A stretch of 64,000 bases of DNA from Eledone cirrhosa (taxonomy: Eukaryota), in contig OZ024743.1 of NCBI GenBank assembly GCA_964016885.1, forward strand, positions 183,644,001 to 183,708,000, given 5' to 3'. The position numbers were made by a program, and so were the translations under genes. The notes below the pieces were generated by a model. The model made no database searches. It worked only from the letters and a program-made list of their open reading frames with translations, and was not told the DNA's origin. This document shows positions 1 through 64,000 of this stretch, piece after piece; position 1 is the first letter of the stretch; every line of letters starts with the position of its first letter.

Positions 1-201
1 TGTAGGATTATAACCTTGGCAATATGTAGGATTATAGTCCAACATGTAGGATTATAATTTCAATAACATGAAGACTTATAATGCAACACATCAAGTTTTA
101 ATCTAACATAGAGAGCTAGCAATATGTGAATTATTCTTTTGAAACTAATGAAAGTCTATTTTTTTATAAAGTAATGATTTAATATTTGTTTTTATTTCTA
201 G

Positions 202-307
202 AAAACTCTGAGTGGCCACAAGAATATTATAAAATATGTGGACTCCAGTATAACTGTCACTCCTAATAAAGTGTATGAGGTGCTAATACTATTGCAGTAT
301 TGTAAAG
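202..307 (+). CDS. AAK1: NAK-family kinase (AAK1/BMP2K-like) exon, kinase N-lobe/hinge: KTLSGHKNIIKYVDSSITVTPNKVYEVLILLQYCK
   Basis: tttctag acceptor at 200-201, G|gtata donor; translation resembles AAK1 LSGHKNIV..YIDSS..EVLILM.FC; phase 0 to 1 fits the next exon. Confidence 0.92.
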
Positions 308-458
308 GTATATTATCTTTCTATTATATAGAACAGTAGAAATATTAAAATTGCTGAAGTACTCTTTTATTCTTTTACTTGTTTTATTTGATAGACTGCG
401 GTCATGCTGGGACACCACTTTTTGACAGCTAGTGGACAACAATAATATTAATAATAAT

Positions 459-993
459 ATTGTACCCCTTCTAGGACACACCACTATTTTGACAGTCAGA
501 GGACTATCAATAATGATATTGTACCCCTTCTAGGACACACCACTATTTTGACAGTCAGAGGACTATCAATAATGATAATGTACCCCTTCTAGGACACACC
601 ACTATTTTGACAGTCAGAGGACTATGAATAATGATATTGTACCCCTTCTAGGACACACCACTATTTTGACAGTCGGAGGACTATCAATAATGATATTGTA
701 CCACTTCTAGGACACACCACTATTTTGACAGTCGGAGGACTATCAATAATGATATTGTACCCCTTCTAGGACACACCACTATTTTGACAGTCAGAGGACT
801 ATCAATAATGATATTGTACCCCTTCTAGGACACACCACTATTTTGACAGTCAGAGGACTATCAATAATGATATTGTACCCCTTCTAGGACACACCACTAT
901 TTTGACAGTCAGAGGACTATCAATAATGATATTGTACCCCTTCTAGGACACACCACTATTTTGACAGTCAGAGGACTATCAATAATGATATTG
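459..993. repeat. 59-bp minisatellite, about 9 near-identical copies
   Basis: unit attgtaccccttctaggacacaccactattttgacagtcagaggactatcaataatgat. Confidence 0.95.
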
Positions 994-1081
994 ATTCCTT
1001 ACTTTACAAATATATACCAGCAACATTTTGTATTTATTGAATTTTAACTGACAATCTTTTAAATTGTAATTTCATCATTGA

Positions 1082-1345
<264 letters not shown>

Positions 1346-2781
1346 TGACCCCCAACAACCCACACTATCATCACAATCATCATCATCCTTTTTACGTCAG
1401 TTTTTCCATGCTTGCTTGATTTAGGAGAAAAAGGGAGAGAAGCGCGGGGTGGGGGGCAAATTCTTCATCCATCACTGGGCTGTATATCTCAGCTGTGCTC
1501 CATGGTCAAGATGGCAAAAACATTCCCCTGGAAAACAACCAGCAACACCCACTGCTAGACCCTGGAAGTCTTAGCAGTGACTGGTACAAAAAGGAAGGAG
1601 CTGATCAGGTCCCAGTATTTGGCTATTGTTAGAACAAATATGCTTTTTCAATTATATGACCTAGGAGTAGAACCTATTAGTTCACCAGTGAGACTAAAGA
1701 AAATAGTTAGGAACCTTGATTAAGAGTGCAGAATATTATGATTTAACAGAAAATATCTAAAAGTGGGTTTGTTTATTCAAATGTTTGTAGTATCTTTACT
1801 AATGAACAAATAATTGTGAAAATTTGCAGTAAATTATGAAGACTGTAAAGTCAATTTTTAACCTGATGGAGTCTTAGTGTTATTTTGTAATTTTCAAGAA
1901 TGTTTTGCTAATGTGGTTTCATATGGTACAGGAAGTTGAGATAATTTGACTTCACAACTATTATATTATGTTGGAGGGTGGAAGTCAAGGATTGAGTTTT
2001 TGTCTGATCCAATATAACTGTGAATATATTAAACAGTGAAGGTGACCAATTGGCAGAATTGTTAAGGTATTCATTCCAGATCTTTGCATTAAAATACTGC
2101 TGAGGTCAACTTTACCTTTCATCCTTTTGCAGTTGATAACATACCAGTCTCGTACTGGTATCAATTTGCTTCTATATATGTTTCTCACTTCCTCTCTTTC
2201 ACTCTTTTCTTCTCTGGATTAAAGTGGCTTCGTTCAGACATGAGGTGGGGTTGGGCTCTGCCAGGTTTAAAGTGCCTAGACACACCATATGTGACCCAAT
2301 GTCTCCATACATGCATGATGGCTGTATCTTGATTTCAAGAATTGCGTCCACCTGCTCCCCCTCTCACACATGGGTGGCATGAATATGACTCTTTATCCCT
2401 GCCAAGGATTTACATTCCTTTCTTCATATGCTGCAGTGATGAACATTACTTCCACTTTGGTTCCCTGTTTTGTTTTAGTGAGTTTTCAAATGACGTTGGG
2501 GTCCACTAGCTGAGGCACATTGTTTTCCACACTTCTGACAAAGAAATTCCAAAGAGACCATAATTGGCAACATATTGTACATGGCTTCTATCATAATTTC
2601 TAAGTCCAGTTTTACTGAGGCAAATTTGACCCCACTCATTGCACATTGTCATTTTAAGCAATATCCATATTTAAGTAATATCCAGGTAAATTAATATCAT
2701 GTAGACTCTTAGTCTGACCCCTCTATTCAATAGTCTTTGTCTATTATTAGTTTTTTTTTCAACATTACATCTTTTTCTTAG

Positions 2782-2904
<123 letters not shown>

Positions 2905-2954
2905 TAAGTTAACTAGCTTTTTCCTTTCTTTTTGTAAAATTAACAGGAAAACAA

Positions 2955-3200
2955 AATCATCATCATCATTTTTATGTCTGTTTTTCCATGCTTGCATGGG
3001 TTGGATGGGTCCTTCTCAGCACAGCATCTCTCCACTCATCACGGTCCTTTGTCATCCCCTCTGTGAGTCTGTGATTTGAGGTCAGCTCTCACAACCTCTG
3101 CCTAGGTCTTTCTTGGTCTACCTCTACTGCAGCTTCCTTCCACTGGCATTTCCTGGCACTTCTTCACCCACTGATCATCATCCATGCATATCATATGTCC
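2955..3200 (-). mobile_element. RTE LINE 3' fragment
   Basis: reverse translation YGHM..MDDDQWVKKCQEMPVEGSCSRGRPRKT plus (GAT)n tail; homologous to 10099-10915. Confidence 0.85.
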
Positions 3201-3625
3201 ATATAATGATGATGAATCGACAAAACATTGACACACGCACACAATACATACACACACAATACACACATACATTACATTATGATTGTTACTTGCCATCATC
3301 CATTATCACCATCATCCATTATCACCATCATTGTTTAGCATCTGTTTTCCCTATTAGTAAGAGTTGTCCATGTTGTCACAGATTGGTCAGTTTTCAAGCA
3401 GAGCCTCTGGCCTCCATGTGGGCCAGTGGCCTGATATATGCTCTCACACTCTACAGTGTGTGTTTTATCATGGCACCAACAATAGGGAAGTTGTCATCAC
3501 CTTGACACATCTGTAGAGTCTTCCTGATCCTTTATATGTTATCATTGTTTTTGATATTGCCTCTTCTATTATTGTTGATGTCATTGTTATTGACAGCGTC
3601 TTAGTTGGTAGATCTTTCATCTTAT

Positions 3626-3915
3626 ATCATTGTCACCATTACTATTATCATTGTCACCATTACCATTATCATTGTCACCATTACCATTATCATTGTCACC
3701 ATTATCATTGTCACCATTATCATTATCACCATTATCATTGTCACCATTATCATTGTCACCATTATCATTGTCACCATTATCATTGTCACCATTGCCACCA
3801 TTATCATTGTCACCATTACCATTATCATTGTCACCATTATCATTGTCACCATTATCATTGTCACCATTGCCACCATTATCATTGTCACCATTATCATTGC
3901 CATTATAACCATCAA
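3626..3915. repeat. 15/21-bp tandem repeat (attatcattgtcacc)n
   Basis: direct reading; explains the ITIIIV / MVTMIM / SPLSL pseudo-ORFs. Confidence 0.95.
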
Positions 3916-4439
3916 CTATATATGCTTTATATTTTATGCTACTATATGATTTGGGAGGACTTTTCAGTTGCTGTCAAAAGACACAATTTCTTTTCTGCCC
4001 TTGATAGAACGTATGACTGTAATTAAGCGATATGCAGACTCCTTCGCCTGTCTGGGTGGTCACTAGCCTTGCTGCAGTACTGACATAGTCTATGTAGACC
4101 CTGGGAGGTCAGCAGTACTACCTCATTATTGAAATGGTCTGTGTAGACCCATCTAACCCTTTCTAGCAGTGAAAGCAGATGTTAAACAACAACAATGATG
4201 ATGATATACAAGCTTGCAATATGTTGGCCAAGTTTTCAATTCTGAATTTTCTACAGGTCCTAATCTTGGCTCATCTCTTTTGTGAGGATCTAACCATCTC
4301 ATGTATCTTCTAGTTCCTTCTGTTCCCCAACCCATTATTTCTGTGAGGTTTTGCTTGATTGTCTTGGCAATTTCAATAAGAACTTCAACACAAGATTATT
4401 GTAAGATTTTTCTCAGATATTGTGCTAAGCCCATCATAA

Positions 4440-4574
<135 letters not shown>

Positions 4575-4576
4575 TA

Positions 4577-4793
4577 GGACGGTGGATTGGCAGTATAGGT
4601 AGAGAGTCTGACACCCTGAGTTGCGGCATAGAGTTATGGCCCTTTACTTCTGAGTTCAAATCCTGCCGAGGTTAGCTTTGCTTTCCATCCTTACAGGGTC
4701 AATAAAGTACCAGTAATACATGCGTCAATTTATCAACTTTCCCCTTCCCTTCAAATTGCTGGCTTTGTGCTTAAATGTAGAAACAATTATTAG
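4577..4793 (+). mobile_element. tRNA-derived SINE (family with core ctttgcctttcatcc..gggtcgataaaataaagtaccagt); further copies near 12125-12315, 13685-13912, 25915-26125, 27706-27897, 45295-45425
   Basis: A-box-like tggcagtat..gg, B-box gagttcaaatcc, shared core and (att)n tail across copies. Confidence 0.85.
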
Positions 4794-5926
4794 TATCAAC
4801 ATTTTACTAATTATGTGTATATATATTTGTGTGAGGACCAGGGGATGTGCAGTGTTTAACCCTTTTGTTATATTTCTAATGAGATACATTTTATTTATGT
4901 GGTGTGGTGGTGGTTGTGCAATGTTTAACACTTTCGTTATCACATTTCTAATGAGATTCATTGTATTTGAAGTAGTTATTGAGAATTTGGAGGGATTTTA
5001 TTATCAATTAATTCATTATCAATTAATTCATTATTAATATGGTATTTGTAACTTAAAGTAAACTTGTGTCAGAGAAAATTTTAATCTAAATAGAAATCTT
5101 TTAAAATGGTTGGTTTTATTTCATAGAACCCCAGGTTGGTTTGAGGGTACTTTAGTATGAAAAGGGTTGGTTTCATTTCATAGAACCACAGGCTGTTTTG
5201 GAGTAGTTTAGTAACAAAAATGTAAGCCCTTGTTGAGGCAATTGGTTTTTATAGCTGGATTTCTTTTCTAATGGTCACTTTATTGTAAACTAATGGGGGT
5301 ACTTATTTTTATATTGAGGCAATAATTAAGCAATAGTTGGATAAATTAGCTGAGATCCAATGAAGAAACTCAGCCAATTTCTCCAACTGACTTCATATTT
5401 TATGCTACAAAGTCTAACTGCAAGCTAGGGACGTTATAAGGAAAAACAAAAGTTGAGTACTCAGCAATAATAAAGTTATGACTTTGACATTTTTATTGTT
5501 AGCATGGTCCTATCAAACATCATAAACACTTCACTTTAAAATGTTCAGTAATGTAGTTTCCTGTAGCATTGGTTATGAGTATGTCTGACGAATGTATAAT
5601 TGATATCCTATTTAGAGAAACTTATCTGGTTTAATAACAAGTTAGTATTTGTCATCTTTAACAGACTCTATTTACTTAAATTTTGAAGGAAGTAACTATT
5701 AGCCTATAGCAATTGTGTAAATGTGACAGATATTATCAAGTTGGGACATGAATGTGCCCCCCCCCCCCCCCCCCATCATAGTCTGCTTCTACAATTTTCC
5801 AGTGTATACATGCCGTGAAGTGAATTCCCACTTATCTATGACCTAGTATGGTTGTTCCTTGATATGTCTTTTAGTGGAATACTTAGTTCCAACCTGTCAT
5901 GGATGTTGTGGGTCAAACATTTAGGC

Positions 5927-6152
5927 TTAACCCTTTATCATTCACATTATTCTATATAAACTATTATATTTTTATGGTAAATGCTTTATCTCACATAATT
6001 ATCTCATAATATCGAATCTATGAGATTTTGAAAGTATTTATTTTGAGAACAATACCTTAACATCAGTTTGAGTGACCAGTTACAGCCAGTTTCAACAGAA
6101 AAAGGTAGAGAATTCTGGCCGGTTTTGGCCGGTTTCAACATTAAAGGGTTAA
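5927..6152. mobile_element. piggyBac-type MITE
   Basis: TTAA-CCCTTTA ... TAAAGGG-TTAA ends; internal sequence is the reverse complement of the copy at 17308-17526. Confidence 0.8.
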
Positions 6153-6724
6153 ATCAATGGATTCACAACTTCCAACAAACATTACATAAATAGTATATTG
6201 TTTTAGGTTGAACTTTGTCATATGACCCCTACTCTGTCTGTGATTATTCCTTGTCTTTAGAGTGGGGTATGTTACCCTGAGGTTTGTAGTTCCTCTATTA
6301 AATTTAGTTTGTTGATTCTTACACTGACCAGAGACAATATAGGGTCTAAGAGGGCTCTTAAGTCTCGGTTATCATGTGACAACATCTCTAGTGTTGCTGC
6401 TATGATTAAATTCACCCAGTAAAGTGGTAGTGCTAATGCCATATAACACACTCAGTATACCCTGTAAAGTGGTAGTGTTACTGCCATAAAATACACCCAG
6501 TACAGTGATAGTGCTACTGCCATAATACACACCCAGTACACCCTGTAAGGTAGTTTTAACAACCATTTCGCTTATAACTAGGGTATAAAATATAAATTTA
6601 AAAAGGGTATGGAGTAATGTAATAATCCCCATTCTTTAAATGTGTTATACCATTCTTCTTCTTTGAATACATTGTTAAACCTTAGATGTTACTTAAAAAA
6701 CATGAAATAAGTTTGTCTTTTTGA

Positions 6725-7230
<506 letters not shown>

Positions 7231-7231
7231 G

Positions 7232-7950
7232 GTAGTGATGATGATGTTGGTGATGATATGATGATACTGATGATGATGGTAGTAATGATGATGATGATGG
7301 TGGTGGTGATGATAGTGATGATGATGGTAGTAGTGATGATGATGAATATTGTATGTAGAAGGAACAGAGAAACAATATTTGGGTCAGAAGTTAAATATTT
7401 AAATTAATCAATTATTAAAAATCAAAGATATATATAACTATTATTTGTCTTTACAGATGTAATGGTGGTAGTAGTAGTAGTAGTAGTAGTGGTGGTAGTA
7501 GTGGTGGTGGTAGTAGTAATATAACTATTATTGGTGATTCTTGTTTCCAATGCTATTACAGATGTGGTGGTAGTAGTAGTAGTTTGTGGTAGTTGTAATA
7601 GTGGCGGTGGTAGTAGTAGTAGTAGTAGTTGTAGGAGTGGTAGTAGTAATGGTGGTAGGAGTGGTAGTAGTAGTAGTGGTGGTGGTAGTAGTGGTAGTAG
7701 TAGTGATAGTTGTGGTGGTGGTGGTAGTAGTAGTGGAAGTAGTAGTAATAGTAGTAGTAGTAGCAGCAGTAATATATATAACTATTATTTGTTTTGTGAT
7801 TCTTAGTCCCTAGTTATTCTTGTTTCCAATGCTATAACAGATGTAGTAGTAATGGTGGTAGTAGTAGTCGTGGTGGCAGAGTGGTGGTGGTGGTGGTGGT
7901 AGTAGTAGCATTAGCAGTTGTAGTAGTAGTGGTGGTAGTAGCTGTAGTAG
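7232..7950. repeat. degenerate trinucleotide microsatellites (gat/ggt/gta)n
   Basis: direct reading. Confidence 0.9.
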
Positions 7951-9073
7951 TATTTTTTATTTAAGTTTGTTGGAGCAAATGATTTGACAACTCTACATGG
8001 TTCCTATTAATAACAAATCAACGATGTGTATAGTGAGACTGCTGTAAAAACCACCATATATATACAATAGAATGTTTATAGGTCTGTATAAGAAAGTATG
8101 TGACTCAGCTATATTACTCTAGAGGACATTTCCTATCATGTGCTCTTAACTTTTGTTCTTAACTAAAAACAATCTTCATAGCAAATCTAAGTATGTTTCA
8201 TACACAAAATGAATTCTGTTGTATATTATAATTAACCTCATTATCATCATCATTGTCACCATTTAACCACTGTTTATCCTGCTATCAAGGGTTGAACGGG
8301 TCATTGCAGGCCAAGTCGGTACTTAATTGGAGCTACTGGTCTCACAGATGAGCCAAACGACACATCTTGCTTACATACATTCTCACTTTCTACTGAGTGC
8401 AACATACATTTTATCATGACTCCAGCAATAAGGCCATCATGTTTTTGACATGTAGAGTCCTATCTGCACTTTGTTTGGCATGTTTTCTATATCTCGATAC
8501 CTTTCTTGTCACCAACCACTTTACAGAATATATTGGGTGTGTTTTATCATGTCATCAACACTAGGGAAGTTGTACCCTTGATACAACAGAAGTTTCTATC
8601 TATCAGGGTGTGTTTTATCATGTCACCAACACTAGGGACATTGTTGTATCCTTCATAGAACAGAAGCTTTTATCTATTGAATTATATGTTGTAGAAACAC
8701 TGAGTAGCATTGCTGAATGGAACAATTTATTTTCAAGAAAGAGGTCATATATGCTTTTTGTACAGCTGATCACACCACTGCTTGACCAGAAGCATGTTTT
8801 TTGCTAAAATGGTTCTGGGCCTGATAAGGCAATAAACAAGTTGGTCAGATAATGATTAAACAATTCTCTATCTATAATATGTATGTCACTTGATTTATTG
8901 TCTTAACAGCATGTTTTTTCTAATATCGCTGATAAGGCAATAAACAAGGTGGTTAGATAGTGATTAAACAGTTTTTAATTAACAATGTATTGTGAAAGAT
9001 GGTGCAATGTGAATAGGAAATATGGTGGAATTTAAGTAAAGTAAGAATGACAAAAACAAAACAATTTTATTTT

Positions 9074-9432
9074 CATCATCATCATCATCATCACCGTTTT
9101 ACGTCCGTTCTTCCACGCTAGCATGGGTTAGACGGGTTGTCCTGTTGTGGGCAGTGTCTGGTCGGCTGACCATGCCTTGCTCATACAGGAACTGATCTGG
9201 CTTGATTTCTACAGCTGGATGCCCTTCCTAACACCAACCTCATTTACAGTGAGTGCTGGGTGCTTTTTCGTGGCGCCTACACGTCCACTTTACAGTGTGG
9301 GCTGGGTGCTTTTTTGCCGTGGCACCTCCACGACCACCTTGCGGTGGGGGGGGGGGGGGCATATTGTTTATATGCTTCAGCATGTACCCATGGGAGGTCG
9401 GGTACCCTGTATTACTGCGTGACGCCAGAAGT
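9074..9432 (-). mobile_element. 3' end of RTE subfamily B (ORF end + long 3' UTR with gttaggaagggcatccagctgtagaa motif)
   Basis: near-identical reverse complement of 58968-59265; homologous to 20580-20945 and 51060-51430. Confidence 0.85.
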
Positions 9433-10098
9433 CTTATATTTCATAATATTTTGAGGTAAGAAACTCTTTATCAAATAAAGAAGAATTGGAGCATCTTGTT
9501 CTTATGGACTATTCTTTGTTGTGTGACTGACCATTGGTGGAATTAGCTCAGTGGAAATGTGACATATGTAGACTGGTCATAACAGCCAGGTAGTTCCTTG
9601 TAGCTCAGATCTGTTTTTAATACTACATTTATACCTGTTGATAAGAAGAGCCTCTCTCTATATATCATTATCATCATTGATTTTATCGATTTTTCCATGC
9701 TTGCATCGGTTGGATGTGTCCTATCAGCACAGCATCTTTCCATTTGCTGTGTTCCTTTGTCATCACCTCTGAGAGTCTGTGATTTGAGATCAGCTTTCAC
9801 CACCACTGCCCAGGTCTTCCTTGGTCCAGCTCTATTGTGTCACAATAAAAAGCACTCAGCCCACACTGTAAAGTGGCCATGTAGGAGTCATGACAAAAAG
9901 CACTCAACAAACACTGTAAATGTGGTTGGCATTAGGAAGGGCATCTAGCCATAGAAACTTAGCCAGAAACAGTTCTATATGAGCAAGATATGGTCACCTG
10001 ACCTGCCTTGCCTCTAATGGGACAACCCCTCTAACCTATGCTAATGTGGAAAATGGACATTAAATGACGACAATGATGATGATTTTATATATATATAT

Positions 10099-10915
10099 AT
10101 GCAGAAAAGGAACTGGCATAAATTCTATAAAATGCACACAATGTAGGTCCTGGGTACACAAGAGATGTAGCGGGATAGCAGGCAAACTAACAGGTAGGGA
10201 GAAATATGTATGCAGTAGATGTACAGGGAAATTAGACAGTAGAAGTCGCACTGATAGACACATTTTTCAAATGCGAGAGGGCGCTATAGAAGTGGTGGAT
10301 AGCTTCTGGTACCTAGGAGATCAGATTAGCATGGGAGGAGGGTGTTCCGAGGCCATAGTATCTAGAATAAGGACGGGTTGGAAGAAGTTTAGGGAGCTGC
10401 TTCCTCTGTTGACGAAGAAGGGTTTCTCCCTGCGTACGAAAGGCCGGTTGTATGATGCCTGTGTGAGGAGCGCGATGCTGCATGGTAGTGAGACATGGGC
10501 AGCTACCGCAGAAGATATACGACGGCTGGAGAGAAATGAGGCAAGCATGCTCCGTTGGATGTGCAGTGTAAATGTGCGTGAACGACCCAGCATAAATGTG
10601 TTGAGAGAGAAACTGTGTCTGAGAGGGATAGAATGTAGTGTACGGGAGAGGAGACTGAGGTGGTATGGACATGTGATGCGCATGGAGGATGACCGATGGG
10701 TGAAGAAGTGCCAGGAAATGCCAGTTGAAGGAAGACGTAGTAGAGGTAGACCACGAAAAACATGGGCGGAGGTGGTGAAAACAGACCTCAGATCATTGAA
10801 GCTCACGGTGGAGATGACGAGGGACCGTGACGAGTGGAGAGATGCTGTGCTGAATAAGACCCGTCCCACCCTTGCAAGCAGGGAAAAGCGGACGTAAAAT
10901 GATGATGATGATGAT
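10099..10915 (+). mobile_element. 5'-truncated RTE LINE (subfamily A) with uninterrupted C-terminal ORF, inserted in (TA)n
   Basis: ORF 10064-10897: F.YLG, LY.ACVRSAMLHGSETW, RRLRWYGHVMRM, GRPRKTW; (GAT)n tail; TA runs on both sides. Confidence 0.93.
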
Positions 10916-10923
10916 ATATATAT

Positions 10924-11448
10924 ATCTGTATATATATAAAATTAAGTACGTGTGTGTGTGTCTGTGTATTACCTATAGGGGCCTACATCTTATGACTGAT
11001 TTTCATGAAACTTTACAGGCTCATAGATTAGTCATCGGGGAGTGTTTTCTATATATCAGCGTATGGTTTTTTTATTCCGGGGTCATTCTGCAGATAAAAA
11101 TCGATAGTGGGGGTCACCTTTTTTTAGGTATCGAAAAATAAGATTTTTGGCTCTAGCTCCCACATTTTGCCACTGATTTCGTTCAAATTTTAAAGCAAAA
11201 TAGAATTTATCATTGCACATCCCGTAATGGCTTTATATTTTGCATTTGTTGTTCAGGGACGGCGTGGCAGCCGCTTATATATTCAAAAATACCACTTTTA
11301 GACACAAATTTCCACTTTTTCGGCTCTAGCTCCCACATTAATCAACCTACTTTGTTCAAATTTTACACTACGCTAGATCTGATTATTTCACATCTTAAAG
11401 TGGCTTTACATTTTGGATTTTTTGTTCAGGAACGGCGTGGCAGCCGCT

Positions 11449-11452
<4 letters not shown>
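10924..11452 (+). mobile_element. possible non-autonomous Helitron-like element with internal ~180-bp duplication
   Basis: 5' TC..TATATATAAAA followed by a (TG)n stretch; ggctctagctcccacatt...acggcgtggcagccgctta occurs twice; no 3' hairpin/CTAG seen. Confidence 0.4.
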
Positions 11453-11516
<64 letters not shown>

Positions 11517-11530
11517 TTGTTTCTGATTGA

Positions 11531-11698
<168 letters not shown>

Positions 11699-14173
11699 TG
11701 ATAACACTTCTGTTGTTGTTGTTGTTATTACTGTACTACTATATATATGTTGTTGTTGTTGTCACTACTGTCTATATGTTGTTGTTACTACTGCACTACT
11801 GTCTATATGTTGTTACTACTGCACTACTGTCTATATGTTGTTGTTGTTGTTACTGCACTACTATCTATACATTGTTGTTACTGCACTACAGTCTATATGT
11901 TGTTGTCACTAACAACACTACTATCTATTATTATTGTTGTTGTTACAACACTACTGTTACTGTTGTTGTTTTTACACCTGATATTCCCCCTCCACAAACA
12001 CACACGTGTATGTATATCATGACTCATACCCTGTTCACTTTCCTGATATGTGTACATTATTCTGTGTACTATACATGCACTTTTGATGAGTTGTAGTGCA
12101 TCTGAGCACTGTACACAATTTTCATGGATTGGTAGTATCGGTGGAGGGTCGGACACCATCCTTTGACGCATAGAGTTACGGCCCTTGCCATTCTGAGTTC
12201 AAATCCCGCCAAGGTTAACTTTGCCTTTCATCCTTACTGGGTCGATAAAATAAAGTACCAGTAATGCACTGGGTAATTGCTGGACTTGTGCCAAAACGTA
12301 GAAACAATTATTATTCATTATATACTGCTGTTGTCATTATTGTTGTTGTTACTACTAACAGCACTATCTGTTGTTGTTTAGCCACAGGTCAGCTCTGATT
12401 GAGCCCACCAATAATCACACATGTTCCAACCATAACCACCCCACCTTTTTCTATATCAGAGACTGCATTGTCCAATATATCCTATAAGTGGGATGTCATT
12501 TGAAGGTGATGTGGCTGCTATTTCTTTGAAACTGTCCTTCACATACTTGTTTAGTATCGATCTATTGCTGACCTGTGGGTTTGTTGCAAGCCACTGCTGT
12601 CACATGTTGTATGATTCCAGCTGTCAACTGAATCTATTCTGAAGAATGACCTGTGACCTTTCACATGGAATGGTGGCTAGTTTTCATTTAGTTGATGCTT
12701 ATAATTCCAGGAAGTGTTGTGGTGGACATGGTTAAAATGTTTGCAGATAGGGCATTTTCTTCTCTGGCCAAGCTCACATCAACTTAGTCATCATTGTCAT
12801 CACCGTCCCACACTCCCATTTGGGTTAGATGGGTCCTTTTCAGCACAGCATCTCTCCATTCACCTCATTCCTTCGTCATCTCCTCTGAGTCTGTGATTTG
12901 AGATAAGCTCTCACCGTTCTTAAAACGTGATTTAGGGTGGAAAACAATGTGCTCTTCTCCAATGTGTTTTATGAAAGGTGGGTACAAGTGGCAAGATTAA
13001 CAAAGCTATATGCCATATAGCATATGGGGTATACTCTGACTATAAAACTATAAACGATTGGCAAAAAACCTGGGAGCCTGCCCTTTTGTCTTTGATGCTT
13101 CAGGGTAATCCAGGGCTTTGTGTATGTATGGACCCGTAACTCCTGATGGAGTCGTAGGGGCGCTGTAGTGACTTACAGCATTTCTTGGGCATTTTAAGTC
13201 TGGCAAAGCCCATCTCCTCTTCAGGTCTGAACATAGCAGATTTCTTCCAGAGAAGGATAGAAAGTAAGAGAGCGTGAGAAAGAGATATAGAGGAAGGATT
13301 GACTTCAGTATTTTACTGGTACTTTTTTATTGACTTTGAAAGGATAAAAGGCAAAGTTCATCTTGGCAGGATTTGAACTCAGTTAGCCGGAAGAAATACT
13401 GCAAAGCATTCTATCCAACGTTTTAACGACTCTACCAATTTGTTGCCTAGGGCTTCACATAGGGTGGTTTAATTTACTCTCACTACTTCCCTCTCCCCCC
13501 ATTAGGAATTACTGTCTCTTGGCATTTTATTATTATCAATTGTTTTTGTTGATTTTACATTCTTTTGTATTTAAATTCCCACCATTTCTTTTTGTTTTTG
13601 TATTTCATTCTTGATTTGTCTCACCAAATATCTCTGAGCTGGTGTGACTAGCAAAGGAAGTTGTTATTATTACTATTGAGATAATGGCAGTGAATTGGCA
13701 GTAATCGGTAGAGTACAGACAATATGCTTTGTGGCTTATAATTAGGGCCCTTTATGTTCTGAGTTCAAATCCTGCCAAGATTAGGTTTACCTTTCATCCT
13801 TAGAGGGTTGATGAAATAAAGCACTAGTAACGTACTGGGGTCGATCTAATTGACTTACCCTTACCTTCAAATTGCTGGCTTTGTGCCAAATGTAGAAACA
13901 ATTGTTACTATTAAGATGGCTGAGTAGCAGGAATGACAAAGTATTTAGTATTTCTTTACTGAGGTACTGACTATAAATAGTATAAGTGCAGGGCTGGATT
14001 TTCCCCTGCTGTGGCCTTTAGCTATATGAAATTTGATTATTATTTGTAGATTAATGTTATTGAATAAATAATATATGTATAATATTAAGTGCTTTCATAG
14101 TATTACATCATGGTTTACTTTGAGGAAAAACCAATTTTATCCAGTGGTGAACCACTAAATTTAAGCATATTAT

Positions 14174-14516
14174 GGAGGCATATGGCTTAGTGGTTAGAGC
14201 ATTGGCCTTGCAATCGAAAGATTGTGAGTTCAATTCTCAGACCGGGTGATGTGTTGTTTCCTTGAGCAAGGCACTTTATTTCACATTGCTCCAGTTTACT
14301 CAGCTGTAGAAATGAGATGATAGGGACTGGGGTCCCTATCATTCCACTGCAAAGTGGTCGTGGAGGTGCCACAGCAAAAAAAGCACCCAGCACTCACTGT
14401 AAATGAGGTTGGTGTTAGGAAGGGCATCCAGCTGTAGAAATCAAGCCAGAATCAGTTCTCGTCCCACCCTTGCAAGCAGGGAAAAAGCGGATGTAAAATG
14501 AAATGATGATGATGAT
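14174..14516 (+). mobile_element. tRNA/CORE-type SINE with RTE-derived tail
   Basis: A box tggcttagtgg, B box gagttcaattc, CORE-like ccttgagcaaggcacttta, RTE-type 3' end + (GAT)n; near-identical inverted copy at 62519-62853. Confidence 0.85.
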
Positions 14517-15170
14517 GTGTGATGATGATTTAATGTTAAAAAATAAAAAAGTGATAAAATAAAAATGGATTTTAAAAAATGGATCTCCTGCTCTCGCTTA
14601 TTTAGCTTATAGGTATGTCCTCTAGTATAATAAGCAATTAGTATTAAGGTAGGTGTCATAAAGAGGTCTGTTGCAATATGTAGTATCCAATTTACTACCA
14701 GTGTCTTTTATGTTTACCTATAGAAAACATCTGTTGTACCTTACTAAATGTACTTCCTACATCATAGTTGTGTTCACCACCAGATATATTACTAATATAA
14801 AGTGATTTTCTTTAAACAAAACTATGGAACCTGTAGATACACTTTACCAAAGTACATCAATATGTACAAAATCAGCCTTATATCTATATAGAACATTCTG
14901 CTTCATTTGTGGTCTTCTCTTGTGAACTATCATTTTTATATAATTATAAGCTGTTATACTCTCAGCAAGGTTAAATATGTACTGGAAAAGGATAATTAAC
15001 CTGATGCTAGATTTTCCTTTAACTTTCCCGTTATTCTAAGAATTTGAGGTTTGTTGCAAAGATTCAGTTTGCAGCAAGACTGTATAAAAGAGAAAGAATT
15101 CAGTTTTTATGTAGTTTGTGGTAGCAAATATGTGATTTGTGTTTATAACTTAATTTCTTTTCCTTTACAG

Positions 15171-15253
15171 AGTTTACCAATTCCTGACATTACCAAATTA
15201 CCATGTCCAATGACAGAGCAGGAATTTAAACAAGTCAAAACCACCTTATACAA
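15171..15253 (+). CDS. AAK1: AAK1/BMP2K-like exon: SLPIPDITKLPCPMTEQEFKQVKTTLY(K)
   Basis: ctttacag acceptor, AA|gtaag donor; resembles the post-kinase SPIP..LPEP..ASE linker; phase 0 to 2 fits. Confidence 0.85.
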
Positions 15254-16128
15254 GTAAGTCATTTACCTATTAGCGTGTGTGTGTGAAATAAACATTAAGA
15301 TACGTTACATAATTGTGAGGACTTTTCAGTTGTGATAAGGATATGATGGCCTCCCAAGTGTTGATGATCTACACAATAAATGCACCCAGTACATGCTGTA
15401 AAATGATTGGTGATAGGTAAGGCATCCAGCCATCATCTCTATATAAACCCATATTAAAGTTGTATGTGAGTTTTTTTTTTAACTCTAAACCCATTAGCTG
15501 ATGCCTTTTAGCCCCTTGGATATCAGGCACTTGTATATTTAAACTGTATAGATCAGTTTTGTTCCTCCTGGACCAGATCCAGCTGGAACTCCCCACCACT
15601 GCCTCTGTTATTACCTTTAGGACTCTGGCCCTGTTCTTCTCATATATTGAGAGCTGTTTCATGAGATTATAGAGAAGTTATTTTTTAAGTTACCCAGTAA
15701 ATGTAAGCTGACAAGATTGCATATATATGTACTGATATATGATCCCATGCTAACATCCAGGAGAACTGGGATCAGGTGTTTTTTTTTTACCAAGGCTGTT
15801 TTTGCTGAAAAGTATTTTTTTCTTTGTTTGTACATGTAAGATTATTTCTAAATCTGTTCCATCTACGGTTACGTAATATTTGGTAAAATCAATTGCTTTG
15901 TCTGGTAGGGATCTAGATATCCATGGTTTTAAGATGGATAAATTTAGACCTATTCTTATGTGATATATGTAATGATGGTGGGTGATGTGAGGGCAAATCT
16001 TGACAACTTACTTCTTAATCAGATATATATACACACACACACACGTACACCCATCTAACCCATACTAGCGTGGAAGATAGTCGTTAAATGATGATGATGA
16101 TGATACACATACATACATTTTCTTTCAG

Positions 16129-16292
16129 AACCGTTACAACCCCTACAATTGAAACCACATCAGTTACACCTCGGCAACGGCCAAAAGGGCAAGCTATGCC
16201 ACAATCTCGGGGACTTGGTTTACCTGTTCACACAACTGTATCTTCAAGAAAACGTCCTGGAAATAGCAATCAGCTTACAACTCCACAAGGAG
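16129..16292 (+). CDS. AAK1: AAK1/BMP2K-like exon: TVTTPTIETTSVTPRQRPKGQAMPQSRGLGLPVHTTVSSRKRPGNSNQLTTPQG
   Basis: tctttcag acceptor, G|gtatt donor; conserved TS..PRQRPK and LP......RKR motifs. Confidence 0.9.
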
Positions 16293-16444
16293 GTATTTCA
16301 TTTCAAATATTTCCACTGTGTGTGTGTCACTGTTAGGTTGTCAGCTTGTATGACTACAGGTGTGTATGTTTGAAAAGCATTCAAGTCTTTGTTTTTGAAT
16401 GTATGTATGCATTTGTTTGTAAGTATGTCTCTGCATTTTGATGT

Positions 16445-17028
16445 TGTGTATGCCACTCATACTGATGTTAAAGTTAGAATTTGCATCACCAGTCTGGAAC
16501 CCCTATCTTGCTCAGAACATTGACCGCCTTGAAACTGTTCAGAGACGTGCAACCAAGCAAATACCCTCCATTAGGCATCTACCATACTCTGAGCGCCTTG
16601 CTTCCCTGGGCATGGATACATTGAAGCTCCGACGCCTGGCAACTGACTTGGTAAACCCCCACAAAATTGTTAACCATGTTGCCAACAACAACCCTGAGTA
16701 CCTTTTTGATTTCCATGTGTCTAACACACGTGGACATGCCCACAAAGTAAGAAAACAGCACAGTTCCCATGACTTTCGGAAACATTTTTTTCTCGCTCAG
16801 AGTTGCTGAAGCATGGAACAAACTACCTGCATCAGCTGTTAGCTGTCGAGACACTGCATCCTTTAAGGCCTCCATGCTTCCCGAGATCCGCCAACACTAC
16901 AGCTAACACATACACACATGTACTTCCCTGACATTTGTGTATTATTCTATGTACTATACATACACCTTTGACGAGTTGTAGTGCACCTGAGCACTTTACA
17001 CAATAATTTCATTATTGTTATTATTTTA
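16445..17028 (+). mobile_element. CR1-clade LINE 3' fragment; a 3' UTR-only copy lies near 11975-12125
   Basis: LEFASPVWNPY...LETVQRRATK...Y.ERL..L....L..RR...DL, TRGH..K, F..RV...WN.LP motifs; (att)n tail. Confidence 0.9.
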
Positions 17029-17307
17029 AATGTAATCCTGTTATATTCTCAGATTGATTATATTAACTAGAATTAGTGTTGAGTTATTAACTATATTACT
17101 ATGGTTTAAATATGTTAACTATAGTATTAGAGTTATTAACTATATTGCTATGGTTTAAATTCTCAGCTAAGAGTCTCCATAAAACACTTGATTGTTTTGC
17201 ATTATTTATTATTTTCTTTGTTTTTCTTCCTTCAAATGACTTGATTAGTTGATTACAGATACAGCCTTACCTTTGAGATTCACCTGTGACTTTACTGTCA
17301 GGTGAAG

Positions 17308-17526
17308 TTAACCCTTTAGCATTTAAACTGGCCACATCCGGCCAGAATTCTCTCACTTCTTTCTGTTTAAACCAGTTGTAACTGGCCACTCGTACTGATG
17401 TTAAGGTATTGTTCTCAAAATAAATAATATCAAAATCTTATAGATTCGATTTATGTGAGATAATTATGTGAGGTAAAGCCTTTACCATGAAAATACAATA
17501 AAGTAATGTAAATGCTAAAGGGTTAA
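17308..17526. mobile_element. piggyBac-type MITE
   Basis: TTAA TSD both sides; perfect 14-bp TIR ccctttagcattta / taaatgctaaaggg. Confidence 0.88.
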
Positions 17527-17987
17527 GCTAAGACTAAACTTACATAAGTCTAATTAGTGAGAGAGACTTCTTGTAACATCTTTATTACAAACTGGGCTAT
17601 TTTGTGGGAGGGTTCTTTACACTGTCTTTTTGTGATTTTTTATTTTTTTTATAGTAATAAATGTTTTCTAAGGTGTTTGGGGGGTAAGAAAGTCATCTGA
17701 CTGTAGAAACCATGCCAAGAAAGTGTCAAGAGCATGACAATCTCTCTGGTGTTTGGTGAGATAATAAAATAGACCCAGTGTAATCTATAGAGTGTGAGAA
17801 CATATGTAAGCAATATAGCCCACCCCATTTCTCCTTAGCCCATCTAAGAGGTCAGTAGTACCGATTAAGTACTGACTTGGCTTGAGACGACCTGTCAAAA
17901 CTTTGCTAGCAATAAAAATGGACATTAAATGATGATGAAATGCTCATAGAGGAAAGCTCACAATTGTTGATAAATTTTCTACATGAG

Positions 17988-18295
17988 ATCCAATCCAATC
18001 CAGGGCCTTCTCACTCCTGTTGGAGGAACCCCTTTCTGGTTGACCTCCACTACTTTCCATTTGGTTTTGGTCAAGTCAGTGGTGTAGCTGTACTCACCAG
18101 GCTGGTGATGCTATTTAACTCATAGTTTGGATGGATTGTCATTGACTCTTGTTTTTTTTGTGCTGCTAATGTTCTACTTATCCTTCTCACCAGGCCAGGG
18201 TCTGGTTGGGGAGCCAGTTTAGTTGTCGACCACTTGACGATGAAGCAGGTTGTACTGGGTTACATGGTACTAGTAGCTGACAGAAGCCTGACTTG
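17988..18295 (-). mobile_element. short non-autonomous retroelement (bipartite RTE-like); other copies 31228-31565 and 37305-37370
   Basis: three homologous copies, (ttgga)n tail; 5' part shares cccagtacaacctg / actaaactggc / agagtcaatg with 55881-56040. Confidence 0.6.
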
Positions 18296-18474
18296 ACAAA
18301 AGGTGTAAAGATTAAATAAATTTATAAAAAAAGGCATTGGCTCGTGTTATTATTGAGCTCCAGGTCGGCCATGATTGTGCAGACATATAATTAGTCATTC
18401 CAACTGTGACCATCCTGTCTTTTTTTCTTGGTAAAGGGCATCTAGGACGACAGCCAACATAAGCTGCTATTTTT

Positions 18475-18680
18475 ATATGGTTGATTGTGATCCAAGGAGA
18501 TTTGGCTACTATTTCTTACAGGATGTGTAACCATACAGTGATTTATTTTTGGTTGATTGTGATCCAAGGAGATTTAGCTACTATTTCTTATAGGATGTGT
18601 AACCATACAGTGGTTTTATGGTTGATTGTGATCCAAGGAGATTTAGCTACTATTTCTTATAGGATACAGTGGTTCTCTCA
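18475..18680. repeat. about 70-bp tandem repeat x3
   Basis: ggttgattgtgatccaaggagatttagctactatttctta repeated three times. Confidence 0.9.
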
Positions 18681-19075
18681 TTGACTTGATTAACTCATGT
18701 ATGTAAGGGGAAGTAACTTTATTGATATGAACAGCTTGAATGAAAAATTGCTTTATGTTGCTGTTTAGTCCCAGGTCAGCTCTGATTGAGCACACCTATG
18801 ATTTAGGTTACTATAGCAATAATGATACTGTTTTTTTAAAGATAATCTATTTGAGTTAGATGGTAGGGTATGTTTTGAGAGAGATTTGGTTGCTAGATAG
18901 TAGTTCTTCAGGTTGTTTTAGTAATTGTGGCTAAGGCCTTACTAGAGCACTATAGAGGATGACCAAAGAAAATTTTGGATGTCATCACTTAAATAGCAGA
19001 AGGGTCATCTTATACATAAGATGACTGACTATAAGGCAAGACAATATTCATATATACATATATATATATATATAT

Positions 19076-20945
19076 CTGGGTCGGTAGGTCACACCATAAC
19101 CACACGTATTGTTAACCAGGTAATACTAGAAGGTGTCATACCAAAGGATTGGTGCTGTAGCATCATTGTCAACTGCTACAAAGGTAAAGGTGATGCACTA
19201 GATAGAGGAAACTATAGAGGTATAAAGCTGATGGACCAGGTCATGAAAGTAACAGAAAGAGTTATAGCACAGTTGATTAGGGACCAGGTGAAACTAGATG
19301 AGATGCAATTTGGGTTTGTGCCAAGAAGAGGCACCACACTCTTCCTTGTGAGGCAGTTACAGGAAAAGTACCTAGCTAAAAGTAAGCCGCTCTACCTGGC
19401 ATTCATCGATCTCGAGAAAGCCTTCGACAGAGTCCCCTGTGCTATAATCTGGTGGGCTCTTAGAAAATTAGGAGTAGATGAATGGCTTGTGAAAGCTGTA
19501 CAAGCCATGTATAGGGGAGCAGTCAGCAAAGTTAGGATTAGCAATGACTATAGCAAGTAGTAATTTAGCATACAGGTCGGTGTCCACCAGGGCTCTGTTC
19601 TTAGCCCTCTCCTGTTCATCATAGTTCTGCAGGCAATAACGGAGGAGTTTAAGACCGGATGCCCATGGGAATTCCTGTATGCAGATGACCTTGCACTTAT
19701 AGCTGAATCTATGGTAGAACTAGCGAAGAAATTCCAAACTTGGAAGCAGGGACTAGAGAGAAAGGGTCTAAGAGTCAACCTGACAAAGACTAAGGTCCTT
19801 GTAAGTAGACGAGAAAACAGAACCCAGATCCCCTCAGGGAAATGGCCTTGCTCAGTGTGTAGGAAAGGTGTAGGTAGGAACTCCATTTCTCTGCCCCAAA
19901 TGCAAACAATGGGTACACAAGAGATGTAGCGGGATCTCAGGAAGCTTAACTAAGAATGTACGCTTCACATACAGCAGCTGTGCTGGGACAGCAAGTAGCA
20001 AACAGCCACAGGAAACAAGTACCACCAAACTCTGGGAGGGCTCTGTAGAAACAGTAGACAGCTTCTGCTACCTAGGTGACTGAATTAGCAGCGGAGGTGG
20101 GTGTTTGGAAAGTACAATAACTAGGGTAAGAACGGGATGGAAGAAGTTCAGGGAGCTACTGCCACTGCAAGCTGCAAAAGGCTTTTCCCTCAAAATGAAA
20201 GGCAGACTGCATGATGCGTGTATACGAACAGCAATGTTACATGGTAGTGAGACCTGGGCGCTGAAGGTGGAAGACTTACGTAGATTAGAAAGAAACGAAG
20301 CCTGCATGCTCCGATGGATGTGTAATAGTAATATACACGAACGGCAAAGCATAAATGAATTGAGAGAGAGACTGAGCATAAGATGCATCAAATGCTGTGT
20401 GCAGGAGAGACGGTTGCGTTGGTATGGACATGTGATGCGTATGAAGGATGACAGCTGCATAAAAAGGTACAGAGAACGAGAAGTCGATGGAAGCTGCGGA
20501 GTGGGGAGACCTGGGATGAGGTGATAAAAGCTGACCTTACCCAATTACACCTCTCAAAGGCGATGGCACACGACCATGACCTCTGGCATCATGCAGTAAT
20601 ACAGAAGACCCAACCCCCCCCACGGGTACAAGCTGAAGCTGAAGCATATAGACAATATTCCCCCCACTCCCTCCCACTGAAAAGTGGTCATGGAGGTGCC
20701 ACGGCAAAAAAGCCCCCAGCCCACACTGTAAAGTAGACGTGTAAGCGCCACGGAAAAAGCACCCAGTACTCACTGTAAATGAGGTTGGTGTTAGGAAGGG
20801 CATCCAGCTGTAGAAATCAAGCCAGAATCAGTTCCCATATGAGCAAGACAAAGTCAGCTGACCAGACACTGCCGACAACAGGACAACCTGTCTAACCCAT
20901 GCTAGCGTGGAAGAACTGACGTAAACCGGTGATGATGATGATGAT
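19076..20945 (+). mobile_element. 5'-truncated, frameshifted RTE LINE (subfamily B): RT domain, Cys-rich finger, C-terminus, 3' UTR
   Basis: KGKGD...NYRGIKL, QFGF, FIDLEKAFDRV, GVHQGSVLSPLLF, YADD, RRLRWYGHVMRM; (GAT)n tail; starts after a TA run. Confidence 0.95.
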
Positions 20946-21225
20946 ATATGGTGTGTTTGTTATGCTGTGTCCCAATGTGAACTGTAATGAATGGTATCAA
21001 CCTTAATGTACTCAAACCATAGTGGTTTCCAGAGGTTGACTGAGGAGATGGGACTGTCCGTCTTTCCGTCGTTTTTTTTCCCATTGTCTTTGTCCTATGC
21101 ACTCCCTATCTGACCTAGGATTGCCCACAACAGGACAACCCGTCTAACCCATGCTAGCGTGGAAAATGGACATTAAACGATGATGATGATGATGTAGATA
21201 TACATACATACATACATACATACAC

Positions 21226-21287
<62 letters not shown>

Positions 21288-21442
21288 CATGGAACTCCCT
21301 TCTTCATCTGACTCCCAAGCAAGGCAGATTTGCATATTTCTGAACAACTTTTGCTATTGATGATATAATGCGTGTACAGGTGGGTGGGCCTTTTGTATTA
21401 TAATATATCACCATAACATTATTTATGTTTGTATCATTCTAG

Positions 21443-21712
21443 AACTACCACAGACATCACCTGCAACCAATGCTGTGTCTCCAATGCAACCATTACCACA
21501 TGGTACTACACCTATGTCAGTCCCGGTGTCATATAATCAAGGACAAATGTCGAAGTCCCTTCCAGCTGTTACCCAACAATCAGTTCCATCAACCAGTTCA
21601 TCAACTGTATTTATACAACCACAACAACAACAACCTCCACCACTGCCACAACAACAATCATCACAACCCCAACAACACACACAGTCAGCTTATATACAAC
21701 AACACCCTCCTC

Positions 21713-21744
<32 letters not shown>

Positions 21745-22314
21745 CCTCAACAACAACCTCAACAACAACCTCAACAACAACCTCAACAACAACATCTCCA
21801 ACAGCAACAACACCAGCAACAACAACTACATAATCAACAGCAACAACAAGAACAAGTTATATCAGCCTCACAGACTCAACTGCCTCACCAACAAATTACT
21901 CCTGGCAGTACAATTTCTCTTTCAAATTTGGCTTCCCAACATCAGCAACATCATCAACAGCTGCAACTACAACAAAAGAATAAAAGCCAGGCAGCCATGT
22001 CAAATTCTACAAGTACTAGCCATTCTGATCAGTTTGTTAGTACTTCTCCTCCGACAGTGACTGCTACCCAGTCTGCTCAAACAAACATTGAAGGTGGGCT
22101 CTACTCTGCTGACTACTTGTCATCAGATAAAATTATTTCTGGTCCTTTGGCAACAGTAAACTTACCATTACCTAACCTATCAGGCAAAGAGAAAGGTACT
22201 GGCTCTGAATCTAACATAGCAGCTTTGCAACAGACCAAAGACACTCAAAAATTCACTGAACATATTAACAAAAGTTGTGTGAAACCTTCCAAAGTAGAAC
22301 CTAAAGTAAAAAAG
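21443..22314 (+). CDS. AAK1: AAK1/BMP2K-like large Gln/Pro-rich (polyQ) exon, ELPQTSPATNAVSPMQ...QQQPQQQ...KVEPKVKK
   Basis: attctag acceptor in phase with ORF 21475; AAG|gtttgt donor gives phase 0, matching the next exon; corresponds to the QPA-rich region of AAK1/BMP2K. Donor position less certain than acceptor. Confidence 0.85.
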
Positions 22315-23514
22315 GTTTGTGTATATATTTGTAAAGTCTTTGTATTTTTTGTTTTCAGTATAATTTTAAATATTGTATTTATTGCCACTGAACGGTTTTC
22401 TCTTTCTCTCTCATCACAGTTAAAATTAAACAATATAGGATCTAAGAAGACTCTTCTGTCTGAACGATCGTGTGACAACCTTTCTAGTGCTGGTAACATG
22501 ATAAAATGCACCCAGTACACCCTGTAAAAGGATAGTGCAGGTGCCGTGATAAAATGAACCCAGTACACTCTGTAAAAGGAGTAGTGCTGGTGCGATGGTA
22601 AAATGCATGCAATCCATTCTGTAATGTGGTATTGCTGGTGACACAAAAAAATGCACCCAGTACACCCTTCCCTGTAAGGTTGTTGGTGTTAGGAAGAGCA
22701 GCATGGAAAGTGCACATAAAAGTGTTGATGATGGTGAAATGTGTATAGACAAAATACTAGTGAAACATGGGAATAGAGTGTAGAGGATATAGAGCAACTG
22801 TCTGAGAAATGTTGAGAAATTAAGTAAAATGATGGGTGGGAGCAGCTAAGGCAGTCACAGATACATGTAGAAGATATGACATCTTGTTATATGTATATGT
22901 GACATTGGTAAATGATGCAAGTTGGATGGAATTGCAGTGGATTAAGATGTCATCATCATTATCACCATTTAGTGTCCATTTTTACACACTATCATGAGTT
23001 AGATGAGTTGTCATGTTGTGAGACAAGTCAGATCAGATGACCATGTCTTGCTCATATGGAACAGTTTCTGGCTTGGTTTCTATAGCCTGATGCCTTACCC
23101 AATGCCAATCACATTTATAGCATGGACTGGGTGTTCTTTATCGAAGCACCAAAAGGACCACTTTACAGTGTTGACTAGGTGCTTTTTATCAAGGCACCAA
23201 AAGGACCACTTTACAGTGTGGACTAGGTGCTTTTTATCCAGACACCAAAAGGACCACTTTACATTGTGGACTGTGTGCTTTTGTCCTTATCATCATCGTT
23301 TTTATGTCAACTTTTCCATGCTGGTATGGGTTGGATGGGACTTTTTGAGGTAATGTTTTACAGTCGGATTCCCTTCCAAACACCAACCCTTTTATAGCAT
23401 ACAGGGATACATATGTGTGAAATATAGATATATATGTGTGAAAAGCTATAGTATTGGAGACATCCAATTTATGATAGCATTAAATGAGACAAAAATTGTT
23501 TTAGAGAAAGATTT

Positions 23515-24180
23515 TATTCATTCTTATTCTTCACCCACTTATTTCTGGGAGAGTCGTAGTGGCTGAATCCTCAAACACTCTTCCCACTGGGTCCTGTCAG
23601 AAGCAATCATCTCCATTTGATCCAGCTAGAGCCCCAAGTGAGACCAACCAAGCTCATATGGATGTTATCCAACCATCTTGCTCGGGATCTACCCCTGGAT
23701 CTCCTGCTGGTTGGTTTTGCCTGTAAAATCTGTCCAGCGATTCTTTCCTAAGACATTCTAACCACCTGCCCATAGTATTGGAACTCTGATATCTTATTTC
23801 GGAGAAGTAGCAGACAGTAAAGGCTTCCAAAGTTAAGATATGGGAGGGCTCTGAGGTTAAGCTGGTATCCAACTTCAGATCAGGAAATAAAATGTTCTGG
23901 CAGACCATCTGCTGACTTTGTAATGCGAAGTCAACCCCCACACCTGCTATCAAGAATGTGTCTGGGGTTCTCCTCTCTTCAGAGAGGTGAATCCTCGTGA
24001 GGTGGAGAGAATATTTTGCTGATCTCCTAAATCTAGTCACAACAGCATCTTTTGATGAACACCAAGTGCTTTTGAAAGCAATGACTAATCTTTCGGAGGC
24101 TGAGGTTACAAGAGCAATAAAAAAAAGGCCACTGAGGAGGATGAAATTTGGCCTGAGATGTTAAAAGCTTTAAATAGAGA
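23515..24180. mobile_element. rearranged RTE/Expander-like relic: 3' end on - strand (23515-23790) joined to an internal fragment on + strand (23800-24180)
   Basis: - strand RW..../GR...RWL.NI-like C-terminus; + strand KMFWQTI, ILVRWREYFADLLN, DEIWPEMLKAL. Confidence 0.65.
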
Positions 24181-24831
24181 ATTTCTTCATTAAAAAATGT
24201 TAAATTTTTTGTTAAAAGCTGACTCATCTTGTGGAGCTCCAGGCATTTTTATGGAACCCACTTCAGGAAATACTGCTTTAAACCCTTTAGCTAGTTTTGA
24301 ATTTCTTTTTAAAAATTGAAATGTTGTTTCTCCACTTATTTCTGTCTTCAGGGCTTCACTCAATTTTCTCAACTATTATTTATAATGATTGACTATTATT
24401 ATGGTCATTTGCATTGGGATACCTACATTTGAAATTTGAAATGTTTTCAATGCTTCCTATGTCAACCAGTAATTTACACTTCTAGTTACAGACATAAAAT
24501 CTTCTAAAAAGATGAATTAGTGTTGGCCAGCAGCTCTTAAGACTTTATCATAGTCATTAACACATTTGCCCAACATCAGAGAGATGCAATGTTCTCACAG
24601 CTGCCTTTGTCCACCCTTTTTCATCTCTAAGAGTAATTTACCTGATTTTCTTAACTATTATTTATAGAGATCAACTATTATTATGGTCATTTGTGTTGGG
24701 TCAAACATTTCAAATAACAAAAAAAAAACAACTACTAAATTTTAGAATAGTAATTTTAGAATAGTAATTCTGTTTGTTAATATTAATTGAATTTTACAAA
24801 ATCCACTCTTTATATTTTAATTTCTCTGTAG

Positions 24832-24956
24832 AATGAAAACCAGCTTTTGATCTCTATTACACCACCACAGTCTCCATGCAATGCTGTCAAAGGCCATCGT
24901 CGAAATGTCAGTGACACATCCTACATTACCATGGGTGGAAAAGGGAGTGCATTCAG
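24832..24956 (+). CDS. AAK1: AAK1/BMP2K-like exon: NENQLLISITPPQSPCNAVKGHRRNVSDTSYITMGGKGSAF(R)
   Basis: ctctgtag acceptor, AG|gtgaa donor; TPP.SP...GHRR..SD motif as in AAK1 (LTPPSSPK...GHRRILSD). Confidence 0.92.
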
Positions 24957-26419
24957 GTGAAATTTGTTCAAAAGTTTTTTTTTTCCTGTATTTTCTGCAA
25001 ATTTTGCTGTTTTTTTTTTTTTTTTTTGTTTCTTTTAAATGAAAAAAGACCTGTTATTTCCATATAAACTCTAGCAACAAATAGAATTATCATTTTGGTG
25101 ACATCTTTCATTGAACTTACGTCTGACACTACAAAAAAAGCAAAGGCTTCAATACTGTATTGTGTTCATCAGAGTCTCTCTCTCTTTCTCACATACTCTC
25201 TTTCTCACACACTCTCTTTCTCTCAGATTCACTCTCTGTCTTACTCTCTCTGTCTCGTTTTTTCTATATTTTCCTCTTCTTATTCATTTGCTTCCTATTT
25301 TTTTTTCTGGGGGATTTCTTTTGCCTTGTTTAATATTTCATTTGCTTATTTTAACTGCGATGCTTTTGAAAAACAAAACACAACAAAGAACTTGCTCTAC
25401 CCACAAAAAACCCTAACAAATATACAGTTTATAGTAACTATTTATAATGATACAAACAAAAACAAGTCACAAGATATCTAAAGTTTCTAGAAGAAAACAA
25501 TTGAAATGTTAGGAAAATAATGTAAATCTGGTGACAGTTTACCAATAACACCTTCAAACAACAGAAATAATGAAATAAGAAGTAAATAATTTGAACATAG
25601 TATTTGATCTTATTTTGTTGTGATTTTTATTTAAAAAATATTATTGATTGGGTTAGATTAAATTATTTCTTTGAAAAGGACAACATTGATTTTTTTTATG
25701 TTTCATATTCAATATATATCTAGCATTGATTCATTCTTGGGATTGCAAGATAATCTTGTTCTCTCTCTTTCATTGGTAGAATTGTTAGAGCATCAGACAA
25801 ATTACTTTTCTTGCATTATTTGTTGCGGCTCTTTATATTCTGGGTTATTCTGTTGAGGTCATCTTAACCTTCATTTATGGTTGATAAAATAAATTACCAG
25901 TAATTTCTGAGAATGGCTTGGCACATTGGAGTGTGAAAAATGCCTTGTGGTGTTTGGTCTGGCTGTTTATGTTCTGAGTTCAAATCCCTCTGAAGTTAAT
26001 GTTGCTTTTCATCCTTCTTGGGTTGATAAAGTATAATACCAGTCAAGTACTGGGGTTGATTTAATCGACTGTCCCTTCCCCTAAATCGCTAACCTCATTA
26101 CTATGTTAGAAACGATTGTTATTATTGATGGTTTGCATAATAAATATGAGGATTACTGGATCTTCTGTTTCTCAAGTTTCAACAAGGACCTTAGACAGTA
26201 CTTTTCTAAGTCTATATGCAGTGTCCAACAAGGGAGAGAAATTTGTGATTCAAGGTCTATTCACTCTCAATTTTAATGATATTGAGCCCCAAAACTCCCT
26301 AACACAACTGGGCAATCTTTTGTCAGAGAGCATTAAAGGTCTATTTGTTCAGTATACCCCTCTCTCAGTTTTAGTGGTATTGAGCCTCAAGCTGCTATGA
26401 CACTATGACAAATAGAATT

Positions 26420-27600
26420 ATCTTGATGTTGGTAGGTGGTGTTGATTATATTCGAGCAATTTCAATCTTCTAGTCAGTATATCTCAAAATATTATTTTTT
26501 TCAATTTCCTTCAAGGCTAAGTTGTAGTGTCCAGAGATAGTAACATAAATAATCTGGCATTCATACATATTTCTGTGCATAACTACAATATCAGGTTTGT
26601 TGTGTTCAAGCCTGTGGCCTGTTTGGTTAGTGAAGTCCAAGACTATCTTTGTTTGTGTCTATCAACAAAGGCACTTTCTGGATCAGGCTGATAACACTTA
26701 TCAAACACTTGACATCCATATTTTTTACACATTGACCAATGAAGGTACATACAAACCTTGTCATGTCTTTATATGTCTTTTGTGCTAGTATTTTGCTCAT
26801 TATGTGGATGATACTTTCTGTATTAATTCCACCCAGACGGCACTTCACATTTTCCTCAATATGATTCATACCTTTAGTTATCAACTTAGTACTCAAAGCA
26901 GTATTTCAATCTCCATTTTTATGTCATTGCAGGAAAGCTAATCTCAAGACCTTTCAGTCTTTAATTCAGACATTTTTCATTTAAATTAGTCATGCAAAGC
27001 CTTTCCAACTACTGCTTCTCTCTTCTCCACAGAGACTCATCTCTTAAACCCTTCTATACTCTCCATCTTTCCCTCTTCTATGCCCCTTACTGCTAAACTA
27101 TACTGTAAAACCTGTCATTAGTATTTATCAAGTGCTAATTAACCCTTTAGTTACCAACCCAGTCAAAACTGGCTCTGGTTTTATAAAATAAAATCACCCA
27201 TTTTAAAGGTTTCCAATTTAAATTAAAATTTTCCACCATAATTTTAGTAAAGCCCTCAAAATTCTTCATTAACTAATTGAAATAGAGTGTATTGCCTTAG
27301 AAATATGACCATGAAAGGGTTAATGGTTTGCTTCTTATTCTTGACACATTCTCTAACACTTATCAGCTCTCTTCCTTTAACTGTGCATTTCATGTAATTT
27401 ATGCTTGCTTTTGGATGTAATGCCTTACACACGGTCATCATTTTTCTTGCTCTGTGCTCCATCTCATCAACTTCAGTTCTCTTGAGCAACCCAGCACTAT
27501 ACCTTATTACAGATACAGCCCAATTGTTTATAGCAAGAATTAACTTTATAAAAAGTTTTAACCTGTGTAAATGTTTTTTTACACTGTCTTTCATTCAGTT
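26420..27600 (-). mobile_element. decayed R4/Dong-like (RLE) non-LTR retrotransposon, post-RT and CCHC region
   Basis: AINNWAVSVIRYSAG...KMMT...LHPKAS, GR.LISV, KCRLG...ESIIHIMS...LAQK.Y motifs. Confidence 0.75.
27139..27323. mobile_element. piggyBac-type MITE nested in the R4/Dong relic; related decayed copies near 4857-5170, 35265-35520, 49428-49725, 52350-52730
   Basis: TTAA-CCCTTT ... AAAGGG-TTAA. Confidence 0.75.
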
Positions 27601-27889
27601 GACAACTGCACATTTTGTGAAACAAAGTTCCGTGCCTGTGTCCTGGCTGCACCTTCAGACTCTCTGTACTTGTGAATCTAGTTGCATTTCAGATTTATTA
27701 TTATTGGATTGGCAGTATCGGTGGAGGGTCGGATGCCATGCTTTGCAGCACAGTTACGTCCCTTTACGGGCTGAGTTCAAATCCCGCCGAGGTTAACTTT
27801 GCCTTTCATCCTTACGGGGTCGATAAAATAAAGTACCAGTAATACACTGGGATAATTGCTGGCCTTGTGCCAAAAGTAGAAACAATTAT

Positions 27890-28262
27890 TATTATTACTC
27901 TTGGAATCTCAGTCATTGATGTTATTCAACTGGAAAGTTTGTTCAAATGAACATCAAGCCGCTACCTCCAGCCTCAGATATTCAAGACATATCGGAAGGT
28001 TCTTGCTGTTCCCAGCAAGCATACTATTTGAAGTGTTCCAAAAAAAGGGGGCTGGACTAATGTTCTTTAACCATCCTTGAAATCTCTTCAAGATAGTACC
28101 TAGTGCTCCTATGACAATCAGGATGACCTTGATCTCATGACAGTCCCAAATCCTTTTTAATTCCCACTTTAAATCCTGGTATCGGTTAATTTTCTCCTTC
28201 TCCTTTTCTCTTGTGTCAAAGGGGCAGGCTACATCTACAATCAGGCACAATCTTTACTATTA
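27890..28262 (-). mobile_element. R4/Dong-like 3' fragment with restriction-like endonuclease C-terminus
   Basis: CLIVDVACPFD...EKINRYQDLKWELKRIW....V..IVIGALG; flanked by (TAA)n-like runs. Confidence 0.85.
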
Positions 28263-29099
28263 TTATTAATACTGCTATTTACTTACTGTATTTATTTAAT
28301 TTTTTTAAATAATTTTAAGGTTTTAGGGAACAGTCAAGTACCATGAAGTAGAAAGTGGGCTCCTGGGATAGTGGGTCATTGATCCATTTTTTAAAAATTC
28401 TAATTTGTAGCCATTTGAGTTCACAGCTGAGATATGGGAGGATTGTGAGACCTGACTGTGTGATGTGTTGTAAACTTGTTCAATTTACAAACAGTTATGG
28501 TGATGATGACAGCAACACACTTTTGTATTAAGTCTAATTTTTTTTTTATTGATAGTAATTTAAGATCATGCAGTTTGGACATGTGAACTGTAGTGGTGGG
28601 GGATACATCGATATACCAAGATAGTGGCTCCTGGTAGATGGGGAAGGAGGTGCCCACGTAAGACCTGAGAAGTGAGTACCCACGTAAGACCTGGGAAGAG
28701 GTAATCAGGCATGATCTAAAAACCTGGAACCTGGACTAAAACCTATCCCTGGAATGAACACTCTGAAGAGATGCTTTGAAAGGAGCTACCAAAACATCCA
28801 TTGCTTGTCATAAGTAAATATGATGTTAAACCAGATAATGAGTATAAGGCCACAAATTAAAAGTTGGGAAGGTAAAGTAGGAATATGATAGTAGGAGTAT
28901 ATGTGACTGATACTTAATTTATCATCATGCTGGAACAATGTAACATCTCATTCTTTCCCAGTAATATACTAGGGTGTGAATTATTTGACTCTTCTTTTCC
29001 TCTCACAAAACTAACTCAATGCTCAATAGATTTTTATTATAAATGTGACAAGGGAACAGCAAGCTTTCTGGTGTTGGAGACATGGTAAAATGCACCTGG

Positions 29100-30865
29100 T
29101 ACACTACCACGCTTATGTCATCTGGTTTAACATCAATACCATGCTCATGTCATGGTTTAACATCACTACCACACTTATGTCATCTGGTTTAACATTATTA
29201 CCATGCTTATGTCATCTGGTTTAACATCACTACCATGTTCATGTCATCTGGTTTAACATCACTACCACGCTCATGTCAGGGTTTAACATCACTACCGCGC
29301 TCATGTCATCTGGTTTAACATCACTACCATGCTCATGTCATCTGTTTTAACATCACTAAAATGCTCATGTCCTCTGGTTTAATATCACTACCACTCTCAT
29401 GTCATTTGTTTTAACATCACTACCATGCTCATGTCATCTGGTTTAACAACACTACCATGGTCATGCCCTCTGGTTTAACATCACTACCACACTCATGTCG
29501 TCTGGTTTAACATCACTACCACCCTCATGTCATCTGGTTTAACATCTCTACCACTCTCATGTCATCTGGTTTAACATCTCTACCACTCTCATGTCATCTG
29601 GTTCAACATCACTACCACTCTCATGTCACCTGGTTTAACATCACTGCCACTCTCATGTCATCTTGTTTAACATCTCTATCTTGCTCATGTCATCTGGTTT
29701 AACATCAATTCCAAGCTCATGCCATCTGGTTTAACATCAATTCCAAGCTCATGCCATCTGGTTTAACATCAATTCCAAGCTCATGCCAACTGGTTTAACA
29801 TCACTACCATGCTCATGTCATCTGGTTTAACATCACTACCACAACCATGTCTTCTGGTTTAATATCACTACCATTCTCATGCCATCTGGTTTAACATCAC
29901 TATCATGCTCATTTTATCTGGTTTAACAACACTATCAGGCTCATGTAATCTGGTTTAACATCAATTCAATGCTCATGCCATCTGGTTTAACATCAATTCC
30001 ACACTCATACCATCTGGTTTAACATCACTACCATGCTCATGACATCTGGTTTAACATCATTACCATGCTCATGTCATCTGGTTTAACATCATTACCATGC
30101 TCATGTCATCTGGTTTAACATCACTACCACGCTTATGTCATCTGGTTTAAGATCACTACCATGCTCATGTCATCTGGTTTAAGATCACTACCACACTTAT
30201 GTCATCTGGTTTAAGATCACTACCACACTTATGTCATCTGGTTTAAGATCACTACCATGCTCATTTCATCTGGTTTAACATCACTACCATGCTCATGTCA
30301 TCCGGTTTAACATCACTGTCATGCTCATGTCATCTGGTTTAACATCACTACCATTCTCATGTCATGGTTTAACATTACTACCACGTCTATGTCATCTGGT
30401 TTAACATCACTACCATGCTCATGTCATCTGGTTTAACATCACTACCATGCTCATGTCATCTGGTTTAACATCACTACCATGCTCAGGTCATCCGGTTTAA
30501 CATCACTACCACACTCATGTCATCTGGTTTAACATCACTACCATTCTCATGTCATGGTTTAACATTACTACCATGCTCATGTCATCTGGTTTAACATCAT
30601 TACCATGCCCATGTCATCTGGTTTAACATTACTACCATGCTCATGTCATGGTTTAACATCACTACTATGCTCATGTCATCTGGTTTAACATCACTACCGT
30701 GCTCATGTCATCTGGTTTAACATCACTACCATGCTCATATCATCTGGTTTAACATTACTACCACGCTCATGTCATGGTTTAACATCATTTCCATGCTCAT
30801 GTCATCTGGTTTAACACCACTACTATGCTCATGTCATCTGGTTTAACATCACCCCAACGCTCATG
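29100..30865. repeat. 32-bp minisatellite, about 55 copies, with 29-bp variants
   Basis: unit atgtcatctggtttaacatcactaccatgctc. Confidence 0.97.
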
Positions 30866-32239
30866 GCTGCCTTTTGCAGAATTCACTCTGTTGTAAGGAT
30901 TTGCATCAAATGTTCAATGATGGAGACTCTGAAAAAGGAATGAAGACTGACTCAGCTAAGAGAATACTTTTATTAACTTTTTTGTTACCACATCTTGACT
31001 GAAATACATGGCAAAAATGTTAGTTAATTATTAAAATAATCAAAAAGTTTGATGAATTTCGTAAAATAACCAACTTTTTTTTAAGCTGATGTTTGGAACA
31101 TTACTTAACAAAAATTCCTTGCACACAAATTATTATGAAAAGTTTCAATCTGAACATATTAAAATGTACAGGTTTATATGATAGAAGATCAGCAGTTTCT
31201 AGTGGGTTGGTATCAAAAGGGTTAAACAGTCCAATCCCTGGCCTTCTTACTCCTGTTGGAGGAACCCCTTACTGGTTGACCTCCACCACTTTCTGTTTGG
31301 TTTTGATCATGTCAGGTGTCATGGGGGTAGCCATACTCACCACACTTGGCCAATTGCAGGTTGGTGAGGCTACTTAACCCATAGTTGGAGTGGATGGCCA
31401 TTGACTCTGAGAAGTTCATCTGTCCTTTTAACAGCTCATGTCTTTTTATGCTCCTGGGGTTCCACTTACCCTCTTCACCAGTCCATAGTCTTGTGGGGGA
31501 GCTGGTTTAATTACAGACCACACAACCATTACATGGCACTAGTAGCAGGCCGAAGCCTGACCTGGCCATAAGGGTTAAACACCTAACCTAAAGTAACAAA
31601 CTAAAGCAAGAAAAAGAAGACAAACATGAAACATTACATATTTACCTATTTTAACCATAACCAACTTGCTCCATTTATTCCAAAAATAGACATGGAATAA
31701 ATAAGTAAAAAGCAACAACAAAAAGACTCACAGTTCATATGACCTAAGAACATATTCTATTTATGTCTAAATATCCTTGAATCCATGGTATTTACAGACA
31801 CCTTAAATCAGTCATACCACAACTTTTGGGTCAAAGTATTTTATTTAGAGACTGCAAAATAGGTTACTTTTTAATTACACTACTTTGGTTAAATTTTTTT
31901 ACATTTTTTTGTTGATTCTAAGCATAAGGGCTGTAGAAAGGCTGTGAAGTAAGAGTAGTTAATTTAATGGCCTAACTTATTGTATATGGTGGGAGAATGA
32001 ATGAGCAAGAGACGGTCGCTTTAGAGTTATGTATTTTCAGCGAGTAAAGACAGCTTTACTGCTCTGTGAGCGTGTTTAGTGATGGAGAGAGAATCTCTGA
32101 AACGAATGGGCCTGTGGTTGGTGTTAGAGAAGACAAAGGATCTGGAAATATTTTTGAGTGAAGGTTTATGAGTGGATTCAGGGAAATAAAAAGTCTTCAT
32201 TGTTCTTGTGAAAAAAGAAGTAAAATATACAAAGTTGCA

Positions 32240-32630
32240 AAGGTGTGAAATCTATTTAGTTTGTAGAAATGGCAGGTGAGGTGGTGAAAAGGTGTGAAAG
32301 CTATTTAATTTGTAGAAATGGCAGGTGAGGTGGTGTAAAGATGTGAAATCTATTTAGTTTGTAGAAATGGCAGGTGAGGTGGTGTAAAGATGTGAAATCT
32401 ATTTAGTTTGTAGAAATGGCTGGTGAGGTGGTGTAAAGATGTGAAATCTATTTAGTTTGTAGAAATGGCTGGTGAGGTGGTGTAAAGATGTGAAATCTAT
32501 TTAGTTTGTAGAAATGGCTGGTGAGGTGGTGTAAAGATGTGAAATCTATTTAGTTTGTAGAAATGGCTGGTGAGGTGGTGTCAAGATGTGAAATCTATTT
32601 AGTTTGTAGAAATGGAAGGTGAGGTGGTAT
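32240..32630. repeat. 49-bp minisatellite, about 8 copies
   Basis: unit atgtgaaatctatttagtttgtagaaatggcwggtgaggtggtgtaaag. Confidence 0.95.
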
Positions 32631-32844
32631 AACCAATCAAGCAATTGGTGGATCTTTTTTTTATAAAGTAAGTTTTTATTTGATTTGATTTTTATTTTAT
32701 CTTTATTTTACCCTTTTCTTTTCTCCAAGCTCCAAATCCTCTCCCACTAAGAACCTTGTAATACTTTCTATGTATTGCTGTCCCTCAGGTTCTGACAGGT
32801 TTTACCTTGTGGTTGTGATTTGCAACAGTGTAATTTGATTTCAG

Positions 32845-32946
32845 GGCATACAGCGGTGGCAGTGATTCTGGTAATTTGTTGGATACACCTGGACGTGATG
32901 ATAAGTCTAAATCCGCAAGCACTTCTCCTGTGCACTCACCTTCCAG
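32845..32946 (+). CDS. AAK1: AAK1/BMP2K-like exon: AYSGGSDSGNLLDTPGRDDKSKSASTSPVHSPS(R)
   Basis: atttcag acceptor, AG|gtagg donor; KSKSA.T.P..SP as in AAK1; phase 2 to 2. Confidence 0.85.
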
Positions 32947-33467
32947 GTAGGCAACACTGTAGCTAGCTTTGCACCTTTCTTGACAGATGTAAACTCTTTA
33001 CATCCTCTCTAGATGAAGGTATACTTAAGTCTACTACTCTTAAGATTCCAGGCTGCTACCTGGAAACTGCCTGTGATTACTCTTTAGTTTTGTTGTCAAA
33101 TATTTCAGCTGCACATAAGATTTACTTGCATCATCTGTGGTTTACTACCATCTGCATGATAGCGTCTTTAGAATATCTTCTGCACATTTGATAATCACTT
33201 AAGTCAGGTTGTTGGCACGTAAACACATTTTCTACAATACAATATATCTGCTATGCAACACACCCAACCATATGCTTATATGTATGTATACAATGCATAA
33301 AATTACAAACTCATACATGAAGATTGGTACAACCAACCTATTATTAATGTTTTTATGCATGAATTTGTAATCCTTACAGTCGTATACATACATACATATA
33401 TATATACATTCATTAGAATGTAAACAACCATATATTAAGGACTCATTTTTGTACGAAAGGACATAAC

Positions 33468-33640
<173 letters not shown>

Positions 33641-33955
33641 TAAGTAAGTTTTTTTATATCCCACGCGGGTATAAATATAGGAAAAAAAATTAAAATTGCA
33701 ATTAGAGTCTTTAAGAAGATATATTAATAATAACTCTACCAGTTTCACGTTTGGATGATTTATAAAAGTTAAGTGGGATGGAGGGATGTGTAGCTGTGTG
33801 GTGATATGTCTCACATCTCAGATGCAAGAAACATCAACTTCATCCCACTTAACTTTTGAAAAATCATCCAAACATAAAACTGGTAAAGTTATTTATAAAT
33901 AATCTCAAAGACTCCAATTGCAGGGAAAAGCAGACATAAAATGATGATGATGATG

Positions 33956-34010
<55 letters not shown>

Positions 34011-34189
34011 AGTTTAATAAAGAAATGACTTCTACAGGACTAGAACTGTTTATAGTCCTGTAGAAGCCATTTCTATATTATATTTGATGTTTACACTCTA
34101 CTAATGTATTGAGTACCTTACTAACTGTGGTTACCCTCAATTGAACCTAGGACTCTGTCTCTCACACACATACTGAAGTACATATATAC

Positions 34190-34228
<39 letters not shown>

Positions 34229-35739
34229 TATAAACTGTTGAATCACCATTGTGTATAGAGGGCCATATAACCCAGTCAAATAAATATTTGGGAAAATGGC
34301 ACAAAGACAATAAAACAAAAACAAGATGAACACAAACAAGGAACATCCCTTCATCATCTGTCTATAAAACGTACCATAGATTCATGATGGAATCTTCCAT
34401 GCTTGCTCTGTTTTTATATCCTTGTGGGATTTCTCTTAATATCTACATATGTGTGTTTATGCATGCATGTGCAGGGACATGGAAATACTCCATTTGGTGG
34501 TGCCTGAGCATGCATTTATCCCACTGGAATTGAGTGATTCTTGTTCTTTGTTAGGACTTCATTCTAGAAGTAAAAATCTGATGTAAAACCTGCAACTCAA
34601 TGACAGCCAATAATATTAACCTGTTCTTTTTGGATGTCATCATTGTTCAGAGAGTTGGATTGGTCCAGTGCAGGACCTTTCTTCAAGCACAGGCATCACT
34701 TGATCTAAACATCTTACATATGTGTTGCATAAGTATGGATGGCCGTAGCCAAAACAGATTTTTTTTCTCTTTCACTGCAACATATGCAGAAAAGAATGTA
34801 AATCCTTGGCAGGGTTAAAACGTTACATCTGCGCCACCCATGTTTGAGAAAAGGATCAAATGATGGCAATTCTCGAAATCGAGTTGCAGCCATCATTCAT
34901 GTGTGTGTATGTATGTCTAGCATAACTCCTTTAATTTGTTTTAATCAACTAAGCAAAATTTGCACTGTCTAATTTCTTGTAGATGTCAGCCAGCATGTGT
35001 TAGTTTACTCATACTTTTCATGTCTAATACTGTAACTGCAAGCTTTCTGAATTATTTCCACCTTCATTCAATCTGATGACGAGTCATTTTCAGTTAGTGA
35101 ATATTCAACAAAATTCCAGTTTTTAATCATTGTCTTTGTCTTTTGCTTGTTCATTTATTTTGAAACCTCAAATGTTGTAGTTCATTGTTTCTTAATTTTC
35201 TTTTTTCTATTTTGTTCCTCAATTTATCTTTATTATCTTTGGTTTAGTATGTTTTCCACATACATTAACCCTTTTGATTTCTATCTGCCTGAAACCACCT
35301 CTACTTCTATGATAGAAGGCTGTTTGTGAAGAGTTTATATTTATCTAGAAAAACCTTCTCTCATAATTTTATGTAAGAACCTTTTTTAAGTTATGTTCCT
35401 AACACTATCTTAATGAGTAAGTTATATAACTAACCCCTTCCAAATTCTTGATTACTTTCAAAATTATTCAAAAATCGTTGTCCGTGTTTTTCATAAAAAA
35501 TAAATTGAGGAAGGGTTAGACATGTATACCCATTTCAGTATCAGGGCAGCCCTGATCAAAGGCATTCCAGATAAGACCTCTTCCCTCTATATAGTGTATC
35601 AAAGACTACATTATTCAATATGCCTTTTTTTTGTGAAATGTAATCTAGAATGAAATTAAGCTGCTATTTCTAGCAGGACAAATGATCACGTTGAGGCTCC
35701 TTTGTTGGCTGGTTTAAGTAGGTTTTAAACATTTCACAA

Positions 35740-35925
35740 ATATATTCCGTTGTTTGTAAAGGATCCTTGATATATCCTAAAGAGTGTGTGAAGATATCTT
35801 CCCAAATATATTTGGTTGGTTGTAAGAGATCACTGATGTACCCTAAAGAGTGTGTGTAGATGTGTTCCCAAATATATTTGGTTGTTTGTAAGGGTCCCTG
35901 ATGTACCCTAATAGGCGTGTGTCTT
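35740..35925. repeat. about 65-bp diverged tandem repeat x3
   Basis: caaatatatt.ggtt..ttgtaa....tc.ctgatgtaccctaa repeated. Confidence 0.8.
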
Positions 35926-36048
35926 ATATGTTTTCAGAAATTGTCAGGATAATGTTGGCAATAGGGTTGTTTATAAAATATGTTTCGTAATATATTGCTT
36001 TCATAGAACTTATTATAGATCTAGACGTTAAATGAATCAACTTGCAGC

Positions 36049-36084
<36 letters not shown>

Positions 36085-36100
36085 TGTGTGTGTGTGTGTG

Positions 36101-36134
<34 letters not shown>

Positions 36135-36504
36135 ATTGACTTTATTTTTCTAGGCCTTCGGATTCACACCTAACGTGCCCCATTGCACTAGTTAAACCTG
36201 TGTGTGGTCTTTAACAACTTTACTAATTATTCATACTCACACCTTAACACAGCCTCATTTACACTGAGTTAACCAACCCTACTTATGTTAATTCCTTTTA
36301 AATAATAAAATAAAACATTTTACATAGCTGGCAATGATCATTAGTTAGAGAAGAAACGTTTTACTAGCACCGGTAATTACCTCCCTTAGCATACTAATCT
36401 CTTCCCACTGTGTTTTATACTTAACCACGTATATTTAATATGCACTGTGATGTAAAGTTATTTTACCCAAATAGGGTATATAATTAAAACTTTGCCTTAA
36501 TATC

Positions 36505-36545
36505 TGCCTCAGACGAGCCCCATTAGGCGAAACATGTGTAAGAGC
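36505..36545 (+). ncRNA. degenerate minimal hammerhead-like motif at a probable Penelope-like 3' end
   Basis: CAGACGA-gcc(ccatta)ggc-GAAAC-atgt-GTA; one core deviation (U4A) and imperfect stem I. Confidence 0.45.
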
Positions 36546-36597
36546 TTTATAAAGATATGATTTAACGGCTTGTAACTCTTTCATTAATTATTTTGCC

Positions 36598-36654
<57 letters not shown>

Positions 36655-36925
36655 GTATACGTATGTATACGTACATACATATGTATACGTACATACATAT
36701 ATGTATACAGACGTACAATAGTATGTATATACATACATACATGCACACATATATATATGTACGTACGGGTTTACCGAACATTTATTATAATGCTTGGTGT
36801 GTTTGTAAACAAACAGCCCAAATTAAGCCGTACAGTGTTCCTTTGTCAGTGTTGAACAAAAGGGCAACAATGGTTGCCGAACACTGTACGGCTTAATTCG
36901 GGTTGTTCGGTAAACCCATACGTAC

Positions 36926-36961
<36 letters not shown>

Positions 36962-37091
36962 ATGTATATATATATATATATATACATACTACTGTACGTC
37001 TGTATACATATATGTATGTACGTATACATGCTTACATTTAAGTATCAGCCGTACTAAGAGTGAGAAATTTCATTTCATTTCATTCTTTTCC

Positions 37092-37162
<71 letters not shown>

Positions 37163-38199
37163 CATGCAATTGACTGTAAATCTACCATTCCCACCCATCT
37201 TCCCTGCTAGCAATGGTTGGATGGGTCTACTTAAGTGGAGCTACTGTCCTTTCAAATGGGAGCCTACATTTTACTTACATATGTTCCCATTGAACAATCA
37301 TGTCCATCCAATCCAGGGTCTTCTCACTCCTGTTGGAAGAACCCTTCCCTGGTTGACCTCCATTTTTGGTATTGTTTCTACTACTGGATGCTCTTCCTAA
37401 TGCTAACCACTTCAGAGTGTACGTGGTGCATTTATCATAGCAACAGCACTACCAATTACAGATTTTACTAGGTGCTGCACCAGCATTACCACTTTTTAGG
37501 GTGTACTGGGTGCATTTTATTGTGGCACCAGCACTACCAATTTACAGGGTTTATTGGGTGCATTCTATTGTTGGTAGGGTGTACATGGTAGAAGTAGATG
37601 TGATGTATCCCTCATGTGTAACCACTGTAATAGGAGAAAAGTGTGAACTGATAAGGTTAATGGCAGTTAATAGAAGCAGGATTAAAAATATCTTCCATTA
37701 TGATGTGACAGAGTTGAGTGATAGGTGGTGAATTGGCAGAGTTGTTAGAACACTGGATAGAATGCTTTCTGGTATTCGTTTCAACTCTCTGCTCTCTGAG
37801 TTCAAATCCTGTTGAGGTCAACTTTGTCTTTCATCCATTCAAGGTTGATAAAAAAATAAGTACCAGTCTAGTACTGGGGTCGATTCTTTTTCTATATCTC
37901 ATTCTCACTTCCTCTCTCTCACTCTCTATCCTTCTCTGGAAGAAATCTGCTGTATTCAGACATGGAGAGGAAATGGGCTCCTCCAGGTTTTAAAATGAAG
38001 CCCTAGAAATGCTGTATGTCAATATGGCAATATGGGTAAGTATGAGAATAGGTGGGTGGGTGTCAAGACACCCAGGTCCAATATCATCCCTTGTTACGTG
38101 GGCAGAATAGGACAGTGAGTATGGGGGATGGTGGGTGAGAGTGTAGGAAATGGGAAGTTAGTTAAAGGGACATATTGGTTGCTAGACCTAATACAGACA

Positions 38200-38760
38200 T
38201 ACCTCCAAGCCTGCAACATTTTCACTATTTGAATATTCCTTTTACCATGTTTGAATAAGTCTTCTTTAGCACCACATGTCATCATCATGGTCCTTTGTCA
38301 TCTCTGTTCTAACTTTTAACTTCATCAAGTTATTCTTCACCAGTTTTCCTAGGTCTTCCTTTCCTACAGGTTTCATCCACTCTGAATGTCCTACCCTTCT
38401 TTATGCAGCCTCCATCCTTCATACCAGCACAATCATCTCTCTTCCATACTATATTGATTGCTTTTATCTATAGTTTTCCCCTCAGCTTGTTTCTACTTTG
38501 TCATTCATGTATATTAACATTATATACCCACCAGAGTGTGTTCAATTTCTTTCTTTGTTGTCTTTGGAAGTCTTTGACTTTCCAGGCCTATCTTTCACTA
38601 TTGTGCAGTATTGCTCTTTCTATGCAAGCATCATACAATCTGCCCTTCATTCCATGAGAAAAAATCCTTTGTTACCCACAAAAGTAATAAATAGCTCTCT
38701 GAACTTTTTCCAATTGGTTCTTACTATAGTTACTATGCTGATACGAAGAATTGTATCAGC
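38200..38760 (-). mobile_element. old, decayed RTE LINE C-terminal fragment
   Basis: reverse strand resembles VRTNWKKFRELL...GRLYDACI...LH...W; homologous to 10099-10915. Confidence 0.65.
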
Positions 38761-39854
38761 TACATTGGGTCATTAATGTACAAGAGGGAGGAAGAGCGTG
38801 TGGGTCATATACACCATAGCGTGGGTCAGTGGGAGAGACAGCTATGCTAGTGCATAGTGTAGTAATGTGATCTGACAGGAAGCTTTCAATCCAAGCATAT
38901 TTAAAAGTAATGACATTGCTTTTACCAAAGTCCTGAAGAACTTCTGGTAAACAACATAGGAAAACATTTCCTCAGAAGACATATCTCTACAGAAGGTTAA
39001 TGAGGAGAGAAAGAGATTAGACCTGTCTTTACAGAATCCACACTGATTAATAATGAAGAGAGAGCAGACCTGTCTCAACAGAATCTGTACTGAAGGTTAC
39101 CAAGGAGAAAGAGACACACACCTTCAAAGTGTTGGAAATGGTGATTGTCCAAGATTTGTTACCGTCACATTTTCTGTGAGTTAAAAGAATAAACTACAGA
39201 GTTTGGTGATGAGAGATGGAGTTAGCTGTGGAGTGTTGTGTTTGAAGGTAATGGAAGAGATATTGACAGTATTTGTTTGAAATAATGGGAGAAGTTTCCA
39301 CATTTGGTTTTGTGTAGATGGTGGAGAATCTGGATCAGATAGGTTCATAGATAGTTTGAGAAGGTTCATAGATAATTTTGGAAATAAGAGATGAAAACTA
39401 TTCAGTGTGTCTTATCCTTTAATACAAGTTTACTTATCTGGTTAGGATTCTTCTTTTTGTTGTTATGCATGTATGGTCCTGTAACTCCTGAGAGAGTCGT
39501 AGTGGGATACAGCATTTCAAAGGCATTTTAAACCTTTCCAGGTTTGAGTACAGCAGATTTTTTCCAGGAAGGATAGAAAGTGAGAAAGAGAGAGATATAG
39601 AGGAAAAATTGATACCAGTATTCGACTGGTACTTTTTATAAACCTCGAATGGATGAAAAGCAAAGTTGACCTCAATAGGATTTGAACTCAGAGAACAGAG
39701 AGCTGGATCGAATACCGCAAAGTATTTTACCTGACCTTCTAACAACTCTGCAAATTCACTGCCTTTGTTCTATTATATAACAATTTACATCACTAGAATA
39801 ACAGTTGCATGGAGCTGACAAAATATACATATTTATTTTATTATTATTATTAAC

Positions 39855-40290
39855 TTTTTCAAGTTTCACTTGGAGAGGAAAGTGAGGGGGGAGAGAGAAG
39901 TGCTGCCCCCAGTACATTTACTGAAAGGGGGGGGGGGGGGGTGGTGAATGTTACAAGAATGGCTAATGGCAATGGGTCTTCTCTAAGCATGCGCTTGTCA
40001 ACTGGCTGATTTAGAGAGGAGAGGGGCGCCTTCCTATGGTGCTCTTCGAGTGTCAGGTGGTTTAGGATTTGTGGGGTTCCTAAGTCACCCCTGGTTTGTC
40101 TTCCTCCCTATTGGGAAATTTTCATTGTTGTAATTCTTTTGTTCATTGATATTTGTTTATTAATTTCTTTCTACTCGATTTCAGTGTAACTCCCCCTACA
40201 TACACTGACCCTGTCTATTGTATTGTCCCCCTTTTTGTTGGACCTTGTTGCAAATAAAAAGAAATAATAATAATAATAATAATAATAATT
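39855..40290 (+). mobile_element. Tx1/L1-like LINE 3' end (ORF2 C-terminus, 3' UTR, AATAAA, (AAT)n tail)
   Basis: FKFHLERKVRGERE.L....F.ER..W-like peptide, T-rich UTR, aataaa near 40253, (aat)n. Confidence 0.6.
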
Positions 40291-43200
40291 TGATCGGACG
40301 CCTTTTTGCTCGCTCTCGTAAGTCTCTATATTTACCTGTCATAAATTATTTATTGTTAAATTTTTGTTGTTGTGTAAGGGATTTAAGTCCTTGGACTTTG
40401 CCCTGTGAATGGGAAAGTATAATATTTGGGCCTTTTGGCCCAAATATTTGAACTTTTTACATTTAAAAATTATCGAAAAAAAAGAAACATGGCTGAGCCC
40501 AGCGATATGTCTGCTGTCGTGTGACAATGACGTAAAAGTTGAGAGGATAGTTACGGTACAGTGAACACAGAAATTGATACAACAAACACCACCACAAACA
40601 ACGTGAACAAAGATAGCAATGACAACAACACTGAGAACACTAATTTTGAAAAAAATTACCACACCAACCAAAATACAGACAACAGAAAAAATGACAGCAA
40701 ATGCAACAACAATATTAACACCACTAACATGAAAACAAATAGCAACAACAGCAACAACACCAACAGCAACAATACAAATTGCACAGAGAACAACAACAAC
40801 AACACTAAAGACACAACCAACTGCAACAGTGATAACAGCAACAACACTAACAACACCATTTGTAGCACCAACAACAAGACCAGTAGCGGCAGCAACAATG
40901 ATGCCACTGAAAAAAGGCCCATCTCTTTTGCAAAGGTGGCTCGCAGAGTAGAAACAGTCCTGGTCACAGAGGAGGAGATGGCGGTCACAAGATACATGGT
41001 AACCAGAATTGAATTTTCAGTGTCCTTGAAACCACCAACCGACTTCCTGGAGGAACAAGAGCGACGTACAGTGTCATATCGCATGATTGTCACAAAATTG
41101 CATCATGTGGAGAGAGCCTCGGAGGCCCAAATCCAGAAAGCCTTGGAAACTGTTGTGGACACGGAAAACCCACATCACCCGAGCCAAGAAATATGCTACC
41201 GTGGACGTCCTTTTTGCTACCACCCAAGAAGCAAAATCGCACTCAATGAGGACCCTACGAAGTGATGACATAACATTAGTCCCGTTTTACTGCAGGAAAA
41301 AAATTGCAAAGGTCAAGGTAACCCAGGTTCCGCCCTACATACCTGGGCTGGTCGTGTCTGTTCTTGCGAGCATCGAGGATAGAACAACCATTCTGCAGGT
41401 ACAGAAGTTGGGGAGAGAGGACTGGTCTGGTATTGGAATGGAGATGTTCATCCAAACCGACCAGGACTGCATTAGCGCTATTCCTGACATAATAAACCTT
41501 GGGAATGGCTCCCAATTTCCCATATCTGTGGAAGGAAGGTGCCCAAAGTGCTTCAACTGTGGATCGAAGTCTCACTCAGGGACTTCTGCCCACAGAAAAT
41601 AAAGGCGAAGGCCCCCCTCTTTCCAACGCCGGAACCGCTGCCATCAGAAACAGTCAGCGAAAAAGTCAGGAGCTTCTACTGAGAGTAGGAAGACAACGTC
41701 CGTGGCGCCCACACCAAAGCTATGGACAACAAAAACAGCAGCGGCAACTGCAGCAACAGAAACAGTTGCACTAGCTGCACCTGTACCAAGAACGGCAGAC
41801 CAGGCTCCACCACCGCCACCAACAACAACAAAGAAAAATGAGATGGTAGAAATCATACGCCTCCCTGACCTCTCACAGTAGGACATGGAGTATGAGGTGG
41901 CTGAGGAGTGGAAAACGATTGTCAACAAACAAAACAAATGCAAAAATACCACAGCTTCTCCCTCCAAAAGTGAAGGCAAAGAAAGAGGGGTAAAGGCTGC
42001 AAGGAGACTTGCAGCAACACCACCACCATCACCACAACAAGCATCACCACCAACAACAACCACACCACCACCAACATCACCAAAAACAGCAACATCGCAA
42101 ACACAACAAAGCACACACACCCAACAGCAACAACAAGAAAACAGCAATACAATCACCCCACCCCCCACCCCCACCAAGTACACAGCCATAAATATCACAC
42201 ACAAAGGATTAATGGAACATATAAAACAACACACAGACATTACGGACATAAATTATCACACCCCACCAACACCAAGAACATTACCAAAAAATATTAACAT
42301 TGTAGAAATTAAACTCGAAGATTGCAAACAATTAAAACAAAAATTCCCCAAGGCAGTTGGGGATTTCAGTGGGGTCACTCTCCAAAAGAATCTATACAGA
42401 TATCATCTTGGAGACACCCATGACCAGCCGAAGGGACGGTTCTACTGTCCCTTGCCCACATGATCAAGGTAAGTGATCCTTTCTCACTTACCCCGTTCCT
42501 CACCCAGCATGGCCGTACTCAGAATAGGCAGTGTAAATGTACGTGGCCTGGGATCATCTTGGAAGCAGGATCACCTGCTCAACGACCTCAGGTCACTAAA
42601 CATAGTTGTGGAGGCCATCAGTGAGACCAGAATCTCCGAAGCATGAGCCTTCGCACCGATCTTCAGCGGCTACTGATGTATATATGCATCTCCTAGCCGT
42701 CCAGGATCAAGGGGAGGAGTTGCTGTGCTGGACATGACCGGCAATGGCCCGGTTACTGGAAGCTGAACGTGTCTTTCTCGGCGCGCCAAACTTACAGAGA
42801 CCGGATTAGCGAATTAGTTAAGCGTGCGTTGATGGGTGCAATCGCCAACAACAGGTGGGGGTTTACTCTGAAAAGGGTTATTACAGTAGAATCGATAATG
42901 TTTAGCAAAGGAGGAGTGATAGAGGGAGAGCTAGTTAGAAAAGCTAGAAGAGGCATTTAGGACAGGCATCGCAACCGACGTGCTTGCGACGAGATTGGCA
43001 CTCAACCAGTTCTTCAACACAAAGCATGAAGGCTGCGTTGTCAGTGCTAGAGCGCGTGCTCTGAGACACGAGGGGACGAAAGCTGTTCAATGGGCCCGGG
43101 TGGTCGAGGCGCGATGTGGTAATACATCCACAATTCGGTCTTTGCCTGATCAAAATGGGTGCATGTTGCTCGAACCCGAGCAGATGTGTACGGCTTTTCA

Positions 43201-44530
43201 ACAGCACTTTGCTCAATTGATCGGGAGTGATGGCGGGCTGGATTGGAGTATGGACTTCAGTGCATACCTCGATGGACTGTCGCGGCTCTCGACGACCGCA
43301 GCGCAGTGCTGCGAAAAGTCAATAACAGCAGGTGAAATACGGGAAGCGATGTCTGACTCCATGAGTGGTAAATCACCAGGATTGGATGGTCTGCCCTACG
43401 AGCTATATGCGTACATGGCAGACTTATTCGGTGACCTCTTGGCAGATGTCTACTGCAACTGGCAGCAGAACAGGAGCATTCCCAGTTTTGTGAGCCAAGC
43501 AGCAGTGGCGCTGCTGAGAAAAGACCTGAATAAGGGGGACGTTATAGACAACTTCAGGCCCATAACTCTACTAAACGCAGAGTTCAAGTTTTTGGCCAAG
43601 ATGTTAGCAAAGAGATTGGCGCTTGTCGTCAGTGACCTGGTGGGAGAGGCTGAGGCATGCACCATTCCGGACAGACCCATCCACGACAACCTCCATCTCA
43701 TGCGATACATCATAGAGAGGGTGGCTAAGGAAACTAGCACGGGTGGGGCCCTGATCAACGTGGATCAATCTAAAGCATTTGATAGGGTCAACCATTGGTA
43801 CCTGGCTGCGGTCCTCGAGGCAGCCGGCTTCGGGCCCATTTTTAGGGCTGGATCGCTGCGATGCACAGGGACATCTGCTCGATTGTGAGGGTGAATGGTC
43901 ACCTGTCGCAGCCGTTTAGCATCATGTGCTCGGTCCGAAAGAGTTGTCCCCTCTTGTCCCTACTGGCCCTCGAGCCGTTACTGCACAAATTGGAGATGAA
44001 AAGGGGGTCCCACGCGAACTGGGATGCAGGAGTTCCATGTCAGCTTATGCCGAAGATGTCACCGTGGTGGTGTCGAGCACCAAACACGTCCAGATGCTTG
44101 GCACCGCTCTCAAGGAATACGAAGCGGTGACAGAAGCAAAGATAAACCAGGGAAAGTCGGTGGGTTTGCAACTCAGCACCTGGAGAGAGAAGTCCATGCC
44201 TTCCGACAGCATCATGGGGCACTGGACGGAAGGATCTGTTAAATTGCTCGGGGTCTGGTTTGGTCCGGACCGCCAGATGGAGAAAAACTGGAGCAAGGTG
44301 ACGAGCAGGGTGGCCTCTCACCCAGAAATGGGCCGAGAGGAGGCTATCTCTGAAAGATCGGGCGGAGGTGGTGAATGCATACATCACGTCCGTCATCTGC
44401 TACCGCCTGACCGTCGTACCTTGCCCCCCGCCCAACTCTGACCAAAATAGAGCGACTTCTCTTCTGCTTTTTGTGGAAGGGACGTGGTCCCATGGTCAGA
44501 CAATCCATCTGCTGTCAGCACCCGTTGCAT
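40290..44530 (+). mobile_element. Tx1/L1-clade LINE, decayed and 3'-truncated: ORF1 (Asn/Thr-rich, zinc knuckle), ORF2 (APE start, RT)
   Basis: ORF1 CFNCGSKSH; ORF2 IGSVNVRGL..ISETR (near 42510), KSPGLDGLPYELY, NFRPITLLNAEFK.LAK.LA.RL, DQSKAFDRVNH, AYAEDV, KLLGVWFG; several frameshifts and stops; APE largely deleted. Confidence 0.92.
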
Positions 44531-46034
44531 TCGTATTCCCTGATTTTCCATGCTAGTCTAATAAGCATGGGTTGGGGAAGACTTTTTTTGTTTTTATTGA
44601 AACACTATTCTACAACTGGTCATTTGTATGTCAAACTGCTGAGCTGCAGGACATTGTTTATGCAGGTCATAAACAAATGTCACTGCCAGTGTGAGTGGTG
44701 ACAAATGTAAAGTAAAGACTGACCCACATAAACACACTCTCACCCCCCACACATTATGAGGTTCTCTATAGTTTCTGTCTACCAAATTTAGCCACATGCC
44801 ATTGATCATCCTTAGGTAAAAGTAGAAGACACGTGTCTAAGGTGTTATACACTGAGATAGAACTTAAAATCAAGTGGTTTCATTCCAATTGTATTTCTCT
44901 TTAAACATTGTTAATGCTAATGGGAAAACATGTCTTACAACATCTCATTTCCCCTTAATATGAAATCGTACCTCTCTGCTTAAGTAAAAAAAAAGAAGTG
45001 CTAATAATGTTGAAAATATGTTTAGAAAATGGTAAGCAAGACTTGAAAATTGAATGAGATTTCACTGTACCTTTGACTATATAAAACACTGATAATATCG
45101 AGGTGTATAAAGCTACTAATAATATTGGGGTCTGTAAGCCTATTGATAATACTGGGGTCTATAAACCTACCGAAAAGGGAAAGATGGATCAGCTCATATG
45201 GAAGTCATCCAGTAAACAAGAGGTGTGGGATCAACTCCCATGTGTGCTGTTGTCCATCTTTTTCTGTTCAGTGGGTTTATATGCCCCATTATTATTAGCT
45301 TTGCCTTTCATCGTTACGTAATTGATAAAATAAAGCACTAATAATGCACTGGGAGTCAATATAATTGACTTTCCTCATCCCCTTCAAATTGCTGGCCTTG
45401 TGCCTAAAGTAGAAACAATTATTAGATCATTTTATTTAGTCAAAGTTACAGAAAAATCTTCTTATTCAATTTTCAATAATAAAATAATTTGAAACGTAGT
45501 CATGCCAACACCAAAGACTTTAATAATAGTTGATGGCCACAAATTTCTTAAGTCAGCCTGTTGTTTACAATAATAGTAATTTGTAATTTGTTTGTATGAG
45601 ACACAAAGCCAATATTGTAGAGGTGGAAGTATAATCTATGGTAAACATGGACTGAATATTAATTTCTGACATGAATATTGTGGTATATACTGTTTAAATG
45701 ACTATATGTGTGTGTGTGGGTGGGGGGGAGGGGGGATCTGCCAGGAGTTGGCTGGTAGATAGTATCACCAATGGAAACATTTTTTCCTTGGTCCAATTTG
45801 AAATGTTCCACTTCACTCGGTAAAAGAGTGAGGTCTGGGATGTTGTCAATTGGTTTGATCAGTATATAAAGTAGAAAAGAGGAAATATATAATATTAAAA
45901 AAAAATTGTATTGAAAGAATATTCTGACTATATATACCCGTGACGAATTCCTTTGACCCACATATATTACTGGTATTTGTTATCTTCTATAAATGAAAAG
46001 CAAAAATTAACCGTGGCGGAATTTGAACTAAAAA

Positions 46035-46697
46035 GTAGATATTGGTTCTAGCTCTATATCATCTGTTAGTAGATACTATACTATCAGTTCCAGCTCTATA
46101 TCTGTTAGTAGATACTATACTATTAGTTCCAGCTCTGTATCAGTTAGTAGATACTAAACTATTAGCTCCAGCTCTATATCTGTTAGAAGATACTATACTA
46201 TTAGCTCCAGCTCTGTATCATGTTAATAGACACTATACTATTGGTTCCAGCTCTGTATCATCTGTTAGTAGATACTATACTATTAGTTCCAGCTCTATAT
46301 CATATTAGTAGATACTAAACTATTAGTTCCACTGCTATATCAGTTAGTAGATACTATACTATGAGTTCCAGCTCTATATTTGTTAGTAGATACAATACTA
46401 TTGGTTCCAGCTCTGTATCATCTGTTAGTAGATACTATACTATTAGTTCCAGCTCTATATCTGTTAGTAGATACTAAACTATTGGTTCCAGCTCTATATC
46501 TGTTAGTAGATACTATACTATTGGTTCCACCTCTATATCTGTTAGTAGATACTATACTATTGGTTCCAGCCCTATATCATTTGTTAGTAGATATTAAATT
46601 ATTAGTTCCAGCTCTATATCTGTTAGTAGATACTATACTATTAGTTCCAGCTCTATATTATCTGTTAGTACATACTATACTATTAGTTCCAGCTATA
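46035..46697. repeat. 39/42-bp minisatellite, about 16 copies
   Basis: unit tctgttagtagatactatactattagttccagctctata. Confidence 0.95.
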
Positions 46698-46909
46698 TTG
46701 AACTAAAAACCTTACAATATTTACATTTCTACATCAAATTTGCCTTTCATCACTCCAGATTAAAAATAATGAAATTATTTGTAATTAGCAATTTAATGTA
46801 ATAAATCAGTTTAGTGTAGTCTTCTCTCATCTACCTCCTTTGTTTTTAATCAATGATGATAATAATAATTGCTGTTATTTTCTCTAACTTAAATGTTTTT
46901 ATTCTCTAG

Positions 46910-47046
46910 GTCTCCCAACCTTTCTCGGCCATTATCAATGGACATTTCTGATTGGAATCCATTTGGAGAAGACCATTTTAGTTCCTATACTGAAGATATT
47001 ATTTTTGGAAAAGAATTTGATAAAATTCGGCGAGGTTCAAATAGTA
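46910..47046 (+). CDS. AAK1: AAK1/BMP2K-like exon: SPNLSRPLSMDISDWNPFGEDHFSSYTEDIIFGKEFDKIRRGSNS
   Basis: ctctag acceptor, A|gtaag donor; WNPF..D.F...TE.....EF.K motif conserved in AAK1/BMP2K. Confidence 0.93.
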
Positions 47047-47789
47047 GTAAGTTTCCAGCACATATTTCCCTTTGTGAAAGTTAGCTTTTATTTTGAAAAC
47101 AGAAGTGTGAATTATTCGTGATTTTATTTTTCTCATTGGGATGATACATAACTACTTGATAACTACTTGCCCGCTTAAAAACATACTATAACACTTCCTA
47201 ATATAAATATATTAAATGACAGAATCATCTTGCTTCTCTTTGCTTAGTAAAATGAGCTTTATTATCTATTACTCTTACCAGGGGTTTCAATGTCCAGGTA
47301 TTTACCCATTTTTCCAGTGACAAAATGGTTGCAAGAAACTTCTCTTTGATCAGTCATGGGCAAACTGTGACCTGCCAAGCTGCATGTAGCCCTTTTGACT
47401 TTCTGAATGGCATGCTTAATGCGGTGCATTGCTTGGAAAAGGTTATCCATGCCTGCTTTAGATAGATGCTAGATGTCACAAGTTCTAGTTATGCAAGGAC
47501 ATGAACCTAGAAAGTTATGATTTGGAATCATACAGACATCAAACTTATTGGTTACATTAGGAAAATCAATCATGAAAGAAATAATAATTCCTCTCAGATA
47601 ATTGATCCATTTGATTAGGTTAACTATAAATTATCAGCTGATACTTTGTGTTGCTATGGAGAGTGTTAATAAGAATATACCTTGAGTAAATAGATTATTG
47701 CATGTATGTTTACATTACTAGAAACATTACATACACACACACATATATAAACTGTGTTTTATAAATTATTAAATCATTTCATTGTGTAG

Positions 47790-47879
47790 GTATATCAAAT
47801 GTGAAAAGTAGAGAAGATTTGGTTATGTCTGGGTCTGACTCATCGGATCCTTTTTCAAATGCTCCATTCAAAAAACCAG
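47790..47879 (+). CDS. AAK1: AAK1/BMP2K-like exon: SISNVKSREDLVMSGSDSSDPFSNAPFKKP
   Basis: gtgtag acceptor, G|gtaag donor; phase 1 to 1; DPF..APF motif. Confidence 0.88.
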
Positions 47880-48243
47880 GTAAGATATTTTTAATAATAA
47901 TAATAATATACTCTTTAAAGTATTCATTGTAGATATTTTGACTTTAACAAATGAATTGCTTTATGTAGAGATTAATAGTGTTTTCTGTTTATTAATTTAT
48001 TACATTGTATTAGAATCTTTTTGGTTAATTTAATGTATTCATGGCAGCATATATATATATATATATATGTATACATACACACACATATATATATATATAC
48101 ACACTTATATGTATATATGTATGTATAATGTGTGTGTGTTGCCAACATCTTTGGTCATATATGCATGTACAACTTGTTTTCTAATAATCTCAAATAGATA
48201 TATTAGAGTATCTGTGAGCCTATGTACAACAGAATGCACACAC

Positions 48244-48275
<32 letters not shown>

Positions 48276-48984
48276 CAACATATATAGATATATGTATAGA
48301 TGTAAAAGAATTATATGTTTTAAATGACAAAGCATGAATTCACTACTAAATCGTAATGTGTTGTAACCTATGTTATATTTCTTATCAATAAGTTAGCTCA
48401 ACTGTGTGTTTGTACATTTGCATGAGAGACCATGCATGTCCATACACATACAGTTTTTCCATCACACATATATATATACACACAGTTTTTCCATCATATA
48501 CACACACAGTTTATCCATCACATGTACATACACAGTTCTTTCCATCATACACACACACAGATGATCTGTGACTTAAATGAAAATCTAGAATCTATATGCT
48601 AGAAATACATTGTAGTTACTAGTGTAGGTAGAAGTCTTTTGTTGTTCTTCTTTTACTTACCACCATCTTGGACTAAACACATTGTTTCTTGAAACTAACC
48701 AAATCACAAATAACTATTATTATTATTGCTGGTTGATTAGTTTTTGTGCAACTGTTATGTTCTTTTTCTCTTTCATCTCTATATCCATGTAGATTATTTA
48801 GCATTCTGTCTCTTTAAACAAGCTGGTGCACGTGTTTATGCACTGATACGCTAACTTGTGATGTTTTTTTCTCAATTACTGATTTCTTTTAACAGAACTC
48901 TATTCTTACTGACCTATCTTCTCTGTTGATAACTGAAAACTAACAAATCTATTATTAATATTTGATTGCTACAACTAGATGAAC

Positions 48985-49320
48985 AGTCAGTGAATGGTTT
49001 AGAAGTTTGCTTTCCAATCCTTAGATCCTGGGTTCAATCTCACTGTGTGTCATCTTGGGCAAGTGTTTATTTATTACCTTAGCCTCAGGTTGACCCATGA
49101 CATCTTAGTGAAACTGTTTGGAAGTTCAGCAAATGGACTGTACTTGTAATTCAATGGGACAACTTTGTCACACACTATCACATTGAATCTCCCTAAGAAT
49201 TACATTAAGGTTGCATGTGTCTGTGGAATATTTAGTCATTTTCAACTTAATTTCATGAGTAGTCTGTTTCATTGATTAAACAACTGGAACACTTGTCATC
49301 AAATCTGACAAAGGCACATT
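48985..49320 (+). mobile_element. older tRNA/CORE-type SINE; a second copy is split at 50745-50850 / 51430-51600
   Basis: B box gggttcaatc, CORE-like cttgggcaagtg; tail ggactgtacttgtaatt... shared with 51431. Confidence 0.65.
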
Positions 49321-50849
49321 CTACTTAAATAAACAGTAGTTAATTCTTTGTGGTACCGATTTATAACTAGTTTATTTGAACTATTTAGAGTAATGAGCCT
49401 TTGGAAGTAAGTAAGATGTGAAGTATATTAACCCTTTCCTTGCCATATTTCTAATGAAAGACACTATCTATGTCTTAACCCTTTCCTTACCATATTTCTC
49501 ATGAAAAACACTTCCTATGGTTTTCAAATAACTTTGAAAATAATCAAGAATATGGAGGGATTTAGTAAAATAACTTTCTCATTAAACTAGTGTTTGAAAC
49601 ATAACATAAGTTGATTACATGAAATTATGGTGGAAGGTTTTTAGAGAAATATAAATATTTCAAAAGTAACAATTTTGTAAATGTAGAACCAGGGGCATTT
49701 TAAGGTAGGTTGGTATCGAAAGGGCCATGTGTGGCAAATGTCTTATGTATAAGGAAATGATGGAGGTTATATAACAGTGTTTAGTGTATTGGTAGTGGAT
49801 TAGGTCATATAACTGTAGAAGTGGATTACCAGAGGTCAAGTGATCTTACTAGATTAAATGACTCTGGTGTTTGTTCTGTTTGAAATAATTTTTTCAGTAT
49901 TGTTTTTGTAACCCTTTAGATGTGTATCACACATAATTTCTTACTCTTTATTTTCAATATTCACTTAATTTACTCTCAGTGGGTAATTTTCAGGGTGGTG
50001 CAGTAGAGTTGTTGGTTACCAAATATTGGGTAGTTAGATGCTGGAGATAATGGAATGCTGATCAAGGCATTGCAGTGTTTATTATCTTTTGAATTTTAAT
50101 CCTGCTCTGATTGACTGATAAGTACCTTTATTGACTTATATCCTTAATGGTGCTAATGACACAGTACCAAGCAATTGTAGCTGGCTTCTCTCTTTAGACT
50201 TTATATCACCTCAGGTTCACTTTGCTTTCCATCTCTTCTAGGTAAATAAGACAATTATATACTGAAAATAGGATCAATTGAATGGATCCTCTCTCCTACA
50301 AACATTGGTCATGTGTCTAGTCAAAAGAAATTAAGGTTTATAGTTACCGAAAGAATTTCTAGAATCTTCTCTAACATTTGCTGCTCTTCTATCCATTATA
50401 CCACTCGAGTGTTAGTTTAGAGGTTTTGGTACTTAACAGACCCAACCAATTTATGTGTTTTCTTAACCATTTTACTAACACTAGTACAATATATATATAT
50501 AGGCTTCAGTTCACTGTTTAATACTGCCAACATAACTTAAAATGTGTTAGGAATTTATAAGAAATTTTATCAGATATATTATGGACCTGATAGCTAATTC
50601 TTTTCCATATAGCCAATGTATATCCACTTTATGGAGATATCCATAAAGCCAGTGGATATCTCCAACATATAGAGATATCCATATAGCTATATGTTTATCT
50701 TTTCTCACTAGTGGGATTATAGTTGACTTTATAATCCTTAGGTCCTAGGTTCAATCCCATTGCAGGACATCTTTTACAAGTGTCATTTACTATGATTGAC
50801 CTATGTTATGTGGGTGAAACTGGGCTTACAGAAACTGATTGGAAACCAG

Positions 50850-51432
50850 ATGGAGGAATCAAATGCTGTTTGCAGGAGAGGCAGTTGCGTTGGTATGGAT
50901 ATGTAATGCGTATGAAGGATGACAGCTGCATAAAAAAGGTGCAGAGCACTAGAAGTCAATGGAAGCCTTGGAGTGGGGGAGACCCAAGAAGACTTATGAT
51001 GAGGTGATAAAACCGACTATACCCAATTGCACCTCTCAAAGGCGATGACACAGGACCGTGACCTCTGGCGTCACGCAGTAATTGAGAAAACCCAACTTCC
51101 CACAGGTACAAGCCAAAGCTGAAGCATATAGACAATATGCTCCCACCCCCTCACTATAAAGTGGCCGTGGGGGTGTCACAACAAAAAAGCACTCAGCCCA
51201 CACTGTAACGTGGTCGTGTAGGCGCCACGGTAAAACAGCACCCAGTACTCACTGTAAATTAGGTTAGTATTAGGAAGGGCATCCAGCTGTAGAAATCAAG
51301 CTAAAATCAGTTCCTGTATGAGCAAGACAAGGTCACCCGACCTGGCATTGCCCACAACAGGACAACCCATCTAACCCATGCTAGCGTGGAAGAATGGACG
51401 TAAAACGGTGATGATTATGATGATGATGATGG
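50850..51432 (+). mobile_element. RTE subfamily B 3' fragment nested in a SINE
   Basis: IKCCLQERQLRWYGYVMRMKDDSCIKK; 3' UTR homologous to 20520-20945; (GAT)n tail. Confidence 0.88.
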
Positions 51433-52311
51433 ACTGTACTTGTAATTAAGTTGGCTAGTCTTGTCAAACACTGTCACACAGAATCTCCTAGGGAATTACG
51501 TTAAGAGTACACGTGTCTATGGAATACTCAGCCACATACATGCTAATTTCAAGAGCAGGCTGTTCCATTAATTGAACACACTCATCATTGACACTATTTT
51601 AGGTCCATTCCACTAACAAAGGAATACATTCCTGTATAAAGATGAGCTAGACCATCCTGTAAAACTTTTGTAGAACTTTGTTGACTTGGTTTATTGAGAA
51701 CTAACTATTTCGGCCACTTGTATTCATGATCATATTCTTTTGGCCATTACCATAGGTAAGGGTTGGCATGAATACCAAATTGAAGATAGCGAGTTTGGCT
51801 TTTACACCTACCTCCCTTCTGATTACTGTGTGCTGAAAGTGGTGCATTACGACACCAGCCTATGCAATTCTTGTACTTAATTCAGCCTCTTGTCTTCCAT
51901 CACATGTGAACATGATCCTGAGATACTTGAACTTCTCCACCTACTTAAGTTGAACTCCATTCACTTGTAGAGTGCACCACACATTTCCTTAGGAGGATGA
52001 ATGTCACAGTCTTCGCAGCACTGATTTTCATTCTAGCCATGCAGCACTTGTAGTACCTGAGTTACCTTAAAATCCAAATTGGAGCAGACCTCAGTTACCT
52101 TAAAAAAAATGTATTGTTTATTTTGTTAAGAAAAGGAAACTATTTAAAAAGAAGATATAGAATTTAAGTTTAATTTAAAGTGAGTTTTAATCAATGTTAA
52201 TATATATAGAAGACTTGTTATTCACATAATAACATTTATAATTAAAGAAATTCGGGCAACATTAGTTTTGTACTTTTCTAATATTTATATTTTATTTCTT
52301 TCTTGTTATAG

Positions 52312-52334
52312 CTGTCTTACATTTGCCATTATAA
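52312..52334 (+). CDS. possible short terminal coding exon (AVLHLPL*) of the AAK1-like gene
   Basis: long pyrimidine/T tract + ttatag at 52306-52311; phase 1 gives 7 codons then TAA; no homology support. Confidence 0.25.
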
Positions 52335-54999
52335 TATTACAACTGGTTTCTTTAACACTTGCATTACCATATTTCTAATGTAAGACATTGTCTATGTCTT
52401 TAACCCTTTCATTACCATATTTCTAATGAAAGACACTATGTCTTTAGCCCTTTCATTACCATATTTCTAGTGAAACACACTGCCTATGTCTTTAACCCTT
52501 TCATGACCATATTTCTAATGTAAGACACTCTATGATTTTAAAGTCAATTTGAAATTAATCAAAAATTTTGAGGAATTTAGTAATATATTTCTCATTCAAA
52601 TTGTGCTTGGAATATAACTTAACAAAGGTTCTTACATAAAATTCTGATGGAATGTTTTTAGATAAACACTTAAAACAGATAGTTTTGTATCATAGAGCCA
52701 AGGTGGTTTCAGTTTGCTCTCAAAATGATTAAATATCGCCATACTTAGTAACTTCTATTGTTGTTTAAGGTTATCAATTTATAAATTAACGGGAAAATAT
52801 GTATTAAATGATATTTAAACTGACTTCTAACTACTGGTAAAATACAATATAGTAATATGTTGCAGTGCTTATGCATGCTAAAAGGTTGAGAAAGTTAAAT
52901 AATGTTGAATATTGTCCAAATATATGTCCATTTAGAAGATGCTTTGTACACATTTTGTTTTACTTCCTCTATTAAAACCTTGTTTTATTTTGTTTCTAAC
53001 AATTAAGATTTCATATATAATTGTGCAGTTTGTTTTAAACATGTTACATATAGTACAGTTTGTTTTAAACATGTTACATATAGTTCTGAATTTCTCCTGA
53101 TCTTTTTGTTTTTCTACAGAACATTTATACTTGTTATAAGTTATTGTAGTTTTTATCAGAACATTCATAAGTATGTTACACATTAAGTAATGTCATTTAA
53201 TGTATAATATTCAGTATCTATTTTATTTTTCTTGTTTTACAACACAGGCTATGGACTGTGAGCATTTCAAATTAATTTTTTTACCCTCTGCTTACGGTCA
53301 GATTTACTATTATTTGCTTTCTCAGTATGTTGAGAGGTTAGATAGCACCATGGAAATGTTTTATTTGAATTATGTTGCATGGGACTAACAAGATTCCAAA
53401 TATGCAACAATTTGTATCTTTCATTTGCCCAGACCTTATATGCTTCGTGTTTTGGAAGTGCATCAACTGTGAACCTTTATTTTCCCCTTTATCCTTTATC
53501 ATTGTTTCGATTCCTGTGTCAGCATCTGCTTGTCTCAATATACCTGACTTACAAAACTACCCACCAAGTATTTACCCAATCAACCTAGCTCTTAAGTATG
53601 CCTGATTGTATTTCTGGTGTTTACCGTGACCAGTTAACCCACCCTATATCCTGATTGTAAAGAACAGGGGGGAAAAAACAACAAAAAAACAAATGAAAGG
53701 TTGTTTCAATGTTTACAATGTCCACAAAATAACCATTCTTTGTTTGAATTGTCTTACAGACATTTATTGTAGAATGGTAAGGATGGTATTTATAAAGACT
53801 GACTTCACTGTCACATCAGGATGTAAAAAGCACCCAGTCCTCACTGTGAATGTGATTGGTGTTAGGAAGGGCATTCAGCCATAGAAACCAAGTCAGTCAC
53901 AGTTCTATATGAGCAAGACATGGCCACCTAATCTGACTTGTCTCACAATGGGACATCTTGTCTGATCCATGCTAGCATGGAAAATGGATGTTAAACAGTA
54001 ATAATAATGATGATCACATCAGGGACAATAATTGTGCTTTTAGCTACAACCTTGACTAAGTCTTTGAATGTCTTTTAATGGCCCCAACTGCAGCAGCAAA
54101 TGTAATGTTGTACCTGATGTACAGTGACTCGTTCTCTGCCTCCAACCTTGTCACTTCGGCCACAGACCTAGGTGCTACTGCTCGCACTGTGGAGGAGAGG
54201 AAGATAGTCAAATACTGGGGCCTGACTGACTGTTTCTCTTTGCACTGGTCTCCATCAAAATCTCTGGCATCCTTAGTCCCTGCACTGCTGATTTCCTTTG
54301 TAAAGTCAGAAAAATTGCAGTCCCCTTCAGGAGGGAGGCCCATGAGGTAGGGTGGCTGTTACAGTGAGAGTCTCTGGCCATTCTCTGTGTAAACACTTTT
54401 GCCATTTTGTCTGTGGGACACGGCTGAGGCTCAGCTCAGACTGGGATGTATTGTCTGTTCCACCCCCTCTCCCTTTCTTTCGTTGCTTGATCCTTTTTTT
54501 TCTTTTTCCTTTTTTCTTTGTTTGTTCCCTTTAATAGTGTGTTTTGTATTTATATAAATAAAATTCTAATGTGGAGAGAAAAAAATGTATATGTATGTGA
54601 ATAGATGTAAAAAGATGATATATATTTACTTGATATCAAGGTAAATACTTTCTCCAAGGGGGGCATCAGTCTTAGGAAGGTATTTTTTCACAAAAATTGT
54701 CCAACATCTAAATTATGAATTATTTGGAGCTGTGAGAACAGTCTAATGGTGGAAATATAGATGGAAATAATCTCTCTCTCTCTCACACACACTCACACAC
54801 TCACTGTAAATAATAATCAAAGAGTGTTTACTCTTTCAAACATTTAAATGTTTGTAACTATTATTTATACATTGTATTTCAGCTCTGTATTATACCTGTT
54901 ATTTTACATCTAGCTATTTTCATACTTGTAACTGGGTAATATTTAATACTGCTCACCATATATATATATGTATAATATGTATGAATATATATGTATGTA

Positions 55000-55400
55000 T
55001 CATCATCATCATTTTACATCCGCTTTTCCCTGCTTGCAAGGGTTGGACGGGTCCTATTCAGCATCTCTCCACTTGTCACGGTTCTTCGTCATCTCCTCGG
55101 TGAGTTTCAGTGTTCTGAGGTCTGCTCTCACCACCTCCGCCCATGTTTTTCGTGGTCTACTGCGTCTTCCCTCCACTGGGACTTCCTGGCACTTCTTCAC
55201 CCATCGGTCATCCTCCATGCGCATCACATGTATGTATATATATGTATATATATAGCTATACATATATGTATATGTATGAATATATATGTATGTATATATA
55301 TATATATAGCTATACTTATATGGAGAGATGCTGTGCTGAATAGGACCCATCCAACCCTTGCAAGCCGGGAAAAGCAGACGTAAAATGATGATGATGATGA
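55000..55400. mobile_element. two RTE subfamily A 3' fragments in inverted orientation around a TA-rich spacer
   Basis: 55000-55230 (-) and 55321-55400 (+) both match 10670-10915. Confidence 0.88.
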
Positions 55401-55472
55401 TAGCTATACTTATATGTATATGTATGAATATATATATGTATGTATGAATATATATATGTATGTATGAATATA

Positions 55473-55520
<48 letters not shown>

Positions 55521-55880
55521 TGTGTGTGTATGAATATATGTGTGTGTGTATGAATATATATATGTGTGTATGAATATATATATGTGTGTACATGAATATA
55601 TATATGTATGTCTGTATGAATATATATATATAAACCCATGCTAGCATGGAAGATAGATGTTAAATGATGATGATGTTTGTATGAATACATATATGTATGT
55701 ATGTATGAATATATATATATGTGTTTATGAATATATATATATGTGTTTATGAATATATATATGTATGTATGAATATATATATGTATGTGTTTATGAATAT
55801 ATATATGTATATATGTATGAATATATATATGTATGTGTGTGTATGAATATATATATATATGTATGTATGAATATATATAT

Positions 55881-56536
55881 GTATCCCAGTACAACCTGTC
55901 CCATGGTCGGGTCGTTGGCGACTAAACTGGCAACCCCACCAAGGTTTCTTGGTGAGGAGGGTGACTTTGGACATCCTGCAGGACTAAACACAAAACCTGT
56001 CAAAGGGCAAAGGAGCTCTTAAGAGTCAATGGCCATCCAAAATCACCGGGAGAGATGACCCCTTAGCCTTTGTCAAGGCAGAATTCTAGGAGAAGGAAAA
56101 CTCTGATATAACACCTGCAACCCTGATGGTTTCCAATGATGTTGACTTGTTCTTCTTTTTGGTAAATATCATCTTGGTTAAGAGAGTGGGACTGGCTTTG
56201 TGCAGTGCCTTTGCTCACTATAAAAGCTTCACAGCACAGGCATTGCTTTATATCTGGAGATCTCTCTGCACTTGTCGTCACATGGTACCATGGGCCCAGC
56301 ACTATGTGTCAATAATTGTCACAAGTGTAGTGTTTGTACCAGAGTTTTCAAGTTGCTGGCTGGACTAAAAAGTCACACTCGTTCAGCGCATCGGTAGGGG
56401 TTCTCCTACATGGATATAAAGTAGTGGCCGTACTCGAAAACGAGTTGGCAGCCACCATGTATGTATGAATATATATGTATGTATGTACGTATGAATATAT
56501 GAATATATATGTATGTATGTATGAATATATATATTC

Positions 56537-56615
<79 letters not shown>

Positions 56616-56630
56616 TACATACACACATAC

Positions 56631-56705
<75 letters not shown>

Positions 56706-57608
56706 CATACACACATATATATATATATATATACATACATATATGGTGGCTGCCAACTCGTTTTCGAGTACGGCCACTACTTTATATCCATGTAGGAAAA
56801 CTCCTACCGATGCGCTGAACGAGTGTGACATTTTAGTCCAGCCAGCGACGTGAAAACTCTGGCACAAACACTACATTTGTGACAATTATTGACACATAGT
56901 GCTGGGCCCATGGTACCATGTGACAAGTGCAGAGAGATCTCCAGATATAAAGCAATGCCTGTGCCGTGAAGCTTTTATAGTGAGCAAAGGCACTGCACAA
57001 AGCCAATCCCACTCTCTTAACCAAGATGATATTTACCAAAATCACCTGGAGAGATGACCCCTTAGCCTTTGTCAAGGCAGAATTCTAGGAGAAGGAAAAC
57101 TCTGATATAACACCTGCAACTCTGATGGTATCCAATGATGTTGACATACATATATATGGTGGCTGCCAACTCGTTTTCGAGTACGGCCACTACTTTATAT
57201 CCATGTAGGAGAACCCCTACTGATGCGCTGAACGAGTGTGACTTTTTAGTCCAGCCAGCGACTTGAAAGCTCTGGTACAAACACTACACTTGTGACAATT
57301 ATTGACACATAGTGCTGGGCCCATGGTACCATGTGACGACAAATGCAGAGAGATCTCCAGATACAAAGCAATGCCTGTGCCGTGAAGCTTTTATAGTGAG
57401 CAAAGGCACTGCACAAAGCCAGTCCCACTCTCTTAACCAAGATGATATTTACCAAAAAGAAGAACAAGTCAACATCATTGGATACCATCAGGGTTGCAGG
57501 TGTTATATCAGAGTTTTCCTTCTCCTAGAATTCTGCCTTGACAAAGGCTAAGGGGTCATCTCTCCCGGTGATTTTGGATGGCCATTGACTCTTAAGAGCT
57601 CCTTTGCC
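55881..57608. mobile_element. four alternating-orientation fragments of one element, probably an RTE 5' region
   Basis: 55881-56458(+), 56743-57040(-), 57037-57145(+), 57156-57608(-) nearly identical; ctaggagaaggaaaactctgat motif; diverged relative at about 34500-34897. Confidence 0.75.
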
Positions 57609-57643
57609 TTTTTTTTATATATATATACATACATATATATATA

Positions 57644-57722
<79 letters not shown>

Positions 57723-57783
57723 ATATATATATATATGTGTGTGTGTGTATATATATATATATGTGTGTATATATATATATATA

Positions 57784-57826
<43 letters not shown>

Positions 57827-57839
57827 ATATATATATATA

Positions 57840-57884
<45 letters not shown>

Positions 57885-58016
57885 CTGTATATATATATAT
57901 GTGTATGTATATATATATGTATATATATATATATATATATATGTAAAAACAAATAACGAAACAAAATTAAATTTCGTTTCGCTTCCAACTCACTTTTGTA
58001 TGACTGACGCTTAAAC

Positions 58017-58574
58017 AATTAAGTTAAAAGTGTACATCTACATATGTATACTGAAATACTAGTATGCATATAAATACACACATGTATACATATGTACATG
58101 TACTGAGTTTTTCACTGGACACTTTACTGTGAGTGTCCAGCTAGTCTGTATGTAACCAAACAGACAAACCGGGTTTTAGAGTCATACGGGTTTTCAAGGA
58201 AACACATTTCCTCTATTCTCCAGAGAGCCAGACAGGAATATTGGACTAGTTTCGATGTTATTATATCTCATCAGCAATATATACCCATCTTCCGGCTTCT
58301 CTAGAGAATCGTAAAAGCACATATCGTTATATGCTTTTTCTATGAAAATTAGTAGTGGGCAGACTAATTTGCATAGAACGCGAGTCATTGTACGCACCGG
58401 TTCAGCGGAAACGATAACCCGGTTTTTCTGTTTGGTTACATACAGACTAGCTGGACACTCACAGTAAAGTGTCCAGTGAAAAACTCAGTACATGTACATA
58501 TGTATACATGTGTGTATTTATATGCATACTAGTATTTCAGTATACATATGTAGATGTACACTTTTAACTTAATT
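58017..58574. mobile_element. 558-bp fold-back element with 159-bp inverted arms and a hammerhead in the spacer
   Basis: 58017-58175 is the reverse complement of 58416-58574 with one mismatch seen; lies within (TA)n fields. Confidence 0.9.
58238..58280 (-). ncRNA. minimal type-I hammerhead ribozyme with intact core
   Basis: - strand reads auauug-CUGAUGA-gau(auaauaac)auc-GAAAC-ua-GUC/caauau: 6-bp stem I, 3-bp stem II, palindromic ACUAGU stem III, GUC triplet. Confidence 0.85.
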
Positions 58575-58691
58575 ATATATATGTATATATATATATATGT
58601 GTGTATATATATGTATATATATATATATGTGTGTATATATATGTATATATATATATGTATATATATGTATATATATGTATATATATATATA

Positions 58692-58736
<45 letters not shown>

Positions 58737-58851
58737 GTATATATATATGTATATATATATATATATATATATAAATGTATATATATATATATATGTATAT
58801 ATATATAAATGTATATATATATATGTATGTATATATATGTATATATATATG

Positions 58852-58882
<31 letters not shown>

Positions 58883-58967
58883 GTATATATATATATGTAT
58901 ATATATATATGTATATATATATATATGTATATATATATATGTATATATATATATGTATATATATATA

Positions 58968-59265
58968 GAAGCATATAAACAATATGCCCCCCCCCCCCAC
59001 CGCAAGGTGGTCGTGGAGGTGCCACGGCAAAAAAGCACCCAGCCCACACTGTAAAGTGGACGTGTAGGCGCCACGAAAAAGCACCCAGCACTCACTGTAA
59101 ATGAGGTTGGTGTTAGGAAGGGCATCCAGCTGTAGAAATCAAGCCAGATCAGTTCCTGTATGAGCAAGGCATGGTCAGCCGACCAGACACTGCCCACAAC
59201 AGGACAACCCGTCTAACCCATGCTAGCGTGGAAGAACGGACGTAAAACGGTGATGATGATGATGA
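58968..59265 (+). mobile_element. RTE subfamily B 3' UTR fragment in (TA)n
   Basis: near-identical to the reverse complement of 9074-9380. Confidence 0.88.
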
Positions 59266-59299
59266 TATATGTATATATATATATGTATATATATATATG

Positions 59300-59348
<49 letters not shown>

Positions 59349-59419
59349 GTATATATATATGTATATATATGTATATCTATATATATGTATATGTGTATAT
59401 ATATATATATGTATATATG

Positions 59420-59466
<47 letters not shown>

Positions 59467-59509
59467 GTGTATATATATATATATGTATATATATATGTAT
59501 ATATATATG

Positions 59510-59542
<33 letters not shown>

Positions 59543-59554
59543 GTATATATATAT

Positions 59555-59592
<38 letters not shown>

Positions 59593-59629
59593 GTATATAT
59601 ATATGTATATATATATGTATATATATATG

Positions 59630-59660
<31 letters not shown>

Positions 59661-59725
59661 GTATATATGTATATATGTATATATGTATATATGTATATAT
59701 GTATATATATATATATGTATATATG

Positions 59726-59774
<49 letters not shown>

Positions 59775-59789
59775 GTATATATATATATG

Positions 59790-59870
<81 letters not shown>

Positions 59871-60019
59871 GTATATATATATAAATGTATATATATAAAT
59901 GTATATATATATAAATGTATATATATATAAATGTATATATATATAAATGTATATATATATGTATATATATATAAATGTATATATATATAAATGTATATAT
60001 ATATGTATATATATATATA

Positions 60020-61671
60020 ATAATGAAATGACAGGAGGCTGGATTTGTGTAAATCCTTGTAAGGTTTATTATACTATGATCATTTCAATGACCGGGTTCC
60101 GTATGATATCATCAGGTATTCGGTGATATCATCAGGTATTCAAAATATAATACGTGAATGTAATAGATAAAATCCATGGGGCTGAAAATCGAGGACCCGA
60201 GGGCGACCGCTATCTTGCACCCTCTATCTTAGCCGGTCGCCCTCGAGTGACGTGGCTAAGGCTCACAGTGTGCTACTACCAGTCAGATAAAGGAAAACAG
60301 AAATGGATGGGAACATAAGTTACAAGACAAAAGAAAGAAAGAAAGGAAGGAGAGTGAGGAAGGGGGAAGGAAGAAGAGGAGAAGCCAGGGTCAATGTCAG
60401 TTATAAGAAGAAAGACAGAAAGAAAGAGGAGGAAAGGTCGGTATTACAGTCAGGCCAGGATTGTCGCGAAGAAATTTTTTTATTCTACGGGACCCGTATC
60501 TAAACAACTACTACCGGTCAGATATAGGCGAACAAAAAGGGGGAAGGAAGATAAGTCTGCGGGAGGAAGACAGAAAGAGGGGAGAAAAGAAGGAAGAAAA
60601 GGAAGAAGTAGAAGAGTAAGGGTTGATGGCTACAAGAAGGAAGATAGAAAGAAAGAGGGGAGAAAGGTTGATATTAATGTCAGACTACAGTCAGGCCAGG
60701 AGTGGCACGAGAAAATTTTCACAGGGACCCGTATCTTAGCAGAGGTGAATATAGTGGGGGTCAGTGTGTTATAATGTGTGAGCAGAAGATTGGAACATTA
60801 CGTTTTTGTTTAGACTTAGAGGATGAAGTTAAAAATTAATAATCAATAATTAATATCAAAGAAATTAGAAAATTTAAAGTTAAACAGTTTAACATTTTAA
60901 GGTTGATATATCTAATAGTTCTGATTTGGTCTGTAATTTAAAGGTACTATGTGACGGTTAAAAACCGGCCGCGCTCCGGGACGAATTAAGCCACTCCGAG
61001 TATTTTCATTTACCGAAAGAAGGGGAAATTTATTTTTCCAAGCACTCAAGGTAGGCCCTTGCCTCAGGGTGCGCCGCCATTAAAACCCACCCAACAGTCC
61101 GACAGAAAGTTGGAACTTTAAAATATTGTTTAAATTTATAGGATGAAGTTGAAGGAATTCAGAATAACATTATAAAATTAAAGAGTAGAGGATTGAGAAT
61201 TGAACGAACAGAAAATTGAAAATCAAACATTTAAAAAAAACTTCTATAAGGTTTTGGGTTGCGGGGTTTAATTAAAGAGAGTCTTTTATGAAGAGACGTT
61301 AATTGTATTATGTAGATCTATAATTTATCCTAGTGGGATGTAGAGTACGGGATATAGTCGGGTAATATTTATGGATTTTATCTATTACATTCACGTATTA
61401 TATTTCGAATACCTGATGATATCACCGAATACCTGATGATATCTTACGGAACCCGGTCATTGAAATGATCATAGTATAATAAACCTTACAAGGATTTACA
61501 CAAATCCAGCCTCCTGTCATTTCATTATAATATTTAACTCCGTAATAGCACCACCAACTACAAAAACAAAGACGGTTGAACTGCTTTACGTTGAGTACTC
61601 TCTATATTATTACATTACGATTGACCATACGGAATAGACCAGCTCTATACAGTGGTGAACCTCAAACCTGA
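60020..61671 (+). mobile_element. Penelope-like element relic with inverted pseudo-LTR
   Basis: 60020-60177 inverted vs 61371-61528; hammerhead-like motif in the repeat; decayed GIY-YIG-like peptides on + strand (SDLV.N.K, KTGR...RI..H, LIKESLL*RD); flanked by (TA)n. Confidence 0.7.
61409..61477 (+). ncRNA. hammerhead-like motif with duplicated CUGAUGA box; mirror copy at about 60071-60139 (-)
   Basis: auac-CUGAUGA...GAAA-UGAUCA-UA/guau; palindromic AUGAUCAU stem III; imperfect stem II. Confidence 0.6.
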
Positions 61672-61688
61672 ATATATATATATATGTG

Positions 61689-61724
<36 letters not shown>

Positions 61725-61944
61725 TATGTATATATTTATATATATATATGTATATATATATATGTATATCATCATCATCATCAACGTTTAACGTCCGTGT
61801 TCCACGCTTGCCTGGGTTTGGACGGGGTTATTCCCACTTGAGGCAAGAGTGATTGTCTTGCTCGCATAGGACTGTATATATGTATATATATATGTATATA
61901 TATATGTATATGTATATATATGTATATATATATGTATATATATG

Positions 61945-61975
<31 letters not shown>

Positions 61976-62085
61976 GTATATATATATGTATATATTTGTA
62001 TATATGTATATATATATATATGTATATATTTGTATATATGTATATGTATATATTTGTATATATGTATATATTTGTATATATGTAT

Positions 62086-62153
<68 letters not shown>

Positions 62154-62209
62154 GTATATATGTATATATATATATATATGTATATATATATGTATATATA
62201 TGTATATAT

Positions 62210-62332
62210 ACGTGGGAAAGTAAAAAATCGGAGAATAGACCGTTAAAACATGTTTATTTAAAACGGCACCTACGTACGTTTTAAATAAACATGTTTTAAC
62301 GGTCTATTCTCCGATTTTTTACTTTCCCACGT
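62210..62332. repeat. perfect hairpin, about 55-bp arms with a ~10-nt loop, beside (TA)n
   Basis: acgtgggaaagtaaaaaatcggagaatagaccgttaaaacatgtttatttaaaacg followed by its exact reverse complement. Confidence 0.92.
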
Positions 62333-62518
62333 GCTTACGCTCTGCTAACTCTCTAGCCCACTAAATATTAACACTTCGAATATTTAATACTGCCGGCACT
62401 AGTATCGAGCACCTTTGGCATACGCTACTTGGTAAATAACTATATGTATCACCTATCCTCCCTTTTTTTCTCTTTCTCGATACGTAAATACTATATGTAT
62501 ATATGTATATGTATATAT

Positions 62519-62853
62519 CATCATCATCATCATTTCATTTTACGTCCGCTTTTCCCTGCTTGCAAGGGTGGGACGGGAACTGATTCTGGCTTGATTTCTA
62601 CAGCTGGATGCCCTTCCTAACACCAACCTCATTTACAGCGAGTGCTGGGTGCTTTTTTGCCATGGCACCTCCACGACCACTTTGCAGTGGAATGATAGGG
62701 ACCCCAGTCCCTATCATCTCATTTCTACAGCTGAGTAAACTGGAGCAATGTGAAATAAAGTCTCTTGCTCAAGTAAACAACACATCACCCGGCCTGAGAA
62801 TTGAACTCACAACCTTTCGATTGCAAGGCCAATGCTCTAACCACTAAGCCATA
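62519..62853 (-). mobile_element. tRNA/CORE-type SINE with RTE tail
   Basis: near-identical reverse complement of 14178-14516. Confidence 0.88.
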
Positions 62854-62956
62854 TATATATGTGTGTGTGTGTGTGCGTGTGTATATATGTGTGTGTAATG
62901 TATATATATATATATATACATACACACACATATATATATGTATATATGTATATGTA

Positions 62957-63007
<51 letters not shown>

Positions 63008-63058
63008 ATATATATATGTATGTATATATATATATGTATGTATATATATATATATATG

Positions 63059-63119
<61 letters not shown>

Positions 63120-63229
63120 GTATATATATCGGTACTCAGTAATAGAGAAAACCCGCCTTACCTAAATACAAAGTAAAACCTACTACAGTCAGTAGGCATC
63201 TCTAACAAAATACACCCCCGTCCCACCAC

Positions 63230-63556
63230 CCCCACCCCATCCACACCGCCCCTTTCAATGTAAAGTTATGTTGGTGCCACAACATCCAGGCCGAAACAAA
63301 TGAGATCGTGTAGGTGTCACGACAAAAAACACACAGTCCACGCTGTAATGTGGTCGTGTAGGCAACACGGTAAAACCTCCCAGCCCCACACTGTAAATGT
63401 GGTTGGTGTTAGGAAGGGCATCCAGCTGTAGAAAACCCGCCAGATAGTCCTATGCGAGCAAGACAATCACTCTTGCCTCAAGTGGGAAATACCCCCGTCC
63501 AAACCCATGCAAGCGTGGAACACGGACGTTAAACGTTGATGATGATGATGATGATG
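63230..63556 (+). mobile_element. RTE-related 3' UTR/SINE variant; its last ~105 bp recur inverted at 61770-61873
   Basis: gttaggaagggcatccagctgtagaa motif and (GAT)n tail. Confidence 0.8.
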
Positions 63557-64000
63557 ATATATATATATAGATAGATAGATAAATATACACGGGTGTGTAT
63601 GATTGTGTATAGAAGATTATATTAATAAGAGGAATTCCAACTTTGTCTGATTTACTCGTTTTATTTACAATCCTTTAAAATTTATAATGGTATTATAATG
63701 AAATAATATGATAGAATATTAAATTCTAAGTGTTAATTGAACAAGTACTTTCATGCTTTCGCAATCTTCAGGTTCATAATATGTGGTGACAGTCAAGTTT
63801 GCAATTTTCAACTGTAATAAGATGGGTAAATTTTCTACCTTTTATACATTTTATACAGGGAAAAGTGGCTCCAGAATCCTAAGTTTTGCAAACTGTATTT
63901 TGACCAATCAGTGTGTAGTTTCACTGAATTACTAAAGCTGATTGGTTTAAGCGTCACGGCTGGTTGAGCATGTCTAACGGCCAATAATTAATCATATCCA

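Follow-up and report, generated by a model that had tools for sequence, protein, structure and literature searches.

Insertions of Penelope-like elements (PLEs) are known to carry an inverted, 5'-truncated copy beside the 5' end and a tail at one end, and to lie in (TA)n targets (Craig et al. 2021, PMC8557442). Hammerheads occur in all PLE families of the Hydra type, and their function has been called unclear (PMC8557442). Four elements from Octopus, Naiad_Obim, Naiad_Ovul, Naiad_Omin and Hydra-1_Obim, have (TA)n as their target (PMC8557442 and its supplement). For the Poseidon element of Anolis, cutting and extension involve both target strands, and the tail is defined by two sites at which RT starts (Frangieh et al. 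2024, PMC11167929); hammerhead cleavage was unnecessary for its insertion in vitro, and RNA reads neither started nor stopped at the cut site. Minimal hammerheads have also been described in pairs, one on either strand (PMC4209133).

The present analysis concerns five hairpins, H1 to H5, in a 64-kb window, i.e. the whole stretch of Eledone cirrhosa DNA that was analysed. With a probability of roughly three in four, these hairpins represent insertions, truncated at the 5' end, of endonuclease-bearing PLE families that integrate into (TA)n; the families number at least two and probably four. The pattern of insertion is a known one and the octopod members are new, none of them matching the published consensus sequences searched.

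Results

The five fold-backs reported by the first-pass annotation exist. H1 (34007–34177, comprising arms, loop and tail) has arms at 34007–34045 and 34050–34088 that are identical at 34 of 39 positions and enclose a loop of 4 nt. Its tail-less arm adjoins a (TA)n tract (33958–34008), and its tail of 89 nt, found on one side only, ends at the next TA-type tract. H2 consists of an inverted arm of 160 nt on the minus strand (36681–36840), with a TA-type tract at its outer end, and of a direct copy on the plus strand (36841–37090), in which a 38-nt spacer is followed by an arm with an internal microsatellite (36879–37029), a tail of 61 nt and then (TA)n. The arms of H2 are composite: the outer block is identical at 44 of 45 positions, the TA tracts differ in length, and a 35-nt segment kept in the inverted arm is missing from the direct one. 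The direct copy of H3 lies on the minus strand (57946–58415) and comprises a 240-nt spacer, an arm (58175–58017) and a 71-nt tail ending at (TA)n; its inverted arm on the plus strand (58416–58574) has (TA)n at its outer end. These arms share 158 of 159 positions, the sole mismatch being located 11 nt from the inner end.

H4 is the largest structure, with a tail-less arm at (TA)n on the minus strand (60020–60177), a spacer of 1193 nt (60178–61370) and, on the plus strand, a second arm (61371–61528) with a 143-nt tail reaching (TA)n (61371–61671 together). The arms are identical at 156 of 158 positions. The spacer is rich in purines, contains decayed direct repeats and gave zero Pfam matches in the six frames of at least 55 aa scanned. 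An older second copy of the H4 tail end is found near 14085–14153 (score 62, reached by 0 of 300 shuffles), at an nhmmer E-value of only 0.037. Part of the H4 stretch is contained in 9 of the 12 sequencing runs listed (6 studies; shares 0.06–0.42, all below one half; no RNA run listed among them). In H5 (62210–62490 with arms, loop and tail) the arms 62210–62265 and 62277–62332 are identical at all 56 positions around an 11-nt loop; the left arm abuts a TA-type tract, and the tail, about 157 nt as measured by eye, ends at a short degenerate TA run. Both small hairpins fold far better than their shuffled versions (z −9.7 for H1 and −21.8 for H5, with 0 of 200 shuffles as good in each case), and nhmmer found a second copy of neither within the window.

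The inverted duplication, as well as a tail on one side only, is present in 5/5 hairpins. The near-equal arm lengths of 158–159 nt noticed at first pass hold for H3 (159) and H4 (158), and the left arm of H2 adds a third value of 160. The head-to-head orientation follows from the strand of the hammerhead or from homology in H2, H3 and H4, and is assumed for H1 and H5.

The hairpins had been described as sharing no similarity with each other, which proved incorrect for H2 and H3, as these are homologous in both arm and tail. Their tails align with a score of 39 (0 of 500 shuffles), and the left arm of H2 aligns to H3 with a score of 106 (0 of 300 shuffles; nhmmer E 3e-8, bias 12.5), while similarity stayed at the level of shuffles in the remaining 14 of 15 tail pairs, one neighbouring element included. 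The two elements lie ~21 kb apart and have diverged by roughly one third. Their arm ends nearly coincide on the element, the outer ones being ~7 nt and the inner ones 11–20 nt apart, and the tail-less arms stop 61 and 71 nt (plus the ~7-nt offset) before a common terminus. Thus the tail is element sequence, as follows from the homology together with matching arm ends that fall short of the same terminus. H2 and H3 probably represent one lineage and H4 a separate one, H1 and H5 being without family placement.

In all five hairpins one arm directly adjoins a TA-type tract (distance 0 nt), in agreement with the first-pass annotation, although they had been selected for this contact. Of the non-TA positions, 0.7% in the window and 3.6% in its TA-rich part at 54.9–64 kb are found within 5 nt of a TA-type tract. 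Among eight single-locus fold-backs, chosen by eye with paired copies of dispersed repeats excluded, six abut TA and two do not. A symmetric MITE-like hairpin near H1 (33697–33922) has no TA contact. Repeats of RTE type also finish at TA (within 20 nt in 6 of the 28 hits by BLAST, which include mere microsatellite matches), so that TA contact alone is not diagnostic. The longest inverted pair of the region (461 nt) belongs to an RTE-type repeat. Target-site duplications are unreadable inside TA tracts.

A descriptor requiring the exact hammerhead core with stems I and III, run on the 64 kb and on 200 shuffles, gave four complete matches (three independent), against a shuffle mean of 0.015, all of them within 58.2–63.8 kb: one in H3 (58274, minus), two in H4 (61433, plus; 60115, minus) and one outside the five hairpins (63771, minus). 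This descriptor had been loosened after an earlier scan, a stricter version requiring stem II having missed H4; a still more relaxed one was nonspecific (14 matches, shuffle mean 10.9). H1 and H5 contained no complete hammerhead in the descriptor scan. The H3 motif (58238–58280, minus strand) is a predicted minimal type I hammerhead with a stem I of 6 bp, the exact core, a stem II of 3 bp closed by G-C and a palindromic stem III. The cut is predicted after 58244, at a distance of ~69 nt to the inner direct-arm end and of ~172 nt to the junction. Rfam assigned it to HH9 with 28.9 bits (E 0.004), under the gathering score of 52, and the stretch folds no better than shuffles (z +0.7). The H4 motif (61429–61477, plus strand; predicted cut after 61473, 102 nt from the inner arm end) is Hydra-style, with a stem I of 4 bp, the exact core, an extra T flanking stem II on each side and a palindromic stem III; stem II is weak and adjoins a 20-nt tandem duplication of the 5' core. 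Its minus-strand copy has a core beginning at 60115. The hammerhead thus sits in the spacer in H3, and in H4 mid-arm and in both arms. The Rfam search returned 197 matches up to E 5, with at least one hammerhead, that of H3, among the matches listed; nearly all others listed were microRNA models that matched TA/CA microsatellites without reaching the gathering score, and these were discarded. The exact pattern of the H3 hammerhead was not found in the viral or metagenome contigs scanned, nor was that of the H4 arm motif in the metagenome contigs scanned.

Four hairpins had been said to carry hammerhead or half-hammerhead motifs at or near the inversion. Complete motifs were found only in H3 and H4, at ~70–100 nt from the nearest arm end, and neither the exact 5' core nor the GAAAC 3' half occurs within 15 nt of any of the five pivots. 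A relaxed 3'-half string was present at three of the five pivots (background 12% per point), or at two in a second scan (background 14%), which against these backgrounds is not above chance. A TAGTC string adjoins the H1 pivot. As the background is 12–14% and hairpin junctions are inherently palindromic, the half-hammerhead strings found at the pivots of H1 and H5 were not accepted as evidence.

The proposal that the hairpins pivot at hammerhead remnants accordingly failed at the level of motifs, but it received indirect backing from H2 alone, through the homology that relates its junction to the cut site in H3. The junction octamer of H2 (36833–36840, plus strand) is complementary to 36879–36886, so that the start of the direct copy passes through an 8-bp fold-back. 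The octamer aligns to the first bases past the H3 hammerhead cut at 6 of 8 positions (7 of 9 counting the next base). The direct copy of H2 therefore begins at most ~8 nt from the cut site as located by homology to H3, in a single case (n=1).

The scan of 147 frames of at least 55 aa from 31–64 kb against Pfam gave no match to a PLE RT or GIY-YIG domain, as expected of 5'-truncated stubs; the single RT match (RVT_1, 42935–43885) lies outside all five hairpins. The published consensus files for Naiad, Chlamys and Hydra contained none of 12 short motifs from the window, the comparison with these files having been made by short motif searches and by eye only.

The host gene, as identified by exon matches within the window, is the octopod AAK1/BMP2K. 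Exons on the plus strand at 32840–32947 and 46905–47048 enclose H1 and H2, which therefore lie within introns. The final exon located in the window is at 47792–47884 (plus strand), and ~600 further AAK1/BMP2K residues found no match as far as 64000; for this reason H3–H5 are taken as intronic too. The intron position suggested at first pass is thus shown by flanking exons for H1 and H2, and is probable for H3–H5.

Discussion

Three features agree with a PLE origin, namely the one-sided tails in 5/5 hairpins, the minimal hammerheads of H3 and H4, and the arm/tail boundary common to H2 and H3. On this sequence evidence, PLE origin is likely for H2–H4 and probable for H1 and H5. The first-pass annotation had proposed a guild of unrelated TA-targeting Penelope-type families leaving an inverted terminal copy, and the anatomy fits this proposal, whereas the word unrelated is wrong for H2 and H3. 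A hammerhead in the terminal repeat is predicted to be complete in two of the five hairpins (H3 and H4) and is implied by homology in H2.

Among the described lineages, the Hydra clade shares with H3 and H4 the (TA)n target and, as predicted motifs, a canonical hammerhead that lies close to the 3' end and has a short, palindromic stem III (PMC8557442). By eye, the extra T flanking stem II on each side, present in H4 and at 63771, is also seen in many Hydra families (PMC8557442, File S2), and in Penelope-13_HM the 5'-truncated inverted copy puts the hammerhead on both strands, as in H4 (PMC8557442). Unlike Hydra elements, the five stubs have no ORF, and a sequence match to the clade was not found (0/12 motifs; 3' ends compared by eye). 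Furthermore, Hydra-1_Obim of Octopus bimaculoides has its cut ~30 nt from the 3' end, versus ~200 nt in H4 and ~300 nt in H3. By eye, the H3 spacer shows an 11-nt match and a vague resemblance at the peptide level to Hydra-1_Obim; since their spacing does not fit, both were put down to chance. The Naiads of Octopus resemble the hairpins in the (TA)n target, the inverted 5'-truncated copy and the one-sided tail, and their long noncoding 3' region with internal duplications recalls the H4 spacer (PMC8557442). Canonical hammerheads are missing from Naiads, whereas H3 and H4 each have a complete core together with stems I and III. By eye, the 3' ends of Naiad_Ovul and Naiad_Obim resemble none of the five hairpins. 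The tails of 61–160 nt also exceed the 30–40 nt described for PLEs.

The head-to-head pLTRs of Adineta vaga Penelope offer a further parallel (Arkhipova et al. 2013, PMC3846280). According to the part of that report available, which gives no hammerhead position relative to the junction, the inverted pLTR is slightly shorter than the direct one, the junctions have palindromes or overlaps, the tail is optional, captured spacers measure 0.9–1.5 kb, and self-priming was proposed; unlike the five stubs, the copies described there retain ORFs, target duplications of 8–10 bp and a 31-nt tail. The available portion of a study on animal non-LTR retrozymes (bioRxiv 10.64898/2026.07.22.740005) likewise describes noncoding elements with type I hammerheads that derive from PLE pLTRs. 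These form head-to-tail tandems and are reportedly excluded from introns, whereas the hairpins here are head-to-head, single, intronic units, with no tandem units containing a hammerhead and only the 20-nt duplication in H4.

As for mechanism, each insertion would consist of two copies of the 3' part of the element, head to head, with the 3' ends facing outward into TA; the tail-bearing copy would reach the true terminus and the other would stop about 60–160 nt before it. Presumably the protein of the element introduces a nick into each strand of the TA target, as Poseidon cuts AT-rich DNA on both strands (PMC11167929). Reverse transcription might then start from two sites near the RNA 3' end, with a few complementary bases joining the cDNA ends, and two internal start sites as in Poseidon would yield arm ends with and without the tail. 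This two-ended priming is put forward tentatively, at slightly under even odds; that one cDNA instead folds back on itself and is then copied is possible, though rather less probable. Both routes would give the same final structure. The hammerhead would belong to the 3' repeat of the element, and the copy endpoint would decide whether it comes to lie in the spacer, as in H3, or in both arms, as in H4, or disappears, as in H1, H2 and H5.

H2, though a single case, hints that the hammerhead may set where the inverted copy begins. In a ribozyme-programmed variant, hammerhead-cut RNA would be the template, reverse transcription would run off at the 5' end created by the ribozyme, and the resulting cDNA end would pair with a built-in 8-bp complement 38 nt downstream, giving the inverted arm as in H2. 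That the hammerhead cuts the element RNA in vivo in this way, making pivots programmed and arm lengths (~160 nt in H2, H3 and H4) constrained, is considered unlikely. The hint from H2, which concerns another lineage in vivo, is opposite to the in vitro finding for Poseidon. Since hammerhead function is unclear and cleavage is dispensable in vitro, a genomic footprint of cleaved templates would make the question testable, and the hairpins would gain in importance should pivots prove to be concentrated at the hammerhead cut site.

Octopod PLE stubs with a known insertion pattern are of use in repeat annotation. The stubs, which are noncoding, would form RNA stems in AAK1/BMP2K pre-mRNA; we infer their transcription and pairing, like PLE identity and the priming mechanism, from the DNA. 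In the part of a study on Octopus that was available, near-perfect dsRNA is unusually abundant and accompanied by hyper-editing (PMC5625713), and self-contained PLE hairpins could add to this pool. Ribozyme-programmed pivots, if true, would mean that an animal whose A-to-I editing is extreme has a steady supply of intronic dsRNA with near-perfect pairing.

Long TA runs are prone to cruciform extrusion and breakage, and the inverted arms might have arisen after insertion, without any element enzyme, by repair in which a break at fragile (TA)n invades nearby sequence in reverse, copies 40–160 nt and rejoins. Such an origin would account for the TA touched by every tail-less arm, and an arm end was seen once only in each of H1, H4 and H5. 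It is nevertheless improbable, as random repair would not place the arm ends of H2 and H3 at nearly the same element positions. The unrelated RTE-like repeat that forms a 98% identical, 461-nt inverted pair around TA (55885–57612) might seem a product of the same process, but it is better read as separate insertions, because all three copies stop at the same base.

Helitron-derived elements can have sub-terminal inverted repeats, and some hairpins might be non-autonomous DNA transposons, of the MITE/fold-back kind or derived from Helitrons, inserted at TA. Long, terminal-looking inverted repeats do flank noncoding spacers, no ribozyme was found in H1 and H5, a symmetric MITE-like hairpin lies nearby, and the available part of one report describes Octopus vulgaris as having active families of the TIR, MITE and Helitron types (PMC13282606). 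There is little chance of this being correct: the terminal inverted repeats of TIR elements and MITEs, symmetric about a duplicated target, are at odds with an arm that is sub-terminal in 5/5 hairpins, the tail is conserved between H2 and H3, hammerheads are present in H3 and H4, and the symmetric hairpin has no contact with TA. It is highly improbable that the hairpins, or just the perfect ones among them, arose as chimeras of the library or the assembly next to TA tracts difficult to assemble, even though the H5 arms are identical, those of H3 and H4 exceed 98% identity and PLE tandem/inverted structures are known to cause assembly trouble (PMC8557442), as the arms of H1 and H2 have diverged through substitutions and the 35-nt deletion, the arm/tail layout is repeated in H2 and H3, which are homologous, and all five hairpins have the one-sided layout in common.

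Hairpin architecture and TA contact

Fold-backs were present at all five places listed in the first-pass annotation: H1 (34007–34177; arms 34007–34045 and 34050–34088), H2 (36681–37090; arms 36681–36840 and 36879–37029), H3 (57946–58574; arms 58017–58175 and 58416–58574), H4 (60020–61671; arms 60020–60177 and 61371–61528) and H5 (62210–62490; arms 62210–62265 and 62277–62332). The arms agree at 34/39 positions in H1, 158/159 in H3, 156/158 in H4 and 56/56 in H5; those of H2 are composite, with an outer block matching at 44 of 45 positions, an internal TA tract differing in length between the arms and, in the right arm, a 35-nt deletion with a 4-nt repeat at its bounds. The spacers of H1 to H5 measure 4, 38, 240, 1193 and 11 nt, respectively. 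All five hairpins show one kind of asymmetry on which the annotation had not remarked: one arm lies at TA, and the other is followed by a tail of unique sequence, which reaches the next TA-type tract after 89, 61, 71 and 143 nt in H1 to H4 (by script) and after about 157 nt in H5, gauged by eye as the TA run there falls under the script threshold. The structure is that of two outward-facing 3' copies, one of them tailed, placed in TA; two of the five contain hammerheads.

One arm end is 0 nt from a TA-type tract in 5/5 of these hairpins, which had been picked for TA contact; of the non-TA positions, 0.7% across the window and 3.6% in its TA-rich end are no more than 5 nt away from one. In a separate list of eight single-locus fold-backs, chosen by eye, six abut TA. 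The two lacking this contact, 33697–33922 (75%) and 45146–45295 (71%), are older, about 71–75% identical, and appear as symmetric, MITE-like fold-backs.

The TA tracts are a general landing site in this region. RTE-type 3' ends also adjoin TA, with 6 of 28 BLAST matches lying within 20 nt as compared with a background of 2.2%; we take these repeats to be RTE from their translated frames. A repeat at 55885–57612, presumably RTE-derived, occurs in three copies (96–98% identical) that all stop at one base beside TA. The two outer copies make up an inverted repeat of 461 nt, longer than any other in the region, one copy carries a non-overlapping inverted 5' piece (57036–57145) resembling twin priming, and the repeat encodes a C2H2-like peptide with a Pfam match under the cut-off.

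Relationship between the hairpins

The elements had been regarded as mutually unrelated, which does not hold for H2 and H3, as these are homologous and colinear. Their tails align with a score of 39 (highest of 500 shuffles, 30), the left arm of H2 aligns to H3 with a score of 106 that none of 300 shuffles reached, and nhmmer gave an E-value of 3e-8 (12.5 bits of composition bias). The similarity is TA-rich in part, but not in the tails. The other 14 tail pairs tested were at shuffle level. When aligned, H2 and H3 have tail-less arms whose outer ends lie about 7 nt and whose inner ends lie 11–20 nt apart, which accounts for their common length of about 160 nt and shows the tail to be element sequence. 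No similarity of H4 to H2 or H3 was found, so its arm length of 158 nt may be coincidental. A second copy of the H4 tail end, an older piece about 75 nt long with weak nhmmer support, lies near 14085–14157; a short TA-rich run precedes this fragment, and a tRNA-like repeat follows at 14185.

Hammerhead motifs and the H2 junction

Rfam yielded a single, sub-threshold hammerhead match, in H3. A descriptor with an exact core, at least 4 Watson-Crick pairs in stem I and a short stem III, drafted post hoc after a relaxed scan and the Hydra table of PMC8557442, found four motifs in 64 kb (mean 0.015, maximum 1 in 200 block shuffles), namely in H3, in each arm of H4 and at 63771 beyond the five hairpins; an earlier descriptor demanding stem II retrieved H3 only. 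The H3 motif has in common with metazoan hammerheads of Penelope-like elements (PLEs), as portrayed in PMC4209133, the G-C closing pair and the palindromic stem III, but lacks their extra unpaired base. The H4 hammerhead, with a weak stem II adjoining a 20-nt duplication, may be dead.

Hammerheads had also been placed at or near the inversion points (pivots), but that of H3 lies about 69 nt from the inner end of the direct arm (172 nt from the junction proper) and that of H4 102 nt from the inner arm end, and the pivots of H1 and H5 show nothing but relaxed 3'-half strings, at background frequency.

Two further motifs lie outside the hairpins. The clean minus-strand, Hydra-style hammerhead of 63560–63800 (core 63771, predicted cut after 63743) has a stem I of 5 bp, a stem II of 3 bp with a tetraloop and a palindromic stem III; a short TA run (63557) lies some 170 nt away, no inverted arm was seen, and the motif probably marks a further PLE 3' end. 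Directly left of H2, a plus-strand TA-flanked element (36137–36600) carries a decayed hammerhead (core 36510) about 60 nt from the element end, with one core change, a stem II of 3 bp and stem I largely gone, which was probably among those counted in the annotation.

When anchored at the homologous arm, H2 36833–36904 matches H3 starting with the base directly past the predicted cut (58243), with a score of 45 that was reached in 0/2000 shuffles with fixed ends and 0/300 with free start. The first nine aligned bases agree at seven positions, both mismatches being transitions, as compared with 11 of the 30 bases upstream. By this alignment, the direct (tail-carrying) copy of H2, which lacks the core, starts no more than about 8 nt from the position of the predicted hammerhead cut. 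The segment boundaries were set after the sequences had been seen, the landing point is partly fixed by length (75/300 shuffles fall within 3 nt), an alignment begun 8 nt earlier scores slightly more (49), and the unanchored local score of the segment is not significant (166/300 shuffles). The first eight bases of the segment form the inner end of the inverted, tail-less arm and pair with 36879–36886; H3 runs 172 nt upstream of its own predicted cut site and has no such 8-bp complement. The agreement between junction and cut site is a single case, and none of the literature searched, mostly non-subscription, was found to place PLE inversion junctions at the site of hammerhead cleavage; a possible clustering of pivots at that site is the one lead of note.

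Origin of the hairpins

The hairpins would have arisen by target-primed insertion of PLEs; to a PLE origin as such we assign a probability of roughly 85–90% for H2 to H4, and it is somewhat favoured for H1 and H5. Against it count the absence of PLE coding sequence from the 147 frames searched and of all 12 motifs tried from the published PLE consensus files (0/12); the tails are also longer than those described for PLEs, and the TA tracts here receive other repeats too. The features reported in the annotation are real and its assignment to Penelope-type families mostly correct, the unrelatedness and the position of the hammerheads being the two details in error. The anatomy itself is already known: PMC8557442 describes the bias towards (TA)n, a tail on one side only and an inverted copy truncated at its 5' end, and names four Octopus families that target TA, so that the proposed guild of such families is known in kind. 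PMC13282606 gives 31 recently active PLE families in O. vulgaris.

Two routes of PLE insertion may be considered. PMC11167929 reports for the Poseidon protein of Anolis that AT-rich DNA is cut and extended on both strands and that synthesis begins from two sites in the RNA, which match genomic ends without and with a tail. If two cDNAs of this kind were joined through short complementarity, the observed structure would result directly, and this route, though falling just short of even odds, is the one we tentatively prefer. Fold-back of one cDNA, somewhat less likely, would also yield it, provided that the second strand is halted or cleaved at the boundary of the tail; self-priming was proposed for Adineta elements, there on an antisense template (PMC3846280). 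Both the 8-bp pairing at the H2 junction and the location of the only mismatch between the H3 arms, 11 nt from their inner end (a 7% chance if random), are compatible with either route.

Host gene and neighbouring repeats

The host is an octopod, and a polyglutamine frame at 21.4–22.3 kb matches AAK1/BMP2K of Octopus vulgaris, O. sinensis and Argonauta (4 matches). By tblastn against the window, the exons of this gene lie on the plus strand and are mostly 80–100% identical, the last three being 32840–32947, 46905–47048 and 47792–47884. H1 and H2 are placed by these exons within one intron, H1 about 1 kb downstream of exon 32840–32947. Since the exons end at 47792–47884 and the remaining approximately 600 residues of the host protein are unmatched anywhere in the window (best E 2.9), H3 to H5 most likely lie in a later long intron. 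Exon 32840–32947 matches two O. sinensis isoforms and neither the O. vulgaris nor the Argonauta proteins fetched; judged from sequence, it may be alternatively spliced.

The intron of H1 and H2 also contains a decayed LINE-like element (40543–44700) with an upstream frame and a reverse transcriptase frame at 42935–43885 (Pfam RVT_1, E 3e-8). Intronic minisatellite arrays are found at 412–993 (period about 59 nt), 29101–30865 (about 32 nt), 32236–32632 (about 98 nt) and 46040–46698 (about 80 nt). An abundant (GAT)n-tailed repeat family is represented in the window by more than 15 copies, two of which (9078–9378 and 58968–59264) are inverted, 50 kb apart and 99% identical over 299 nt.

Follow-up and report, generated by a model that had tools for sequence, protein, structure and literature searches.

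The locus studied here raises the question of how a long fold-back and a self-cutting RNA motif came to lie together in a TA microsatellite of Eledone cirrhosa. Two nearly identical inverted arms enclose a spacer with a hammerhead ribozyme, and the original prediction took the whole for a young, ORF-less ribozyme element that looks like a MITE but is probably mobilised as RNA by a Penelope RT. In our analysis of the window (i. e. the whole 64-kb stretch of DNA, not only the fold-back), the interval 57944-58574 is, with a probability of roughly three in four, a single insertion made by the RT/GIY-YIG machinery of a Penelope-like element (PLE) in the TA microsatellite. The arms most likely represent one 3' end that was copied twice at insertion, and not the termini of a MITE.

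Layout of the insertion

The features of the locus and of its neighbours are listed in Table 1. As predicted, the inverted arms are 159 nt long each, with a single mismatch at 58165, and enclose a spacer of 240 nt. One mismatch per 159 positions is consistent with the predicted young age; the insertion is probably recent. The (TA)n field in which the arms had been placed is found on both sides of 57944-58574, so that the proposed microsatellite target holds, but only the right arm touches it directly. The left arm first meets 73 bp of non-TA sequence.

Table 1. Features of the fold-back locus and neighbouring features in the window
Feature	Position	Strand	Basis
Target field (TA)n/(TATG)n, left side	57616-57943	.	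Repeat mask; TRF mask end at 57942
Candidate PLE tail: one-sided 3' extension of 73 bp, abuts (TA)n	57944-58016	-	TRF, fold; tail role after PMC8557442 and PMC11167929
Left arm, 3' part of main copy (sense, minus strand)	58017-58175	-	Sequence comparison
Unique stretch with short hairpin, between ribozyme and left arm	58176-58214	-	Sequence and fold
Type-I hammerhead, helix I with a long extension; core 58274-58244	58215-58309	-	Descriptor, fold, Rfam HH9
Upstream part of main copy with two stable hairpins; putative 5' truncation point 58415	58310-58415	-	Fold
Head-to-head junction (58415/58416), bridged by an imperfect hairpin (RNA, -8.9 kcal/mol)	58394-58426	+	Fold
Right arm: second copy of the main copy's 3' end, inverted, shorter and 5'-truncated; lacks the tail and continues into (TA)n	58416-58574	+	Sequence comparison
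Target field (TA)n/(TATG)n, right side	58575-58967	.	Repeat content
Second fold-back, within (TA)n; arms of 166 nt that differ at 4 positions; extension (~135 bp) to about 61672	60012-61536
Third fold-back: 123-nt palindrome (95%), no spacer, TA repeats on both sides; extension (~160 bp) to about 62492	62210-62332
Hammerhead-like motif at 63771, 158 nt from TA/TAGA field	63585-63800	-	Looser descriptor

Read along the minus strand, which would be the sense strand, the insertion has two parts: a main copy of 472 nt, truncated at 58415, and an inverted second copy, whose 159 nt repeat this 3' end without its final 73 nt. No terminal redundancy is present inside the 472-nt main copy, and in self-comparison its upstream part (58310-58415) has no similarity to the arm or to the 73-bp extension. 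The spacer has no second copy in the 64-kb window, and 57944-58574 holds a single ribozyme core. The extension, in which a 13-bp stem-loop is predicted at 57955-57983 (RNA fold), likewise occurs nowhere else in the 64-kb window. It is spanned by a 25-codon frame without stop or Met (57944-58018, minus strand). In some PLEs the start of the ORF is covered by the tail (PMC3846280); we considered this frame as such an ORF start and left it as unsupported.

A target-site duplication is not readable in the microsatellite, and the sequences that flank the arms are not alike (...TTAAAC on the left, ATATAT... on the right), with TTAA close to both arm ends. The GC content of the insertion is 0.30-0.40, i. 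e. below 45%. No remnant of PLE RT/GIY-YIG coding sequence was detected in 57944-58574, where the longest frame starting with Met has 64 codons. That the element itself is ORF-less, as originally proposed, does not follow from a copy that is apparently 5'-truncated at 58415.

The hammerhead ribozyme

The minus strand of the spacer contains a complete type-I hammerhead core. Helix I has 6 bp (58280-58275/58243-58238) and is followed by CUGAUGA (58274-58268); helix II has 3 bp (58267-58265/58256-58254), the first of them G-C. GAAA (58253-58250) and the palindrome ACUAGU of helix III (58250-58245) complete the core, C17 is 58244, and the predicted cut lies between 58244 and 58243. A strict descriptor (helix I of at least 6 bp, helix II of at least 3 bp, palindromic helix III) matched once in the real window and in none of 100 dinucleotide-shuffled windows. 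Together with the fold, this confirms the core that had been proposed, with the same predicted cut. The 97-nt ribozyme region has a z-score of -4.64, and equal stability was reached in 0 of 200 shuffles; for the fold of the 240-nt spacer the z-score is -4.76.

In the search with type-I hammerhead models, Rfam HH9 aligned over the full model (1-77) with 28.9 bits and E=1.5e-5, but the gathering score of 52 was not reached. At gathering scores no Rfam family of any kind matched in the 64-kb window, and matches to miRNA families within it were rejected as AT-repeat noise. At -31.8 kcal/mol, the active-like monomer fold is less stable by 2.2 kcal/mol than the minimum-energy fold (-34.0 kcal/mol). 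Pairing probabilities are 0.75-0.77 for helix II and 0.29-0.38 for helix I, and they are the same when the whole 631-nt RNA is folded. The predicted continuation of stem I past an internal loop is present; it sets in right behind a small internal loop (58290-58284/58230-58236) and reaches 58309/58215. However, the pairing agccgga:ucuggcu which had been assigned to it is only a competing register, seen in the centroid fold.

The motif had also been assigned to the minimal hammerheads of PLEs. In these, helix II has 7-8 bp, helix I has 4-5 bp and an extra base follows A9 (PMC4209133). The Eledone ribozyme shares with the minimal hammerheads of metazoan PLEs the type-I form, the G10.1-C11.1 pair, the palindromic 15.2-16.2 and the expected dimer. 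In contrast to them it has a helix I of 6 bp with a long extension, a helix II of 3 bp and no base after A9, and it resembles more closely the canonical form and those variants whose helix III is small and palindromic (PMC4209133). Judged by its sequence, the architecture is canonical-like and not the minimal PLE form, and the assignment to the latter is not supported. Cleavage as a dimer, reviewed for hammerheads in PMC6765202, would be permitted by the palindromic helix III, as had been expected; the intermolecular duplex of ACUAGU amounts to -6.2 kcal/mol. Yet the ribozyme is alone at this locus, and thus a cis dimer or a self-excised circle is impossible here.

Neighbouring fold-backs and motifs

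Three fold-backs were found in 57.9-62.5 kb, and in each of them only one side carries an extension, which is followed by TA-type repeats. The second fold-back encloses a purine-rich interior of ~1.2 kb with no Pfam match; each of its arms contains a hammerhead-like motif, and the two motifs lie on opposite strands and read outwards. These motifs have a 20-nt duplication of the CUGAUGA part, the palindrome AUGAUCAU, an AUA triplet and a weak helix II whose basal position is U.U; Rfam hammerhead models gave no match in 60030-61670. In the third fold-back with its extension (62210-62492) no hammerhead core was found. The separate motif at 63771 has the core CUGAAGA, a helix II of U.U and then 3 bp, a GAAA loop and the palindrome AGUACU, and at its 5' side it may extend beyond the end of the window.

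With the looser descriptor, six core positions were observed against 0.02 expected per window, the chance rate in shuffled windows. The six correspond to three independent motifs, all of which lie in 58-64 kb; the first 58 kb contain none. Each of the three motifs faces an end that abuts a microsatellite, 63-300 nt away. The weak helix II of the neighbouring motifs counts against them. Comparison of the window with itself revealed no sequence common to the three fold-backs and motif elements. Since the neighbours are unrelated and yet have identical geometry, this geometry would be a product of the insertion process.

The host DNA around these structures is rich in TA repeats and RTE-like fragments. 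Three SINE/LINE-like copies, 95-98% identical, lie in direct and inverted order at 55870-57612, and an inversion of 110 nt at the 5' end of the middle one (56745-57145) resembles twin priming and may have arisen in this way. Two SINE-like sequences (9094-9378 and 58968-59250), 50 kb apart, are 99.3% identical over 285 nt, which points to a very recent family. Pieces of broken non-LTR retrotransposons are found at 10064-10897 (PHD at 10064), 18997-20524 and 40543-44441 (RVT_1 at 18997 and 42935). A Gln-rich open frame of 387 codons (21364-22527, plus strand; no Pfam match) is probably a host exon. Minisatellites, judged by self-matches, occupy 460-993, 29101-30865 and 46040-46698, with periods of ~59, ~32 and ~40 nt, respectively.

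Related sequences

Scanning for the core pattern yielded two records in the metagenome collection (L001 and L002), none in viral contigs and none in prokaryote genomes. In L001 (1-2270) the core is located ~260 nt behind two overlapping frames, of which the first matches Pfam RVT_1 (E=3.2e-10), the RT frame being frameshifted. A PDB search with this RT frame gave one weak match to an RT (E=0.004), and tblastn of the L001 RT frames against the 64-kb window gave no match. From its context and its motifs, we take the RT to be that of a PLE; L001 probably represents a PLE without endonuclease from a microbial eukaryote. The likeness of L001 to the Eledone element is confined to the 31-nt core, and L002 likewise shares only the core. 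On sequence grounds L001 is company kept by the motif and not a member of the family. The core of L001 is set among telomeric CCCTAA repeats, a context that has been described for endonuclease-less PLEs (PMC8557442).

In the sequencing-run index, queried by word content with 51 words, part of the stretch is present in 20 of 24 rows; these rows are left out of the evidence. Three shares from one sample of organism A in a single study are 0.55, 0.49 and 0.49, organism B from a second study has 0.31, and the other 16 are at most 0.20. Among the rows listed there is no RNA holder. In the literature on octopus hammerheads and on octopus Penelope-like/Neptune elements we found no paper on the Eledone 57944-58574 family and, judged from listings, nothing on a fixed fold-back ribozyme family. 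Repbase/Dfam or the supplements of PMC8557442 and of a 2026 preprint (10.64898/2026.07.22.740005) may already contain the family.

Origin of the fold-back

PLE insertions are 5'-truncated and often have an inverted 5'-truncated copy adjoining their 5' end, with inverted repeats around the unit (PMC8557442, PMC3846280, PMC8969392). A tail of 30-40 bp is present at one end (PMC8557442, PMC11167929), and palindromes occur at the inverted junctions (PMC3846280). Microsatellites are favoured by Hydra, Naiad and Neptune PLEs, and (TA)n by those of Hydra and Naiad (PMC8557442). Truncated PLEs with dual hammerheads on opposite strands and with lone motifs are also known (PMC4209133).

The inverted truncated partner, the one-sided candidate tail and the (TA)n flanks of the Eledone locus correspond to this published signature and thereby support a PLE insertion. 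Support also comes from the ribozyme, which is directed to the side of the extension, with 227 nt to the end of the arm and 300 nt to the end of the extension. The same holds for the one-sided geometry common to the three fold-backs, and for the clustering of hammerhead-type motifs at 58-64 kb, each facing an end that abuts a microsatellite. Of the two metagenome records with the core, L001 with its RT frame also speaks for this reading, though it has nothing beyond the 31-nt core in common with the locus. Compared with the head-to-head inverted-pLTR insertions of EN+ PLEs, especially Neptune/Hydra (PMC8557442, PMC3846280), the locus shares the truncated inverted partner, the one-sided extension, the (TA)n target, a type-I hammerhead near the 3' end (here at 227-300 nt), the junction hairpin and the clustering. 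Unlike those insertions, it has an extension of 73 bp instead of 30-40 bp, a canonical-like hammerhead and no RT/GIY-YIG in the copy. These differences count against our reading, as does the single copy of the family in the window, by which the tail stays a candidate and variable truncation points a prediction.

The anole PLE protein offers a possible route to such a structure. In vitro it cuts and extends both strands of DNA, prefers AT-rich sequence and is predicted to be a dimer, and reverse transcription begins at two start sites that bound the tail (PMC11167929). These two start sites suggest two cDNAs for our locus. The first would have started at the outer site, i. e. the end of the tail (~57944), and would have covered the arm and the ribozyme before it ended after 472 nt at 58415; the second would have started 73 nt further in, at 58017, and reached a length of only 159 nt. 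Joined head to head, the two cDNAs would turn the shared 3' end into inverted arms and leave the tail on one side only. Instead of two priming events, self-priming of a fold-back, as proposed in PMC3846280, would be compatible with the junction hairpin. In either case the arms would have arisen at insertion, and, unlike in the original prediction, they are not necessarily a feature that the element itself carries: an inverted truncated copy with a one-sided tail is the ordinary pattern of PLE insertions.

The hammerhead would belong to the terminal (pLTR-type) region of the element. In a tandem transcript of the parent, cleavage would presumably proceed best as a dimer through the palindromic helix III, whereas in the present copy the ribozyme would be a lone passenger. 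The ribozyme of the anole PLE requires the protein for cleavage and is dispensable for insertion in vitro (PMC11167929).

The nature of the parent is a question of its own. Non-LTR retrozymes are marked by canonical hammerheads, and their mobilisation by PLEs has been proposed (PMC7229834; 10.64898/2026.07.22.740005). According to the 2026 preprint they are derived from PLE terminal repeats, and solo monomers also occur (10.64898/2026.07.22.740005). With the animal non-LTR retrozymes described there (PMC7229834; bioRxiv 10.64898/2026.07.22.740005) the Eledone copy has in common that it is non-coding, highly structured and below 45% GC, and that its canonical type-I hammerhead has a short palindromic helix III. 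It differs from them in having one ribozyme and an inverted partner, and no tandem. The copy is not a retrozyme as defined by at least two tandem hammerhead units, but its parent may be one. The locus thus probably works like an insertion by PLE machinery whose parent was either a non-coding, retrozyme-like derivative or an autonomous PLE that was cut short; we regard the chances of the two as about even.

Alternative explanations

An explanation that we consider improbable, yet the best of the alternatives, is that the fold-back itself is a fixed non-coding family: a 159-bp hairpin RNA with a looped hammerhead, copied as a whole by a PLE RT. It would be a multi-copy hairpin mobilised by Penelope, cleaved in trans as a dimer and annotated as a MITE though moved as RNA, and this we hold to be equally improbable. 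The ribozyme does fold in the same way within the whole 631-nt RNA, its canonical-like form is that of retrozymes, an ORF is absent, and derived copies can repeat inverted pLTR structures (PMC3846280). However, the extension is one-sided, and unrelated neighbours show the same geometry with other arm and spacer lengths, which rather indicates that the structure arose as a by-product of insertion. Nor could a unit-length RNA be released by one ribozyme, and a second copy was not seen in the 64-kb window.

The probability is lower still that the inversion is a chimera of assembly or amplification, made from the ordinary single end of a PLE or retrozyme. Near-identical arms within a low-complexity field would fit such an artefact, and tandem and inverted structures of PLEs do trouble assemblies (PMC8557442). 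Against it, the arms differ at one site and those of 60012-61536 at 4 of 166, and every fold-back ends at a microsatellite with a one-sided extension, which is not expected of random chimeras. Moreover, such structures are genuine in other animals (PMC3846280).

Least probable is a DNA-transposon MITE or foldback element with true TIRs that captured a PLE or retrozyme fragment bearing the hammerhead: it would share with our locus the shortness, the absence of coding sequence and the long near-perfect inverted arms (159 bp) about a non-coding spacer, and the TTAA by both arm ends is readable as a duplication, but the differing flanks of the arms speak against a TA duplication, the ends are asymmetric, the ribozyme has a polarity, no target duplication is readable flush with the repeats, and the outward-reading ribozymes of the neighbours would be left unexplained. 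With TTAA as the duplication, the termini would start with GTTAAAAG, which is not known as a piggyBac-type end.

Implications

The view that a MITE look-alike was most likely moved as RNA by Penelope-type machinery is supported, and the combination of a self-cutting RNA motif with a fold-back is most likely a known footprint of PLEs and not a new kind of element. If 57944-58574 is indeed a PLE insertion of two truncated copies back to back, it contributes a further family end to a class that is already well described. Only a fixed hairpin would be new, namely a retro-mobilised mimic of a MITE and a handle on the role of the PLE hammerhead. This role is still puzzling, since ribozyme mutants were without effect on insertion in vitro (PMC11167929). 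The locus is also a warning, for genomes of this kind, that a fold-back in a TA field can be labelled as a MITE by mistake when it is the footprint of a PLE. The known range of tail lengths would become wider if the three extensions (~73, ~135 and ~160 bp) were confirmed as tails.
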